A stretch of DNA of 64,000 nt, from the NCBI GenBank assembly GCA_973895155.1, contig OZ316891.1:30075012-30139011 (forward strand), written 5' to 3'. Positions 1 through 64,000 of this stretch are shown here, piece by piece (positions within the stretch are counted from its first letter, which is position 1; every line of letters starts with the position of its first letter). This stretch comes from Marsupella aquatica (Eukaryota; Plantae; Marchantiophyta). Made by a program: the position numbers and the translations under genes. Below the pieces are notes generated by a model. That model was given only the letters and a program-made list of their open reading frames with translations, had not been told where the DNA came from and did not search any database.

Positions 1-1523
1 TGAGCCCCAAGTAGTGAGGGGGAAATTTAGTTAGGTTTGCGAATTTAAGGTGGGTTCAAGGCCAGAGCTTGCTAGAATCTTTAACCGCAGCTTGCTGTAG
101 ATGTTCTTATATTCTCATGTACAAGCCACTCTACTCTGCTGTAGGTCGTCCCCATCAGCATTACGCAGAGACGGTCGAACGCATTAAAGTTCCTTCTGGA
201 TGTGTGACCCTTCTGTGGCATGGGTATTCATTGTACATGTCTGTCCGTCCATCGCTGGAAGAGCTGTGAAACACTCCTGTCTATCATCGATGGGAATTTA
301 CCATTGAATGTTTTTGACATTGGTTTCACAAGTTCATTTTAGTCTGCCGGGCTATAGAAGGGAAGTTTTGACGCTACAGGTGCATCAGGCCATTGAACGG
401 CACTCAGGCTACTGTAATCATTTGTAACGAAGCTGGCTCTGCCTATGGACATTTGAGCTGCAGTCGAGTGCAATTACAGAGTACTATCATGAAACATGGG
501 TACGCTCAAGCCTGGCTCGAGGGCTATTGCAGCGAGCTGACAATAACATCAAGAAGTTGGTATTCAGGAAGCGAAGAGTTATGGTGTGTATAAGTTACTA
601 CATGTGCGAGGTGTGCAAATCTTGGACTCCGATTTCTAGTTCGAAGTGGCTTTTGAACCAACTCCGGTCGTCTCGGGATTGGGAAGGAAAATCTTTCAGA
701 CTGAGGAGTTTATGGGTGACTTCTCTTGTCTTGGTTTGTTGAAGACGTGGAGGATCCTATGAGGGATGTGCCAGACAAAGTGAACATTAAATGCATGATG
801 GGGAGTCCGGGGTGGAAATCGATGAGTGTGAAGGCTGCCTACATCTACATATCGTCTGTCTTTCTCACTTAAAATGTAATGAGCTCGCCAGAATTGGTTT
901 GCAGCCAGCTTGGGTGAATCTTGGCACGTTTGGCTTGTCCATCATGGCGATCAATGAAAGTACTGGAGCCATGTCGGTGCATTACTTTCCACTCCACTCA
1001 CTTCCTAACGTTACAGAGGACGTCAGAAAACGCCAGCCGTTGTTAGAGACCTGAAGTGCGTTACACTCTACTTACTTCCTAATTGTACGAGACCTGACGG
1101 GCGTGCATGAGGGATAGGTCGCGATTATCATATACATAAAGAGCCACTAGCCACAACAAAAATATGGTTAACAGATTGCACCGTCTTTTTTCCTGAAATT
1201 GTGGAGACAAATGTGAAAAAGGAAGAAATCTTGTACACTTCTCCTTTGTATATGGCCAATGGTGGTTTAAGATTTCTAGTGACACTCACAAGGTTTTTTG
1301 ATTCCAGATCCAGCTCCAACAGTTTCCAAGCCCTAACAGTTTCCAGTCCACAATCACTATAATCCAGTTTCCAGTCAACAATCACTATAATCCAAAAGAG
1401 CTACAGAAGACTATTAAATGCTTAACACTTTACTTCCGACTGAGTGTAGGGTTTTATAAATTATTCAAAAGTTGTGTCGTCCCACGGCGCACAAACAAAT
1501 ATTGTAGCTCCTCTGCAGACATT

Positions 1524-1740
1524 TACACTCAACAGGGGCAGACCCCAAAACAACAAGGGGTATAAACTACACTCAACAGGGGCAGACACCAAAACAACAA
1601 GGGGTATAAACTACACTTCAACTGCCAAGGTTTTCAATGGACAATAGTTTGATCCTTGTGGCATCAAAACAACAAGGGGTATAAACTACACTTCAACTGC
1701 CAAGGTTTTCAATGGACAATAGTTTGATCCTTGTGGCATG
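1524..1740. repeat. Short nested tandem duplications (~45 bp x2 and ~75 bp x2)
   Basis: TACACTCAACAGGGGCAGAC..CAAAACAACAAGGGGTATAAAC occurs twice, followed by TACACTTCAACTGCCAAGGTTTTCAATGGACAATAGTTTGATCCTTGTGGCAT twice. Confidence 0.85.
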
Positions 1741-2774
1741 TGTCTGGTGAGGACTCTGCCTCCATCCAGTTTCTCATTGTGTTGTGTGATAGTCAATGCC
1801 TCTTGACCTCCATTCCTGGAAGAATGATGGTCTGCCTACATGAGCTTCTGTGTCTGTTCACACATTTGCATCTGTTCAAAGGTCATAGTTGCCCTAGAAA
1901 ACAGTAAATAGGGTATGCACCATGACTCTGGCTTGTATTGGCCAATTGTGCACAGGTAACTTTGTAAGAGGGTTTGAACAATCCTTCCTGACAAGTGAAC
2001 TGTCACTAGGCATATAAAAGGGGGAAGTGTGCAAGGCCTTTTTGTTCACTTCCTCTCATTCTTATATTCTCTCGTTCCATATTGCTCCACAAATTCAAGA
2101 AAAGATACTATTTATGGTGAAACCAAGTTTTTGTCAAGGCTAGTGGTGGTTTAAGAACAAAGGGCATGGTTGCATTTACATTCATATCACCAAAAAATGC
2201 GGTTCATTTACCACCTATGTAGTTATCCAAATCCCACCAGGTTTTTGTCATGGCTAGTGGTAATTAAAGAACAATGGGCACGGTTGCATTGAAGGTTCAC
2301 TTACCCACCTACTGTAGTTATCCAAATCCCAGTTTCAGTCATGCAGGTTTGAGATGCCTTAATGGAGAGACAAATGCCTAGTAGCAGTGTATTTTTTAAG
2401 GATTTTTATGTTTAGCCAATGTGACTAGTGTCGGGCTTCTCTAAGGGAGGAGATTCTAGTAACATTCTCTATCAGATTTTCCTGAATTAAATCGTGACTG
2501 TCAGATATCCCTGGATTTTAAGGAGGATGGTTAGATTCTAGCAAATGGGGATCATGATTTGGGGAAAAGTGGCTAATGGTGATAAAAAAATCTAGCGAAT
2601 AATAGCCAAAAGTGGGGAGGTGGAATTTAGCAAAAATTTGCACTTGAAAAATAGGCTGTTGTTTCTCTTGCCTCGAGAGATATTTCTTGAACTGAAAAAC
2701 CAATTAATGCGCCAATCTTCACTACGGTACACGATCCCCAGCCAGCCAGGCTCCTAACTCCTCACTCGGAAAAG

Positions 2775-2967
2775 GAGGTATTTGCTTGATCTACCCCCAA
2801 AAGGAAACTTGGTACTTGATCAACCCCCTGAGGTCTATCAAAGGTCCAAATTTGAGATCGAAAGGACAATCAACGGTCCAGATTGGGGAAAAGTATCAAG
2901 GGGGAAAGTATCCAGGGGGTTGATTAAACAAACTTTTTGTAGGAGGGGTCTACTAAGCATATCTCTC
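2775..2967. mobile_element. Mutator-like MITE (~193 bp)
   Basis: CTCGGAAAAG is repeated directly at 2765-2774 and 2968-2977 (9-10 bp TSD). Imperfect ~55-bp terminal inverted repeats start with GAG and share the ATCAACCCCCTG / CAGGGGGTTGAT core. Confidence 0.7.
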
Positions 2968-4207
2968 CTCGGAAAAGGGAGGTAAAGTCCAATCTCGTTT
3001 TGAAGGAATGCCCCTCTCGTACAGGTCGTGGGGCTCCACGTTCTTTTACGGAACAACGTACAACACGCTCTCCATGCTCATTTCAATTAAAATGCATTCA
3101 GGAATGAATTGCATTGGTTGTGGGCCCGGAATTTATTGCTCGACTGGGTCCTTAGCTCCGCGGTAGACATGGCAGAACCAGAGAAAGCTGGTGGTCGCTG
3201 CCTTTCGTTGACAATGCAGTGGAACAGGTTCTTGATTCAGGTCTCACCTGGCCGTGGACATCTCTCAACGAAAAACAAGCAAGCAAGTGAAGGGCTATCA
3301 AGTGCAATTGATGGTGATCTCATGCGGATGCGAGTAACTAGTGATTGGACACAGCTATTTCTGCCTCGCTCACGTATTCCAATTTAATAATCCTTCATTG
3401 CAGAGGATTCTTCTGTCCTACTGGTGAGGGTTAACATGGAAATATGATGAATGGATCTAATGCTTTCATCTACTGCTTTCATCTACTGTACATAGTTACC
3501 CATTTTGATCCTTCCTAGAAAATCGGAGGTTGCCCCTCATTGTGGTAGTAGTCTTTTCCGAGACAGTGAGGCTGGAGCGAGCTTACGTCATTTTACGATC
3601 CAATAGGTTTGAAATGGTCTTTTGATTGAATGCATCAGGTTAGTAGACTACCTATTGTGCATTTCTGGTCTTACATGAGATCATGAAGTGGACTCAGTGT
3701 GATCCCGCAGTTTGTTTCGTGACAAGGAAGGTTATTCATTCATCTCAGGTGGAGCGATTGAGGGGCCCTTTAGTTCTTCAGCTCAGCTGATTGACCTCTT
3801 CCAGTCATCCTCGAGAAATGTGGCCTGGTCCAGTGGATGGTCAGAGTGGTCGTTTTCCAGTCGTCGAGAAGCGGAGGTGATCCATGTGGTTCGAGCGTGA
3901 CACCAACAGTACCTTTACGATGTCGGTGGGAATTTACGATATTGAAAATAATGACATTGACTTCAATTGTATAGAAGCAGGGTCTCTATTTGAGAAAGTA
4001 CTTCAACCAATGAATAAAATTTAGAATCTAGCGACTGAACTCGCTACTTTGAGCCTGCACAACTTCGACCAATGACTAAAATTTAGAATCTAGCGACTGA
4101 CAGGGTTTCCAGCCAAAAAATAAGTTCGCGAGGATCAAACCGCCTCACAAGGTTCTGGTAGGATCTTTCGCAGGGGCTTTCCTACTTCTTATCGGAGGCC
4201 TCTGGTT

Positions 4208-5005
4208 TTGTATGATAGTCAGCATCCTCAGTTTTCCGTGGCAGGGTGGGCAGAATATTTTCAATATCATCATTCGTTTCAATCGCGTCCTAAGACCTTG
4301 CTAATAGTTTTATCTACGCTTGATATCGACCAGTATCGAGAGCACAGCACCTACTTTGATGAAGTTAGGATTGTGGAACCCTTTGTTGTGAATGAAAAAG
4401 TCCTGCAAGATAGCCTCTCACTGCTGCATATATTTATGGAATCAGACTGACTTTGACAAACTGGTTTATGAGCCGCCAATTCCCTGTTCGTGGACAATTG
4501 TAATTCGTTGTTGGACTATCCTCCCTTCGCAGCAGCAACAAGTCTTTTTCCACCGGATACATTCTCGACAAAAGTGATGAGCATACAGCCTGATGGGCAG
4601 ACTTACAATTTTTTTGGGAAAAGACTGCTTTCTTATGAATTCTGTAATCAGCCAGTAGAGAAATTCTTAAACGCTCACTACAGTAATTGGTATCAAAAGT
4701 CAACCCGACACCGGATCAGTCCCTCGTACATGATCAGTGCTGTTTTTGAGAGCCATCGCCAGGAGTCGTGTCTTCCCTGGAAAATCGTAAATTTCAATCT
4801 TGACTGGTACCCAGACGAGGAGGCTAATGTTACCCGACTGTGGAAGATCACTCTGTCCGATCTCAAGCTAGGAAAGAGGCCGAAAGTCGTGAGGTCACTC
4901 TGCAGAACTGTTTAAAGCGGGGATCTTGTTGCTGAGGAGTGAAGATACTTGTGGACAAATGAATTGGTTGATCACATACATTACGACTCGATCAATCTAT
5001 GCTAA
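4208..5005 (+). pseudogene. Possible decayed coding sequence, unknown product
   Basis: ORFs 4208-4450 and 4490-4915 are in the same frame, separated by three close stops, and have protein-like composition. No family recognised. Confidence 0.25.
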
Positions 5006-7696
5006 CTTCTCAGTTCACCAAGCTTTCTTGAGGTTGGTGCTCTGCATCATAGCGAATCTACTCAATGTGTACCCGTTTCCCTGCCTTCTCAAGGACCAAA
5101 AATCAAGGTGCACCAGTGGCCCTCCTGTTTTGCGCAGTTATCATATTTTGTTAGTATCTGTTGATGGGCAGTCATGTTCGTCCTCTGGAGACAGTCTACT
5201 CTCTTGGCCTTGATGTTTCAGATATGGTCAAGAAGTCTTCATGTTCTCAGCAGCGCACAGCTGCTGTTTGCATGATAAACTGCTTCTTACTGAATGATAT
5301 TGTGTTTCGGACTACTTGTTATGAAATTGCATAGTTCCCGGCATCCATCTTAACCTTTACCAGCATTGAAAGGTAACAACTTGAAGGGAGTGTTTGGTTC
5401 TCATCGTTTCTGTTCGGATTCCGGTCTATACGTTCTGTTGGTTGTCATCACCTCACCGCGCGTAGACGAAGAAAACTCGTTTGTCCAAATTAAATAGCAA
5501 CTGATAAAATGTATTCTCTCATGACAATAGGGACTTTTAGTGTTTTTGTGTCCCAACTTGTAAATTGCGGTTGACTTCTGCTATCTCGACCTTTTTTTGA
5601 AGTTTTTGAAGTTTGTTTGCTGCTGCAGTTTTTTAGGAGCAGCAACACTGACACTCAGCCCAACGCGCTGAGTATGACGTCCTTACAAGCTTTTCTCGTT
5701 GAACATCAAATCGCAACACCGAAGTGGTACCAACGGTTCTTTGACAAAATTTCCATCATCTTACTGGATTTCCACTACTGATTATCACGCACGATCCGCT
5801 CAATTGGTTCTATTTCAGGTTAGTGACATCGAAATAGTGCCGTTGCCGTTGCCGTTTTTTAAATTTTTGCTCGTCTCTTCCTATGAGCGTACCCATGCAC
5901 TTCGAAGAAGTGGCTCTAATGAAGGTGGACATCCTCTTGGTACGTTTCGATGTTCCACAGCGACGGCCAGTTCTGGTACTCCTTCCGCACACTTTTGAGG
6001 GCCAGTTATGCCCTGGCTCTACATAAACTTTTACCGGAAACATGACAGTTAAACCAGATACAAGTCCAGCTCTGAGCTCAAACTCAGTAGATTATACGTC
6101 ACGAAAACTTCTATGCACAGATAACTGCAGTTCTCATTTTATTAATTACATCATGGTGGAGGAAATGTGTTCAAGGAAAGATATTACTTTTGTAAGGTGC
6201 AAGGAAACCTATGTAGGATTATCTACAATTGAAAGCCTAGCTAGAAGCACTGGCCACACTGCTGGGACTGGTACTAGACAACCTAGGAGGCAAGATTCGA
6301 TCTCTACGTACTCAAGGCCGTGTTGGGATAAACAATATCAAATGGGATAAACAATATCAAATTTAATACAATAACAAATCTGATATAGGCACTTACCCAC
6401 AAGACCTGAGGCACAATGATATCTTTCACTCAACAATTTTTTTTACAATAATGTATTTTTCTATTCAATGATATCTTTTGCACTAGTATCTATTTCTCAA
6501 TAACATCTTTAACCAAACAACATATATCTTTTATGCAATGCATGAGGATTGAAAGGATACCAACAAAATGGTCATAGTTCGACTGTCTAGATTTGTAGTG
6601 TCTGGTCATAGTCGACTGTCTTGTAATGTCTGGTCATAGTCGACTGTCTGGTCATAGTCGACTGTCTAGATTTGTAGTCAGTCTGTCATGTACTCTGACT
6701 TGTGAGTGAAAGGTTTTATCAGAAGTGAAGCCAATTCTATATGACCCTATGAGGTGTCTACAAAGTCGCTAATTATAAATTAAATATTTATTAATCCAAT
6801 AAATCTATAATATTGATTTTTACATATAACTAATACTATTATATACCAAACTTAAAAGGAAATATTAATAACTACCGGGTACCAGGGAGGAGTCTGTTCA
6901 CACAATGATTACTACTTTACAAAGAGTTAGTGGGGCCTCACTGCTCGAGTGTGTCTTAACAGGCTTTCAAGATCAACTTTTTACGTCTAGTACATCGTGG
7001 GCTGAGGGCTTGTCACCCTAGTTGTGGACCATGGAGAAAATGAGATGATGCAACATTTGCTATGCTTTCAATCATACTAACAAATAAAAGTCAATCATTT
7101 GTGTGTAATCATATATATATTCTATATCCCTGAATTACTCTAGCGATCTATGGTCATTTTCTGAACATTTAGATCCGATGTCCATTTTTTTCATATACAG
7201 ATTGGCTTTTGCATTCATCCATTCCAAGCTTTGATAGTTGTGGCGCACAATCCAAGCTTTCTTGTATCATCATTACCGCATTAGCAGATATCAATTTCAT
7301 AAATAATTCCACTGTAGAGAAAAGGTACTTGGTGAAGATTCACAATTAACAGCAATCGAACTCAACTTGAGGTAGCTATTATAAAATCCACTTGGATTGG
7401 TCGAATATAGTAAATATAATATAAAGTACAATGCTACAAAGTTCAACGGTTTAGACATGAATTAACATAGAGAAAATACTCAACAGTCGACTTCAATCCG
7501 ATACATATATAAGCACTCAGGTACTGCACTACTGGAGCTAAACTCTCTAAATACAGGGGGTGCCAATTTAGTACCCGGGCCAATCACCTATACTGATCCA
7601 CTCCTTTGGGTGATAAGGCTACGTTTAGCGGCAAAATACCAACAAGATGGCCTGCTAGGAGCATGTTTGCAGCGCGCGCGCACGTATCATATCCAG

Positions 7697-8812
7697 TCAA
7701 AGCTGAACAGTACCCATAAATGGTTGGAAAAGGCTTAGCCCATCAGACAAATCTCCAGAGTCTGGCACTTTCTCCCACAGAACCTCTTTTTTCTCACTGC
7801 TAAAACCTTTGCTTTGAATCATGCTTGACTGGTAGGAAGCTGCATTATTAGTCCATTGCACTGCTGCTACAAGCTCATTACTCGCATGAACGGTAAGCGT
7901 TGTCTGCACATCCAGTTGGTGATTCTCTCCAAGGCCAACCCAGGACATTGAATGTTGCTGTCTCCATGAATTGGTGCCCATGTCATAAACATGGACCCCA
8001 AGGACATTCATGGAATAGAGATTCCCTTGCAAAGTGAACACATTTCCATTTTCTACGTCAGCAGGTAGGTTTACAGCTCTCCAAGCATCGGTAGCTGGAT
8101 GATAAATCTGCCAAGAGGCAGAGGAAGCTGTTTCTCCATGTCCGCCACGCAAAAGAAACTCCTCTCCCATTGTCAGAACTTGATTGAAAACCTGCCCATG
8201 ATTCATGGCCTTTATTAAGGACCACGTGTTGTACTTGGGGTCGTACATCTCTGATGAAGATGTCGGTGTTCCTTCGTGAGAGATGCCCCCAAACACATAA
8301 ATCTTGCCATTTATCACACCACATCCAAAGAATCGTCTGCCTTCTAGCATGTCTGCGAGTTTTCTCCACTCCGTCTGCCCGGCCCGCAGATCCAGCATAT
8401 AAAGACTTTTGGCGACAGCCACCTTGAAGCCCGACAGTTCACAAGGTCCTCCCAACGCAAATATCTTTCCATCCAATGGAATGACTTGCCACGACCGCGG
8501 AAGAGCAGTTTGGAAATCTGGGATCGGAGGAAGGTTACGGAAAGTCTTCTCTCGGGTGGAATACAGAGAAATGCTGTTTTCTCCTTGATCAACGCGGTCA
8601 GGAATAACTACTAGTGTCTCCGTTGACTGCGACCCAACTCTTGTATCGTGCACCAGTCCACTTTGAATTGCCTTTCGCCAACTAGTGCTTACTCCAGATA
8701 AAACTGAAAGCATTTCCCACGGCAACTTTGTAGCAATGTCGCTCAAGCTCACGTCATTTGGAAGACCAGGAAGGAGCTCGTCAAGCAATGGAAAGACATC
8801 CTTGGATTCCAT
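7697..8812 (-). CDS. F-box/Kelch-repeat protein, copy 1 (371 aa, intact, intronless CDS)
   Basis: N-terminal F-box LLPGLPNDVSL..IATKLP...VSTSWRKAI; Kelch repeats DGKIFALGG, RRFFGCGVINGKIYVFGG and SEMYDPKYNTW. First ATG at 8812 (MESKDVF). Confidence 0.92.
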   Translation of the reverse strand: MESKDVFPLLDELLPGLPNDVSLSDIATKLPWEMLSVLSGVSTSWRKAIQSGLVHDTRVGSQSTETLVVIPDRVDQGENSISLYSTREKTFRNLPPIPDFQTALPRSWQVIPLDGKIFALGGPCELSGFKVAVAKSLYMLDLRAGQTEWRKLADMLEGRRFFGCGVINGKIYVFGGISHEGTPTSSSEMYDPKYNTWSLIKAMNHGQVFNQVLTMGEEFLLRGGHGETASSASWQIYHPATDAWRAVNLPADVENGNVFTLQGNLYSMNVLGVHVYDMGTNSWRQQHSMSWVGLGENHQLDVQTTLTVHASNELVAAVQWTNNAASYQSSMIQSKGFSSEKKEVLWEKVPDSGDLSDGLSLFQPFMGTVQL

Positions 8813-8839
8813 AACGAATGAATACACAAGGAATGAAAC

Positions 8840-9116
8840 CTGCAAGTTGATTCCCAACGACAATTCCTGAAGGACCTTCTATTGTAGACTGTTTGTCAAG
8901 ACTTAAGACTTAGATAAATTTCGAGTCTTCGATCGGAACTTAACAATATGTCGATCTGCAGGGCGCGAACAACTTGCAATAATAGACAAACGTACGATGA
9001 GAAGAATGACTAAAGCAACAACCTCCTCAGTCTCCTAAGCAGGGAAGCTAGAGAAAGGCAGAGAGAGAGAGAGTGATCGATCTGTGGAGAAGTGATGGGC
9101 CCCAGTCCCTTAAATA
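8840..9116 (-). promoter_or_regulatory. Putative core promoter and 5' UTR (with possible UTR intron) of the F-box/Kelch gene
   Basis: Minus strand shows TATTTAA (~9110-9116), a (CT)n tract, a GTACGT donor-like site (~8995) and a TTGCAG acceptor (~8840) just upstream of the ATG. The donor is not conserved in copies 2 and 4. Confidence 0.4.
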
Positions 9117-10158
9117 GGTAAGTAGCCGAAGATGTTGAAAGGTTACTGATCGATGACAAAAATTAAGTCTCACTGATTCCAGACTATGTGCCTAACATTA
9201 TCCATTATATTAATTAGTCCCGGCAAAACGCCTGGTACGTCTTTCATTTTGATGTTCATGATTGCGCGGCACGTGGGCAAAGCAAGGAGTAATCCCCGCA
9301 TCCACACATGATGCCTTACGACATACACTAGGTTGTCCCGGCCACCTTGCTAGTCCCATGTTAGTAGTCAATCAGACATGATTGCAGCCCTTGTATACCT
9401 CACATCCAAACAACTGAACGTCGCTAGCTGGCTTCATTATTAACTGAATCATGGACGGAAGGAAGGAAATGTTGCCGGCTTGGCTTTCTCGCTTCGCTTC
9501 CTTTCCCCTATCTTTCGATCAACCTACAGATCAAAGGAAGGATGGACGGAATATTGTTTGAATGAAGTCAAAGCCGGAGAATAGACGTTGTACTGATTAA
9601 CTGCATTCTTACTTTTCAGCCCCGTTTTCAGCTAGAATGCATGTTACACTGACGAATGACTGACGAGTTGCAATTGAGGATGGAAGGACCTTGTCATGAA
9701 TCGCGGGATCACATACTGACGAGTGTACGAAGGGAAGGAAACTATGATGAATGACCTGGGACCCGATCATTGGAGACTAACCACTGACTGACTTGAGACG
9801 TGATGCGTTCTATCAATGTATATAAGCAGTAAGTTGATGTCTAGAGCAAGACCTCTTCAGGCCATTCCTACCGACGTCTGGGTATCTAATTGCTTACTGA
9901 GGGTGCTTAATTTCGTGTAGCGGAGCACGTATTTGAAGCTACAACTCTTCCCAAGAGCCAATAGGGCCTCGTATTATCTCAAAAGGCGATTTGTTTAGAC
10001 TTTTCTGTTCAATTAATCGCACCGGGTTTAATCGTGAAATAGAGATCAGCACCGAGGAGCAGCCGGTCGGACATTGGGAAGCTTCTCAAAAGCGCAGAAA
10101 TAGCAATTTGCATGGTCCCTTCTGACACGAACGCGAGAAAGGTACATGATTGATCAAT

Positions 10159-10930
10159 ATGGAGAGTCGGAACTCCAGCGAATATATAACACTGGCAAAT
10201 CTCCTCAAGAATGGTGAATGTGTTAGAAAGGGATCGTCTCGCCTGCCTTTGAAGTCTAGCGCTACGGACACAGCATGCACAGCGTATCTTCGAGCTGCAA
10301 AGTCACGCAGAGAGCGCAAAGACCGGTTCCGTAGTGGACTGCGGCGTCTTTGGAGACTTCTCAGCACCGTTTTTCCAACTTCGTGCCTCCCCAAGGCCTC
10401 CAGCTGTGACACTAATGCAATTGAAACTGGGCATTCCAGGTTTTCTTCGTACGTCAATAAGAGGGTAATTCAGCGGGATGTCAAAAGGAAGCTAGTGCTG
10501 TTCACAGTGGACGAGAAGTTACCCAACGCAGGAAAGCCCTGACGTTAGAGCGGATAATGTCCAGGAAGCAATCATCCCATGCTGTATATCAATTATCGAA
10601 GCTGTATAATATCCCAGAAGAAGCGCCGAGGGAAGGTTTTCTGCAGCGAAGTTACGCACTCAGCAAGCGCAAGATTCAGAGACTTGAGGGGTACGTTGAA
10701 TGTATGGAAGCTGGAACTCGCAGATCCTCAACTTGTCAAAACCTTTCTGCGAAAGTATATACGTCATCCTGAAGAAACGCCAAAATAAAGTTTTCCTCAG
10801 CGAAGCGTTGCAACCAGTAAAGCGAATCCAGGTATGAGAATCTGGAGGGTTGGATTCAGGGAGACAGGACCTCGCACTAGTTGTACTAGCTTGGTCGAAA
10901 ACTTTTCTACAACCCATCCCAAGCATCGCG
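10159..10930 (+). pseudogene. Divergently oriented orphan ORF of the array unit, copy 1 (frameshifted)
   Basis: MESRNSSEYITLANLLKNG... continues by frameshift into MSRKQSSHAVYQLSKLYNIPEEAP...; these two pieces are one continuous frame in copy 3 (49223-49834). Confidence 0.5.
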
Positions 10931-11815
10931 ACTTGTCAACCTAAAGCACAACACGACTAGCATATGCATATATGTACAAGACGGTGTTCGCTCAAAATTC
11001 GAGCTTCTAGTGGGGATTTTAGCCGTAGAAACAGACTCCAAGGCCTAGCTCTTATTCATCCGGAAACATCACAAGAGAGATATTGGTGAGCACTTGGCAA
11101 TGACTTCATCTTGAAGAAAACCAATATATTAAGAACAACCATCATGGAAGTTCGAGATAGCCACTGGAGACACTGTTTATTGTTTAGAGCTTAACAAACG
11201 TACAGACGTACTCACTAGTATATATGATTTTTGGCCGTTAATAAAATCGACTCGTGAAACAATAAAGCTTACCCCTCCGCTCAGCAATGTTCCTGGCCGG
11301 CTTTCAAGGGAATTAGTCATATAATTTTTATGTTCGAGTTCTTTTGAGATTAAAGTACGTTGAAACTCAAGTCCTTTGCTCCAAACCATATAGACATATG
11401 TATATGTAGATAGTAATCCAAGCTAATCATGAGCGTGTACTATGGCCTGCGGGTACGTCCACATTCCGCACTCTTCATTTGTATCTTGCCCAACTTCACT
11501 CTCGATCGATCTGAACCGGGTTGTCTAGAGCAACCTAGTTTCATTCGTATCAAATTAATTACAATGTTGAATTCAAGCACTTCATGATTGTATCGAGTGA
11601 GGCTTGACGTTCCGTTTGCCATAGTTCAATTATGTTTGCTTTAACAAGGCATTCTGTGTGAACCGGCCGGGGACCATGCAGGTTAGCTAAATGTTTGAAG
11701 GGCTGGAACCAGTTCAGAAATGGACAAATCCGTCTTTTAATTGCAACTTCCATTCGGTAGTGTGTCTATCCTAAGAGTAAATTCGTGAAGCTCCAATGGT
11801 CTTTTTATATAGAGA

Positions 11816-12633
11816 CGAGCCCCATGCCCGTGCATTGCACAGAAATGTCTAGGTGAGAAACTATATGAATATGAGAAAATTGAGAAAATGATCCTGAAGT
11901 TGAAGATGTCGAAGTGAGAAATGATATGAATGTGAGAAACTTGAGAAAATGATCGTGAAATTGTGAAGGAAAAAAAATGATGTGGAGGAGAGAAAAGATT
12001 TTGGGGTGTATTCATGCCTAGATTTGCTGGCTATTCTTACTCATAGTCCTGCTTTTGTAAGTTTTCAAGGAACACTCAAGTAAAGTAATACAGGAAAGGG
12101 CCAAACAACCATCAATGATAAAAAAGCAAACGAGCCTGCAAACACCTCCTTGCAATGAGTATAAGACAACACACACTCCTGGCATACAGTACTCTTCACG
12201 ATGTCCACTGAAGCGCCCATCCTTCCCTGACGGGCCCGCTTCCTGGCCGGGTATGTGCCTGGACTCTATGCCTATCCTTGCTTGGTATACGCGTCTGTTT
12301 GCAGGGCATTAGCAACAGTCCAATGATTTGCCCAATGCCCATGCAGGAAGGGGAGGCAGACATAGAAAAAATGCCTACGCGCACTCCATTGCTGTCGCCT
12401 CCCTTTGCACATGCCCCGCCCTTGAATCCCTCCTTTGCTCGCCCTTCCAACAAATGGCCAGCACCACCATACAGAGAAAAGATGTCTGAAATGAATAAAA
12501 AATATCAAGATGAAAAAACAAAATATCAAGGTGTTAAAAAAATGTTTGGAGAGAAAAAGATATCAAAATAAGAAAATCAGTTGTTTTTATACAAGAAGGC
12601 GCCACCCACCGCGCCCCCCCCCCTTCCCATCCC
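11816..12633 (-). mobile_element. Non-autonomous Helitron-like fragment
   Basis: Absent from the other unit copies. Minus-strand end reads GTGCAATGCAC (hairpin) GGGCATGGGG CTCG/T, a Helitron-like 3' end with a variant CTRR. Contains purine-rich GAGAAA repeats and replaces ~250 bp of the unit. Confidence 0.55.
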
Positions 12634-15049
12634 AGCCCGTACCCCCAACAACAATTGAGCGATCGATACTTACATTGGTCAACGTACTTAAGTTTCAGCT
12701 AGCCAGGTTATTCCACCATTTTGCTCATGAATTGAAGTTCATGGAAACGACCGGAGCGCGTACTCCTTCCGCACACTTTTGAGGGCCAGTTATGCCCTGG
12801 TTCTACATAAACTTTTACCAGAAACATGGCAGTCAGACCAGATGTATAATTAAGTCCAGCTAGCTCTGAGCTCAAACTCAGTAGATTATACACCAGGAAA
12901 CTTGTATGCACAGATAACTGCAGTTCTCATTTTATTCATTAAATCATCATGGTGAAGGAAATGTATTCGAGTACACCAGGAAATCTTGTATGCACAGATA
13001 ACTGCAGTTCTCAATTTATTAATTAAATCATTAAATTTTATTCATTAAATCATCATGGTGGAGGAAATGTATTCAAGGAAAGATATAACTTTTGTAAGGT
13101 GCAAAGAAACCGCCAAGGCGAAATCTATAATCACCCAAAACCTCAGCCAGCTCATTGCTTTGGGAACAAAGGAGTGCGCTACATTGGTGGATAATACATC
13201 GGACCAACTACAGTCACGCAGAAAATGGTGACCAGCCTGCCTAACGTACACTCTTGAAAGTTGAATACACATCTCGCTCAGTTTTCCCCGGAGTGAAAGT
13301 AGAGATATATACATTAAATACAAACACAGATTTACGGCACCACAAAAAATATGTCTGCCTCCACCTAGCTTAAATCTCATGGCTAAATGAACCCACTAAT
13401 TAAGCCCAACTAAATATCGATATATATTTCTAAAGTATATTCTTATGGTTCTCGTCCATAGGTAGCGCTAATACTGGACTTATCTGATCTTGTAACTAGT
13501 TCATACAATCTAAATGTAAATTAAACTCCATGGATCAGACCTTACGAATCTGTCAATCTTAGAGGCCTACCTGACTATTGTAGCCATTGAAACATTTCAT
13601 TTAATTGCTTTGACACCAAATAAAGGAGCCACCTAGGCCATGAATTAACCGCAGGATTCAAAACAATGCCTCAAACGCAGTCAGGGGAGGACGACAAGCC
13701 GGTCAGAATTCCCGAGCGAAAGAAATCAAACCAGATCGAGAAATCTCATGGTTTAGTTCCAGAGCAGGTCGATGTCTCTGATCTGTGGCACCAGCGTCCA
13801 GCTTGGGCATGTTCACTACCAAGTGACTTATCATATGTCTGTCCAATCTTGTCAATGGCCTACCCACACTACCTCGGGTTGAGTGCAAATGTCCCTCTGT
13901 TTTCCACGTACTGGGCAATTTGGCCTGCAGGTTCATTCTGATCTTTGTGTTCCAGCTTAGACCAAGTTCAAGGAGGATTATCTACAATTGAAGGCCTAGC
14001 TAGAAGCTCTGGCCACACTGCAGGGACTATGGCCTGGTACTAGACAACCTAGGAGGCAAGATTCGATCTCTACTCAAGGCCGTGTTGGGACAATTATCCA
14101 ATGGGATAACAATATCAAATTTAAAACAATAACAAATCTGATATAGGTACGTACCCACAAGACGGGCTGCAAGAACAACATATAGTTCCCATTTCCTCTA
14201 GTGATTCATTAATTAATATATTAATCATATAGCGTCATTGCGTAGGGCTCATGGGATCCAGAACTCAGAGTATTGTTTGACCTAATTTAAGGGTCTACAT
14301 CTTGCTTTTGCAATTAGTTTCTTCCCTCCCTAGTTAGAGCTGTACATAGCGATTAATTCCTCTTGGAGTTCTCGTGCTTCCATTTCTAGCTCTGCAGACA
14401 AGTATATATATTGCAGATATTTAGGGTTTCTATATGCGATCCTCCGTCCAATCTTCCATGCTCCCGATCGATCTCCTGGCCTGCTGATCTAACGAAGTGT
14501 TGAATGCGGCCTGATGCCGATCCATGATCGAGCTAGACGCTGGACAGTACGTGCTTAGTTGTGTCCCCTCTGTACGTGAAAGATAAATGATCATTGACCA
14601 ACATCGGTCGAGAAAGGCCAATTGACTTAATTAACGTGCTTCAGAGTTTTGATGGTACGTAGGCTCTGACCTGGGGTCTAGACCGGCCTACTCGTCGGCC
14701 TACAAGTTGTATGTGAGCCAGAGTTTCGTGGATAAACTCTGCAAACTGAGGCTGAAACAGGAGGTTGTCTCCGTACATAGGTGTACGTAAATCGAGATGA
14801 ACCTCGGCGACCTCATTTATTAAATATCAGTGCAACCGGGTTTCTTGACAAGCTACTATAGCTGCCACCAACAATTTGCTGACAAGCTTGGCGACCCATT
14901 CAAGAAATTGCTAAAGACAGTTCTGTAGGCAGGTAAGGTTTTCAGTGGACTTGATCTAATTAGTTGCCGACATCTTAGCACGTAACGAAGCTAGGTCATG
15001 ACTAGACGTACGAAGCCAACACTCGGAAACACACACATATATATATATA

Positions 15050-16731
15050 CTAGCTCAATACTCGTGCGTTGTACAAAAGTTGTTGTGTCGGCCAAGATGT
15101 CCTTAAGACAAAAGATGTCGTGTCGGCCCAAGATGTCGTTAAGAAAATAGAGGTCGTGTCCAGGGTCGTGTTGCCAATGATGTTGTTATGTAAAAGATGT
15201 CATTAAAAAAAGAAGTTGTGTCGCCAAAGAAGTCTTTATGTAAACGATGTCATCAAGTAAGAAGATGTCATTAAAACAAAGAAGTTGTGTCACCAAAGAA
15301 GTTGTTATGTGACAAATATCGTAAGAGGATGTCAAGTAAAAATATGTCGTTAAAAAGAGTTGGGCAGGGGAGAAGGGAAGAGGGGGAGAGTGGGGCGAGG
15401 CAGGGCCATCCCGGGTAATCGGGTTGGGGAAGGAGGGTGGTGGGAGGTTGACCGCAAGAATGCAGCAGTCTACGGTCGGCGTGCGGAGCAAGGCGGTAGG
15501 GTGGTCGCCCCACTCATAGTAGAGGCTGGCCGCACAACATTTTACTTGCCTCCGCTCAGTGCTGTCGCCGCAATCAGATGGAAGTTGACCTCAGGAGCTG
15601 GTGTGAGGGCCATTTTTGGTCTCTATTGCTTTGGTTTTTTCCATACTGAATTTCCTACACCCAAATTGGCCCTGTAAATTCAAATGACAACCATGGCAAA
15701 AAAAAGGCACAACACCTTATTATAGTTTTTGATGTTGTCAAATGTGGTTGTCCCTTTATATATGTGTCCCAAAACCCTGTCACCCCAGCCAAGAGTGGTT
15801 TGGCCCCCAACTCCTTGTTATCTCATCCAAATATATATTGAATTTTGCCAAGTATATTTGTTTTTATAAAATGATTTCATTCATATGAGTACCAAGGTGA
15901 ATGGGTGTATACACTTTCCTTGCATTGCATGCACATCAAATGTACATTGAGGCAGGGTCAATACAAATAAGACAATGGCCTGGGAGGGATTAGATAAAAG
16001 AGTGTATTTTTGAATACTATGATGGCATCAAAAGGAAGTACTTTACCTGCTAAAGTGATGAGGAATATCAAGAAGTATTTTGCTCCCTTCATATTTGCAT
16101 TGCATGCACATCAGGTGTACATTGAGGCAGGGTCAATACAAATAAGACAATGGCCTGGGAGGGATTAGATAAAAGAATGTATTTTTGAATACTATGATGG
16201 CATCAAAAGGAAGTACTTTACCTGCTAAAGTGATAAGGAATATCAAGAAGTATTCTGCTCCCTTCATATTTTGCTGTGGGTTTATTTTTATTTGTTCTCT
16301 TAGCTTTGCTTTGCATATTTGATTTCTTTCACTTGGCTTGGAAATGTAAATTTTGAATGACAGATCACTTCAAAAAGTGGCGCAAGTGTGTATTATTGGA
16401 GTTAATTTGTAATTGACATAGATTATCATGGGGGTACTTGATATGAATGTCTAGGTATGGAAAGTTCTATGTCTATGCATGGATGGTTTCCTATGCATTG
16501 ATAGTACTATATTTATATGTCCAGAAAGTACTTGATTATTGTGCATTGGTATTCCTGGCATTCCCCCTTATTTCTTGATTGGAAAACGTGCACTCTTTAC
16601 TTCACACTAAACATTATTCAATTTTGGTTTATTCCTTCTGTTTGTCAGATTCTTTGATTTTTGTGCCCTTAATATTCAAATGACTACCACGGCATAAAAA
16701 GGCGCAACCTTGTATTATAGTTCTTAATATA
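15050..16731 (-). mobile_element. Non-autonomous Helitron (~1.7 kb)
   Basis: Absent from the equivalent site at ~53480 (GGTAACA|TTCTAGC), so inserted at A|T with no TSD. Minus-strand 3' end GTACAACGCACGAGTATTGAG-CTAG-T. Has an internal ~176-bp duplication (15921-16270) and AAGATGTC repeats. Confidence 0.75.
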
Positions 16732-17808
16732 TTCTAGCTTGTGTCCCTCGCTGGCTATGTCTGCCCTCGACTTCGGTACGTTCTGCTGAACATCCTCGGC
16801 TGTCTAGATTTTTAGTCTGTCATGTCCTCTGACTTGTGAGTGAAAGGTTTTATAAGAAGTGAAGCCAATTCTATAAACACTCTGAGATGTCTCGAAAGTC
16901 GCTAATTATAAATCATAATTTATTAATCCAATAAATCGATAATATTGATTTTCTACATATAATTAATACGCTCATATACAAAAATCAAAAGGAAATATGA
17001 CTACTGGGTACCAGGGAGGAGTCTCTTCACACAATGATTACTACTTTACAAAGAATTAGTGGGGCCCTCACTGATCGAGTGTATCTTAACAGGCTTTCAA
17101 GATCAACTTTTTACGTCTAGCTAGTACATGGTGGGCTGAGGGATAGTCGATCATCCTAGTTGTGGACCATGGAGAAAATGAGATGTCTCATTAGATACAT
17201 TCTAAGTCTAGATGATGCAACATTTGCTATGCTTTCAATTTAACTAACAAATAAAAGTCAATTTTCTGAAGATTTAGATCCGATGTCCATTTTTTCATAT
17301 ACAGATTGGCTATGGCATATATTCATCCATTCCAAGCTTTGATAGTTGTGACGCACAATCCAAGCTTTCTTGTAGCATCATTTACCGCACTCGCAGATAT
17401 CAATTTGAGATCGAAATAATTCCACTGTAGAGAAAAGGTACTCGGTGAAGATTCACAATTAACAGCAATCGAACTCAACTTGAGGTAGCTATTATAAAAT
17501 CCACTTGGATTGGTCGAATATAGTAAATATAATATAAAGTACAATGCTACAAAGTTCAACGGTTTAGACATGAATTAACATAGAGAAAATACTCAACAGT
17601 CGACTTCAATCCGATACATATATAAGCACTCAGGTACTGCACTACTGGAGCTAAACTCTCTAAATACAGGGGGTGCCAATTTAGTACCCGGGCCAATCAC
17701 CTATACTGATCCACTCCTTTGGGTGATAAGGCTACGTTTAGCGGCAAAATACCAACAAGATGGCCTGCTAGGAGCATGTTTGCAGCGCGCGCGCACGTAT
17801 CATATCAG

Positions 17809-18923
17809 TCAAAGCTGAACAGTACCCATAAATGGTTGGAAAAGGCTTAGCCCATCAGACAAATCTCCAGAGTCTGGCACTTTCTCCCACAGAACCTCTT
17901 TTTTCTCACTGCTAAAACCTTTGCTTTGAATCATGCTTGACTGGTAGGAAGCTGCGTTATTAGTCCATTGCACTGCTGCTACAAGCTCATTACTCGCATG
18001 AACGGTAAGCGTTGTCTGCACATCCAATTGGTGATTCTCTCCAAGGCCAACCCAGGACATTGAATGTTGCTGTCTCCATGAATTGGTGCCCATGTCATAA
18101 ACATGGACGCCAAGGATATTCATGGAATAGAGATTCCCTTGAAAAGTGAACACATTTCCATTTTCTACGTCAGCAGGTAGGTTTACAGCTCTCCAAGCAT
18201 CCGTAGCTGGATGATAAATCTGCCAAGAGGCCGAGGAAGCTGTTTCTCCATGTCCGCCACGCAATAGAAACTCCTCTCCCATTGTCAGAACTTGATTAAA
18301 AACCTGCCCATGATTCATGGCCTTTATTAAGGACCACGTGTTGTACTTGGGGTCGTACATCTCTGATGAAGATGTAGGTGTTCCTTCGTGAGAGATTCCC
18401 CCAAACACATAAATTTTGCCACTTAGCACACCACATCCAAAGAATCGTCTGCCTTCTAGCATATCTGCAAGCTTTCTCCACTCCTCTGCCCGGCCCTCAG
18501 ATCCAGTATATAAAGACTTTTGGCGACAGCCACCTTGAAGCCCGACAGTTCACAAGGTCCTCCCAACGCAAATATCTTCCCATCCAATGGAATGACTTGC
18601 CACGACCGTGGGAGTACAGTTTCGAAATCTGGGATCGGAGGAAGGTTACGGAAAGTCTTCTCTCGGGTGGAATACAGAGAAATGCTGTTTTCTCCTTGAT
18701 CAACGCGGTCAGGAATAACTACTAGTGTCTCCGTTGACTGCGACCCAACTCTTGTATCGTGCACCAGTCCACTTTGAATTGCCTTTCGCCAACTAGTGCT
18801 TACTCCAGATAAAACTGAAAGCATTTCCCACGGCAACTTTGTAGCAATGTCGCTTAAGCTCACGTCATTTGGAAGACCAGGAAGCAGCTCGTCAAGCAAT
18901 GGAAAGACATCCTTGGATTCCAT
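17809..18923 (-). pseudogene. F-box/Kelch-repeat gene, copy 2 (1-bp frameshift)
   Basis: 1,115 nt versus 1,116 nt in intact copies. CACTCCTCTG at ~18483 versus CACTCCCTCTG in copies 3 and 4 splits it into ORFs 18456-18974 and 17809-18462. Confidence 0.8.
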
Positions 18924-20672
18924 AACGAATGAATACACAAGGAATGAAATTTGCAAGTTGATTCCCAACGACAATTCCTGATGGACCTTCTATTGTAGAC
19001 TGTTTGTCAAGACTTAAGACTTGGATAAATTTCGAGTCTTGGATCGGAACTTAACAATATGTCTGCAGGACGCGAATAACTTTCAATAATAGACAAACGT
19101 AAAATGAGAAGAATGACTAAAGCAACAACCTCCTCTGTATCCTAAGCAGGGAAGCTAGAGAAAGGCAGAGAGAGAGTGATCGATCTGTGGAGAAGTGATG
19201 GGCCCCAGCCCCTTAAATAGGTAAGTAGCCGAAGATGTTGAAGGGTTACTGATCGATGACAAAAATGAAGCCTCACTGATTAAAGACTATGTACCGAAGA
19301 TTCTCCATTCTATTAATTAGTCCCGGCAAAACGCCTAGTACGTCTTTCATTTTGATATTCACGATTGCGCGGCACGTAGGGCCGGGAAAGGACTAACCCT
19401 CGCATCCAAACATATGCCTTACCACATACACTAGGTTGTCCCGGCCACCTTGCTAGTCTCATGTTAGTAGTCAATCAGATCGACATGATTGCAGCCCTTG
19501 TGTGCCTCACATCCAAACAACTTGACGTCGCTGGCTTAATTATTAACCGATCGAATCATGAACGGAAGGAAGGAAATGTTGCCGGCTTGGCTTTCTCGCT
19601 GCGCTTCCTTAATTTCCCCTATGTTTCGATCAGCCTACAGATCGAAGGAAGGATGGATGTAATATTGTTTGAATATATAAAGTCAAAACCTGAGAGGAGA
19701 TATTGTCCTGAGTAACTGTATTTTTTACTTTTCATCTAGAATGCATGTTACACTGACTAATGACTGACGAGTTGAGGAAGGACGTTGTCATGAATCATGG
19801 GATCACTGAAGAATACATGACTGATCGAAGAGTGTACGAAGGAGAGGTGATGAATGACCTGGGATTGCTAGCGAGGGAACCCGATCATTTGAGACGAACA
19901 CGGACTGACTTGAGACGTGATGCGTTTATCAATGTATATAAGGCGATAAGTTGACGTCTAGAGCAAGAGCTCTCCAGGCCATTCCTGCAGACGTCTGGGT
20001 ATTTAATTGCTTGCTGAGGGTGCTTTCAAGTAGCGGAGTACGTATTTGAAGCTACTACTCTACCCAAGAGCTAGTAGTGCCTTGTATTCTATCAAAAGGC
20101 GATTTGTTTAGACTTTTGTGTTCAATTAATCGCAACGGGTTCAATCGTGAAATAGAGATCAGCACCAAGGAGCAGCCGGTCGGAGATTGGGATCGAAGCT
20201 TCTTAAAAGCGCGCGCAGAAATAGCAATTTGCTTGGTCCCTTCTTTTATAAACGCGAGAAATTAAGGTACATGATTGATCAATATGGAGAGTCGGAACTC
20301 TAGCGAATATATAATACTGGCAAATCTCCTCAAGAATGGTCTCGCCTGCCTTTGAAGTCTAGCAGTATGGAGACAGCATGCACGGCGGATCTTCGAGAAC
20401 GCAGAGAGCGCAAAGACTGGTTTCGTTGTGGAGTGCGGCATCTCTGGAGACTCGTCAGCACCGTTTTTCCAACTTCGTGACTCCCCGAGGACTCCAGTTG
20501 TGACACTAGTGCAATTGAATCTGGGCATCCCAGGTTTTCTTCGTACGTCAATAAGAGGGTAATTCAACCGGATGTCAAAAAGAAGCTAGTCGTGTTCACA
20601 GTGAACAAGAAGTTACCCAACAGGAAAGCCCTGATGTTTGAGCTGACAATGTCCAAGAAGAAATCATCCCAT

Positions 20673-20900
20673 CACAGGAAAACTTTCCTGCTTTGCACAG
20701 ATGACTTTTGAGAAATGCACCGTCATCTCATGCACAGAGGTGAAAAGGTAAAATGCACTTAAGAATGGTGTGGAAATTATATTTACACCGAATCTAAGTG
20801 CAGAAATCTCCCATAGTGACTTTGCACCAGTATCGGCTTTTAACTTGTCGAGCTTTACGTGCAAAACCCTGCGGAAGTTAAAACAAAGTGCAAATCTTGA
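20673..20900. repeat. Left TIR and subterminal TTTGCAC/GTGCAAA motifs
   Basis: TTTGCAC at 20692 and 20821, GTGCAAA at 20859 and 20888, plus several ATGCAC variants. Confidence 0.65.
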
Positions 20901-22312
20901 GAAGGGAGGAGTAGTACGAACGTGACAGAGTTCAATAAGAAAATCGAACTGCATGTGTACATTGACACATGACAGGAATATGACTGAAGAGATTTCTTGT
21001 AATTAAGCTTGGCAAAACTTTGGGACTTTTGAGAGCAGATTAATTCTAATTACTGGAGGCGAGGATGGCAGAGAAACCACGGCCGCCTCTATAACTTTGT
21101 ACCTGTACCAATCAACATATCGATAGTCTTTAAAGCAACTGTAAGTTCTTAAAGCTAATTCACATACAGTCTTCCCTTGTCGTTGTCGTCGAGATTCAGC
21201 CATTGTGGTGGATCCTTATCAGGGAAAGTAGCACTCAGATCCATTGGCGAAATTCAGTGGACAGATAAATTCACACAACAGCACCTCTAGGGTCGCCCGG
21301 GTATCACAAAACTTTTGTGGGTGAACCGGCTACATACTCAAGTACGTGGCTGGTTGAGATGTTTGCGCAGGTACTCTGCTTCATCGAAAGGCCACTGATA
21401 GTCAGTAACTTGCTGAAAGAATTGTAAACAGCTGAATTTTACATGATTGAGCATGAACGAAGGCTTGAACTATATACCATGAGATGATCTAGCAGGTTTC
21501 AAAACATACTGAAGCGCTTCCCTCTATTTAATTGCTAATTGCTCTGAAACACATGCAGATTATACAAAGGAGGGATAACTTGTATCCTCTACAAAGAAAA
21601 TTCACTGATACAACTACAAGTGACCTTCCTCCAAACTGGTATGATCGAGAAGCCTGAGAACTAAGCATCTAGCGCATAAGAATTTTGCTTTGCATCACTG
21701 GCCTCCTGGTGGGATAGCAAGCCTAATTAAGATTCAGGATAAATAGAATTTACTAACTAGCTACAATGGCACACTTATTCAAAGACTAAAGCACAACGGT
21801 GAGAAACCCCCTGTATTGATCAGGGAGGCATTAAGAAGAAGAGACTGACCTCACATATGTAAGAGATCAACCGCTGTATAATTCATTCGAAGCAACTCCT
21901 TTCTATTTTTCTCATGTTGATATGCTTCTGCTCTGCCGCACTGCAAATTAAGAAGTGTACAGCATCATCTCACGTCATTGTAGAATTATTGACATACTAT
22001 GCAAAGTGAAATTATTTTTCATGTGCTTACCACCTACTAAACTCCTATCAACCTGTGACTCCTTCAATTTCACCACAAAGAACTCAAGACAAATTCTTTA
22101 AGACAGTAGCTAAAATGGATGTGACCCAGGAAGTAACTCACCTGCCAGTGGCCTCAAATTGATTAGCTTTGTAATATCTGTCATGATCAGGTATGTGGAG
22201 CCTCCTTGGTCTCACAAGCTTGGGTCCTGGCTTCTGAGCAAGAAGTGGATCAAAATCTATTCTGGAATCACTCTATTATTGCAAGAAGAGTGTGGATATG
22301 ACCCATGCCTAG

Positions 22313-25048
22313 CTAGCACTCTCCTATCAGATATCTTGATTTATTGTACAAACCAGGTTGTCTAGGGGGAGCTTTTAACTGGTCCCGTTTCAAAAACAAA
22401 CTGCTGGTCCAATTTTTTGGTGCTTTCCATCTCATGGTGGTGGACCCTCTCAAATCTATTTTTGAAAACAAGGTAGGGTCCAGAACTGTCATAATGTTTT
22501 GCCACAGCAAAGTAAAAACTTCATCTGGAGAAAATACCTTGAAGAACTCATGCTCACTAACCTCATAAGCACTTGATTGATCAGGAGCTAGCCAAAGTAC
22601 TTCTACTTTCCTATCTCTATTTTGCAGTTCAATATTTTCTGCATCATAGTGAACCTTAACGATGTATGCCAAATAGAAATTTGCATGAGGTCCACTAGCA
22701 GTTAGTGAAACAATGACAACATCGTTGCACAAAGGCCATGGAGGGCAACACCCAGGTTTCCCAGGCACTAACAAATGCGTTCGGAGAACAGCATCTTGAA
22801 ACTCAAATGCCACAATTGCTTTTTTACCTCTAGGTTCTTGTTTTGTTGGGTGTGAAATGAATCTATGCCTAAGGCTAAACACTGGAAAGACCTTACTTCC
22901 AAGGCTTTCACTTGGGTCATCCAGAAGCAAATTCATGTCTGTATTATCTGTTTTGAACAACACTTCCTCACCACCATCCCCTTCTATGGACACCTCAGTA
23001 TAGCAACAGGCCTCAAAAAAAATCTGGTAGTGACTGTCAAATGCATGGATGAAAAAAGATTTAATTCTACATTTCAACAATGGCCTCTCCTTGTTGCTAT
23101 TCTCAACCACTGCAAGGTCATTCTTCCTGTAGTGCACTCCATCAACAACAACCCCTCGAATAATCTCAATTCGAGGCCTGAACAGGTAGTCATTAGTAAG
23201 GTTCAGAACATTTTCAGCCACCCAATGTGACCTAAGATGTTGTGAAATCTCTCCATCTGGAAATATATCAACCTCCAAACCTTCGTTTGGCCCTATGCCA
23301 ATTCCTTTGGCTACAACCTGTATGCAAGAAGAGTCAAAGCGACCCATATATTGCACCAAGGTCCACAACTGAGTTGCTTTCTCTATACTAGTCACCATAG
23401 ACACCTTGTTTTTGTACAATGTGGGACTCAGAAAATCTCCCACTGCAAGTCCAACTATACGTGGATACAAAGAGCACTGTAATATATGCAACGTTCTCTG
23501 GTCCCTGTGGAGTCCATCTTTGTCTTGCTGCAATTGAAAAAAAAATTCTGAAAATTGTTGACGGCAAAAGTATTGTGCAAAACTCATTTCACTCGATTTA
23601 CTGTTTGTAGTGATGTTGTTGTATCCACTAACCATACGCTCGAAGCCATAACACCAGAATATATCATGATGGCCATGTCGAACTATGTCGTCCAAAATTT
23701 CACCATTCCCTGGAAAACCAGGCAAGTACTTACATCAATGGCAACTACAACAGTCACAAAGTCTAAAGTAAAAGCTACACATCAGTATTTAAAAGTTCAA
23801 ATGGATCATTCAATAATATTTAGTTCAAAATAAATTTATGGTATTATTAACTTTATAGTAGAAACAGTGTTCTTACATACCAGTGACATGCTCCACTATT
23901 CGCCCAGTTGGGCCATATGCTTCTTCTGTAAGCACTCTCCAAGCAGAAAGATGAAGTCTTGCATTCTGAAGCATATCAATTGTCCATCCATGTTTTCTTG
24001 AAACAAGAAAAAACATTCTGCTCAAGCGAATGAGAATTGCACCTTCTGCACCAAGGGGAGTGGCAAGAGTGTGCCCCAATTCTTCCAAGATAGGAGCCGC
24101 ACAGTACATTGTGAATAATAAGTGTTCCTCTGCTTTATAATTGGAAAACTTCCATTTTGATCCCATACCTAGTACATTTTTCACGTACAGAGGAGGACGT
24201 GGCCAGCAAGCCCCTAGTCCAATTGGCGGATTGTTAGTTACAATCTGTAAGACCTTCATCAGCTTCTTCACCTCCGCAGCATTACAAGATTGTAACAAAC
24301 TGTCATTATAAGTTTTGAACACCCCAAGTGCCAAGCAATGCATTGGATCATTGACTAAATCAAGTGATATGTCAAATCCATGAGTATCATATAAGGACCA
24401 CATATCTGAATAGTGTGACAAACCACTCTGTCTCTTGTACTCTGTTTTCTGTTCTTCATTGGTAGCTTCTCTCAAGCATTTGCCAAAATAATACATGCCT
24501 TCTACATCCCTTTTGATTGGTGGGAATCGAACCTGCTTTCTGTTTTGACTGTAAACTACTACTTTTTTCTTTCCTTTATTTGACAGAATGCTTTCTGAAT
24601 ACAAGAGATCACGTCTACAGCCATTGTATCCCATCAATAAAGTACCTCCAATCTTACTTTGGGCTGGCCCATCACCAGTCCACAGCATGGGTATTACTCG
24701 AACAATTATGTGCCTGTCCCTATTATTTGGCATGAGTGAAGGCACAGGATAATCTAACTTCACAGGGAAGCCATTGACAAAACTATTTTGAAAGTCAGCC
24801 CACAGGGGTTTCAGAAAAGCTTGTAACAAGTGATGTTCTTTTTTTCTTTGTAATAACTTAGAGGACATAGGAATAAAAAGTAGAGGAATAGGCCTTGCAA
24901 TTTTTGAATCAGGTAATACTCTTTTCCCACCATTCAGGATAGTAATTTCCACTGTCCAGCAATCCTTTTGAACAGTGGTTGCAGCTTGAAAGCCATCCCA
25001 ATGTCCCATCACAACTATGTTAAATGGTGAACCCATGAGCTCCGCTTG
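22313..25048 (-). CDS. CACTA/EnSpm TnpD-like DDE transposase, 5'-truncated; exons ~25048-23881 and 23709-22313, possibly further small 3' exons
   Basis: Motifs NIVVMGHWDGFQ, AFLKPLWADF..SFVNG, RVIPMLWTGDGPAQSKIGG...GYNGC, DPMHCLALGVFK, YKAEE and DDIVRHG..IFWCYGFERM. A GT..AG intron at 23880-23710 joins the two ORFs in frame (EHVTG|NGEILDD). Confidence 0.85.
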
Positions 25049-25617
25049 TGTAACATGGATTCCTTGAGTAGTGCAAGGTGCGTTGGCTTGACATACGTGT
25101 GTGATCGGATCGGTGCAGGATCGATGGGGTATTGTTGACCGAGATCGTTGTGCCGATTGTATGGAGATTATTGTGGGTTTTGGACATGTGTGGACATGAG
25201 TTCCACTTGTATTCCATTCTCTTGTATTTGTGATGTGGCAGTGTGACTATGTCTGGATGTATGTGACAAGCGATGTATGTTGTGTAGCGAGGAGATTTTA
25301 ATATTTGTTGTGCCAAGGAGATACGAGGAGGCAAGATGTGGAAGGGGAGACCCCTTAAAACTGAAAAAGGAGGAGGGGTGTTGACCAAGTTAAGGAGAAG
25401 GGGGGATGCACATGGATGGGAGTTGGTGTCTTCCAAAATTTTAATATTTGTTGTGCCAAGGAGATACGAGGATGCAAGATGTGGAAGGGGAGACCCCTTA
25501 AAACTGAAAAAGGAGGAGGGGTGTTGACCAAGTTAAGGAGAAGGGGGGATGCACATGGATGGGAAGACAGGGAGGGGGAGCTCAATGGATGACAAAAGGG
25601 GAACAACCTCCTTTACA
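25049..25617. mobile_element. Solo-LTR-like segment abutting the truncated transposase 5' end
   Basis: Begins TGTAA and ends TTACA, with an internal ~140-bp tandem duplication (25296-25563). No matching TSD (GCTTG vs CAATG). Confidence 0.4.
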
Positions 25618-27252
25618 CAATGACATCTTTTATTATCGACTTCTTTTCCAACCTACATCTTGATGGCTGATGATAAGAATTATATAACAAATGTTGTCAA
25701 AAATTTAAATCTCAGCTAAGATTTTCCCTTCAAGTGCTAGCAACGTGCACTTAATGGTCGTTCCTTCTGCTAAGTTTTCAATAAGGGAAATGAACAAAAA
25801 CGTTTTAATTTGCACTTGGGCAATTTCCGCCCCTCTTCATTTGAGTCCTAGTTGGCTGGCCCACTCTCTCGAGTGTTTCAAGGGTGGGAGAGAGTATCGG
25901 TAACTAACTACAAAAAACAGTAAGATAGACAGTAATCAGTGATTTTCCTAAGATGATTTCACTTAAATATGCTGATTTTCCTAAGCTGACCTTAGCGGCA
26001 CTTAACCATAAGTTTTACTCCAGTTAACTTATTTAACCACTTTCTATCTTGGGGGGAGTACTAACAAGTTGTTAACCCTTCTACCCTCTGTCAACAATGT
26101 TATAATGGATAGGGCAATTGTAGAAGAACCCTATGTACACCCTAACCTAAACCACTTGTAGAAGAACCCCATTTAACCCTAAACCTACCCCTTTCCCCTT
26201 AGTTACCACATCAACCAACTTTTGTAATTTTTGGCATCAAACCAATTTTTAGTTTTGGTAGAGCCCAATTGGTAGAAAAATGGCCGGAAAACTAAAGCTC
26301 ATGTTACTAAGAAATCCCAACTAGACCCACATACTGGTTCCCCAAATTGCGCAGTTAGAACTACCAAATTCTAAAGAAAAATGAACAAGTATGTAATGAA
26401 GGGTTTAGGGTCCATTTTCAATGCATGAGATCCATGTGCTTTCTCATGTAGAAAGAATGGAGGTTTGGTCATTTAGTACTCATTCTGTAAGGTTTAGTCT
26501 TGGATATGGTTGACATGCATAATTAATTACCTTTGGATGCTCAGGGCTTATCAATTGTGAGTGAATCTTTCCTGAATGAGTCATGTTTTAAGTTTTTCCA
26601 TGACAAGGTACCTCAATGCATTGGGACAAGTCATGGTTTGGGTTTTGCCATCATAAAGTATACGGATGCATGTGGGCTAGTTATGGTTTAAGTTTTGACA
26701 TCACAAGGGTACCCACACATTTGGGACATGCAAGTCATAATTTAAATTTGTCATTACAAAGTATCCAATATAGGCAACCTAAGAGTAATTTTTTAAGGGG
26801 TTAAGGGTTGGTCTAAGTTAGTGAAGGTACGTAGAGGCATTACTACATGCCACCAAACTACAGGTCTAGTTCTGCTATATTGGCACACTCAACAAGTTTG
26901 GTTTAAATTTTTCCAATATGGGTTATACTAACCAATGATAGTAAATCAATGAAGGTTACCTTATGACAACACTAATAGTAAACCAATGATGTGTATTATT
27001 GAAGTTTCTAAATTCTATGAGTAAACCAATGATGTTTATTATTGAAGTTTCTAAATTCTATGAATCGCTTGGAGTCAATTCATTTGATAGTGTTTGGAAA
27101 CCCGAAGCATAAGCCCCCCACCCCCTGAAGATGTAATTAACCCCCCACCCTTGACACATAACCCCCTAAACCCCCTTTAGTGACCCCACCCCTTTGAGAC
27201 CTAACGGCCCACCCTTCACTTATAAACCCCCTTTAGTGGTTTCTATTAGTGA

Positions 27253-27378
27253 AAATTGAAGCTTTGGTTAAAGATTATGGATTTTTAGTGTTTGTAGGTA
27301 AGTGTGAACATGAGAGATTTGGCAAACCCCTCTTATTACAAGGGGAACATACAAATCCTCTAAGATTGTCTTTTTTGG
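27253..27378. repeat. Left arm of a diverged inverted repeat flanking the Fpg/Nei-like gene
   Basis: TAGTGTTTGTAGGT...TGAACA...AGATTTGGCAAAC...TATTACAAGGGGAACATACAAATCCTCTAAG is the reverse complement of 29618-29737 (and of 33554-33695). Confidence 0.8.
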
Positions 27379-27834
27379 AAGCTCATATGGTATTGGAGTG
27401 ATTTTCAAGCTAGTTGTGAGGTCCAAGTGATCCTCAAGTGCCATTGCCTAGCACTTGTAAGGTTGTATGAGGACCCTTCTATATATACCAATATGCACAA
27501 CACTATTACATTTGCCACTCCAACAACATTTAATCCCGCATTTAATTTCTGGTCATTGGACCCTAAACTGTCCACTTGCTTCAACATTTAAAATCTAATG
27601 ATTGTGCACTCTATTGGCCCCAACCTCAAGTTCATTTGAAAGGTATGGATGAGCACTTTGATTCTATGTTAGTGGTACTCAATAATAAATTCATTTGATT
27701 GACATCCATGACCACTGATTTCAAACATTGCACATTTTTAATTTAGTCACTGATTTCTTCTCACCCAACTCTTTGCGGTTTTGTATGTGATCCCAAGATA
27801 AAAATTTTGATGTAAAATTTCTTTTGATTTCAGG

Positions 27835-29232
27835 ATGCCAGAAGCTATAACTTACTATGACATGGCTCGACGAATTGCTACAGCAATTCCTATTGAGGCA
27901 AGTTTTAGGATTATTGTGCATCTGTTCAATTTTGGTAAAGGCTCGTTGAAGTGTTTTGACTTTTGGCAAAGCCATCAACACAATATTGTGAACATTGATG
28001 GCAAAAAAGTTTGTCATCACGGCAAGATGTTGTTGTTTCCAATCATGCATGTGAACGATGACTATTCAATTTGGGTGAAGATTACATTGAGCTTACATGG
28101 GCAAGTTGTTATTGTCAAAGCTATAGAGGCTCAACAACTCAGTAATCCAACCAAACCAAATCCGCCTTATGCTCTGTTATTATTTCAAAACATGGATTCA
28201 TCTGGTCAATCAATTGCTCTTGTGGATCGAAATCGACTTGCATGTGCTGAATTTATCTCCACTCAGTCACACCTTGATCCAAGAAATTTTCAGATGAAAT
28301 CTGATGATTGTGATGAGTGGATTGTACGAGGTTATTGTACAATGACTCAATACAAGCAATGGCGCCATTTCATTATTGGAAACACTACAAAATGGAGTAA
28401 CCTCTCAAAATCAAGTAACACAAGCATCTTTGCCTTTATGATTGACAATCAGAATTACTTTGAGGGTATTGGCACTTCTCATTGCTCAGAGATATTGCAC
28501 ATTGCCAGAGAACATCCAGCTACATTAGCACGAGTCATAATGCAATCACACAAACGATTGAGCAAACTTTGTGATGCTGTAAAGACATTCTATGATAAGG
28601 CTTACTCTCAAGAATATCTTCAACATGTTCCTGCCCGAAGTTCTGGTTCAGCTTTTTATGAGTCACCGGCAACATCTTTGTACATCAACACCCGGTTTCA
28701 TAAAGTCTATGGAAAAACAAATACTGGGGTGCTCATTCCAGTTAAAGTTTATGATAGCATGGTAAGCAAACATCAACTTGATCCATGCTACCAATTGTCT
28801 ACCACAAAGGTAGGCAATCGTCTTGTTCACCTCACACAAAGAAAAAGGGTGAAAGTGTATGCAATCTACATACGCGCCAATCGGGGCATAGTTTATACTT
28901 GCATTTATCTTCCACATCCATATTCTGACAATCCTGAGATTGTGAAGGGCAATGTCGAGAGACCACTAGTGGTTCCTGATGAAAAAGCAGTTTGCAAAGG
29001 ATTTGGCCAAACTAGACGAGCAGAGATTGGTATTGCTTCTTTCATGGATACTAAGCAAATTGAAGAGCAAGAGTGTCATTCTACATATAGACGTTATCCA
29101 CTACGTACTGGTGCTGTTGGTCGTCCTCGACTTACCAAACGTTTATATTCAGTTCAAAACATCACTATAAAAAAGGCTTCCAAATCTATTAGGCTTGGAC
29201 AGGTACCCAATGAGTATATTAGAGAGACTTAG
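27835..29232 (+). CDS. Fpg/Nei (MutM/NEIL)-family DNA glycosylase/AP-lyase-like protein, 465 aa, intronless
   Basis: N-terminal M-P-E; HHGKMLLF (cf. RxGKxL); TLSLHG (cf. HLGMxG); LVDRNRLA (cf. FxDxRxFG); H2TH motif FMIDNQNYFEGIGTSHCSEILHIAREHP (cf. LLDQ..IAGIGNIYADE.L..A.IHP); KVYGK. A TTTCAG acceptor lies immediately before the ATG. Confidence 0.85.
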   Translation: MPEAITYYDMARRIATAIPIEASFRIIVHLFNFGKGSLKCFDFWQSHQHNIVNIDGKKVCHHGKMLLFPIMHVNDDYSIWVKITLSLHGQVVIVKAIEAQQLSNPTKPNPPYALLLFQNMDSSGQSIALVDRNRLACAEFISTQSHLDPRNFQMKSDDCDEWIVRGYCTMTQYKQWRHFIIGNTTKWSNLSKSSNTSIFAFMIDNQNYFEGIGTSHCSEILHIAREHPATLARVIMQSHKRLSKLCDAVKTFYDKAYSQEYLQHVPARSSGSAFYESPATSLYINTRFHKVYGKTNTGVLIPVKVYDSMVSKHQLDPCYQLSTTKVGNRLVHLTQRKRVKVYAIYIRANRGIVYTCIYLPHPYSDNPEIVKGNVERPLVVPDEKAVCKGFGQTRRAEIGIASFMDTKQIEEQECHSTYRRYPLRTGAVGRPRLTKRLYSVQNITIKKASKSIRLGQVPNEYIRET

Positions 29233-29534
29233 ATTAGATTAATTTGTTTTGCCAAGGAGTTACAAAGTACATGCCCTATCCATTTGCAAATTTATGCGTT
29301 GTTGTCATAACCAGGTTTCCTTGTCAATTTTCCTTTTGAGGTTTTGGAGGCCTGTCATTTAATACTGCATATAACTCCATGCCAAATGTACAAATTAAGG
29401 TGCATTGTGAACTGGCTATAAATAGGATAGCCAACATTGTGTATTTTAACTAGCACATGTCAATCTAGCAAATGTACCATTCCTTATATACCCTACTATA
29501 CAAATTATGGGCACCCCAAGGAAAAACTGCCATA

Positions 29535-29737
29535 TCCCCCTGTGGTAAATCAAATTTATCCTACCTTATCTAGGGCTTTTACCTAGTTTAATGTTGGTCT
29601 TCTGCAATCCTACTTACAACAAAAACAACCTTAGAGGATTTGTATGTTCTCCTTGTAATATTTGTTGTTTGCCAAATCTTGTGTGTTCATGTGGGGTTTA
29701 ACCCTAAACCTACAAACACTAGAACTGCCTATAATTT
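29535..29737. repeat. 203-bp direct repeat, left copy (flanks LINE)
   Basis: Matches 33471-33673 with one mismatch seen (TTTGTTGTTT vs TTTGCTGTTT). Confidence 0.92.
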
Positions 29738-29748
29738 CCTTGGAATGG

Positions 29749-32700
29749 TTTTTTTTATAAAGTTTAATACCGTGAAAGACCCCACGGATAGGGGGAACAA
29801 TAGCCCTTAATACAGGGACAGCAACAGCACACTAGCGAGCCACAAAGAGAGCCCAAAAGCACAAAAGAGAGCATCAAAGCCCCAGGGAGAGCCCCCCCTC
29901 AAAGAAGGGAAATAACACCGATCAAGAGAGCACCCATGCCCTTCCCACAGCAGCCCCCCAAAAAGCAGACCCCTCAATCAGCAACGCCGCCGCTAGAGGG
30001 CACCAAGAGAATCCTGTCCCCACCCCGTCTCAACCAGATTTGCCTCGTTCCCCGCAACCATTCCTGAGCCCGGTTCAACCGAGAGCGACGCCGCCCAAAG
30101 CGTAAACCAGCCCCAACCGCATGGATGTGATTGGCAGTCTCAGCAAGCAGCAGGCCCAAGTCAAATGAACGTCCCACCTTGTCAGAGAACATATGTTCAT
30201 TTCTTCCCAGCCAAATCATCCAGAGAGTCTGATATACACAAAAGATCCTAGCAGTGTGAATAGGCTCCGGTCCTGTCGATGCATCAAGAATAGCCAGCAG
30301 ACCACCTCCAATGGGTAAGCAAAGCTCCGTCAAAATCCTGTCACACATCCTCCAGCAACATGAGGCATGGGAACATTCAATGAACAAATGTTACATCGTC
30401 TCCAAGACCCCACAGCAAAGCTTGCAATTCCCAGTACCAGCCTGGATACGGAGGGCCCGTTGACCAGTAAACAATCCACCAACCAGGATCCGCCAGATAA
30501 AGGTTTTTGCCCTGCAGGAGAGGTCAGAAATCCACAGCTTCTTCCATCCAATGCACCATTCAATTTCCGACCGGTGTGAGGACCAGCACCTATTAAGCAG
30601 CACATGAAGGCTCATCTTGGGTCTCAAGAACTGGTAGACCCTGCAGTTGGTGATCTGAAAGTCCTTGAGAGGTTCTGCCCTGTCAGACCAGCGCCACTGT
30701 CTGGCCGGAGGATCCCTGTCCCACCTGCAGGCAGTTGACTCCCAAATTCTCCCTAGGAACGCTCTAGCCAGCCCTCTGTGCTCCCCCGTGAATCCTCGCA
30801 GCACCTGCCCCCTAAGCGGAAGGTCTTTCCAGCCCCCTGTCTCCACCGACCATCCGTCCTGAATTGATCTCATTCCCAAGCGTCCACAAATAGCAGTGAC
30901 TCCTACAATATCCACATTTGGCAATGAATTGAAATCTACCATACATCTAATTGCATCGTTAATGCTCCAGCGTCCAGGGGCACCATATCTCCCAGGACAA
31001 AAAGCCAGATGGGCACGCAGCTCCTCCCAAGCCTTCCATAGACCACTTGTATACCTGAGACCACCGGCTGCCCTAGGAGTACAGAGCAGAAGCCTATCCT
31101 TGAACGTGTAATTGTTTCTTCTGATCACCTTGTAATTCAACCATCCCATTAAAGATAAGTTGGCTGCCAGCATCTTTGACCATTCCCTGTCTGGATACTC
31201 TAGGGCCTTAGTGAACCATTGTGATAATAATGCATTGGAGTGGCTTCTGAAGTCCTTGAATCCCAGGCCGCCCTCTATTTTTGGAAGTGTCATCTTGTCC
31301 CATGCCACCAGCGGAATTTTCTTCCCACCTGCAGGATTATATCCCCACAGAAAATCTCTACTGAGGGCAATGAGTTTCTTGGCCAGACCCGCTGAAGCCT
31401 TGAGGTGCATCACATGGTAGATTGGGATGGCCTGGAGCACGTGTTTGACCAATAAGGTTCGACCTGTGAAAGAGAGGAGCTTATTTGTCCAGGATGACAG
31501 TCGTGAGCTGATTTTATCTAGGCAGAATCTGTGCAGTTGCTCAGTCTTCAACCCGGCCCCCAAGGGAGCGCCCAGATATTTCTGAACCTCCCCCATTGCA
31601 CTCACTTGACAGCCAGAGTACAGCAGCCAATCCGGGATGACCTCAATTGCCAAGGGAATCACCACAGATTTTCGTAGGTTCAGCTTTGCTCCAGAACCCA
31701 TTTCATAACATGCAAGTGCAGTTTGTGCCTGGGTGAAAGCTTCCTCCGTGGCAGGAATGAACATTCCAACATCATCTGCGAATAATCTGTAGCATATTGT
31801 GAGTGTGTCCGTGATTGACAGTCCACTAAGTCTCCCAGCCTCCATCTCCGTAGCTAAGAAGTCCATCAGCGGTTGTGTCGAGATGACAAAAAGTAGGGGC
31901 GACAAGGGGCAGCCCTGTCTCACCCCCCTCTTAAGCTCAATCATACCCGTCGCAAAACCATTGACCATTGCCTTCGAGAAAGATCCAGCCAACAGAGCCC
32001 GTACCAGTGTGATAAAGTGGCCACTTATTCCCAGTAAGTGCATTGTGTCCCATATGTATTCGTGATTCACCCTGTCAAAGGCCTTTTCGAAATCCAACTT
32101 CAAGAAAAGTGCCTTCGTCTTCTTGTGCTGTATCCAGTCACATGCGAGCCAGGCCAGTGAGATGTTTTCCAGAATGTGGCGCCCCTGTATAAATCCGGTC
32201 TGTTGGGGGCTGATTATCTTGTTCATGATTTCTTGTAACCGCAATGCCAGGATCTTAGCAATGACTTTGTACGTTGTGTTCAACATTGTAAGGGGACGCC
32301 AGTCCTTCAGTGATCTCTTATCAGGCTTCTTCGGAATGAGCTTTATTATCCCTTCTTTTAACGCACTATCAATCTCTCCTGTCATCCAGAATTCTTGTAT
32401 CATTTCCACCAAGTCCTGTCCCAGAAACTCCCAGCATGCACGCAGTACTTCTGCCATTAAGCCGTCTGGGCCAGGCGATTTGTCTCCTGGTAGCATCCAA
32501 AGCACTTCCTTCACCTCTTTAGTTGTCGGGAGAGCTTCCAATTTCATTCTCTCTGCCGCTGTAAGCGCAAATTTTGTGTGTTGCAGTAGACGTCTCCTCT
32601 CTTGTCGTCGTTCTTGTGTCTCCCTTTGTGAGGGTTCCTGTGGTGCATAAAGTGCTTGACACATTTTCTCCACTTCAAGCACAATGCTTGCCGCCTCTGT

Positions 32701-33470
32701 TATCTCCGTCCCATCCTCTTTGAGAATCAGGTTCATGGTTTCTCGGGCGCGTTTAGCCTTTACTATCGCATAGAAGAACTTTGTTGATTCGTCTCCTTCT
32801 CCCAGCCATTTAATCCTTGCAAGTCTCCGTCCCTTATTAGCCACTTCCAACTCGGTTGCATGCAGTGTGTCTTCCGTTTCCGTGTATTCCTTGATTTCAT
32901 CCTCTGTGTGTTCCTCCAGAATGGATGCTTTCAGTGCTCTCATTCTCGCTCTAAGAAACTCCATCTCAACCTCTGCCAGCCTTGGTCTTGCTTGTAACTC
33001 CATGTATTTTTGCCTAAAATTGGAGCACGCTTTTGAAAATCGCAGCACAGGGTTTGCAAATTCCCTCCTTCCTTCCCTCCAGGCTCCTTCTAGAAGCGCC
33101 AGGTCCTCCTTGTTGCTTAGAAGCGCTGGATTGGCCATGAATAGTCTCACCTTACCTCGCTCCACCTTCTGACCTGCATCTCTGAACCTCCCTTTCAGTA
33201 TCACCGGGTCATGGTCTGATAACGCTGATCCTCCTTCATGCACCAGCTCTACTCTCTCCTCTAACCACCATCCCTTCTCGCTAATGTAGAACCATTAATC
33301 CCCTTCTCATCCTTCTCCATGTGAATTGGGCACCCGTAGCGCCCCCGGTGATCTCCCACGCATCTACCAGGTCAAAGCGCGTTTTTAAGAAGCGCCAGAA
33401 TTCCGCTTCTCTTCCGCCGATCAGAGGTGATCTCCCGGATGAGTCCGCTCTTCTTTCTGTCATGTTGAAG
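29749..33470 (-). mobile_element. 5'-truncated L1-clade LINE with ORF2 (partial APE endonuclease, RT, Zn knuckle), inactive
   Basis: Motifs GDFN, SDHDPV, KSPGPDG, WRPLTMLNTTYK, LDFEKAFDRV, GVRQGCPLSP, FADD, YLG and C-terminal CKLC...ET*HLFIEC. Short poly(A) at 29749-29756. Frameshifting deletion near 33290 (LDR motif lost) and premature TAA at 30391. Confidence 0.95.
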
Positions 33471-33673
33471 TCCCCCTGTGGTAAATCAAATTTATCCTAC
33501 CTTATCTAGGGCTTTTACCTAGTTTAATGTTGGTCTTCTGCAATCCTACTTACAACAAAAACAACCTTAGAGGATTTGTATGTTCTCCTTGTAATATTTG
33601 CTGTTTGCCAAATCTTGTGTGTTCATGTGGGGTTTAACCCTAAACCTACAAACACTAGAACTGCCTATAATTT
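33471..33673. repeat. 203-bp direct repeat, right copy (flanks LINE)
   Basis: Matches 29535-29737; its first bases TCCCCC overlap the LINE GGD codons (microhomology). Confidence 0.92.
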
Positions 33674-35529
33674 GAAACCAGAACATCAATTTTGGTCTTC
33701 CAAACAGTGTCAATGAGTTATAAAATAATGGGCAATGATGCATGACTTGGATGTTTGCATGTCATGCATCATGTCATTCTACAAAATGAATTTGCACACA
33801 AAAGAAGTCAATGATTGTCTAGTAAAACAAATATTATCTGCATTATTTAGTTTTCCCTCCCTGTAGTGTTTCCTACTTGTTAAATTCCTACATTTGAAGT
33901 GGCGGATATTCCCTATTGATCATGTAATGTGGGATGTTCACTTTACACACTTTGTGCTTTTCCCTACTTTAGTGTTAGCCTGGGTGTTAGCATGTTAGGT
34001 AAAGGGTCCCTAATTAAGTGGGGCTTTTACCAACATGGGAGTGTGTCCAATCTGCCTTGTGTGCACCTTATCACCAAGAGTCTCAAATATTCTTGGACAA
34101 CATGTGACTGTAAAGCAATGTTTACTCATTTTCCCCATTTTGTAATTAAATGGACCATCAAAGGGATTTGACAGGATCCCTTATTATGGTTTTATATATA
34201 GATTTCTAGTGACCTAGCCTCATTGCCCAATCATATAATTGGACCAAGCTAGATCGAGAAGTAGTATACTCGATCACTGAACAGTTCAAGGTCAAACTAT
34301 TGGGCACAGCAAAGTACTAAGGTAAGTATAGAAAATAAATAAGCTATATCCAAAAGGGGAAAACTACTTGAGTAATCTACTAACTTCTAAGTTGGATTTA
34401 GGATTAACGCCCCAAACCAATATATCTGTCTACAAAATGGGGATGGAGCAAACTCCCTTCCACACTGCTATGTCACTGCTGATCCCCCCCCCCCCCCCTA
34501 CTCGGGCCCCTACTGCTATAAATTTTGAGAACTAAGTATATTCAAGAGTATATTACCAAATGTACAGAGATTCCATGAAGGTGAGATAGTTCTTGGGACC
34601 TGAAAATTGGATGGCCGCCATCCATTTCCTTATGGAAAAATTCCACAAGCACAACCAATGAGAGGGTGTATATCATTTTCTGTGAATGAGATGGCTTAAG
34701 TTTGCAATTTGTAATCTAAAGTTTTAAGGAATCAAAAGGATTCTGGATCACAGCTTACATTTATTTGCTGCACATAAAGCCATCTTTGTCCAAGTCAACC
34801 AATCACATGTAAGTGAATAAAATATATACCAGGTGATTTTCAACCAATCCACAACGCTAGCTGCATGCATTCAAAGGCTTGAAGCAGGATGTTGCAACTG
34901 ATGGCAAAATTGTTCCTTTATATATATATATATATAGCTAATAATACCAAAAACAAACATGAGAGTAATTAAGTTGTGCTTGTAGTATATGGCATTTAAC
35001 CTCAACTTTGACACGTTTGTATTCAACACAACGTACTGACTGTTTGGATTTCAGCATTCTTGGTTTAAAATACCTTCTATTTTATCAATGGTACCCAACT
35101 TACTAAATGCAGTAGTGTATGATATATAAGTATATCACTTGTATTAATACACTGCCCGTGGGATACCTAGGCAGCAAAACATTCCTTGTTGCAGCAAAAC
35201 ATTCCCTTATTGCCGTACAATTAGCCTGCCTTTACTGCTCTGCTCAGGGTGTATTTTGTTGGGGCACGAATAATTTGAACTCTATTGGCGCCAGCCTCGG
35301 GAAGTAAATTAGAATAACCTGAACTCTGTTGGCGCCAGCCTTGGAAAGTAAATTAGGTTTTTAAAGCTTATGCGTGTCATATGCGCCCCCTGCCCTTGAC
35401 AAGCAGCAGCCCAGTATCACTTCTACACTGCTGTACTGGCTCGAAGTTCTCTCGTGCTTTAGCTTGTCTTCAAAGTGAACACCCTAATCCATACATAGAG
35501 CAAAGAGTCTGGTTCAGGTTTGGAGCAGA

Positions 35530-36190
35530 GCTATTGGAAGTGAGCAACTAACGTACTTAATCAAAGTTTACTTGGAGATTGAGAAGTAGACAAGATCGCA
35601 TTCGGACCTATTGCTACGTCGCAGTTGGAAGTGAGCTGTTAGAAATGAGCAACTAACGTACTTAATCGAAGTTTACTTGGAGATTGAGAAGTAGACCAGA
35701 TCGCGTTCGGACCTATTGCTACGTCGCTGCTGGAAGTGAGCTGAATTCGACCACCCCACCAAATCGAATTAGTCTACATGACGGCAGCCCAGTTCGTTTT
35801 GCTGATTGCTGGAAGTGAGCAGCGTTCGGACCTAGTTGCGTCGTTGCTTGGATTGAAGTGAGTTTAATTCGACCACCCCACCAAATTGAATTAGTTTACA
35901 TTACGGCAGCCCAGTTCGTTTTGCTGATTGCTAGAAGTGAGCAGCGTTCGGATCTAGTTGCTTGGTCGCTATTGGAAGTGAGCTTAATTCAACCACCCCA
36001 CTCATACCAAATTGAATTATTTTACATTACGGCAGCCCAGTTTGGGTTGCTTGTTTTGCTGATTGTCGGAAGTGAGCAGCAGTCGTACCTAGTTGCTTCG
36101 TTGCTATTGGAAGTGAGCTTAATTCGACCACCCCACCGAATTGAATTATAGTTTACGTTACGACAGCCCAGTCTGTTTTGATGATAGCTT
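35530..36190. repeat. Degenerate ~105-130 bp tandem repeats upstream of the SAM-domain gene
   Basis: Recurrent GGAAGTGAGC, AATTCGACCACCCCACC, ACGGCAGCCCAGTT and CGTTCGGACCTA modules; fainter copies continue to ~37300. Confidence 0.85.
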
Positions 36191-37335
36191 GAAGTGATCA
36201 GCATGGAATTCAAGTTAACTGCAAATCGGCAATAACAAACCTGTTACGTGGACGACTCGAAGCTCCTTCAAATGCCGTTATGAGTTTGTAATGCATATAG
36301 TAACATCGAGAGTAAAACATAGCTCAGTGGTTACGTGGATCTTATTGTTGTATGTGCTTGGATGGATGGGGAAATGAGTGGTCGTTGCATGAGTAGTTAC
36401 ACAAGGCTTACATTGCAGTACATAAGCTAATAGCCCAGTTTGTTTTTGCAGGTCTGGAGGTGATTATATTGTGACTGTTGGGAGTGAGTGCCCCACTGTA
36501 CAGCAGAGCGTGGCCCAGACAATAAGTACAGCAAAGTACAGCAAGCGTGGCCCAGTTTGTCTGCAGAGGAGGTGGTTAATTTCTGTAAGTTGAAAGTAAG
36601 TGCGCACTGAAATAGAAGTTTGCATACAAGAGCAGAGTAGTAACCAAATTAAGTACCCCAGTTTGTTCTTTGGAGCAAGTTCATTTGCAGTAGTTTGAAG
36701 TGAGCACATTCAAAATTAGTAGCAGGAGAAGTAACGAGGTTATTTTTGGAGGTGACATATTACTTGCTTTTGAAAATTGAGCACCATTTTTGGAGCTGAT
36801 TAACTACTGTTGGAGGTGAGGAATGTACCAAATTGAAAATTACATATTTAAGTGTAGATCAAGAAGTAGCTTGGCAGTTGAATTTTTAAACAAATTGACT
36901 TGCTGTTGGAAAGCACGGCCCCATTGCAACATAGAGCGCACAAGCAGCCCATTTCATTAATTAGAGGAGATGATCAACTGCTGTTGGAAGTGAGCATGGC
37001 ACTAAGTTGAAGTTTTTCCCACTGTGCAGAGCTAGAAGTAGCCAAAATAGCTGCCCAGTTTTGTTTGGAGCAAGTTGGCTTGTTGTTCATAGCACTGTGC
37101 TGAATTGAAGGACAAAGAGCAAAGATTGGCAGAGGCAGCCTGTTTGATTTGGAGCAAGTTCGATCTGATCGATCATCAAACTGAAATTTTCAGAGGAAAA
37201 AGTAGTCGTGTGCCTAGCTCAGATCTGAATTTAGTTTCACTGTAGAGAAGCAGCCCAGTGCTAAACCCAGACCTGCAAAGCAATCCGTTTTAGACTAGAA
37301 ATAGTAGCCAGTTTATTTTTCACATCCTCATTGTC

Positions 37336-40300
37336 ATGGCTGCTGTGAAGGGCATGGATCCTTTGCAACTGACCAAATTTCTCTTGGAGAAAAACCTAAT
37401 TGAGAAGGAGCAGTCAAAGGCCGTTATTCTCCAGGATATAGATGGGGAAATTCTTTTGGAGATGTCAGTAGATGAGCTTATGGCTCACCTTCAATACAAT
37501 TTCGGGAAAGCTACCCGCCTAAAAGGCTGGCTGAAAAAGAACAGTAAGTCTGTACCAACTGTCAAACCAGCAGTTAATAGTGAGAGTGAGATGAGGACTG
37601 TGCAGAGTGTCGAACCAGCAGTTAATAGTGAGAGTGAGATGAGGACTGTGCAGAGTGTCAAACCAGCAATTAATAGTGAGAGTGACATGAGGACTGTGCA
37701 GAGAGTGGCACTTGTAAACAAGGACTGTAACAGTCTTGTTAACAGAGAAAGTGAGAAAGTTATAAATTGATTACCACAGCAGAGATCACTGGTTGATGAG
37801 ACCCCATATTCCTGCAATAGCAATGACAAAGGTCGTGTGAGAAAGCTGAGCTCTACTAAGTTGCCATTAGACCCTGTTGTTCATATTGTTGAGCTCAAGA
37901 GTAGAGTCTTTGACAAAAAACCTACAGGAGAGTATACAAATATGTGGGGAAAGGGTTATCTTGAAACCACATAGTTTATCTGGAGAAAATGACAAGAGAC
38001 ATAGGGGAACCAAAAAAACTTGAGAAATGACCAGAAAAAAAACTCTCAAGGAAATTGGTTCTATGCAGCATTAGGTCTCTTACAAAGTGATAAATAGATA
38101 AGTTAGTACAATCATGCAATCAGACACCCGACATGTTCTTGAGAGCCTACAGTTATTCTCAAGACACCACTTAGTACCATGACTACCGCACTTCACGACT
38201 TGGGTTTGCCCTTGGCCCACTGGAGACGTCACTCCCCTCAAATGTGCTTATGGTGACCTACCACCTGTGGACCCAACTTTGGTCCCTTGATTTTGGCCCC
38301 TCACCAGGACTCCAACCAAGGTGACCAGGCATGAAGCTAACTTGTTAGGCCCAGAATTTTCTTGTTAGGTGTTCATAGGTAAAGTACCTTTTCCCGTTGT
38401 GATTGGGCCTACGCATTGCTCATGCCGAGGCTCTCAGGACTCGTCGCCCATAGAGGGTCCCGGGCGGCTCCACCCAAGTGCCGTCAATTTTCATGCCTTT
38501 AGCGTTCATTCCACATGAACCAAACTTCATTGCACTTAGGCCCAAGAGGAGCTATCACTCAAGCCCTCAAAATTGAGAGTCCATCCAGGGGTCCGGACAG
38601 TCTGCTCTAAGCCCAACCCTTATCGTGGCCCAACCAGCTCATAATGCCACTCCAAATCCCTGGTGCGCAACCCTAGCTCAACGCATTGCCTTTGCTAGAG
38701 CAACGCTTCCTTGCTCTCAAGTCTGCTTATACTTAGTCCTTCTGGATGGTCATGATGCCTGGACCATGGGGGAGCTTGGCACCAGAGCTAAGTGGTAGAG
38801 TAGTCAAGTTTTGTGACTCCAACTTGCGAGAGGGGTTAGTGCGCTCGCATTGCGGGAGCTAGTGATGTCATGGGTGTCCTAGCAACTTTGGGATACATGA
38901 GCAGGCAATGAGCGTGGACTAGTATGTAGCCTTTCGGGAGGCCCAACACGTAGAATGCCCAGGAGTTTAGGTCTTTAATGTGGGGGAGGAAGGGTACTAG
39001 ACTCGCGAGCAGACCGAAGCGAAACGACCTGTGAGATTTTGAGGATTGACATTGACAGGATTCCTGTAGCCCGAATGGAGAGAAATCCCAACAAATTTGA
39101 GAGACGATCATGGTTCGCAATTGAAAAAGAAAGACGTTAAGAATAGAAGCGAAATAGTAGAAGGATTGCCAGTTGTTACCTGAGGACTGCACTGAGTGGG
39201 ATTCGAAGAGAATCCATAAGGACCCGATAGCAAAAGCCCAAAAGAGAGGAAGGAACCAGCAACCTTGCCCCTTACGCTAGCAGCCAGGAAAATTGAAACA
39301 GCGATAGAGCAACCGAGAACGGGATTTCTACAGAAGACCATCGTAATGGGACAGCATAAGAACCAGATGGCGAAGCAGTAGACCCGCGAGCGAAACCACA
39401 GACGATTTAGGAAGTGAAATTGAGGAAGCGCAAGAGCAACGAAGCCCGAGCATAAGCAGATTCATAAGGACACCATAGGGAGACAGGCGAAAACATCCTT
39501 GAAACAATCCAGTCCTTGAGGCCGTGGCGGCAGCAGAAGCGATGACCACAGATCAAAACAAGACCGGGGCACAAAAATGAGAATAGCAAGGAAGAGAAAA
39601 AGACTTCCAATTTGAACAGCAAAGACAGCCGCAACGCATCCATAAGGACAAGAGGCGCCACAGGAGCACCAAAAAAAGGAATAGAGGCAGAACACGCAAC
39701 CTCAAGGCCCAAAATCATCGACAGAACGTCGAAGCAAGGCCAAACCGCTAAGTGCACCACCTATAACCGCAAAACCTCCATAATTGCATTTCATAACAAA
39801 GAAAATCAACCTTACAAAGCCGCATGTGCACTTAACCAAGGCACGAGTAAATTACCACCCATAACTGCACAAACTGCAAAACTTCATTACTGCACATTTT
39901 AACAAAGGAAAGAGCTAATACAAAGGAATTCTTGCAGTTATACATTTACAAAGACAACCTAAATACTAAGTGCAAACCCTAAAATTCTGCAAAAACCCAA
40001 ACATTCTTGCTTTACTCACCCACGACTTAGATTACTCTCCTCAACCCTTTCTCCACCATTACATGCGGCAAATGTGCAGTGTCTTTTGACTATATATATA
40101 TATATTATATAAACACGCACAACAACGCTGCACGCCAGGACCTTAGAGATGACCAACCTCGAGAAACTTACCTTCCCAGCCCTAGAAATCGATGGCGGCA
40201 CTACCTAGAATGGTCCATGAACCTAAAAGAAAACCTAACCTCGCTAACCCTACTCCCTGCGATAGGGCTCGCTCAACCCATCCTAGCCGGCGAACCACAA

Positions 40301-43300
40301 CCAGACCCATTAACTAAAGCCAAAAAATCTAAGGCCCTTGTATTCCTTAGACGTCATATCCATAGATTCCTACAAAGACAATACATGCACCCAAGAGCAC
40401 ATTCTGCATATAACAGAAATGTGGAACAAATGAGGGGTTTTTTTCTTCTGATATTTACAATCCAGTGGTAGCCAATGCTTGGAGGTCTAATTTTAAGAAG
40501 GATAAGAAGTCCTACATGAGCACTCTGGAATTCATAGAGGACCATTGCATTCTTCAACTGGAAGATCTTGTTTTGACAATTGGAGAAGTGACTGTGCGAA
40601 TTACCTGGCCTGCAAAGGATATTATGAGGTGGTTTCTTGAACACAAGAAACACCACTCCAACAAACGGCTGCAACAAATCTCTTCAATTGAAGCAGAAAA
40701 TGAGGCATTTTTGGGAGCACTTCCAACTTCTGTTCACACAAGTGGTTTGGATGAGAATTACTTTTCTTAGGAAGTGAAAGATACCCACTATGTACATTCT
40801 TTAGAAGAGTCAACTCCAGTTACCCCTCCTGAATTTGTTCCTCACATTTCTCCTCAGTTGGATCCTCAGTCAATTAGCTCTTCTGAATTTGGTTGTCAGT
40901 ACGTTGAAAGATCCAAAGTGGCTTACTCAAGGATTGGATTGTCCTGAAGTTTCCAGGACAATTCTCTTAGGAGAAGAAAGTCCAGATTCAAATGGTTCAG
41001 AGGCATCCAAGAAGACTTTTGTACTTGAAGGAGAGAGTCCAAGCTTGGATGATACAGGAGCATCACAAACAGCTGTTGTTGAAGGAAGCAATCTGGCCTA
41101 TAATAATTCAGAGGCACTGCAGCAGGTCGGTTTTGAAGAAGGGAGACAAAGTCCTCAGTCTTTGGTGGATTCTTCACCAGAACACAAACGTCATAGAAAA
41201 ACCCCAATTGTAGTCTGCACGGCACCAAAGGGTTCACAACTTTTAGGAGGGACAGTGACAGTGCCAGAACAGAGTCATTATAAGAAAAATCAATATGTGG
41301 TTGGTACAGCAGATACAGGGTCAAATCGCTCCAAAGGGGCTAAGGTATAGTGGCTCAATGTTCCATTTCTTTAGTTTTTTTATATGTGAAGTTGTGTGTA
41401 CCATGCACTATTCTATGCCAATGTTAATTTCAGATCATCCTATTTTTTTATATATGTGCAATGGATCAAGCTAGTGACTCAATGTATGAGAATTGTAGAA
41501 TAATAGGAAGGCACATTGTGGGGAGTTTGCCAACTATTTAACTCATTTAATTTGGTCAAGAATTTGGTATAATTTGTCTGCATTATCCAGGTAGGCGACA
41601 TGCATGCTCAAAGGGGAACACTAGTCTAATCACTAACTGTGGTTTTACTTATGTTGAGTTCTGGCAGGATCTTTTTGCACATGATCTGTGCAGCATGCCT
41701 GGATTGATTCGTCGCAAGACAGAGTTTTTGATTTCAAATACAAGTACAGATGCAAACTCACCGAATCAATCAATGACCAGCACTGAAACAGACGACTCAG
41801 TCAAGCTCAAGCATCCCAAAAAATCCATTCAAGATATCTATGAAGCGCCAATTTGTGATGCCCCAACAGCCACAAGGACCAAGCTTCCAAAACATCTTCC
41901 TGAACATACTGTTTTATCTCCATCACGTATCAATTTCTCTGGTCACAACACTTTATCTCAGGGTGAAAGTAGACCACTTTTGTCTATTACTAAGAAGGTA
42001 AGTAAAGAGAGTTTTTAACTTTTAATTATCTACTCAAAACTTGTACTGATGATTACTCTTCTTTTCATCATGTCTTCAGGTCTCCCATTGAGCAGCTTAA
42101 ATGCTAACAGTTTTATTATCATCTTGGCAGACATCAAAGCTGACACCAGTTCAAAATTCCAAGAACAAAGAAAATGTTGCCTCTGCATCATTGGTTCCTT
42201 CTAGCAAAAGAAAAATGCAGAGGTCGCTTGAAATTGTGCAAGACTTGGTAAGATAGAAAAATATCATTGAATAAGTCTCTCAGCTAGATTTGCCACTGTC
42301 ATACTATTTACAGAGTTACAATTAGTCCATGACTTGTGAGTACGTACATGGCATACATCATGACTTACTTTGTTGGACATAGGAAAGAGCTTTTTGACAT
42401 AATATATTTTTAATTGTGTTATGTGCAGGACATTTGTAATCTGGATGAGGATGCCAAGCTCACTGTTGCTTACAAGGCAATGAGGTTATCTAGCAAGAAA
42501 GAGGTCAAACCTCAACTCAAAAGTTATATGGCAGCGCAAAATCACAGAGTACAGTTATTTAATGAGCGTGCATTGTTTGGTGAGAAACTATCGATTCCAT
42601 TTTCTGGACATCAGAAAATAAAAATCCCAGCTTTATTAGATGTCCTTGTAAAATGGGCATTGGAAACAAAGGTTACTATTGTGAACCCTCCTAAACCGAT
42701 GAATGGAAAGGTCCGTCTCTTTGCTCAGCACATCCAAGATAAGTAAATCAGGATATATTAGCTCAGCACATCCAGGATAAGTAAATAAGGAGATAGCTCT
42801 CTTTTTGTTAGATAGTATGTACTTGCTATCTATCCAGAGAATATAGAGATATAATTAATAGCTCTGTTTTGGCTGTCCTTGAGCTTCGTTTCAATCAGGT
42901 TTTAGGTAGTCTCAATTCGTATGGCTATCTATATATATAGACTTGGCACTATCCTGCCCTACATGTTTTTTCCAGGCACAACATACTGTCTACTGTTGCT
43001 ATTAATTAAAGGATGAATGTGCAGACATTGGACACAAGAGACATTGTGTACATATTCTCTCCAGTTTGTCACATATATGTTCTAATCCTTGGACACAAAC
43101 CTGTTTCATTGTTTGAGTAGAATATTGGCATTATATTTACTGTTGTCCAAGCTTCTGCCAAACTGCTGTTCATTTGTCAAAGCATGATCGAGGCTACAGA
43201 TTATGGGGTCCTCCATTGTGATATCAAACTAGACAACTCATTGCCTGCTTAAGAATGTACAGAAGCTGTGACTTTGGAGAATATATGAAATCACTCCTAC

Positions 43301-43621
43301 TCTTATGAATTTCAGATTTTAAAGTAGTCTAGGACCAGCTAGCAAGCTAGTATTCTGGAATTGCCTTGTGAATATGCTATGTATATCCATCTGGTCTGTT
43401 ATTTGTTGTCTGTACATGGTAACCCCTATACAGTTTCACCAGGATTTCAATTGTTCTTCTATGGAGGAAGATCAAATGACCAATACCCAGGCAGGTACTT
43501 ACTCTATCAAGAACTCTATGTTGCTTGTAGACCTAGGTTACAATCTTATTTTCTTCTTACTTTATGTGTTCTGCTGTTTTGTGCAGGTGACTCAGTCATG
43601 AAGCCGCCCCGGTTTCTATAG
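37336..43621 (+). pseudogene. Multi-exon transposon-borne gene with an N-terminal SAM domain, decayed
   Basis: SAM-like LTKFLLEKNL...QDIDGEILLEMSVDELMAHLQYNFGKATRLKGWL, then three 48-bp (16-aa) repeats at 37561-37704. The frame continues through isolated stops and across the 38119-40383 insert. Canonical GT/AG exon borders near 41344, 41668, 41997, 42080, 42247, 42429, 42710, 43316, 43494 and 43587. The 3' end is uncertain. Confidence 0.6.
38119..40383 (+). mobile_element. LTR-retrotransposon fragment ending in a truncated Ty1/copia gag
   Basis: Bounded by CATGCA at 38113-38118 and 40384-40389. Frameshifted KLTFPALEIDG/HYLEWSMNL...KSKALVFLRRHIHRFLQRQYM resembles the copia (Bianca-like) gag N-terminus. 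Confidence 0.6.
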
Positions 43622-44562
43622 CTGCAGTTGCTGCAGTTGTCGTCGTTCATGTATTAATAACAGGCATACTGTGAAAAGGTTCAAATTAAATTTTTGCCAA
43701 CTGAAGGTTTAGAAGAAATTTTTTTTTTGTGAGTGTCTGTCATATGGACACAATACTCGATCTGTGGCTAGCTAGTTAGCTATAATTTGTAGAGAATTTA
43801 GGAGGACTACAAGGCATTTTACAAATCAAGGCTAGTACTTCCTGTACTCACGGTTTGTTGGATGTGTATGGATGATTTAATATAGTTGTACCCTCAAACT
43901 GAATTAAATGCCTAAGCACTAACAGCTTAAGCTTATAAAATCTCAAATTAAGTGAGTTAAATTGCCCCTATGTACATTAACAGCTTCAACTTGTAGTGGT
44001 CATGAGCAGATTTGTATTGGAAGGGCTGTGGTGGTCGTTGGTTTCTTATTGGCTCTTAGAGGCTATCTACTGGCAAGGTACAGGACAAATTTTTACTTTC
44101 CCTCCCGCTTTGCCTCGATCACACCATTTGGCATCAGCATTAGGTGCGGGCTGTTTTCATCTTCACGAAACAACAACTTAAAGTACCAACAGCAATTATT
44201 CGAAAGACTTTCTGTTTTTCTTAAATTTGGTCATTTTCTTTATTGACACAATCTCAGTTAAGCAGTAACTCTCTTCAATCAATCAAGCATACCTTAAACT
44301 ATTTACTTTGTATATAGTCTCATAGCTCAGAGGTGTCGACTTTATTCCTATGTCTTGGGTTCACTTTACAATGCTGTGCCTTCTTTTTCTTGAATGGATT
44401 AGCCGAAGAGAACCTGAGGAAGCAGAGGTACAACTAACGGGCGGGATGTCGTTAATGAAAGACCTCCTGCCGAGTAGCTTCTGGCCATCGCAGATGTCAG
44501 CAAAAGAAGTAGCACTTATCTTCCAATGAATGGGGTACGTGGTGTTAGACGATCAGAGCAAT

Positions 44563-44975
44563 ATTTCTGTTGAGCGTGAGTAATATTTCTGTTCTTAGAT
44601 CTGTTCGGTCTTCCTGCATCCACGAACATTTGTATGGCAGGATTAGATCTATTGATCGACCTGTTCGGTCTTCGATCTGGCATCCACGAACATTTGTATG
44701 GCAGAGATTCGATCTATCGATTTCTGTTGAGCGTGAGTAATATTTCTGTCCTTAGATCTGTTCGGTCTTCCTGCATCCACGAACATTTGTATGGCAGGAT
44801 TAGATCTATCGATCAATCTGTTCGGTCTTCGATCTGGCATCCACGAACATTTGTATGGCAGGGATTCGATCTATCGATCAGTCTAGCCCTTGTACTAAGA
44901 AGCAGCCTCAACCGCAGATCTGTGATCAATCTATGGTAAGCCTCAACCGCAGATCTGTGATCAATCTATGGTAAG
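44563..44975. repeat. Subterminal tandem repeats (~157 bp x2 with internal ~60-bp units; 35 bp x2)
   Basis: GCATCCACGAACATTTGTATGGCAG occurs four times; AGCCTCAACCGCAGATCTGTGATCAATCTATGGTA occurs twice. Confidence 0.9.
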
Positions 44976-45009
44976 GATTCCATCTCCATAAGGCTGAGTT
45001 CGAGTGAAA

Positions 45010-45259
45010 TTCTTGCTTTGCACTTAATTAAGTCAAGCAGCATTATCTTTTCCACTTACGATATCAGGGTGTAATATTTATCTGGACAACTTTTCCACCG
45101 AATAGTTTTACACCTGTGTGTTTCTGTTTTGCACCGAAGCTTGATTTTGCACTCAATTTGAGTGCATTGGTCCACAGTGGACCTTTTGCACTTTAGATGC
45201 TAATAACGGTGTAAAAAGCCTACTACTGCACCTCAGGCAAAAGCAAAACTTTTCCTGTG
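45010..45259. repeat. Right subterminal TTTGCAC motifs and right TIR
   Basis: TTTGCAC at 45017, 45128, 45146 and 45185; terminus AAACTTTTCCTGTG. Confidence 0.65.
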
Positions 45260-46770
45260 CATGCTGTATATCAATTATCGAAGCTTTATAATATCCCAGA
45301 AGAAGCGCCGAGGGAAGGTTTTCTGCAGCGAAGTTACGCACTCAGCAAGCGGAAGATTCAGAGACTTGACTTCATCTTGAAGAAAAAGCAATATATTAAG
45401 AACAATATATCATCATGGAAGTTCAACATAGCTACTGGAGACACTGTTTATTGTTGATAGCTTAACAATAAACGTACAGACGTACTAACTAGTATATGAT
45501 TTTTGGCCGTTAATAAATTCGACTCGTGAAATAATAAAGTTTACCTCCGCGTCAGCAATGTTCCTGGCCGGCTTTCAAGGGAGTTGGTCATATAATTTTT
45601 ATGTTTCGAGTTCTTTTAATTGAGATTGAAGTTGAAACTCAAGTCCTTATGGATATGTAGATAATAATCCAAGCTCATTATGAGCGTGTACTATGGCCTG
45701 GGGTAACGTCCACATTCCGCACTCTTCATTTGTATCTTGCCCGACTTCACCCTCGATCTGAACCGGGGTTGTCTATAGCAAGACTAGTTTCATTCTTATC
45801 AAATTTACAATGTTGAATTCAAGCACTTCATCAGAATAAAAGTGAGGCTTGACGTTCCTTTTGCCACTGTTCAATTCCGTTGCTTTAAGCAAGACATTCT
45901 TTGTGAACCGGGGACCATCTCAGCTAAATGTTTGAAGGGCTGGGACCAGTTCAGAAATGGACAAATCGTCTTTTAATTGCAACTTCTATTCGGTAGTGTC
46001 TCGATCTATCCCAAGAGTAACTGCATGAAGCTCCTCGTGAAACTCCCATGGTCTATTTATGTATAGATAAATCGTTGTTAACTTATATTTGATCAGATCT
46101 TGAGAAAATTTAGACGATGCATTGGGCAGAAGCATGCCTTCCAGTTGGTGGAAATTTGGGGGACTTATTGGGTGATCGACTTTTATATATAAGTTTACAA
46201 CTGAACCTCGATCAATCTGGACACATTTTAAATACTAGCATACAAGCCTAGGTCTAGAATTAATGATCGTCTGCTAGCTTTCTATGATTTGACCATGAAA
46301 TGATATCTAAGCCCGTACCCCCACCGACAATTGAGCGCGAGTTCGATTCTTGTATTGGTTAACTTAAGTCTCAGCCAGGTTATTCCACCATTTTGTTCAT
46401 GAATTGAACTTCATGGAAAAGACCGGAGCGCGCACTCCTTCCGCACACTTTTGAGGGGCAGTTATATATGCCCTGGCTCTATATAAATTAACTATTACCG
46501 GAGACATGACAGACATGTAGAAGTTTAGACATGAGCTAACAAAGAGAAAGTACTTTGAATGTACGCTTCAATCCGATACATATATATGCACTCAGGTACT
46601 GCACTATTGGAGCTAAACTCCCTAAATAAAGGGGTTGCCGATTTAGTACCCGATGACCTATACTGATCCACTCGACCCTTTGGGTGATAAGGCTACACTT
46701 AGCGGCAAAATACCAACAAGATGGACGGCTAGGAGCATGTTTGCAGCGCGCGCGCACGTACTATATCCAG

Positions 46771-47889
46771 TCAAAGCTGAACAGTTCCCATAAATGGTTG
46801 GAAAAGGCTTAGCCCATCAGACAAATCTCCAGAGTCTGGGACTTTCTCCCACAGAACCTCTTTTTTCTCACTGCTAAAACCTTTGCTCTGAATCATGCTT
46901 GACTGGTACGAAGCTGCGTTATTAGTCCATTGCACTGCTGCTACAAGCTCATTACTCGCATGAACGGTAAGCGTTGTCTGCACATCCAATTGGTGATTCT
47001 CTCCAAGGCCAACCCAGGACATTGAATGTTGCTGTCTCCTAGAATTGGTGCCCATGTCATAAACATGGACGCCAAGGATATTCATGGAATAGAGATTCCC
47101 TTGCAAAGTGAACACATTTCCATTTTCTACGTCAGCAGGTAGGTTTACAGCTCTCCAAGCATCGGTAGCTGGATGATAAATCTGCCAAGAGCCCGAGGAA
47201 GCTGTTTCTCCATGTCCGCCACGCAATAGAAACTCCTCTCCCATTGTCAGAACTTGATTGAAAACCTGCCCATGATTCATGGCCTTTATTAAGGACGTAC
47301 CACGTATTGTACTTGGGGTCGTACATCTCTTACGAGATGTCGGTGTTCCTTCGTGAGAGATGCCCCCAAACACATAAATCTTGCCATTTATCACACCACA
47401 TCCAAAGAATCGTCTGCCTTCTAGCATGTCTGCAAGCTTTCTCCACTCCCTCTGCCCGGCCCTCAGATCCAGTATATAAAGACTTTTGGCGACAGCCACC
47501 TTGAAGCCCGACAGTTCACAAGGTCCTCCCAACGCAAATATCTTCCCATCCAATGGAATGACTTGCCACGACCGTGGGAGTGCAGTTTCGAAATCTGGGA
47601 TCGGAGGAAGGCTACGGAAAGTCTTCTCTCGGGTGGAATACAGACAAATGCTGTTTTCTCCTTGATCACCGCGGTGAGGAATAACTACTAGTGTCTCCGT
47701 TGACTGCGACCCAACTCTTGTATCGTGCACCAGTCCACTTTGAATTGCCTTTCGCCAACTAGTGCTTACTCCAGATAAAACTGAAAGCATTTCCCACGGC
47801 AACTTTGTAGCAATGTGGCTCAAGCTCACGTCATTTGGAAGACCAGGAAGGAGCTCGTCAAGCAATGGAAAGACATCCTTGGATTCCAT
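46771..47889 (-). CDS. F-box/Kelch-repeat protein, copy 3 (372 aa, open but with a scrambled Kelch segment)
   Basis: Full-length frame, but SSEMYDPKYNTW is replaced by RKRCTTPSTIRGT through -1 and +4 indels. Also W to R in NSWRQQ. Confidence 0.75.
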   Translation of the reverse strand: MESKDVFPLLDELLPGLPNDVSLSHIATKLPWEMLSVLSGVSTSWRKAIQSGLVHDTRVGSQSTETLVVIPHRGDQGENSICLYSTREKTFRSLPPIPDFETALPRSWQVIPLDGKIFALGGPCELSGFKVAVAKSLYILDLRAGQREWRKLADMLEGRRFFGCGVINGKIYVFGGISHEGTPTSRKRCTTPSTIRGTSLIKAMNHGQVFNQVLTMGEEFLLRGGHGETASSGSWQIYHPATDAWRAVNLPADVENGNVFTLQGNLYSMNILGVHVYDMGTNSRRQQHSMSWVGLGENHQLDVQTTLTVHASNELVAAVQWTNNAASYQSSMIQSKGFSSEKKEVLWEKVPDSGDLSDGLSLFQPFMGTVQL

Positions 47890-49222
47890 AACAAATGAAT
47901 ACACAAGGAATGAAACCTGCAAGTTGATTCCCAACGACAATTCCTGATGGACCTTCTATTCTAGACTGTTTGTCAATACTTTAGACTCAGATAAATTTCG
48001 AGTCTTGGATCGGAACTTAACAATATGTCTGCAGGACGCGGATAACTTTCAATAATAGACAAACGTACGATGAGAAGAATGACTAAAGCAACAACCTCCT
48101 CTGTATCCTATGCAGGGAAGCTAGAGAAAGGCAGAGAGAGAGAGTGATCGATCTGTGGAGAAGTGATGGCCCCAGTCCCTTAAGTAGGTAAGTAGCCGAA
48201 GATGTTGAAGGGTTACTGATCGATGACAAAAATTAAGCCTCACTGATTAAAGACTATATACCGCAGATTCTCCATTATATTAATTAGTCCCGGCAAAACG
48301 CCTGGTACGTCTTTCATTTTGATATTCATGATTGCGCGGCACGTAGGCAAAGGACTAACCCTCGCATCCAAACATATGCCTTACCACATACACTAGGTTG
48401 TCCCGGCCACCTTGCTAGTCTCATGTTAGTAGTCAATCATATCGACATGATTGCAGCCCTTGTGTGCCTCACATCCAAACAACTTGACGTCGCTGGCTTA
48501 ATTATTAACCGAATCATGAACGGAAGGAAGGAAATGTTGCCAGCTTTGCTTTCTCGCTGCGCTTCCTTAATTTCCCCTATGTTTCGATCAGCCTACAGAT
48601 CGAAGGAAGGATGGACGGAATATTATTTGAATAAAGTCAAAGCCTGAGAATAGATCTTTGACTAACTGTATTCTTACTAATCAGCTAAAGTTACACATGT
48701 TGAGGAAGGAAGGACGTTGCCGTGAATCATGGGATCAGTACTCAAGAATATATGACGTACTGAAGATCGAGTGTACGAAGGAGAGGTGATGAATGACCTG
48801 GGATTGCTAGCGATGCATGGAACCCGATCATTTGAGACTAACACGGACTGACTTGAGACGTGATGCGTTCTATCAAGCTATATAATGCGATAGGTTGACG
48901 TCTAGAGCAAGAGCTCTCCAGGCCATTTCTGCAGACGTCTGGGTATCTAATTGCTTGCTGAGGGTGCTTTCGTTTAGCGGAGTACGTATTTGAAGCTACT
49001 AATCTTCCCAAGAGCCAATAGTGCATTGTGTTCTATCAAAAGGCGATTTGTTTAGACTTTTCTGTTCAATTAATTGCAACTCGTTCAATCGTGAAATAGA
49101 GATCAGCACCAAGGAGCAGCCGGTCGGAGATTGGGAGGCATCTTAAAGCGCGCGGAGAAATAGCAATTTGCTTGGTCCCTTCTTATATAAACACGAGAAA
49201 TTAAGGTACATCATTGATCAAT

Positions 49223-50111
49223 ATGGAGAGTCGGAACTCCAGCGAATATATAACACTGGCAAATCTCCTCAAGAATGGTGAATGTGTTAGAAAGGGATCG
49301 TCTCGCCTGCCTTTGAAGTCTAGCGCTATGGCGACAGCATGCACAGCGGATCTTGGAGAACGCAGAGAGCGCAAAGATTGGTTTCGTTGTGGAGTGCGGC
49401 GTCTTTGGAGACTCGTTAGCACCGTTTTTCCAACTTCGTGCCTCCCCGAGGCCTCCAGCTGTGACACTAATGCAATTGAAACTGGGCATCCCAGGTTTTC
49501 TTCGTACGTCAATAAGAGGGTACTTCAACCGGATGTCAAAAGGAAGCTAGTCCTGTTCACAGTGGACGAGAAGTTACCCAACAGGAAAGCCCTGACGTTA
49601 GAGCGGATAATGTCCAGGAAGCAATCATCCCATGCTGTATATCAATTATCGAAGCTGTATAATATCCCAGAAGAAGCGCCGAGGGAAGGTTTTCTGCAGC
49701 GAAGTTACGCACTCAGCAAGCGCAAGATTCAGAGACTTGAGGGGTACGTTGAATGTATGGAAGCTGGAACTCGCAGATCCTCAACTTGTCAAAAGCTTTC
49801 TGCGAAAGTATATATATACAACTTGTCATCCTGAAGAAACGTCAACATAAAGTTTTCCTCAGCGAAACGTTGCAACCAGTAGAGCGAATCCAGGTGTGAA
49901 TCTGGAGGGTTTGGATTCAGGGAGACAGGACCTCGCACTAGTTGTACTAGATTGGTCGAAAACGTTTCTACAACCCACCCCAAGCATCGGGAATCCAGCA
50001 TGCAACACCCAAAGAACCACTGTAGATGAACGTTTTTGCACAAAAGTCGAGCTTCACCTCAGCGAAAGTAAAGAGATGCTGCTTGCTGCAAGTACTGACG
50101 CAAGCTTCTAG
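49223..50111 (+). pseudogene. Divergent orphan ORF, copy 3 (best preserved, 203 codons open, then frameshifts)
   Basis: ORF 49223-49834, continuing after indels into NLEGLDSGRQDL...VELHLSESKEMLL (49896-50111). Confidence 0.5.
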
Positions 50112-53100
50112 TGGGGCTTCTAGCCGTAGAAACAGACTCCAAGGCCTAGCTCATATTCATCCGATCCGGAAACATCACAAGAGAGATTTTGGTGAGCGCT
50201 TGGCGATGACTTCATCTTGAAGAAATTAAAGCAATTTATCAAGAACAATAGATCATCATGGAAGTTCAAGATAGCTACTGGTGACATTGTACGTTTATTG
50301 TTGATCTATCAACAATAAACGTAGACTTACTCACTAGGATATATGTTTTGGCCGTTATTAAATTAATTCGACTCGTGAAATAATAATGTTTACCTCCGCT
50401 CAGCAATGTGCGTGGCCGGCTTTCAACGGAGTTGGTCATATAAATTTATGTTTCGAGTTCTTTTGAGATTGAACTTGAAACTCAAGTCCTTTGCTCCAAA
50501 CCATATAGACATATGGATATGTAGATAGTAATCCAAACTCATCATGAGCGTGTACGTACTATGGCCTGGGGGTACGTCCACATTCCGCACTCTTCATTTG
50601 TATCTTGCCCAACTTCACTCTCGATCTGAACCGGGGTTGTCTATAGCAAGACTAGTTTCATTCTTATCAAATTTACAATGTTGAATTCAAGCACTTCATC
50701 AGACTATCGAGTGAGTCTTGATGTTCCTTTTGCCATTGTTCAATTCCGTTGCTTTAAGCAAGACATTCTGTGTGAACCGGGGACCATCTTAGCTAAATGT
50801 TTGAAGTTAAGGGCTGGGACCAGTTCAGCTATGGACAAATCGTCTAGCTTTTAATTGCAACTTCCATTCGGTAGTGTCTCTATCCCAAGAGTAACTGCAT
50901 GAATTGAAGCTCCTCGTGAAGCTCCCATGGTCTACTTATATATAGAGATATCGTTGGCAACTTATATATCAGATCTTGAGAAAATTAAGACGATGTATTG
51001 GGCAGAAGCATGCCTTCCAGTTGGCGGAAATTTGGGGGACTTATTGGGTGATCGACTTTTATATATAAGTTTACAACTGAACCTCGATCAATCTGGACAC
51101 GTTTTAAATACTAAGCTAGCATACAAGCCTAGGTCTAGAATTAATGATCGGCTGCTAGCTTTTTATGATTTGACGATGAAATGATATCTAAGCCCGTACC
51201 CCTAACGACAATTGAGCAATCGATCCTTGTATTGGTTAACTTAAGTCTCAGCCAGGTTATTCCACCATTTTGTTCATGAATTGAACTTCATGGAAAAGAC
51301 CGGAGCGCGCACTCCTTCCGCACACTTTTGAGGGCCAGTTATATATGCCCTGGCTCTACCTAAATTAACTATTACCGGAGACATGACAGTCAAACCAGAT
51401 ATATAAGTCCAGCTCTGAGCTCAAACTCAGTAGATCGATTATACACCAGGAAAACTTGTATGCACAGATAACTGCAGTTCTCATTTAATTTATTAATTAC
51501 ATCATGGTGGATCGAGGAAATGTATTGACGGAAAGTTATAGCTTTTGTAAGGTGCAAGGAAACCTATGTAGGCAAGGCGAAATCTTTAATCACCCACAAT
51601 TTCAGCTAGCTCATTGCTTCGGGAACAAAGGAGTGCGGTACATCGGTGGATAATACATCGGACCAACTACAGTCACGCAGAAAATGGTGGCCAGCCTTCC
51701 TAACGTACACTCTTGAAAGTTGAATACACATCTCGCTCAGTTTTCCCCGGAGAGAAAGGGGAGATTTATACATTAAATACAAAACACGGATTAACCGTAC
51801 CACAAAGAGTATATGTCTGCTTCCACCTAGCTTGACTCTCATGCCTAAGATAAACAGACGTACTACTTAAGCCCAACTAAATATCGATATATATTTCTAA
51901 AATACATTATTATGGTTCTCGTCCATAGCTAGCGCTAATACTGGACTTATCTGATCTAGTAACTAGTTCATACAATCTAAATTGTAAATTAAGCTCCATG
52001 GATATGACCTTACGAATCTGTCAATCTCAGTGGCCTACCTGACTATTGTAGCCATTGAAATATTTCATTTGTTTTGACACCGAATAAAGGATCGAGCCAC
52101 ATAGGTCATGAATTAACCGCACGATGCAAAACAATGCCTCAAACGCAGTCAGGGGAGGACGACAAGCCGGCCAGAAGTCCCGAGCGAAAGAAATCAAACC
52201 AGATCGAGAAATCTCATGGTTTCATTCTAGAGCAAGTCGATGTCTCTGATCTGTGGCACCAGCGTCCAGCCTGGGCATGTCCACTATATACCAAGTGACT
52301 TATAATATGTCTGTCCAATCTTGTGAATGGCCTACCCACATTACCTCTGGTTGAGTGCAAATGTCCCTCCTTTGTTTTCCACTGGGCCGTTTGGCCTGCA
52401 GGTTCATTCTGATCTTTGTGTACGTTCCAGCTTAGACCAAGTTCAACGAGAATTATGTACAATTGAAGGCCTAGCTAGAAGCTCTGGCCACACTGCAGGG
52501 ACTATGGTACTAGACAACCTCTGAGGCAAGATTCGATCTCTACTCAAGGGGTAAAAAATATCAAATTTAAAAGAATAACAAATCTGATATATAAAGGTAC
52601 GTACCCACAAGACGGGGCCACAAGAACAACATCTACTGTAGTTCCCATTTCCTCTCGTAATCCATTAATTAATTATATAGCGCGCGTCATTTGCCTAGGG
52701 ATCAGTGGGATCCAGAACTCAGAGTATTGTTTGACCTAGTTTAAGTGTCACGTCTAGCTTTTGAATTTCGTTTCTTCCCTCCCTAGTTAGGGCTGTAGCG
52801 ATTAATTCCTCTTGGAGTTCTCGTGCTTCCATTTCTAGCTCTGCAGACAACTACTCCAGATATTTAGGGTTTCTATGTGCGATCCTTGGTTCAATCTTCC
52901 ATGCTCCCAATCGATCTCCTGGCCTGTTGATCTGAACGAAGTGGTGAATGCGGACTGATGCTGATATAACCATCATCGAGGTAGACGCTGGACAGTACGT
53001 GCTTAGTTGTGTCCCCGTACTGCAAAGATAGATGATCGTTAAATAAAATCAACATCGGTCGAGAAAGGGCCAATTGACTTAACGTGCTCCAGAGTTTTGA

Positions 53101-54612
53101 TGGTAGTAGGGTCTGACCTGGGGTCTAGATCGGCCTACCCGTCGGCCTACAAGTTGTATGTGAGCCAGAGTTTCGTGGATAAACTGTGCAAACTGAGGCT
53201 GAAACAGGAGGTTGTCTCCGTACATAGGTGTACGTAAATCGAGATGAACCTCGCCGACCTCATTAATTGTCAGTGCAACCGGGTTTCTTGACAAGCTACT
53301 ATAGTTGCCACCATTTCGATCAACAATTTGGTGACAAGCTTGGCGCGCGAACCATTCAAGAAATTGTTAACGACAGTTCTCTAGGCAGGTTCGGTTTTCA
53401 GTAGGCTTGATCTAATTAATTAGTTGCCGACATCATAGCACGTAACGAAGGTCATGACTAGACGAAGCCAACACTCGGTAACATTCTAGCTTCTGTCCCT
53501 GCAGACCTCGCTGGCCGGCTATGTCTGCCCTCGACTTTGGTACGTTCAATTCTGCTGAATGTACATCGTCGGCTGTCTAGATTTTTAGTGTCTGTCATGT
53601 ACTCTGACGTGAGAGTGAAAGGTTTTATCAGAAGTGAAGCCAATTCTATATGACACTCTCAGGTGTCTAGAAAGTCGCTAATTATAAATTATATATATTT
53701 ATTAATCCAATAAATTGATAATATTTATTTCTACATATAATTAATACGATCATATACAAAACTTGAAAGGAAATCTGACTACTGGGTACCAGGAAGGAGT
53801 CTGTTCAGACAAATATATTAAGAGTTAGTGGGACCCTCACTGATCGAGTGTCTTAACAGGCTAGGCTTTCAAGATCAACTTTTTACGTCTAGTACATGGT
53901 GGGCTGACGACCTGTCATCCTAGTTGTGGACGATGGAGAAAATGAGATGTCTCATTAGATACATTCAAAGTCTAGATGATGCAACATTTGCTATGCTTTC
54001 AATCATACTAACAAATAAAATCAATCATTTACGTGCAATCCCTGATCGAATTACTCGAGCAATCTATGGTCATTTTCTGAAGATTTAGATCTGATGTCCA
54101 TTTTTTACATATACAGATTGGCTATTGCATTCATCCATTCCAAACTTTGATAGTTGTGGCGCACAATCCAAGCTTTCTTGTCGAATCATTTACCGCACTA
54201 GCAGATATCAATTTCAGAAATAATTCCACTGTAGAGAAAAGGTACTTGGTGAAGATTCAAAATTAACAGCGATCGAACTCATTTTGCTGTAGCTATTATA
54301 AAACCTACTCGGATTGGTCCATCTAATAAAGTAAATATAAAGTACTATGCCACAAAGTTCAACGGTTTAGACATGAATTAACAAAGAGAAAGTACTCAAC
54401 AGTCGACTTCAATCCGATACATATATAAGCACTCTGGTACTGCACTACTGGAGCTAAACTCCCTAAATACAGGGGTTCCCAATTTAGTACCCGGGCGCAA
54501 CACCTATACTGATCCACTCCTTTGGGTGATAAGGCTACACTTAGCGGCAAAATACCAACAAGATGGCCGGCTAGGAGCATGTTTGCAGCGCGCGCGCACG
54601 TACTATATCCAG

Positions 54613-55728
54613 TCAAAGCTGAACAGTTCCCATAAATGGCTGGAAAAGGCTTAGCCCATCAGACAAATCTCCAGAGTCTGGGACTTTCTCCCACAGAACC
54701 TCTTTTTTCTCACTGCTAAAACCTTTGCTTTGAATGATGCTTGACTGGTAGGAAGCTGCGTCATTAGTCCATTGCACTGCTGCTACAAGCTCATTACTCG
54801 CATGAACGGTAAGCGTTGTCTGCAAATCCAACTGGTGATTCTCTCCAAGGCCAACCCAGGACATTGAATGTTGCTGTCTCCATGAATTGGTGCCCATGTC
54901 ATAAACATGGACCCCAAGGACATTCATGGAATAAAGATTCCCTTGAAAAGTGAACACATTTCCATTTTCTACGTCAGCAGGTAGGTTTACAGCTCTCCAA
55001 GCATCGGTAGCTGGATGATAAATCTGCCAAGAGCCCGAGGAAGCTGTTTCTCCATGTCCGCCACGCAATAGAAACTCCTCTCCCATTGTCAGAACTTGAT
55101 TGAAAACCTGTCCATGATTCATGGCCTTTATTAAGGACCACGTGTTGTACTTGGGGTCGTACATCTCTGATGATGATGTCGGTGTTCCTTCGTGAGAGAT
55201 GCCCCCAAACACATAAATCTTGCCACTTATTACACCACATCCAAAAAATCGTCTGCCTTCTAGCATATCTGCAAGCTTTCTCCACTCCCTCTGCCCGGCC
55301 CGCAGATTCAGCATATAAAGACTTTTGGCGACAGCCACCTTGAAGCCCGACAGTTCACAAGGTCCTCCCAACGCAAATACCTTCCCATCCAATGGAATGA
55401 CTTGCCACGACCGGGGGAGTGCAGTTTCGAAATCTGGGATCGGAGGAAGGCTACGGAAAGTCTTCTCTCGGATGGAATACAGACAAATGCTGTCCTCCCC
55501 TTGATCACCGCGGTGAGGAATAACTACTAGTGCCTCCGTTGACTGCGACCCAACTCTTGTATCGTGTACCAGTCCACTTCGAATTGCCTTTCGCCAACTA
55601 GTGCTTACTCCACATAAAACTGAAAGCATTTCCCACGGCAACTTTGTAGCAATGTGGCTCAAGCTCACGTCATTTGGAAGACCAGGAAGAAGCTCGTCAA
55701 GCAATGGAAAGACATCCTTGGATTCCAT
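54613..55728 (-). CDS. F-box/Kelch-repeat protein, copy 4 (371 aa, intact)
   Basis: Same motifs and length as copy 1; ATG at 55728. Confidence 0.92.
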   Translation of the reverse strand: MESKDVFPLLDELLPGLPNDVSLSHIATKLPWEMLSVLCGVSTSWRKAIRSGLVHDTRVGSQSTEALVVIPHRGDQGEDSICLYSIREKTFRSLPPIPDFETALPRSWQVIPLDGKVFALGGPCELSGFKVAVAKSLYMLNLRAGQREWRKLADMLEGRRFFGCGVISGKIYVFGGISHEGTPTSSSEMYDPKYNTWSLIKAMNHGQVFNQVLTMGEEFLLRGGHGETASSGSWQIYHPATDAWRAVNLPADVENGNVFTFQGNLYSMNVLGVHVYDMGTNSWRQQHSMSWVGLGENHQLDLQTTLTVHASNELVAAVQWTNDAASYQSSIIQSKGFSSEKKEVLWEKVPDSGDLSDGLSLFQPFMGTVQL

Positions 55729-57099
55729 AACGAATGAATACACAAGGAATGGAACCTGCAAGTTGATTCCCAACGACAATTTCTGATGGACATTCTATTG
55801 TTGTTCGTCAATACTTAAGACTTAGATAAATTTCAAGTCTTAGATCGGAACTTAACAATATGTCTGCAGGACGCGAATAACTTTCAATAATAGACAAACG
55901 TAGAATGAGAAGAATGACTCAAGCAACAACAACCTCCTCTGTATCCTTAGCAAGGAAGCTAGAGAAAGGCAGAGAGAGAGTGATCGATCTATGGAGAAGT
56001 GATGGGCCCCAGTCCCTTAAATAGTTAAGTAGCCGAAGATGTTTGAAAGGTTACTGATCGATGACAAAAATTAAGTCTCACTGATTGCAGACTATGTACC
56101 TAGCTAGCATTCTCCATTATATTAATTAGTCCCGCGCGGCAAAATGCCTTTCATTTTGATGTTCATGATTGCGCGGCACGTAGGCAACGGAGTAACGCTC
56201 GCATCCAAACATGATGCCTTACCACATACACTAGGTTGTCCCGGCCAATTTAGTTGCTAGTCTCATGTTGGTAGTCAATCAGACATGATTGCAGCCCTTG
56301 CGTGCCTCACATCCAAACAACGTAACGTCGCTGGCTTAATTATTAACCGAATCATGGACGGAAGGAAGGAAATGTTGCCGGCTTGGGTTTCTCGCTCCGC
56401 TTCCTTTCCCCTATGTTTCGATCAGCCTACGTACAGATCGAATTAAGGAAGGATGGATCGACGGAATATTGTTTAAACAAAGTCAAAGCCTGAGAAGAGA
56501 TCTTGTACTGACTAACTGTATTCTTGCTTTCAGCTAGAATCCATGTTACACTGACGAATGACTGACGAGTTGAGGAAGGACGGATCGGACGTTGTCATGA
56601 ATATATCATGGGATCACTGAAGATGTATGACTGAAGTGTACGAAGGAAAGGAAACTATGATGAATGACCGGGGATTGCTAGCGATGCATGGAACCCGATC
56701 ATTTGAGACTAACCACTGACTGACTTGAGACGTGATGCGTTCTATCAATGTATATATATAAGGCAGTAAGTTGACGTCTAGAGCAAGAGCTCTCCAGGCC
56801 ATTCCTGCAGATCGACGTCTGGTTATCTAATTGCTTACTTAGCGTGCTTTCGTGTAGCGGAGTACGTATTTGAAGCTACTACTCTTCAATTCCCAAGAGC
56901 CAATAGTGCCTTGTATTGTCTCAAAAGAACGATTTGTTTAGACTTTTCTGTTCAATTTATCGCAACGGGTTCAATCGTGAAATAGAGATCAGCACCAAAG
57001 AGCAGCCGGTCGGAGATTGGGAGGCATCTTAAAAGCGCAAATAGCAATTTGCTTGGTCCCTTCTTACACAAACGCGAGAAAGGTACTTGATTGATCAAT

Positions 57100-58040
57100 A
57101 TGGAGGGTCGGAACTCCAGCGAATATGTAACACTGGCAAATCTCCTCAAGAATGGTGAATGTGTTAGAAAGGGATCGACTCGCCTGCGTTTAAAGTCTAG
57201 CGCTATGGAGACAGCATGCACAGCGTATCTTCGATCTGCAAAGTCACGCAGAGAGCGCAAAGACTGGTTTCGTTGTGGAGTGCGGCGTCTTTGGAGACTC
57301 GTCAGCACCGTTTTTCCAACTTCGTGCCTCCCCGCGCTCCAGCTGTGACACTAATGCAATTGAAAACCCGAATTGGAACTGGGCATTCCAGGTTTTCTTC
57401 GTACGTCAATAAACGGTAATTCAACCGGATCTCAAAAGGAAGCTAGTCCTGTTCACAGTGGACGAGAAATTACCGAACTGGAAAGCCCTGTCGACGTTAG
57501 AGCGGACAATGTCCAGGAAGCAATCATCCCATGCTGTATATCAATTATCGAAGCTTTATATATAACAGAAGAAGCGCCGAGGGAAGGTTTTCTGCAGCGA
57601 AGTTACGCACTCAGCAAGCGCAAGATTCAGAGACTTGAGGGGTACGTTGAATGTATGGAAGCTGGAACTCGCAAATCCTCAACTTGTCAAAAACTTTCAG
57701 CGAAAGTATATATATACGTCGTCCTGAAGGAACGCCAACATAAAGTTCTCAGCGAAGTGTTGCACCCAGTAAAGCGAATCCAGGTTGAGAATCTGGAGGG
57801 TTTCGATTCAGGGACACAGGAACTCTCAAATGTACTTGGTCGAAAACTTTCCTACAATCCACCCCAAGCATCGGGACCGCATGCATGCAACACCCGAAGA
57901 ACCACTGTAGATGAACGGTGTTTGCACATGTGTATATTGTCTCTTTCTTTGTAGTGACAAAAGTCGAGCTTGACCTCAGCGAAAGTAAAGAGATCTGCTT
58001 GCTGCAGGCACTGACGCAAGCTTCTAGTGGGGCTTCTAGC
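57100..58040 (+). pseudogene. Divergent orphan ORF, copy 4 (several frameshifts)
   Basis: MEGRNSSEYVTLANLLKNG..., later EEAPREGFLQRSYALSKRKIQRLEGYVECMEAG...KERQHKVLSEVLHPVKRIQVENLEGFDSG. Confidence 0.5.
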
Positions 58041-61000
58041 CGTAGAAACAGACTCCAAGGCCTAGCTCTTATTCATCCGGAAACATCACAAGAGAGATAT
58101 TAATTGGTGAGCGGTTTGGCGATGACTTCATCTTGAAGAAAAGCAATTTATTAAGATCGAACAATCATCATGGAAGTTCAAGATAGCTACTGGAGACACT
58201 GTTTATTGTTTATAGCTTAACAATAAACGTAAGGACATACTAGTATATATGTTTTGGCCGTTACTATATTCGACTCTTGAAAGAGTAAAGTTTACCTCCG
58301 TTCAGCAATGTTCATGGCCGCTTTCAAGGGAGTTGGTCGTATACCCGGTCGTGTAATTTTTATATTTCGAGGTCTTTTGAGATTTAAGTTGAAACTCCAG
58401 TCCTTTGCTCCTAACAATGTAGACATATGGATATGTAGATAATAATCCAAGCTCATCATGAGCGTGTCCTATGGCCGGTACGCCCACATTCCGCACTCTT
58501 CATTTGTATCTTGCTCAACTTCACTCTCTGAACCGGGGTTGTCTACAGCAAGACTAGTTTCATTCTTATCAAATTTACAATGTTGAATTCAAGCACTTCA
58601 TTAGCGTATCGAGTGAGACTTGACGTCCTTTTGCCATTGTTCGATCGATCAATTCCGTTGCTTTAAGCAAGACATTCTGTGTGAACCGGGGACCATCTTA
58701 GTTAAATGTTTGAAGGTCTGGAACTAGTTCAGAAATGGACAAATCGTCTTTTAATTGCAACTTCCATTCAGTGTGTCTCTATCCCAAGAGTAACTGTATG
58801 AAAATCCTCGTGAAGCTCCCATGGTCTATATATCAGATCTTGAGAAAATTAAGGCGATGTATTGGGCGAAAGCATGCCTTCCAGTTGGCTGGCATGTCCA
58901 CTACCAAGTGACTTATCGTATGACTGCCTCCAATAATCTTGTGAATGGTCTACCCACACTACCCCAAACCTCAAATCCAAAAGTTCTATTGAAATTCCTG
59001 CTTCCTCATTGATCAATTCGGGATTGGAGAGGTCCTCTTCAATGCCGGTGAAGGCGCATTCCTTCCTCTGGTCAAGTGCAAATGTGTCTCCTTTGTTTCC
59101 ACTGGGCCGTTTGGCCAGGTTCATTCGGATCTTTGTGGTCCCACTTATATCCTAATATCTACAAACCTTCATCGACGATTTCTCTTTCTGACCTCAGTGG
59201 ATATCTTGTGTCGAACGACTGACAAATTAAGCGTTTCAAATACTTGTTTCCACTCTGTCATTCTTCTGTTTTGTGTCGTCGAACCCATCAAGGGGGAGAA
59301 TAGCCACATGTGTGGTGAGCTTTAGACATAGGACTCCACATCACAAAAGTATAGTAGACTAAAATGAAGATGGTCATTGTCAATAATCAAACCCTGTGAT
59401 AAATAAACATTACCAAAACAAAACAAAAAGGGTTAGCATATCTTAGTTGTTCACCAAACTATATTTTCCTGCAAAGTTAGGTCCACCCATATATCCCTCC
59501 TCCCTCACTTTCTTGAGCTGAGTGCAATGAAAAATGCAACTTAAGTTAATATTTATACTTAACTAATCATACAAATATAAAATTAAATTAAAATATATAC
59601 AAAACTTGCTTCATTAGTTAGAAATTTTCCCTCTGCTCAACATGAAAATTGTAGTTACTTGGGTGTTGAGATTGTAGTCACCTGTCTAATTGCCTGCCCC
59701 AGGCACTCACTCTCCCCATCAACATGACGGAATGATAACATTTTCACATTTGTTATCATAGCTGCACAGGTGACATAAGACAACAACACTTCTTTACCTC
59801 ACTTGCAATTCTTTTCTCTCCTCAACATGTTTGTGTAACACATCCAGTACAAAGTGTTATCCTGGTGTTATTGCACCAAATGAATGATTACATGGCCGGC
59901 TGCAACTAGTCACAATGACACTCCTCATTGTCTACCATTGTCTCATTTCAAAAACAAAAATTGTGCCATACAAACCAACAATTCCATGATGACAACAAAA
60001 ACCCTCACTTGAGTGTAATACTATGCCTCATCCTGACATTTTCAAACCACATACTCTTATTGTTGCATCAACAAGAACATGGCCATGCATGCATGATTGA
60101 AGAGATAATCATGCAACACATGGGCATTGGGCTAGTTGGATATAAATCAGTCCTGATGAATTAAGAATTTGACATATAAAAATAGTAGTTGCACCCTGGC
60201 CTGGGCTCATAGATCAGTCCAAAACAAGGAGGACATTCAACATCCTCTTCATGAATTGCTCACTCTCAATTCACCTTGCAACACATTAGCTAGACAAAAA
60301 GCATGTCAAATGATTGGCCCCCTCCCGTCAAAGCTCTGCCCCAAACTTCATACTTAAAATTGGGCCACTTCTAGCAGAGTGATTTCCATAGAGTGTTACT
60401 AGCCTCATTGCAATTACACCCCAAATTCAGCAACATAATTATGATGTATTGTGCAATGTGGCAAGCTGGCACCCACTGCAGGTGGAATGGCTTTTCTATA
60501 ACATGACAAACCCTATTGTTCTGTTACATCATTGAGTGTTGTTTCTTCTAAATATCTAGCTTGCGGTTGCACTTTGATGTGCAATTATTACCACCACCAT
60601 TGTTACTAGTGAAGAGGTTCCAAGTTTCTTTGGTGAAAGTTTAATGAAAGAAAGGGCAGTGCTTTCAATTGGGGATTATTGAAGTTACTTGAGCTAAATG
60701 TGAAGAGGGCTCCATGGTTGCCATGCACACTAATTTTTTGGGCTGAAAGCTTTATAGAGTGCGGTACTTAAATACCCTGTGTTAGATCTATGGCAAGTTA
60801 TTGCCCTCTAGCATCTAAGGCTTGTTAGTAAGCTGCCCATCCCAATCTCCAATGCGCCTGGCCTAGCCTGCTCCAGCCCAATCAACTTTGATTTGTGTTT
60901 GTCGTTGACTTTGGGTTTGTATTCAATCAACCACCCTTTACTTCTTGTCACCTCTGATCCATCTACGGTATCTTAAGTCATGGTATCACTCACAATGTGA

Positions 61001-61366
61001 CAGGTGGATCTAAAAGTGTTTACAAACTGATAAATAAACCTGGAGCTTATAATTTATAATATTAGCTACAAATTGTTTCCAAAATTCACCAACTAGACCT
61101 AAAAGAAAATGGTGCTCCCATGGACCACAAGGTTGGTCTTTTGAAACCCCTTGGACCACATTCCCCAAAACTTGAGTTTAATTGTGATAACTTGATGTTC
61201 ATAAAATAATTCAAACATTTTTTAATTTTGAGTATGGGCTAGAGGAGCAGGTAAAGCTACACTTCCATCCAAGTGAATTTTTGGCCATTGTGGTTGAGTT
61301 ATTCATCACTAGCCCAATACCCGTGCGTTGAGGCTTAAACAACAAGCCATCTTTCGTGCAACAAGC

Positions 61367-62125
61367 GTCGAGGTGATAAAAGATGTCGAGGAGAGAAAAG
61401 ATATGGCTCAGGTGATAAAAAGATGTCAAGGAGAGAAAAAAATTGAGGAGAGAAAAGATGTTGAGGTGAGAAAAGATGTCGAGGTGAGCAAATGATGTTG
61501 AGATGATAAAAGAAGTCGAGGAGAGAAAAAGATGTTGAGGAGAGAAAAGATATCGAGGTGAGAAAAAGATGTCGAGGAGATACAAGAAGTCGAGGAGAGA
61601 AAATATGTTGAGGTGAGAAAAGATGTCGAGGGGAGCAAAAGATGTCGAGATGATAAAAGAAGTCGAGATGATAAAAGAAGTCAAGGAGAGAAAAAGACAT
61701 TGAGGAGAGAAAAGATATCGAGGTGAGAAAAAGATGTTGAGATGATAAAGGAAGTCGAGGAGAGAAAAATATGTCAAGAAGAGAAAAGATATTGAGGTGA
61801 GAAAAAGATGTCGAGCTGATAAAAGAAGTCGAGGAGATAAAATATGTCGAGGTGAACAAAAGATGTTGAGGTGATAAAAGAAATCAGGAGAGAAAAATAT
61901 GTTGAGAAGAGAAAAGATATCAAGAAGAGAAAAAATGTAGAGCTACGTGAGAAACATATATATGTCCAGGAGAGAAAAGATTTTGAGAGAAATAGATGTT
62001 GAGATGAGAAAAAAATTGAGGAGAGAAAATATGTCGAGGTGAACAAAAGATGTCAAAGGAGAACAAAAGGTGTTGAGCAAAAAAAAAATGTAAAGTAGAG
62101 CAAAAGATTTTGAGGTGAGAAAATA
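61367..62125. repeat. Degenerate purine-rich ~19-21 bp minisatellite
   Basis: Dozens of variants of GAGGTGAGAAAAGATGTC and GAGGAGAGAAAAAGATGTT. Confidence 0.9.
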
Positions 62126-62974
62126 AATTTGACAATTTTTCCACCCTTACCCGCGGATGGAAGGGGCAAGATGAAGCCTCTCCCTTCTCTTTTCCCATAC
62201 ATATCCCCCTTAGTTTCCCTTGTCTCTTCCCCTCTTTATTTTGCTTCCCAGACTTTCTTTGGGATGATAAAAGTCCAATTTTGTAAGGCTATTGGAGTGA
62301 AAAACCATAGGTATATTTGTCATAGTTTATGGGTGTGAAACTCTCATTATCTTGGCAAAATATATATACAAATATAAGTATTTGGGGGGATAAAAATCCT
62401 AAATTATCCCCCTTTCTCCCATTCTTCTCTTTTCCCCACCTTTTTAACATGTCTATATTTGAAATTTTCCCTTATTAAATTATTTTGTTTTCCTTTTATC
62501 TTCTCCCTCCCCCTTTTTTCTAAACCCAGCCATTTTCTCTCCAATATCCCATCATCTCTCATGAACACAATTATCAGTTTTACATTCTAGTACAACCTAT
62601 AATCATGGTAGCTTGAAGTACATTTGTCCTTCTTGAAGTTGTACCTGAGTCTTTTCTCTTTGTGCATGTACTCTAATTAAGCAAGTCTACGCGAGCCTCT
62701 ACCATACCAATTAGTGTCAGATAGGAGAGGCAATGTGATAGTGTTGCTTGCATCTAAGAGCGATAAAAAATAATCTTTTAAATGGACAATCAGAATTGGA
62801 TCCCGCTTTTTTTAATTTTTGTGAGCAAACAAAACCCAATAATGGCGGGATAGCATATTACAGAGTTAGATGGAAAGAACCTCACGATGACTCATGATTC
62901 ATAAACTAAATGTCAAGGCAACTCATACTGCTGTAGTGTTGTAGCCCGATGCTTGTGTGTTGCACAAAAGATTC

Positions 62975-63325
62975 CAAGGCGGGAAAAGATGGCAAGGTGA
63001 GGAAAAGAAGTTGAGGTGAGAAAAAGATAATTATCAAGGAGAGAAAAGATGGCAAGGTGAGAACCCAGGTGAGAATAAGATGCAAAGATGAGGAAAATAT
63101 ATCAAGGAGAGAATAGATGTCGAGGGTGAGGAAAAAAATGTCTTTGTGAGATAAAGATTCCAAGGTGAGAAAAGATGGCGAGGTGAGGAAAAGAAGTCGA
63201 GGTGAGAAAAAGATATCGAGGAGAGAAAAGATGGCAAGGTGAGAACCCGGGTGAGAAAAGATGCAAAGATGAGGAAAAGATGTCTTGGTGAGATAAAGAT
63301 CTCAAGTGAGAAAAAGATGGCGAGA
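62975..63325. repeat. Related purine-rich minisatellite, interrupted by the LTR element
   Basis: Variants of AAGGTGAGAAAAGATGGC and GAGGTGAGAAAAAGAT. Confidence 0.85.
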
Positions 63326-63327
63326 AT

Positions 63328-64000
63328 TGTTAAGGATTGCTCTTAGTCTTGTGACTCATAGGTTACGGCACTTAGGCTAAACCACAGTTAGGATCTTAGC
63401 TAAGGTTAGATTAGTCGTGTGTGACCTTGTATATACCAGGGCTAGTGTAAGCCGCTGGTGGGTGGTGCTTACTCATTGTAACAGAACACCAGGAGGAAGA
63501 GAGAGAGCATGTGTGTTCGTCTACTCTTGAAGTAAAGCTTGAGTGTTCGTGTGGACGTAGCCTTGGAGAAGAGGTGAACCACGTAGAGATTGTGTCGACT
63601 ACGTGTGCATGGAATGAGTCATGGTTGTATGGTCATTGCGAATGACGTCTTAGTTCAACAATTGGTATCAGAGCAAGCCTGGGAGGTGACGTTGAGGTGA
63701 TCAAAATTTTTGTGACGTGTTGGTGACGGTTTTTCCAGCGGTTAGAGTTGGTGGATTTCACGGAGATCTATCGCATGGAACTTGGAGGTGTTGGGCTCAA
63801 CGGATAGATCGGGGCAAGGGCTTTCCGACGGTGCAAAGAAATCTCTGAACTGAGTTCGTGGTGCGGAGGAATTGACGTTTCCGTCGTTCTGGATTTTTTG
63901 TGATTCGTGTTCGACGGTTTTCTTTGACGGTTCTTTTTGGGGGGAACTGAGATCATTTTCCCGACGGTGTGAGCTTTGTGGTGCGCGAGGCGTCACAACC
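63328..64000 (+). mobile_element. LTR retrotransposon 5' end (333-bp LTR 63328-63660), continues beyond the window
   Basis: TGTTAAG...TTCAACA termini, internal TATA-like GTATATA near 63430, followed 2 nt later by a PBS. Confidence 0.8.
63663..63674 (+). other. Primer-binding site complementary to tRNA-iMet
   Basis: TGGTATCAGAGC directly after the LTR end CA-AT. Confidence 0.9.

What the first reader, a model, noticed from the sequence alone, without database searches (positions are those of the whole stretch)
20673..45259. Giant CACAG-ended CACTA transposon carrying a DNA glycosylase-like gene and a SAM-domain gene
Seen: a precisely delimited 24.6 kb insertion (empty site in three sister units, CAT TSD, CACAGGAAAA TIRs, TTTGCAC subterminal motifs). 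It holds a transposase, an intact Fpg/Nei-like ORF and a SAM-domain gene. Known: CACTA/CMC elements make 3-bp TSDs and plant ones usually end CACTA or CACTG; some transposons encode anti-silencing factors (Spm TnpA, VANDAL VANC) or travel with TET/JBP base-modifying enzymes in fungi. Inference: I know of no described CACTA family with a base-excision enzyme, so this may be a new transposon system that edits or repairs its own DNA, for example countering methylation damage or processing excision ends.
Basis: partly seen in the sequence, partly recalled or inferred. Interest (0 to 1): 0.92.

Follow-up and report, generated by a model that had tools for sequence, protein, structure and literature searches.

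The report
Transposons carrying their own DNA glycosylase
A plant CACTA-type transposon holds an intact gene predicted to be a NEIL1-like DNA base-excision enzyme, and its fungal relatives ride an unrelated transposon class under purifying selection, so transposons likely carry their own base-removal enzyme, possibly to undo host methylation silencing.

Summary
The element is real: CACAGGAAAA ends, CAT duplication, three empty sister sites. The 465-aa ORF 27835-29232 models as an Fpg/Nei glycosylase (NEIL1 Z 21.5) and keeps Pro2, Glu3 and Lys64. It is only 16-18% identical to Arabidopsis FPG, so it is not a recent capture of that gene. This copy's transposase is broken; the SAM call is weak.

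The main result lies outside the window. Of 13 fungal-type homolog loci, 9 carry IS3EU-type ends (8 insertion sites) and 6 have the integrase in cis. One is a complete 2,956-bp element with a 6-bp duplication whose only recognisable gene is the glycosylase. dN/dS between subfamilies is 0.12-0.22, against 0.12 for the transposase. The family thus rides at least two unrelated transposon superfamilies in two kingdoms, as TET/JBP does.

Most likely role, inferred and untested: excising modified cytosine to counter silencing. Open points: linkage of transposase and glycosylase in other plant copies is not shown, no RNA data, substrate unknown, and the fungal loci may come from few genomes. Ten paper searches listed no report of such a system.

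The parts
20670..20672 (.). left target-site duplication CAT
20673..20922 (+). left TIR (CACAGGAAAA) and subterminal TGCAC/GTGCA motif cluster
22313..23710 (-). transposase last exon (holds the FERM catalytic-Glu motif, label recalled); 38% identical to Riccia P0017
23876..25039 (-). transposase core exon (WDG, GDG, DPMH motifs); 48% to Riccia P0017, 68% to P0079
25037..25583 (.). 541-bp insertion with duplicated GAGCTC that interrupts the transposase exon; 25046-25290 is a very high-copy repeat, 25295-25564 a 143-bp tandem pair
25584..25660 (-). short upstream stub of the interrupted transposase exon ending at an AG acceptor-like site; more 5' exons not found
   Evidence: six-frame reading; inference
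27252..27381 (+). upstream arm of an inverted repeat pair that brackets the glycosylase gene (74-85% identical to the downstream arms)
   Evidence: score 127, shuffled maximum 45
27835..29232 (+). intact 465-aa Fpg/Nei (NEIL1-like) glycosylase ORF: Pro2, Glu3, Lys64, H2TH with Glu219, family-specific C-terminal motifs
29535..29737 (.). first copy of a 203-bp direct repeat around the LINE; contains the downstream inverted arm (29613-29735)
29738..33470 (-). nested 5'-truncated LINE; RT ORF 30391-33294 (RVT_1 E 5.5e-32, zf-RVT)
33471..33693 (.). second copy of the 203-bp repeat and downstream inverted arm (33549-33693)
35268..36202 (.). internal tandem repeats (44, 105 and 122 bp units)
37336..37770 (+). 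exon with a probable SAM domain followed by 16-aa repeats; likely first exon of the element's second (TnpA-position) gene
   Evidence: weak
40453..42746 (+). further open frames, possibly later exons of the same gene; no family match
   Evidence: inference
44563..44975 (.). subterminal tandem repeats (157, 64 and 35 bp units)
45010..45259 (-). right subterminal motif cluster and right TIR
45260..45262 (.). right target-site duplication CAT

Best explanation
This is a broken, likely non-autonomous CACTA/CMC transposon that holds an intact member of a transposon-borne family of predicted NEIL1-like DNA glycosylases, which likely serve the transposon by cutting modified cytosines out of its DNA so that host repair restores unmethylated bases. 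Shown: the element, the fold and catalytic residues, carriage of fungal relatives by IS3EU-type elements, and purifying selection on those genes equal to that on their transposase. Inferred: that the plant gene travels with the CACTA family, that the enzyme is active, that its substrate is 5-methylcytosine, an oxidised form of it or its deamination product, and that the C-terminal GRP motif (AT-hook-like, recalled) helps aim it at the element. Odds split: transposon-borne selected glycosylase family about 0.85; anti-silencing or anti-methylation-damage role, given that, about 0.5.
For: Fold: AlphaFold pLDDT 83; all 40 Foldseek rows shown are Fpg or NEIL1; NEIL1 Z 21.5, rmsd 3.1, 263 residues, Fpg tied at Z 20.6; family profile to NEIL1 E 1.6e-10. 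Pro2-Glu3 in 25 of 44 family rows, the other 19 lacking an N-terminus as called or cut; Lys64 aligns to E. coli Lys56 and Glu219 to Glu173. Residues that wedge into DNA differ (Met73/Arg108/Phe110, triad recalled, align to Leu87/Asn133/Leu135), hinting at another substrate. Transposon carriage: 9 of 13 fungal-type loci have TACGG..CCGTA-type ends at 8 distinct sites and 6 of 13 have a Clr5 + rva_4 integrase gene in cis; L003/L007 is a complete 2,956-bp element with a GGAATG duplication and no other recognisable gene. IS3EU is defined by TA..TA ends and 6-bp duplications (PMC10045372, passages; PMC12730594, passages). dN/dS 0.12-0.22 in 7 between-subfamily pairs, transposase 0.12. Near-identical multi-copy genes in Watsoniomyces (3 in one 90% cluster) and Arthrobotrys (2 accessions). 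Precedent: TET/JBP is carried by 11 fungal transposon lineages including IS3EU and EnSpm (PMC12730594); Spm TnpA anti-silencing needs host glycosylases ROS1/DML (bioRxiv 10.64898/2026.08.24.746577, passages); NEIL1 excises 5-carboxylcytosine (PMC5566547, abstract). Four runs under two species labels hold variant copies of both the transposase and the glycosylase region.
Against: Elements that carry the gene are still CpG-depleted: transposase exons 0.21-0.30 and glycosylase 0.43 of expected in the window; fungal glycosylase genes 0.05-0.23, so protection is at best partial. The conserved H2TH Asn168 aligns to Thr214. No TET/JBP domain was matched in the fungal element ORFs scanned, so an upstream oxidation step is not supplied in cis. 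No contig piece listed links transposase and glycosylase in a second plant copy, and one variant glycosylase copy has a premature stop. The fungal loci come from a few related samples and may be one lineage. Between-subfamily dS (0.8-2.7) is near saturation; 2 further pairs were saturated; the 5 within-subfamily pairs give 0.38-0.87 (transposase 0.41-0.78).
Confidence: 0.45

Rival explanations
1. In this plant the glycosylase is a passenger: a separate cassette or decayed nested element, bracketed by its own inverted repeats, that landed inside one CACTA lineage. The family is transposon-borne, but not part of this CACTA system.
For: Inverted repeats bracket the gene here, in L002 and in L003/L007. 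The element already holds other nested insertions. The gene is less CpG-depleted than the transposase and SAM exons (0.43 against 0.21-0.30), as a later arrival would be.
Against: No terminal repeat with a target duplication encloses the gene above chance: 30 weak candidates against 10-27 in shuffles, none strong. Variant contigs cover transposase, spacer and glycosylase alike in four runs. The ORF stayed intact while the transposase beside it broke. TET/JBP genes also move between superfamilies without own ends (PMC12730594).
Confidence: 0.25
2. The enzyme is an ordinary oxidative-damage glycosylase that transposons carry as cargo useful to desiccation- or light-stressed hosts (lichen fungi, truffle relatives, seed-free plants).
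For: Closest solved structure is NEIL1; named homologs include lichen fungi (Lasallia, Watsoniomyces, Sclerophora); H2TH glycosylases are described as oxidative-repair enzymes (PMC8307549).
Against: Selection pattern mirrors the transposase, strong between subfamilies and relaxed among recent copies, many of which are broken, as expected for a gene that serves the element. DNA-wedging residues differ from Fpg and NEIL1.
Confidence: 0.15
3. The glycosylase/AP-lyase helps transposition itself, by cleaning DNA ends or gaps at donor or target sites.
For: Always near a transposon end in the IS3EU-type elements (444-651 bp from the left end); Pro2-type enzymes have lyase activity (established knowledge).
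Against: It rides two transposase types with different chemistry (CMC and integrase-like), and most members of both superfamilies lack it (recalled).
Confidence: 0.1
4. It is a selfish DNA-damaging factor that favours nuclei or spores carrying the element.
For: A minimal element that keeps only this gene exists (L003/L007).
Against: No partner or immunity gene is evident; non-autonomous derivatives often keep a random internal piece.
Confidence: 0.05

Closest known systems
TET/JBP-carrying fungal DNA transposons (Kojima 2025, PMC12730594; passages, section 4.2 and supplement search seen)
   Same: A DNA base-acting enzyme carried as an extra gene by several unrelated transposon superfamilies, including EnSpm and IS3EU, in Pezizomycetes; proposed anti-silencing role, untested there too.
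   Different: TET/JBP oxidises bases; this is a base-excision fold. 'Fpg' and 'Nei' occur 0 times in that paper's text and supplement. Here the family also reaches a plant.
CACTA/EnSpm (CMC) transposons with TnpA anti-silencing (bioRxiv 10.64898/2026.08.24.746577, passages)
   Same: CAC..GTG ends, 3-bp duplication, subterminal motif clusters, a second gene besides the transposase.
   Different: TnpA recruits host HhH glycosylases ROS1/DML; this element encodes a glycosylase of another fold. Ends are CACAG; transposase is far from angiosperm CACTA (no Pfam match for the window exons).
Fpg/Nei glycosylases (human NEIL1, bacterial Fpg, Arabidopsis FPG)
   Same: Whole two-domain fold over residues 2-372, Pro2, Glu3, Lys64, H2TH.
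   Different: 14-18% identity; GIGTSH in place of G.GN.Y; changed wedge residues; extra conserved C-terminal E[IL]GIASF.D and G..GRP motifs outside the aligned range; multi-copy and transposon-borne.
IS3EU/GingerRoot transposons (PMC10045372, passages)
   Same: The fungal carriers have TACGG..CCGTA ends, a 6-bp duplication and an rva_4 integrase.
   Different: No glycosylase gene appears in the passages read; the window's element itself is not IS3EU.

Membership tests
CACTA/EnSpm (CMC) | CAC..GTG terminal inverted repeats | tested here: met
   criterion from PMC12730594
CACTA/EnSpm (CMC) | 3-bp target-site duplication | tested here: met
   CAT, with three empty sister sites
CACTA/EnSpm (CMC) | subterminal repeated motifs | tested here: met
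   8 and 6 per terminal 250 bp against 0.5-0.6
CACTA/EnSpm (CMC) | tnp2-family DDE transposase | tested here: inconclusive
   No Pfam match for the window exons; its 48% homolog P0017 matches Transposase_21 at E 0.00038, below cut-off; WDG, GDG and FER motifs present
CACTA/EnSpm (CMC) | C(2)C and H(3-4)H motifs between second D and last E | tested here: inconclusive
   Window has CRRD and NDPMH; P0079 has CRSD and HDPMH: variant forms
CACTA/EnSpm (CMC) | phylogenetic placement among EnSpm, Plavaka, ESTA, Lanisha | not tested
   no reference set on hand
Fpg/Nei glycosylases | N-terminal Pro2-Glu3 | tested here: met
Fpg/Nei glycosylases | beta-sandwich domain with conserved Lys | tested here: met
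   Lys64 aligns to E. coli Lys56; fold
Fpg/Nei glycosylases | H2TH motif | tested here: met
   Pfam H2TH E 0.0017, below cut-off; profile to NEIL1 E 1.6e-10; Asn replaced by Thr
Fpg/Nei glycosylases | zinc or zincless finger with conserved Arg | tested here: inconclusive
   Model has a hairpin at 342-355 inside the NEIL1-aligned range, with Arg350; the Arg is not invariant in alignment A1 and no residue-level structural alignment was given
Fpg/Nei glycosylases | glycosylase/AP-lyase activity | not testable with these tools
   needs an assay
IS3EU (fungal carriers) | TA..TA ends, 6-bp duplication, integrase-like transposase | tested here: met
   Both ends and duplication in L003/L007; left end plus rva_4 gene in 6 loci whose contigs stop before a right end
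SAM domain (second gene) | profile or fold match | tested here: inconclusive

The most novel reading that the evidence does not exclude
Eukaryotic DNA transposons of several superfamilies, in fungi and land plants, share a dedicated Fpg/Nei-derived glycosylase that removes methylated or oxidised cytosine from their own DNA: a self-encoded demethylase of a fold unrelated to ROS1/DME, passed between transposons and from fungi to plants.
Probability: 0.35. Interest if true: 0.93.

Novelty: new variant of a known kind. Interest (0 to 1): 0.8.

Why it matters
Known transposon counter-silencing either recruits host enzymes (TnpA) or oxidises bases (TET/JBP). A conserved base-excision enzyme carried by the transposon would be a third route, and a possible new DNA demethylase fold useful for epigenome editing. 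The question is directly testable: the ORF has no intron, models well, and standard oligonucleotide assays would name the substrate. Even if it only repairs oxidised bases, it is an unnamed Fpg/Nei subfamily that moves with transposons across kingdoms.

Tried and rejected
No whole genome is held for the window, so copies could not be counted in an assembly. Transposase homolog searches gave 2 longer and 1 near-length protein; none shared a contig length with a glycosylase hit, which says nothing either way. No relatives of the glycosylase in viral contigs (0 of 70 candidates) or prokaryote genomes (0 of 71). No RNA holder listed among 5 runs; not evidence on expression. Summed contig depth is not a copy number and was not used as one. 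The 18 coding variants shown (glycosylase 4 of 9 synonymous, transposase 2 of 9) are too few and too selected to test selection in the plant; a proper plant dN/dS is left open. Recent capture of plant FPG rejected: 16-18% identity to Arabidopsis FPG. A nested element with intact ends around the gene was not found. The tree (quick method, 45 rows, one distant outgroup) gives the window a clade of 8 rows at 100 but only 82-90 for its nesting among fungal rows; no test of direction was run, so fungus-to-plant transfer is a lead only. The single-sequence SAM model was too poor to use. The reading of 25040-25246 as transposase was dropped: it is the high-copy insertion. Three look-ups of earlier scan findings returned nothing. 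Paper searches listed no transposon-borne Fpg/Nei gene; most subscription papers and Repbase are outside the library, and the 2014 PNAS paper on fungal TET/JBP transposons is recalled, not read. Supplements of the bioRxiv paper could not be seen.
Full report
Observation. The insertion is as described. It starts CACAGGAAAA at 20673 and ends TTTTCCTGTG at 45259, between two CAT triplets. Three sister units of the surrounding Kelch-repeat gene array read through the site with one CAT. Subterminal TGCAC/GTGCA motifs are about 12-fold enriched. CAC..GTG ends with 3-bp duplications fit EnSpm (PMC12730594, passages). The host is likely a seed-free land plant: the only named transposase relatives are from the liverwort Riccia sorocarpa and the flanking genes match the plant Kelch_FKB95 model below cut-off. 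This is inference.

State of this copy. The transposase lies on the minus strand in two exons, 48% and 38% identical to Riccia P0017. A 541-bp insertion with a duplicated GAGCTC interrupts the core exon; its first half is a very high-copy repeat. No exon matching the first 365 residues of P0018 was found. A truncated LINE sits between 203-bp direct repeats at 29738-33470. The SAM call rests on a sub-threshold Pfam match and an Atlas lead. So this copy is probably non-autonomous, yet the ORF at 27835-29232 is open for 465 codons.

The enzyme. A model built on 50 homologs has pLDDT 83. All 40 Foldseek rows shown are Fpg or NEIL1, and the second aligner gives NEIL1 Z 21.5 over residues 2-372, with Fpg within 1 Z unit. 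The family profile finds NEIL1 at E 1.6e-10. Pro2, Glu3, Lys64 and Glu219 match the catalytic and structural residues of E. coli Fpg. The H2TH reads GIGTSH, and the residues aligned to the DNA-wedging triad (recalled: Met73, Arg108, Phe110) are Leu87, Asn133 and Leu135. Two conserved family motifs, E[IL]GIASF.D and G..GRP, lie beyond the NEIL1-aligned range. Identity to Arabidopsis FPG is 16-18%, so this is a separate subfamily and not a recent capture of that gene.

The family. Searches gave 16 and 56 homologs. The closest (59-73%) are unnamed. All named ones are ascomycetes: Watsoniomyces, Sclerophora, Maublancomyces, Lasallia, Choiromyces, Arthrobotrys, Ascobolus, Orbilia. None was found in viral contigs or prokaryote genomes. 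The window falls in a clade of 8 rows with full support; its place among fungal rows is weakly supported.

Where the relatives sit. One metagenome scan gave 13 loci. L008, L009, L010 and L012 share 96-98% identical sequence that begins abruptly at TACGGC, about 650 bp before the start codon, with four different flanks; L004 and L005 form a second subfamily; L011 has the same end. Six loci carry a Clr5 plus rva_4 integrase gene downstream. L003/L007, one insertion seen twice, is a complete 2,956-bp element from TACGG to CCGTA with a GGAATG duplication; the glycosylase is its only recognisable gene. These are the marks of IS3EU (PMC10045372, passages; PMC12730594, passages). In all 9 of 13 loci, at 8 sites, show such ends. 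L001 and L013 are too short to judge, L006 showed no end, and L002 has other inverted motifs around the gene. Their tree position beside Choiromyces suggests Pezizomycetes; they may come from few genomes.

Selection. Of 14 glycosylase pairs, 7 between subfamilies give dN/dS 0.12-0.22, 2 are saturated, and 5 within subfamilies give 0.38-0.87. The transposase control gives 0.12 between and 0.41-0.78 within. The gene is thus kept like the transposase: constrained in active lineages and decaying in inserted copies. dS is high, so the ratios are rough.

Other plant copies. Four runs under two species labels hold the region. Their contigs show a second transposase about 10% diverged, a derivative that skips 21923-24713 in three runs, rearranged spacer variants and variant glycosylase letters, one a premature stop. 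The pieces listed are short and none links the two genes. Alleles cannot be excluded, and one run may be the window's own source. Co-travel in the plant is therefore likely but not shown. Inverted repeats bracket the gene in the window, L002 and L003/L007 (3 of the 11 testable places including the window), which keeps open that it arrived as a cassette; no ends with a duplication enclose it in the window.

Mechanism. Shown: fold, catalytic residues, carriage by two unrelated superfamilies, constraint. Inferred: activity and substrate. Carriage by transposases of different chemistry points to a problem all transposons share, and host cytosine methylation is the obvious one. TET/JBP shows the same spread over superfamilies in overlapping fungi (PMC12730594); Spm anti-silencing depends on host glycosylases (bioRxiv 10.64898/2026.08.24.746577, passages); NEIL1 can excise 5-carboxylcytosine (PMC5566547, abstract). 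I therefore favour excision of modified cytosine followed by host repair, at 0.45 overall. Against it, the carriers remain CpG-depleted, no TET gene was matched in cis, and characterised Fpg/Nei enzymes act on oxidised bases (PMC8307549, passages).

Novelty. Ten library searches listed no transposon-borne Fpg/Nei gene, and the closest paper has no mention in text or supplement. Repbase and most subscription journals were not searched. The kind, a transposon with an accessory base-acting enzyme, is known; the enzyme class appears new. Verdict: new variant of a known kind, interest 0.8.

Noticed in passing
L003:807-3762 (= L007:9452-12406): Complete 2,956-bp non-autonomous IS3EU-type element with a 6-bp duplication, holding only the glycosylase gene between 106-bp AT-rich inverted repeats.
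   Followed up: yes
L009:10244-10837, L003:1617-2195 versus L010:14301-15101: Fungal glycosylase genes are far poorer in CpG (0.05-0.23 of expected) than the integrase of the same element family (0.75); the window shows the opposite order. Small counts; unexplained.
   Followed up: partly
window:29535-33673: The nested LINE is flanked by 203-bp direct repeats, 99.5% identical, far longer than a usual target duplication; the repeat is multi-copy in the runs and overlaps the inverted arm beside the glycosylase.
   Followed up: no
window:25046-25290: Short repeat with contig depth hundreds of times that of its neighbours in all four runs; probably a SINE or similar, unclassified.
   Followed up: no
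window:38100-40400: Stretch within the putative SAM gene that ends in a frame resembling the start of a plant copia gag (recalled); Pfam gave no match and no LTR ends were found.
   Followed up: partly
window:6650-59000: Tandem array of four diverged units (82-92% identical), each with a Kelch-repeat gene; the unit next to the element is split into two frames.
   Followed up: no
L002:560-800 and 4200-4700: Arrays of inverted motifs on both sides of an intact 590-codon glycosylase gene, without IS3EU ends; possibly a third transposon type.
   Followed up: partly
window:61367-63326: Two long GA-rich tandem arrays of 18-19 bp units.
   Followed up: no

Follow-up and report, generated by a model that had tools for sequence, protein, structure and literature searches.

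A transposon-borne gene for a predicted Fpg/Nei-fold DNA glycosylase of a mostly fungal family, and its possible role against silencing

The 64,000-nucleotide stretch of DNA analysed here (the window) carries one open reading frame that raises two questions: whether it encodes an enzyme of the Fpg/Nei superfamily, and what such a gene would be doing at this locus. A preliminary description had presented it as a highly diverged Fpg/Nei-like protein with the catalytic N-terminus kept and the DNA-contact motifs altered. The frame is as described there, stop-free over 465 codons with a Met-Pro-Glu start (Table 1). The conserved Lys of HHGKML (residues 61-66) is Lys64, and the motifs usually read as HLGMxG and GIGNIY are indeed TLSLHG (residues 84-89) and GIGTSH (residues 211-216). 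The reported absence of a C4 zinc finger extends to the longer members of the family, CxxC..CxxC being found in the C-terminal half of 0 of 56 family proteins of at least 400 aa. The tail, called long and basic, is basic but moderately so (13 K/R vs 5 D/E in the last 60 residues) and of low confidence in the model discussed below. As for the AT-hook-like VGRPR (residues 428-432), its G-R-P is conserved in the family (51/56, 49/54 and 50/54 rows, the last two being Arg430 and Pro431), but no AT-hook profile matches it. Its residues 1-461 are collinear with P0003 and P0021, two relatives at 59-64%; these two, together with P0004 and P0006, are extended by an acidic tail that is absent from the window copy. 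Upstream, a TATA-like box is followed by a candidate donor (27298) and acceptor (ending at 27833), which together point to a 5'UTR intron and would leave Met-Pro-Glu as the start; the 8-mer of the candidate donor occurs 7 times in the window, both strands counted.

Table 1. Positions of the features discussed in the text (window coordinates unless a metagenomic locus is named).
Feature	Position	Strand	Remarks
CACTA/EnSpm-type insertion, 24,587 bp	20673..45259		CAC...GTG ends, 10-bp perfect TIR; empty site in three paralogous tandem units
Left CAT copy, 3-bp target duplication	20670..20672	+	
Right CAT copy, 3-bp target duplication	45260..45262	+	
Transposase, second exon	22313..23710	-	38% to the same Riccia sorocarpa protein as the next exon
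Tnp2-type transposase exon	23873..25045	-	48-49% to a Riccia sorocarpa protein; Atlas 0.95 to Transposase_21 clusters
CAG/CTG-poor block with the gene, LINE left out	24993..34409		Edges 24.8-25.1 kb and 34.1-35.2 kb; possibly a nested unit
TATA-like box, inferred promoter	27221..27226	+	Sole TATAAA in 27001-27834
Inverted repeat, left arm	27252..27381	+	Degenerate, brackets the gene; 74% over 145 columns; score 132 vs shuffle maximum 41
Inferred 5'UTR intron, 536 bp	27298..27833	+	Consensus donor; pyrimidine-rich acceptor, ending 1 base before ATG
Predicted Fpg/Nei-fold glycosylase ORF	27835..29232	+	465 aa, stop-free, one coding exon, start Met-Pro-Glu
Nested LINE insertion	29738..33470	-	RVT_1 E 5e-32; 203-bp direct duplication 29535-29737 = 33471-33673
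Inverted repeat, right arm	33549..33693	-	Partial second copy 29613-29737, inside the 203-bp duplication
~100-bp upstream module	L002:1134-1835 and 4200-4299; L003:985-1090 and 3518-3623; L004:9415-9555; L009:9519-9834	both orientations	

Searched singly, the window protein matches Pfam H2TH at E 0.0017, under the gathering cut-off, and finds nothing significant among solved structures (best E 0.15). A family profile of 17 sequences reaches human NEIL1 at E 5.5e-7, and one of 66 sequences reaches it at 1.2e-14, with Arabidopsis FPG at 1.5e-7 and Lactococcus Fpg at 1e-6. The AlphaFold model of the window protein (pLDDT 84, pTM 0.83) contains both the N-terminal beta-sandwich and the helical H2TH domain, can be laid over NEIL1 and Fpg from residue 2 to residue 372 (Z 19.5-21.1), and in a Foldseek search (E 1e-10) has only Fpg/Nei structures among its top 50 matches; viral Fpg structures fit the fold no better than cellular ones. 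Profile and structure searches, two of the checks proposed with the preliminary description, thus both recover the Fpg/H2TH fold and bear out the Fpg/Nei-like identity. The fold is secure as a prediction, and by that predicted fold and its catalytic residues the protein belongs to the Fpg/Nei superfamily. Judged by its residues, it is not an orthologue of NEIL1 or plant FPG, because several of the defining contact residues fail. As to the proposal that VYAIYIRANRGIVY (residues 341-354) may be a zincless finger, a beta-hairpin is predicted at 342-355, within the span superposed on NEIL1, and the finger Arg is variable, Arg350 being present in 13/41 rows of a gappy alignment region. PF09292 (Neil1-DNA_bind) is matched at E 0.01 by 0 of the 66 family members.

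Residue counts given here are of rows with a residue at the column in question in the 66-row family alignment. The catalytic residues are kept in most of them -- Pro2 in 40/46, Glu3 in 38/43 and Lys64 in 41/49 -- and 43 of the 56 long family proteins (at least 400 aa) start with MPE. Other conserved columns are Asp131 (57/58), Gly211 (66/66), Gly213 (65/66) and Tyr292 (49/63). In NEIL1 the void-filling residues are described as Met81, Arg118 and Phe120, with Arg118 stabilising the opposite base (PMC10164570, PMC10711445). The profile alignment places the family's D-r-n-R-L opposite NEIL1 D116-I-R-R-F120, and G-I-G-T-S-H opposite G-I-G-N-Y-L, so that of the void-filling triad Leu87 fits, while Arg118 is replaced by Asn133 (36/58) and Phe120 by Leu135 (52/58); the H2TH Asn that contacts the lesion phosphate, Asn176 in NEIL1, becomes Thr214, with Thr in 34/66 rows. 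NEIL2 is reported to depart from the triad as well (PMC10711445), so the failed triad limits the subfamily and not the superfamily. Beyond the shared fold the family adds a GIASF segment with an invariant G-x-x-S-F (Gly399 55/55, Phe403 53/55, pLDDT ~82). On this alignment the family as a whole keeps the presumptive centre of chemistry and has its DNA-reading surface rewritten; the alterations noticed in the window copy are family traits and not peculiar to it.

An exhaustive profile search gave 421 matches at E <=0.001, of which 162 reach 1e-10 and 42 reach 1e-30, and among the best 150 of the 421 none exceeds 699 aa; sequence searches found 16 and 18 proteins, the closest relatives at 59-73% identity. 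All 11 members that could be named, of 30 looked up, are fungal (Watsoniomyces, Sclerophora, Maublancomyces, Lasallia, Ascobolus, Arthrobotrys, Orbilia, Trametes and Mycena), and two Choiromyces proteins were added by sequence search. Near-identical cluster members number 5 in Sclerophora, 3 in Watsoniomyces and 3 in Orbilia ellipsospora. Pfam H2TH is matched at E 0.01 by 13/66 members and its gathering score is reached by none, which would explain why the family has stayed unannotated. It is an unnamed Fpg/Nei family, mostly fungal and often multicopy, and is not plant FPG. Word-limited searches confirmed 0 of 70 pattern matches in viral contigs and 0 of 71 in prokaryote genomes, and found none in phage records. 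A giant-virus origin was considered, and no viral member was found in viral contigs or phage records; the available part of the moss NCLDV paper names uracil-DNA glycosylase only (PMC4083422).

In the trees the window protein groups with ascomycete family members, within a fully supported group of sequences that in turn joins Lasallia and relatives (FastTree 100; only 89/93 in a 19-row IQ-TREE run). A constraint uniting nine named ascomycete rows apart from the window group was rejected (AU p 0.017, for a group picked after the first tree, in trees that are rooted on two basidiomycete rows and hold no plant FPG). Transfer from ascomycete elements to the plant is the likely course on these trees.

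The window holds four tandem kelch units (kelch by Pfam), which we take to be F-box/kelch, and the second of these is split by the insertion that contains the glycosylase gene. The tandem genes (7697-8878, 17809-18989, 46771-47955 and 54613-55794, minus strand) are mostly 94-99% identical in DNA, the second copy being frameshifted; beyond them lies an 18-19-bp satellite array at 61200-63300, with an inverted related copy near 59790-59840. The insertion has the CAC...GTG termini, TIR and 3-bp TSD given as the EnSpm criteria (PMC12730594, section 3.1.5). The glycosylase gene is therefore transposon-borne, a point that the preliminary description had missed. Of the transposase two exons are recognisable, whose ORFs resemble Tnp2 (Transposase_21) clusters at Atlas 0.95 with 180-189 shared features. 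The more conserved of the two, 23873..25045, presumably carries the first two catalytic Asp motifs. The Riccia homologue, found in a search confined to proteins of 679-2000 aa, has a weak Transposase_21 match (E 4e-4). The likeness of these exons to a Riccia protein makes a land plant the likely host, perhaps a bryophyte. For the window transposase ORFs themselves there is no direct Pfam match, the 5' part encoding the N-terminus was not found in the window, and a single-sequence model (pLDDT 33) is unusable.

Several details of the element may be recorded alongside. In the 23873-25045 segment the expected C(2)C motif is CxxD (GCRRD), as it is in the Riccia homologue P0175; the gene models of both Riccia homologues, P0175 and P0176, are fused to a peroxidase or dehydrogenase domain, probably as annotation artefacts. 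A short CpG-rich stretch at 25060-25160 lies directly upstream of the conserved transposase segment, the remainder of the gene being CpG-poor. On the plus strand, ~37300-43600 is probably a second multi-exon CACTA gene, a candidate TnpA-like accessory with no Pfam match, apparently interrupted by an insertion near 38100-40470; its first exon we take to be SAM-like. Tandem duplications at 25295-25564 (143-bp units), 35520-36200 (~105-120-bp) and 44563-44879 (157-bp) are possible binding-site arrays.

Whether the gene is native cargo of the CACTA element or part of a separate unit nested within it is a finer question. We lean slightly towards a separate, decayed unit of ~5.5 kb that landed in the 5' portion of the transposase gene of the CACTA element. 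The block around the gene has a CWG density of 0.014 per base vs 0.035, and it begins where homology to the transposase ends (25045), the transposase N-terminus not being found in the window; the gene is moreover bracketed by an inverted-repeat pair of its own, as in the metagenomic loci L002 and L003 described below. Against this, the block has no TIR and TSD, IS3EU-type or Helitron-type ends that could be found: of 24 IS3EU-type end pairs around the gene 3 reach 4/6 TSD bases and none does better, and the best TAYGG/CCRTA pair, 25160/35217, with 4/6, is within chance. TET genes are described as moving between superfamilies without ends of their own (Kojima, PMC12730594). Native CACTA cargo is the other reading, and we put it just short of an even call; under either one the gene sits in mobile DNA. 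RIP was rejected as the source of this composition, since TG+CA shows no depletion in the CWG-poor block (o/e 1.1-1.45). No Rfam match was found in 24800-35400, and a sigma-70 scan gave chance levels, such a bacterial-type signal being irrelevant to a eukaryote. The LINE nested in the block has a 950-codon open frame with RT and is apparently 5'-truncated; the duplication flanking it is 99.5% identical and, at 203 bp, far above the usual LINE target duplication.

The composition of the gene records selection on the protein. At codon positions 1-2 CpG is as frequent as expected (19 observed vs 16.8), whereas at all other positions 7 are observed vs 34.9 expected (p 2.6e-5), and the surviving CpGs are almost only in Arg codons: methylation-type loss has stripped CpG wherever the protein tolerated it, which is a sign of purifying selection. 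Fungal pairs give dN/dS of 0.11-0.23 (6 pairs, 80-252 codons), rough values, one pair including an intron-like segment. The window copy matches 43/49 family-conserved columns; of the Arg positions invariant in three close relatives it has changed 12/25, vs 52/239 of other positions, so it is somewhat eroded. CpG o/e is 0.40 in the element, 0.6-0.8 in the host flanks and lowest, 0.06-0.11, in the gene's own flanks. With the element CpG-poor and the gene's flanks poorest, there is no sign of protection in the window.

A metagenome scan confirmed 13 fungal loci out of 184 pattern matches; these are not independent, L003 and L007 being one locus and ten having closely numbered dataset ids. An integrase-core rva_4 ORF lies downstream of the glycosylase in 6 of the 13, belonging to two families (L004/L005 and L008/L009/L010/L012), with Clr5 present in L004 and L005 among the 29 chosen ORFs of the loci that were scanned. 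These six have the same sharp left end, TACGG, which adjoins different flanks (4 and 2), and fit the IS3EU-type definition, given for IS3EU/GingerRoot as TAYGG...CCRTA ends, a 6-bp TSD and an integrase-core transposase (PMC12730594, PMC10045372); the glycosylase is beside the left end in both families. A complete element is present in L003/L007: its 2,956 bp run from TACGG to CCGTA within a perfect 6-bp duplication and hold the glycosylase, no other gene having been found in them; an empty site for this element was not seen. No transposase or element ends were seen in L002 and L006, and L001 and L013 do not extend far enough for a judgement. The start codon of L006 is gone, and in L011, where the sequence stops shortly after the gene, the match reaches no further than residue 264. 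At L009:16930-17250 the IS3EU element has a GC-rich insertion that L012 lacks at the corresponding position.

Upstream of the start, at 169-951 bp and in either orientation, all 13 loci have the CpG-centred motif AAG[CT]GAAA[TC]. It belongs to a homologous AT-rich module of ~100 bp ending in AAAGCGAAATT and common to different fungal element families; it is tandemly repeated in L002 and in L008/L009/L012, and mirrored downstream in L002 and L003. The motif could be a target of the enzyme or a transposase site. It was not found beside the window gene, the nearest variant lying 1.9 kb upstream among 5 matches in the window. No TET/JBP Pfam match was obtained among 93 ORFs of the window element or the 29 chosen locus ORFs (most loci being without right ends), so an oxidation partner has not been seen; PE-type TETs are said to be recognised solely by structure-based alignment (PMC12730594).

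What might such an enzyme do for a transposon? The explanation that we prefer, though tentatively and as something short of probable, is a transposon-encoded anti-silencing or anti-RIP glycosylase that probably moved from ascomycetes to the plant. The carried enzyme would excise a silencing-related base from the element's own DNA -- 5-methylcytosine, one of its oxidised forms, or T/U opposite G after deamination -- and host repair would then restore cytosine. Met1 would be removed and Pro2 would attack C1', as in other Fpg/Nei enzymes; loss of the opposite-base-reading Arg and of the H2TH Asn would shift the substrate and perhaps weaken strand cleavage, while the GIASF segment and GRP hook would steer the enzyme to the element. 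The element would gain by avoiding silencing through methylation as well as RIP or CpG decay, and the window copy would descend from an ascomycete element. In favour of this explanation are the match to Fpg/Nei, the kept catalytic residues, the purifying selection, carriage by two unrelated kinds of transposon, the motif conserved beside the fungal genes and, as precedents, the TET, VANC and TnpA systems discussed below. Against it are the TET/JBP partner not seen among the ORFs scanned, the CpG loss of the window element and above all of the gene's own flanks, the Arg erosion of the window copy, the variable finger Arg, and the fungal motif, which was not found beside the window gene and could be a transposase site. 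No Fpg/Nei enzyme is known to us to remove 5mC itself. NEIL1 is reported to excise 5caC (PMC5566547). Hairpin ends, also suggested as a substrate in the preliminary description, find no support in the analysis.

An active but generic enzyme for lesions or AP sites, aiding transposition through the removal of abasic or oxidised sites from element ends, target-site gaps or single-stranded intermediates, would equally keep its catalytic residues, and NEIL2, which is described as lacking an Arg118 equivalent, with Asn in the loop, and as preferring AP sites and bubble or single-stranded DNA (PMC10711445), provides a precedent. We think this rather unlikely: the gene occurs with two unrelated transposase types and in a transposase-free element, and the residues associated with contacting the phosphate and with lyase activity, namely the H2TH Asn and the finger Arg, have been replaced or vary. 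The rewritten contact residues, the new invariant G-x-x-S-F segment and GRP hook, and the motif copies clustered beside the gene would also suit a sequence-specific binder of little or no catalytic activity, similar to VANC or TnpA, which at the conserved motif would block silencing or bring in host demethylases; this is improbable, since binding alone would not obviously need Pro2, Glu3 and Lys64, which are present in ~85-90% of rows across proteins only 17-30% identical.

It is quite improbable that an ordinary oxidative-damage repair gene was captured by transposons, to the benefit of the host or as a passenger, with the window copy perhaps now decaying. Arguing against such a capture, selection is purifying when transposon-borne families are compared, the gene lies at one and the same place beside the left end in two IS3EU families, and the cis motif is conserved; the nearest solved relatives are, however, repair enzymes, the window copy shows Arg erosion and loss of the acidic tail, and the damaged start of L006 and the truncated match of L011 point the same way. 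The boldest form of the anti-silencing or anti-RIP explanation is unlikely: a motif-guided demethylase or anti-RIP glycosylase on an Fpg/Nei fold that would be a second, independent origin of 5mC excision beside DEMETER/ROS1, exchanged by IS3EU and CACTA elements and brought into a land plant from ascomycetes.

If true, an anti-silencing glycosylase would give transposons a new route out of silencing: transposon TET oxidases and non-enzymatic anti-silencing factors are known, and a base-excision enzyme of the transposon's own would fill the missing step of the arms race. The survival of DNA transposons in filamentous fungi despite RIP, MIP and methylation would then become open to direct test. 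Regardless of substrate, the family is a compact Fpg/Nei family of hundreds of proteins with what appears to be a rewritten DNA-reading surface, and a candidate for transfer from fungus to plant. Our literature searches brought up no paper on an Fpg/Nei gene borne by a transposon.

Of the known enzymes, human NEIL1 is the most similar, with a two-domain fold shared over residues 2-372 (Z 21.1, rmsd 3.1 A, 263 aligned) and the best profile match, including the GPC segment and H2TH, Pro2, Glu3, the Lys and the Tyr of VYG, which we take to be the equivalent of NEIL1 Tyr263. Unlike NEIL1, with which it has 15% identity, the window protein reads Asn/Leu/Thr for Arg118/Phe120/Asn176 and belongs to a family in which the finger Arg is not conserved, and that family adds the GIASF segment and GRP hook and is transposon-borne and multicopy. 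Plant FPG (Arabidopsis MMH) and bacterial Fpg/MutM have the same fold (Z 19.7 and 20-20.7) but give weaker profile matches (1.5e-7 and 1e-6), and the window protein is without a C4 finger.

As cargo, the gene is most readily compared with the TET/JBP dioxygenases found in several fungal DNA-transposon superfamilies, including IS3EU and EnSpm, of Pezizomycetes and Agaricomycetes, for which an anti-silencing role has been proposed (Kojima 2025, PMC12730594). In both cases a base-modifying enzyme is carried by several DNA-transposon superfamilies; in the window family, however, the cargo is a predicted glycosylase, which would act at the base-removal step, and it reaches a likely plant genome. 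The main text of Kojima 2025 (PMC12730594) makes no mention of Fpg or Nei, and unannotated copies in the consensus elements are possible. VANC of VANDAL is described as an anti-silencing factor with clustered target motifs (PMC5735166), and Spm TnpA as one whose anti-silencing needs the host glycosylases ROS1/DML2/DML3 (bioRxiv 10.64898/2026.08.24.746577). Both resemble the present case in being transposon-encoded accessory proteins with short motifs clustered in the non-coding DNA of the element, but where TnpA uses host ROS1/DML, an element of the window type would itself supply the glycosylase. The DEMETER/ROS1 5mC glycosylases, which belong to the HhH-GPD superfamily, distinct from Fpg/Nei, would be doing the same demethylating base excision if the best explanation holds, but they are host-encoded and their activity has been demonstrated.
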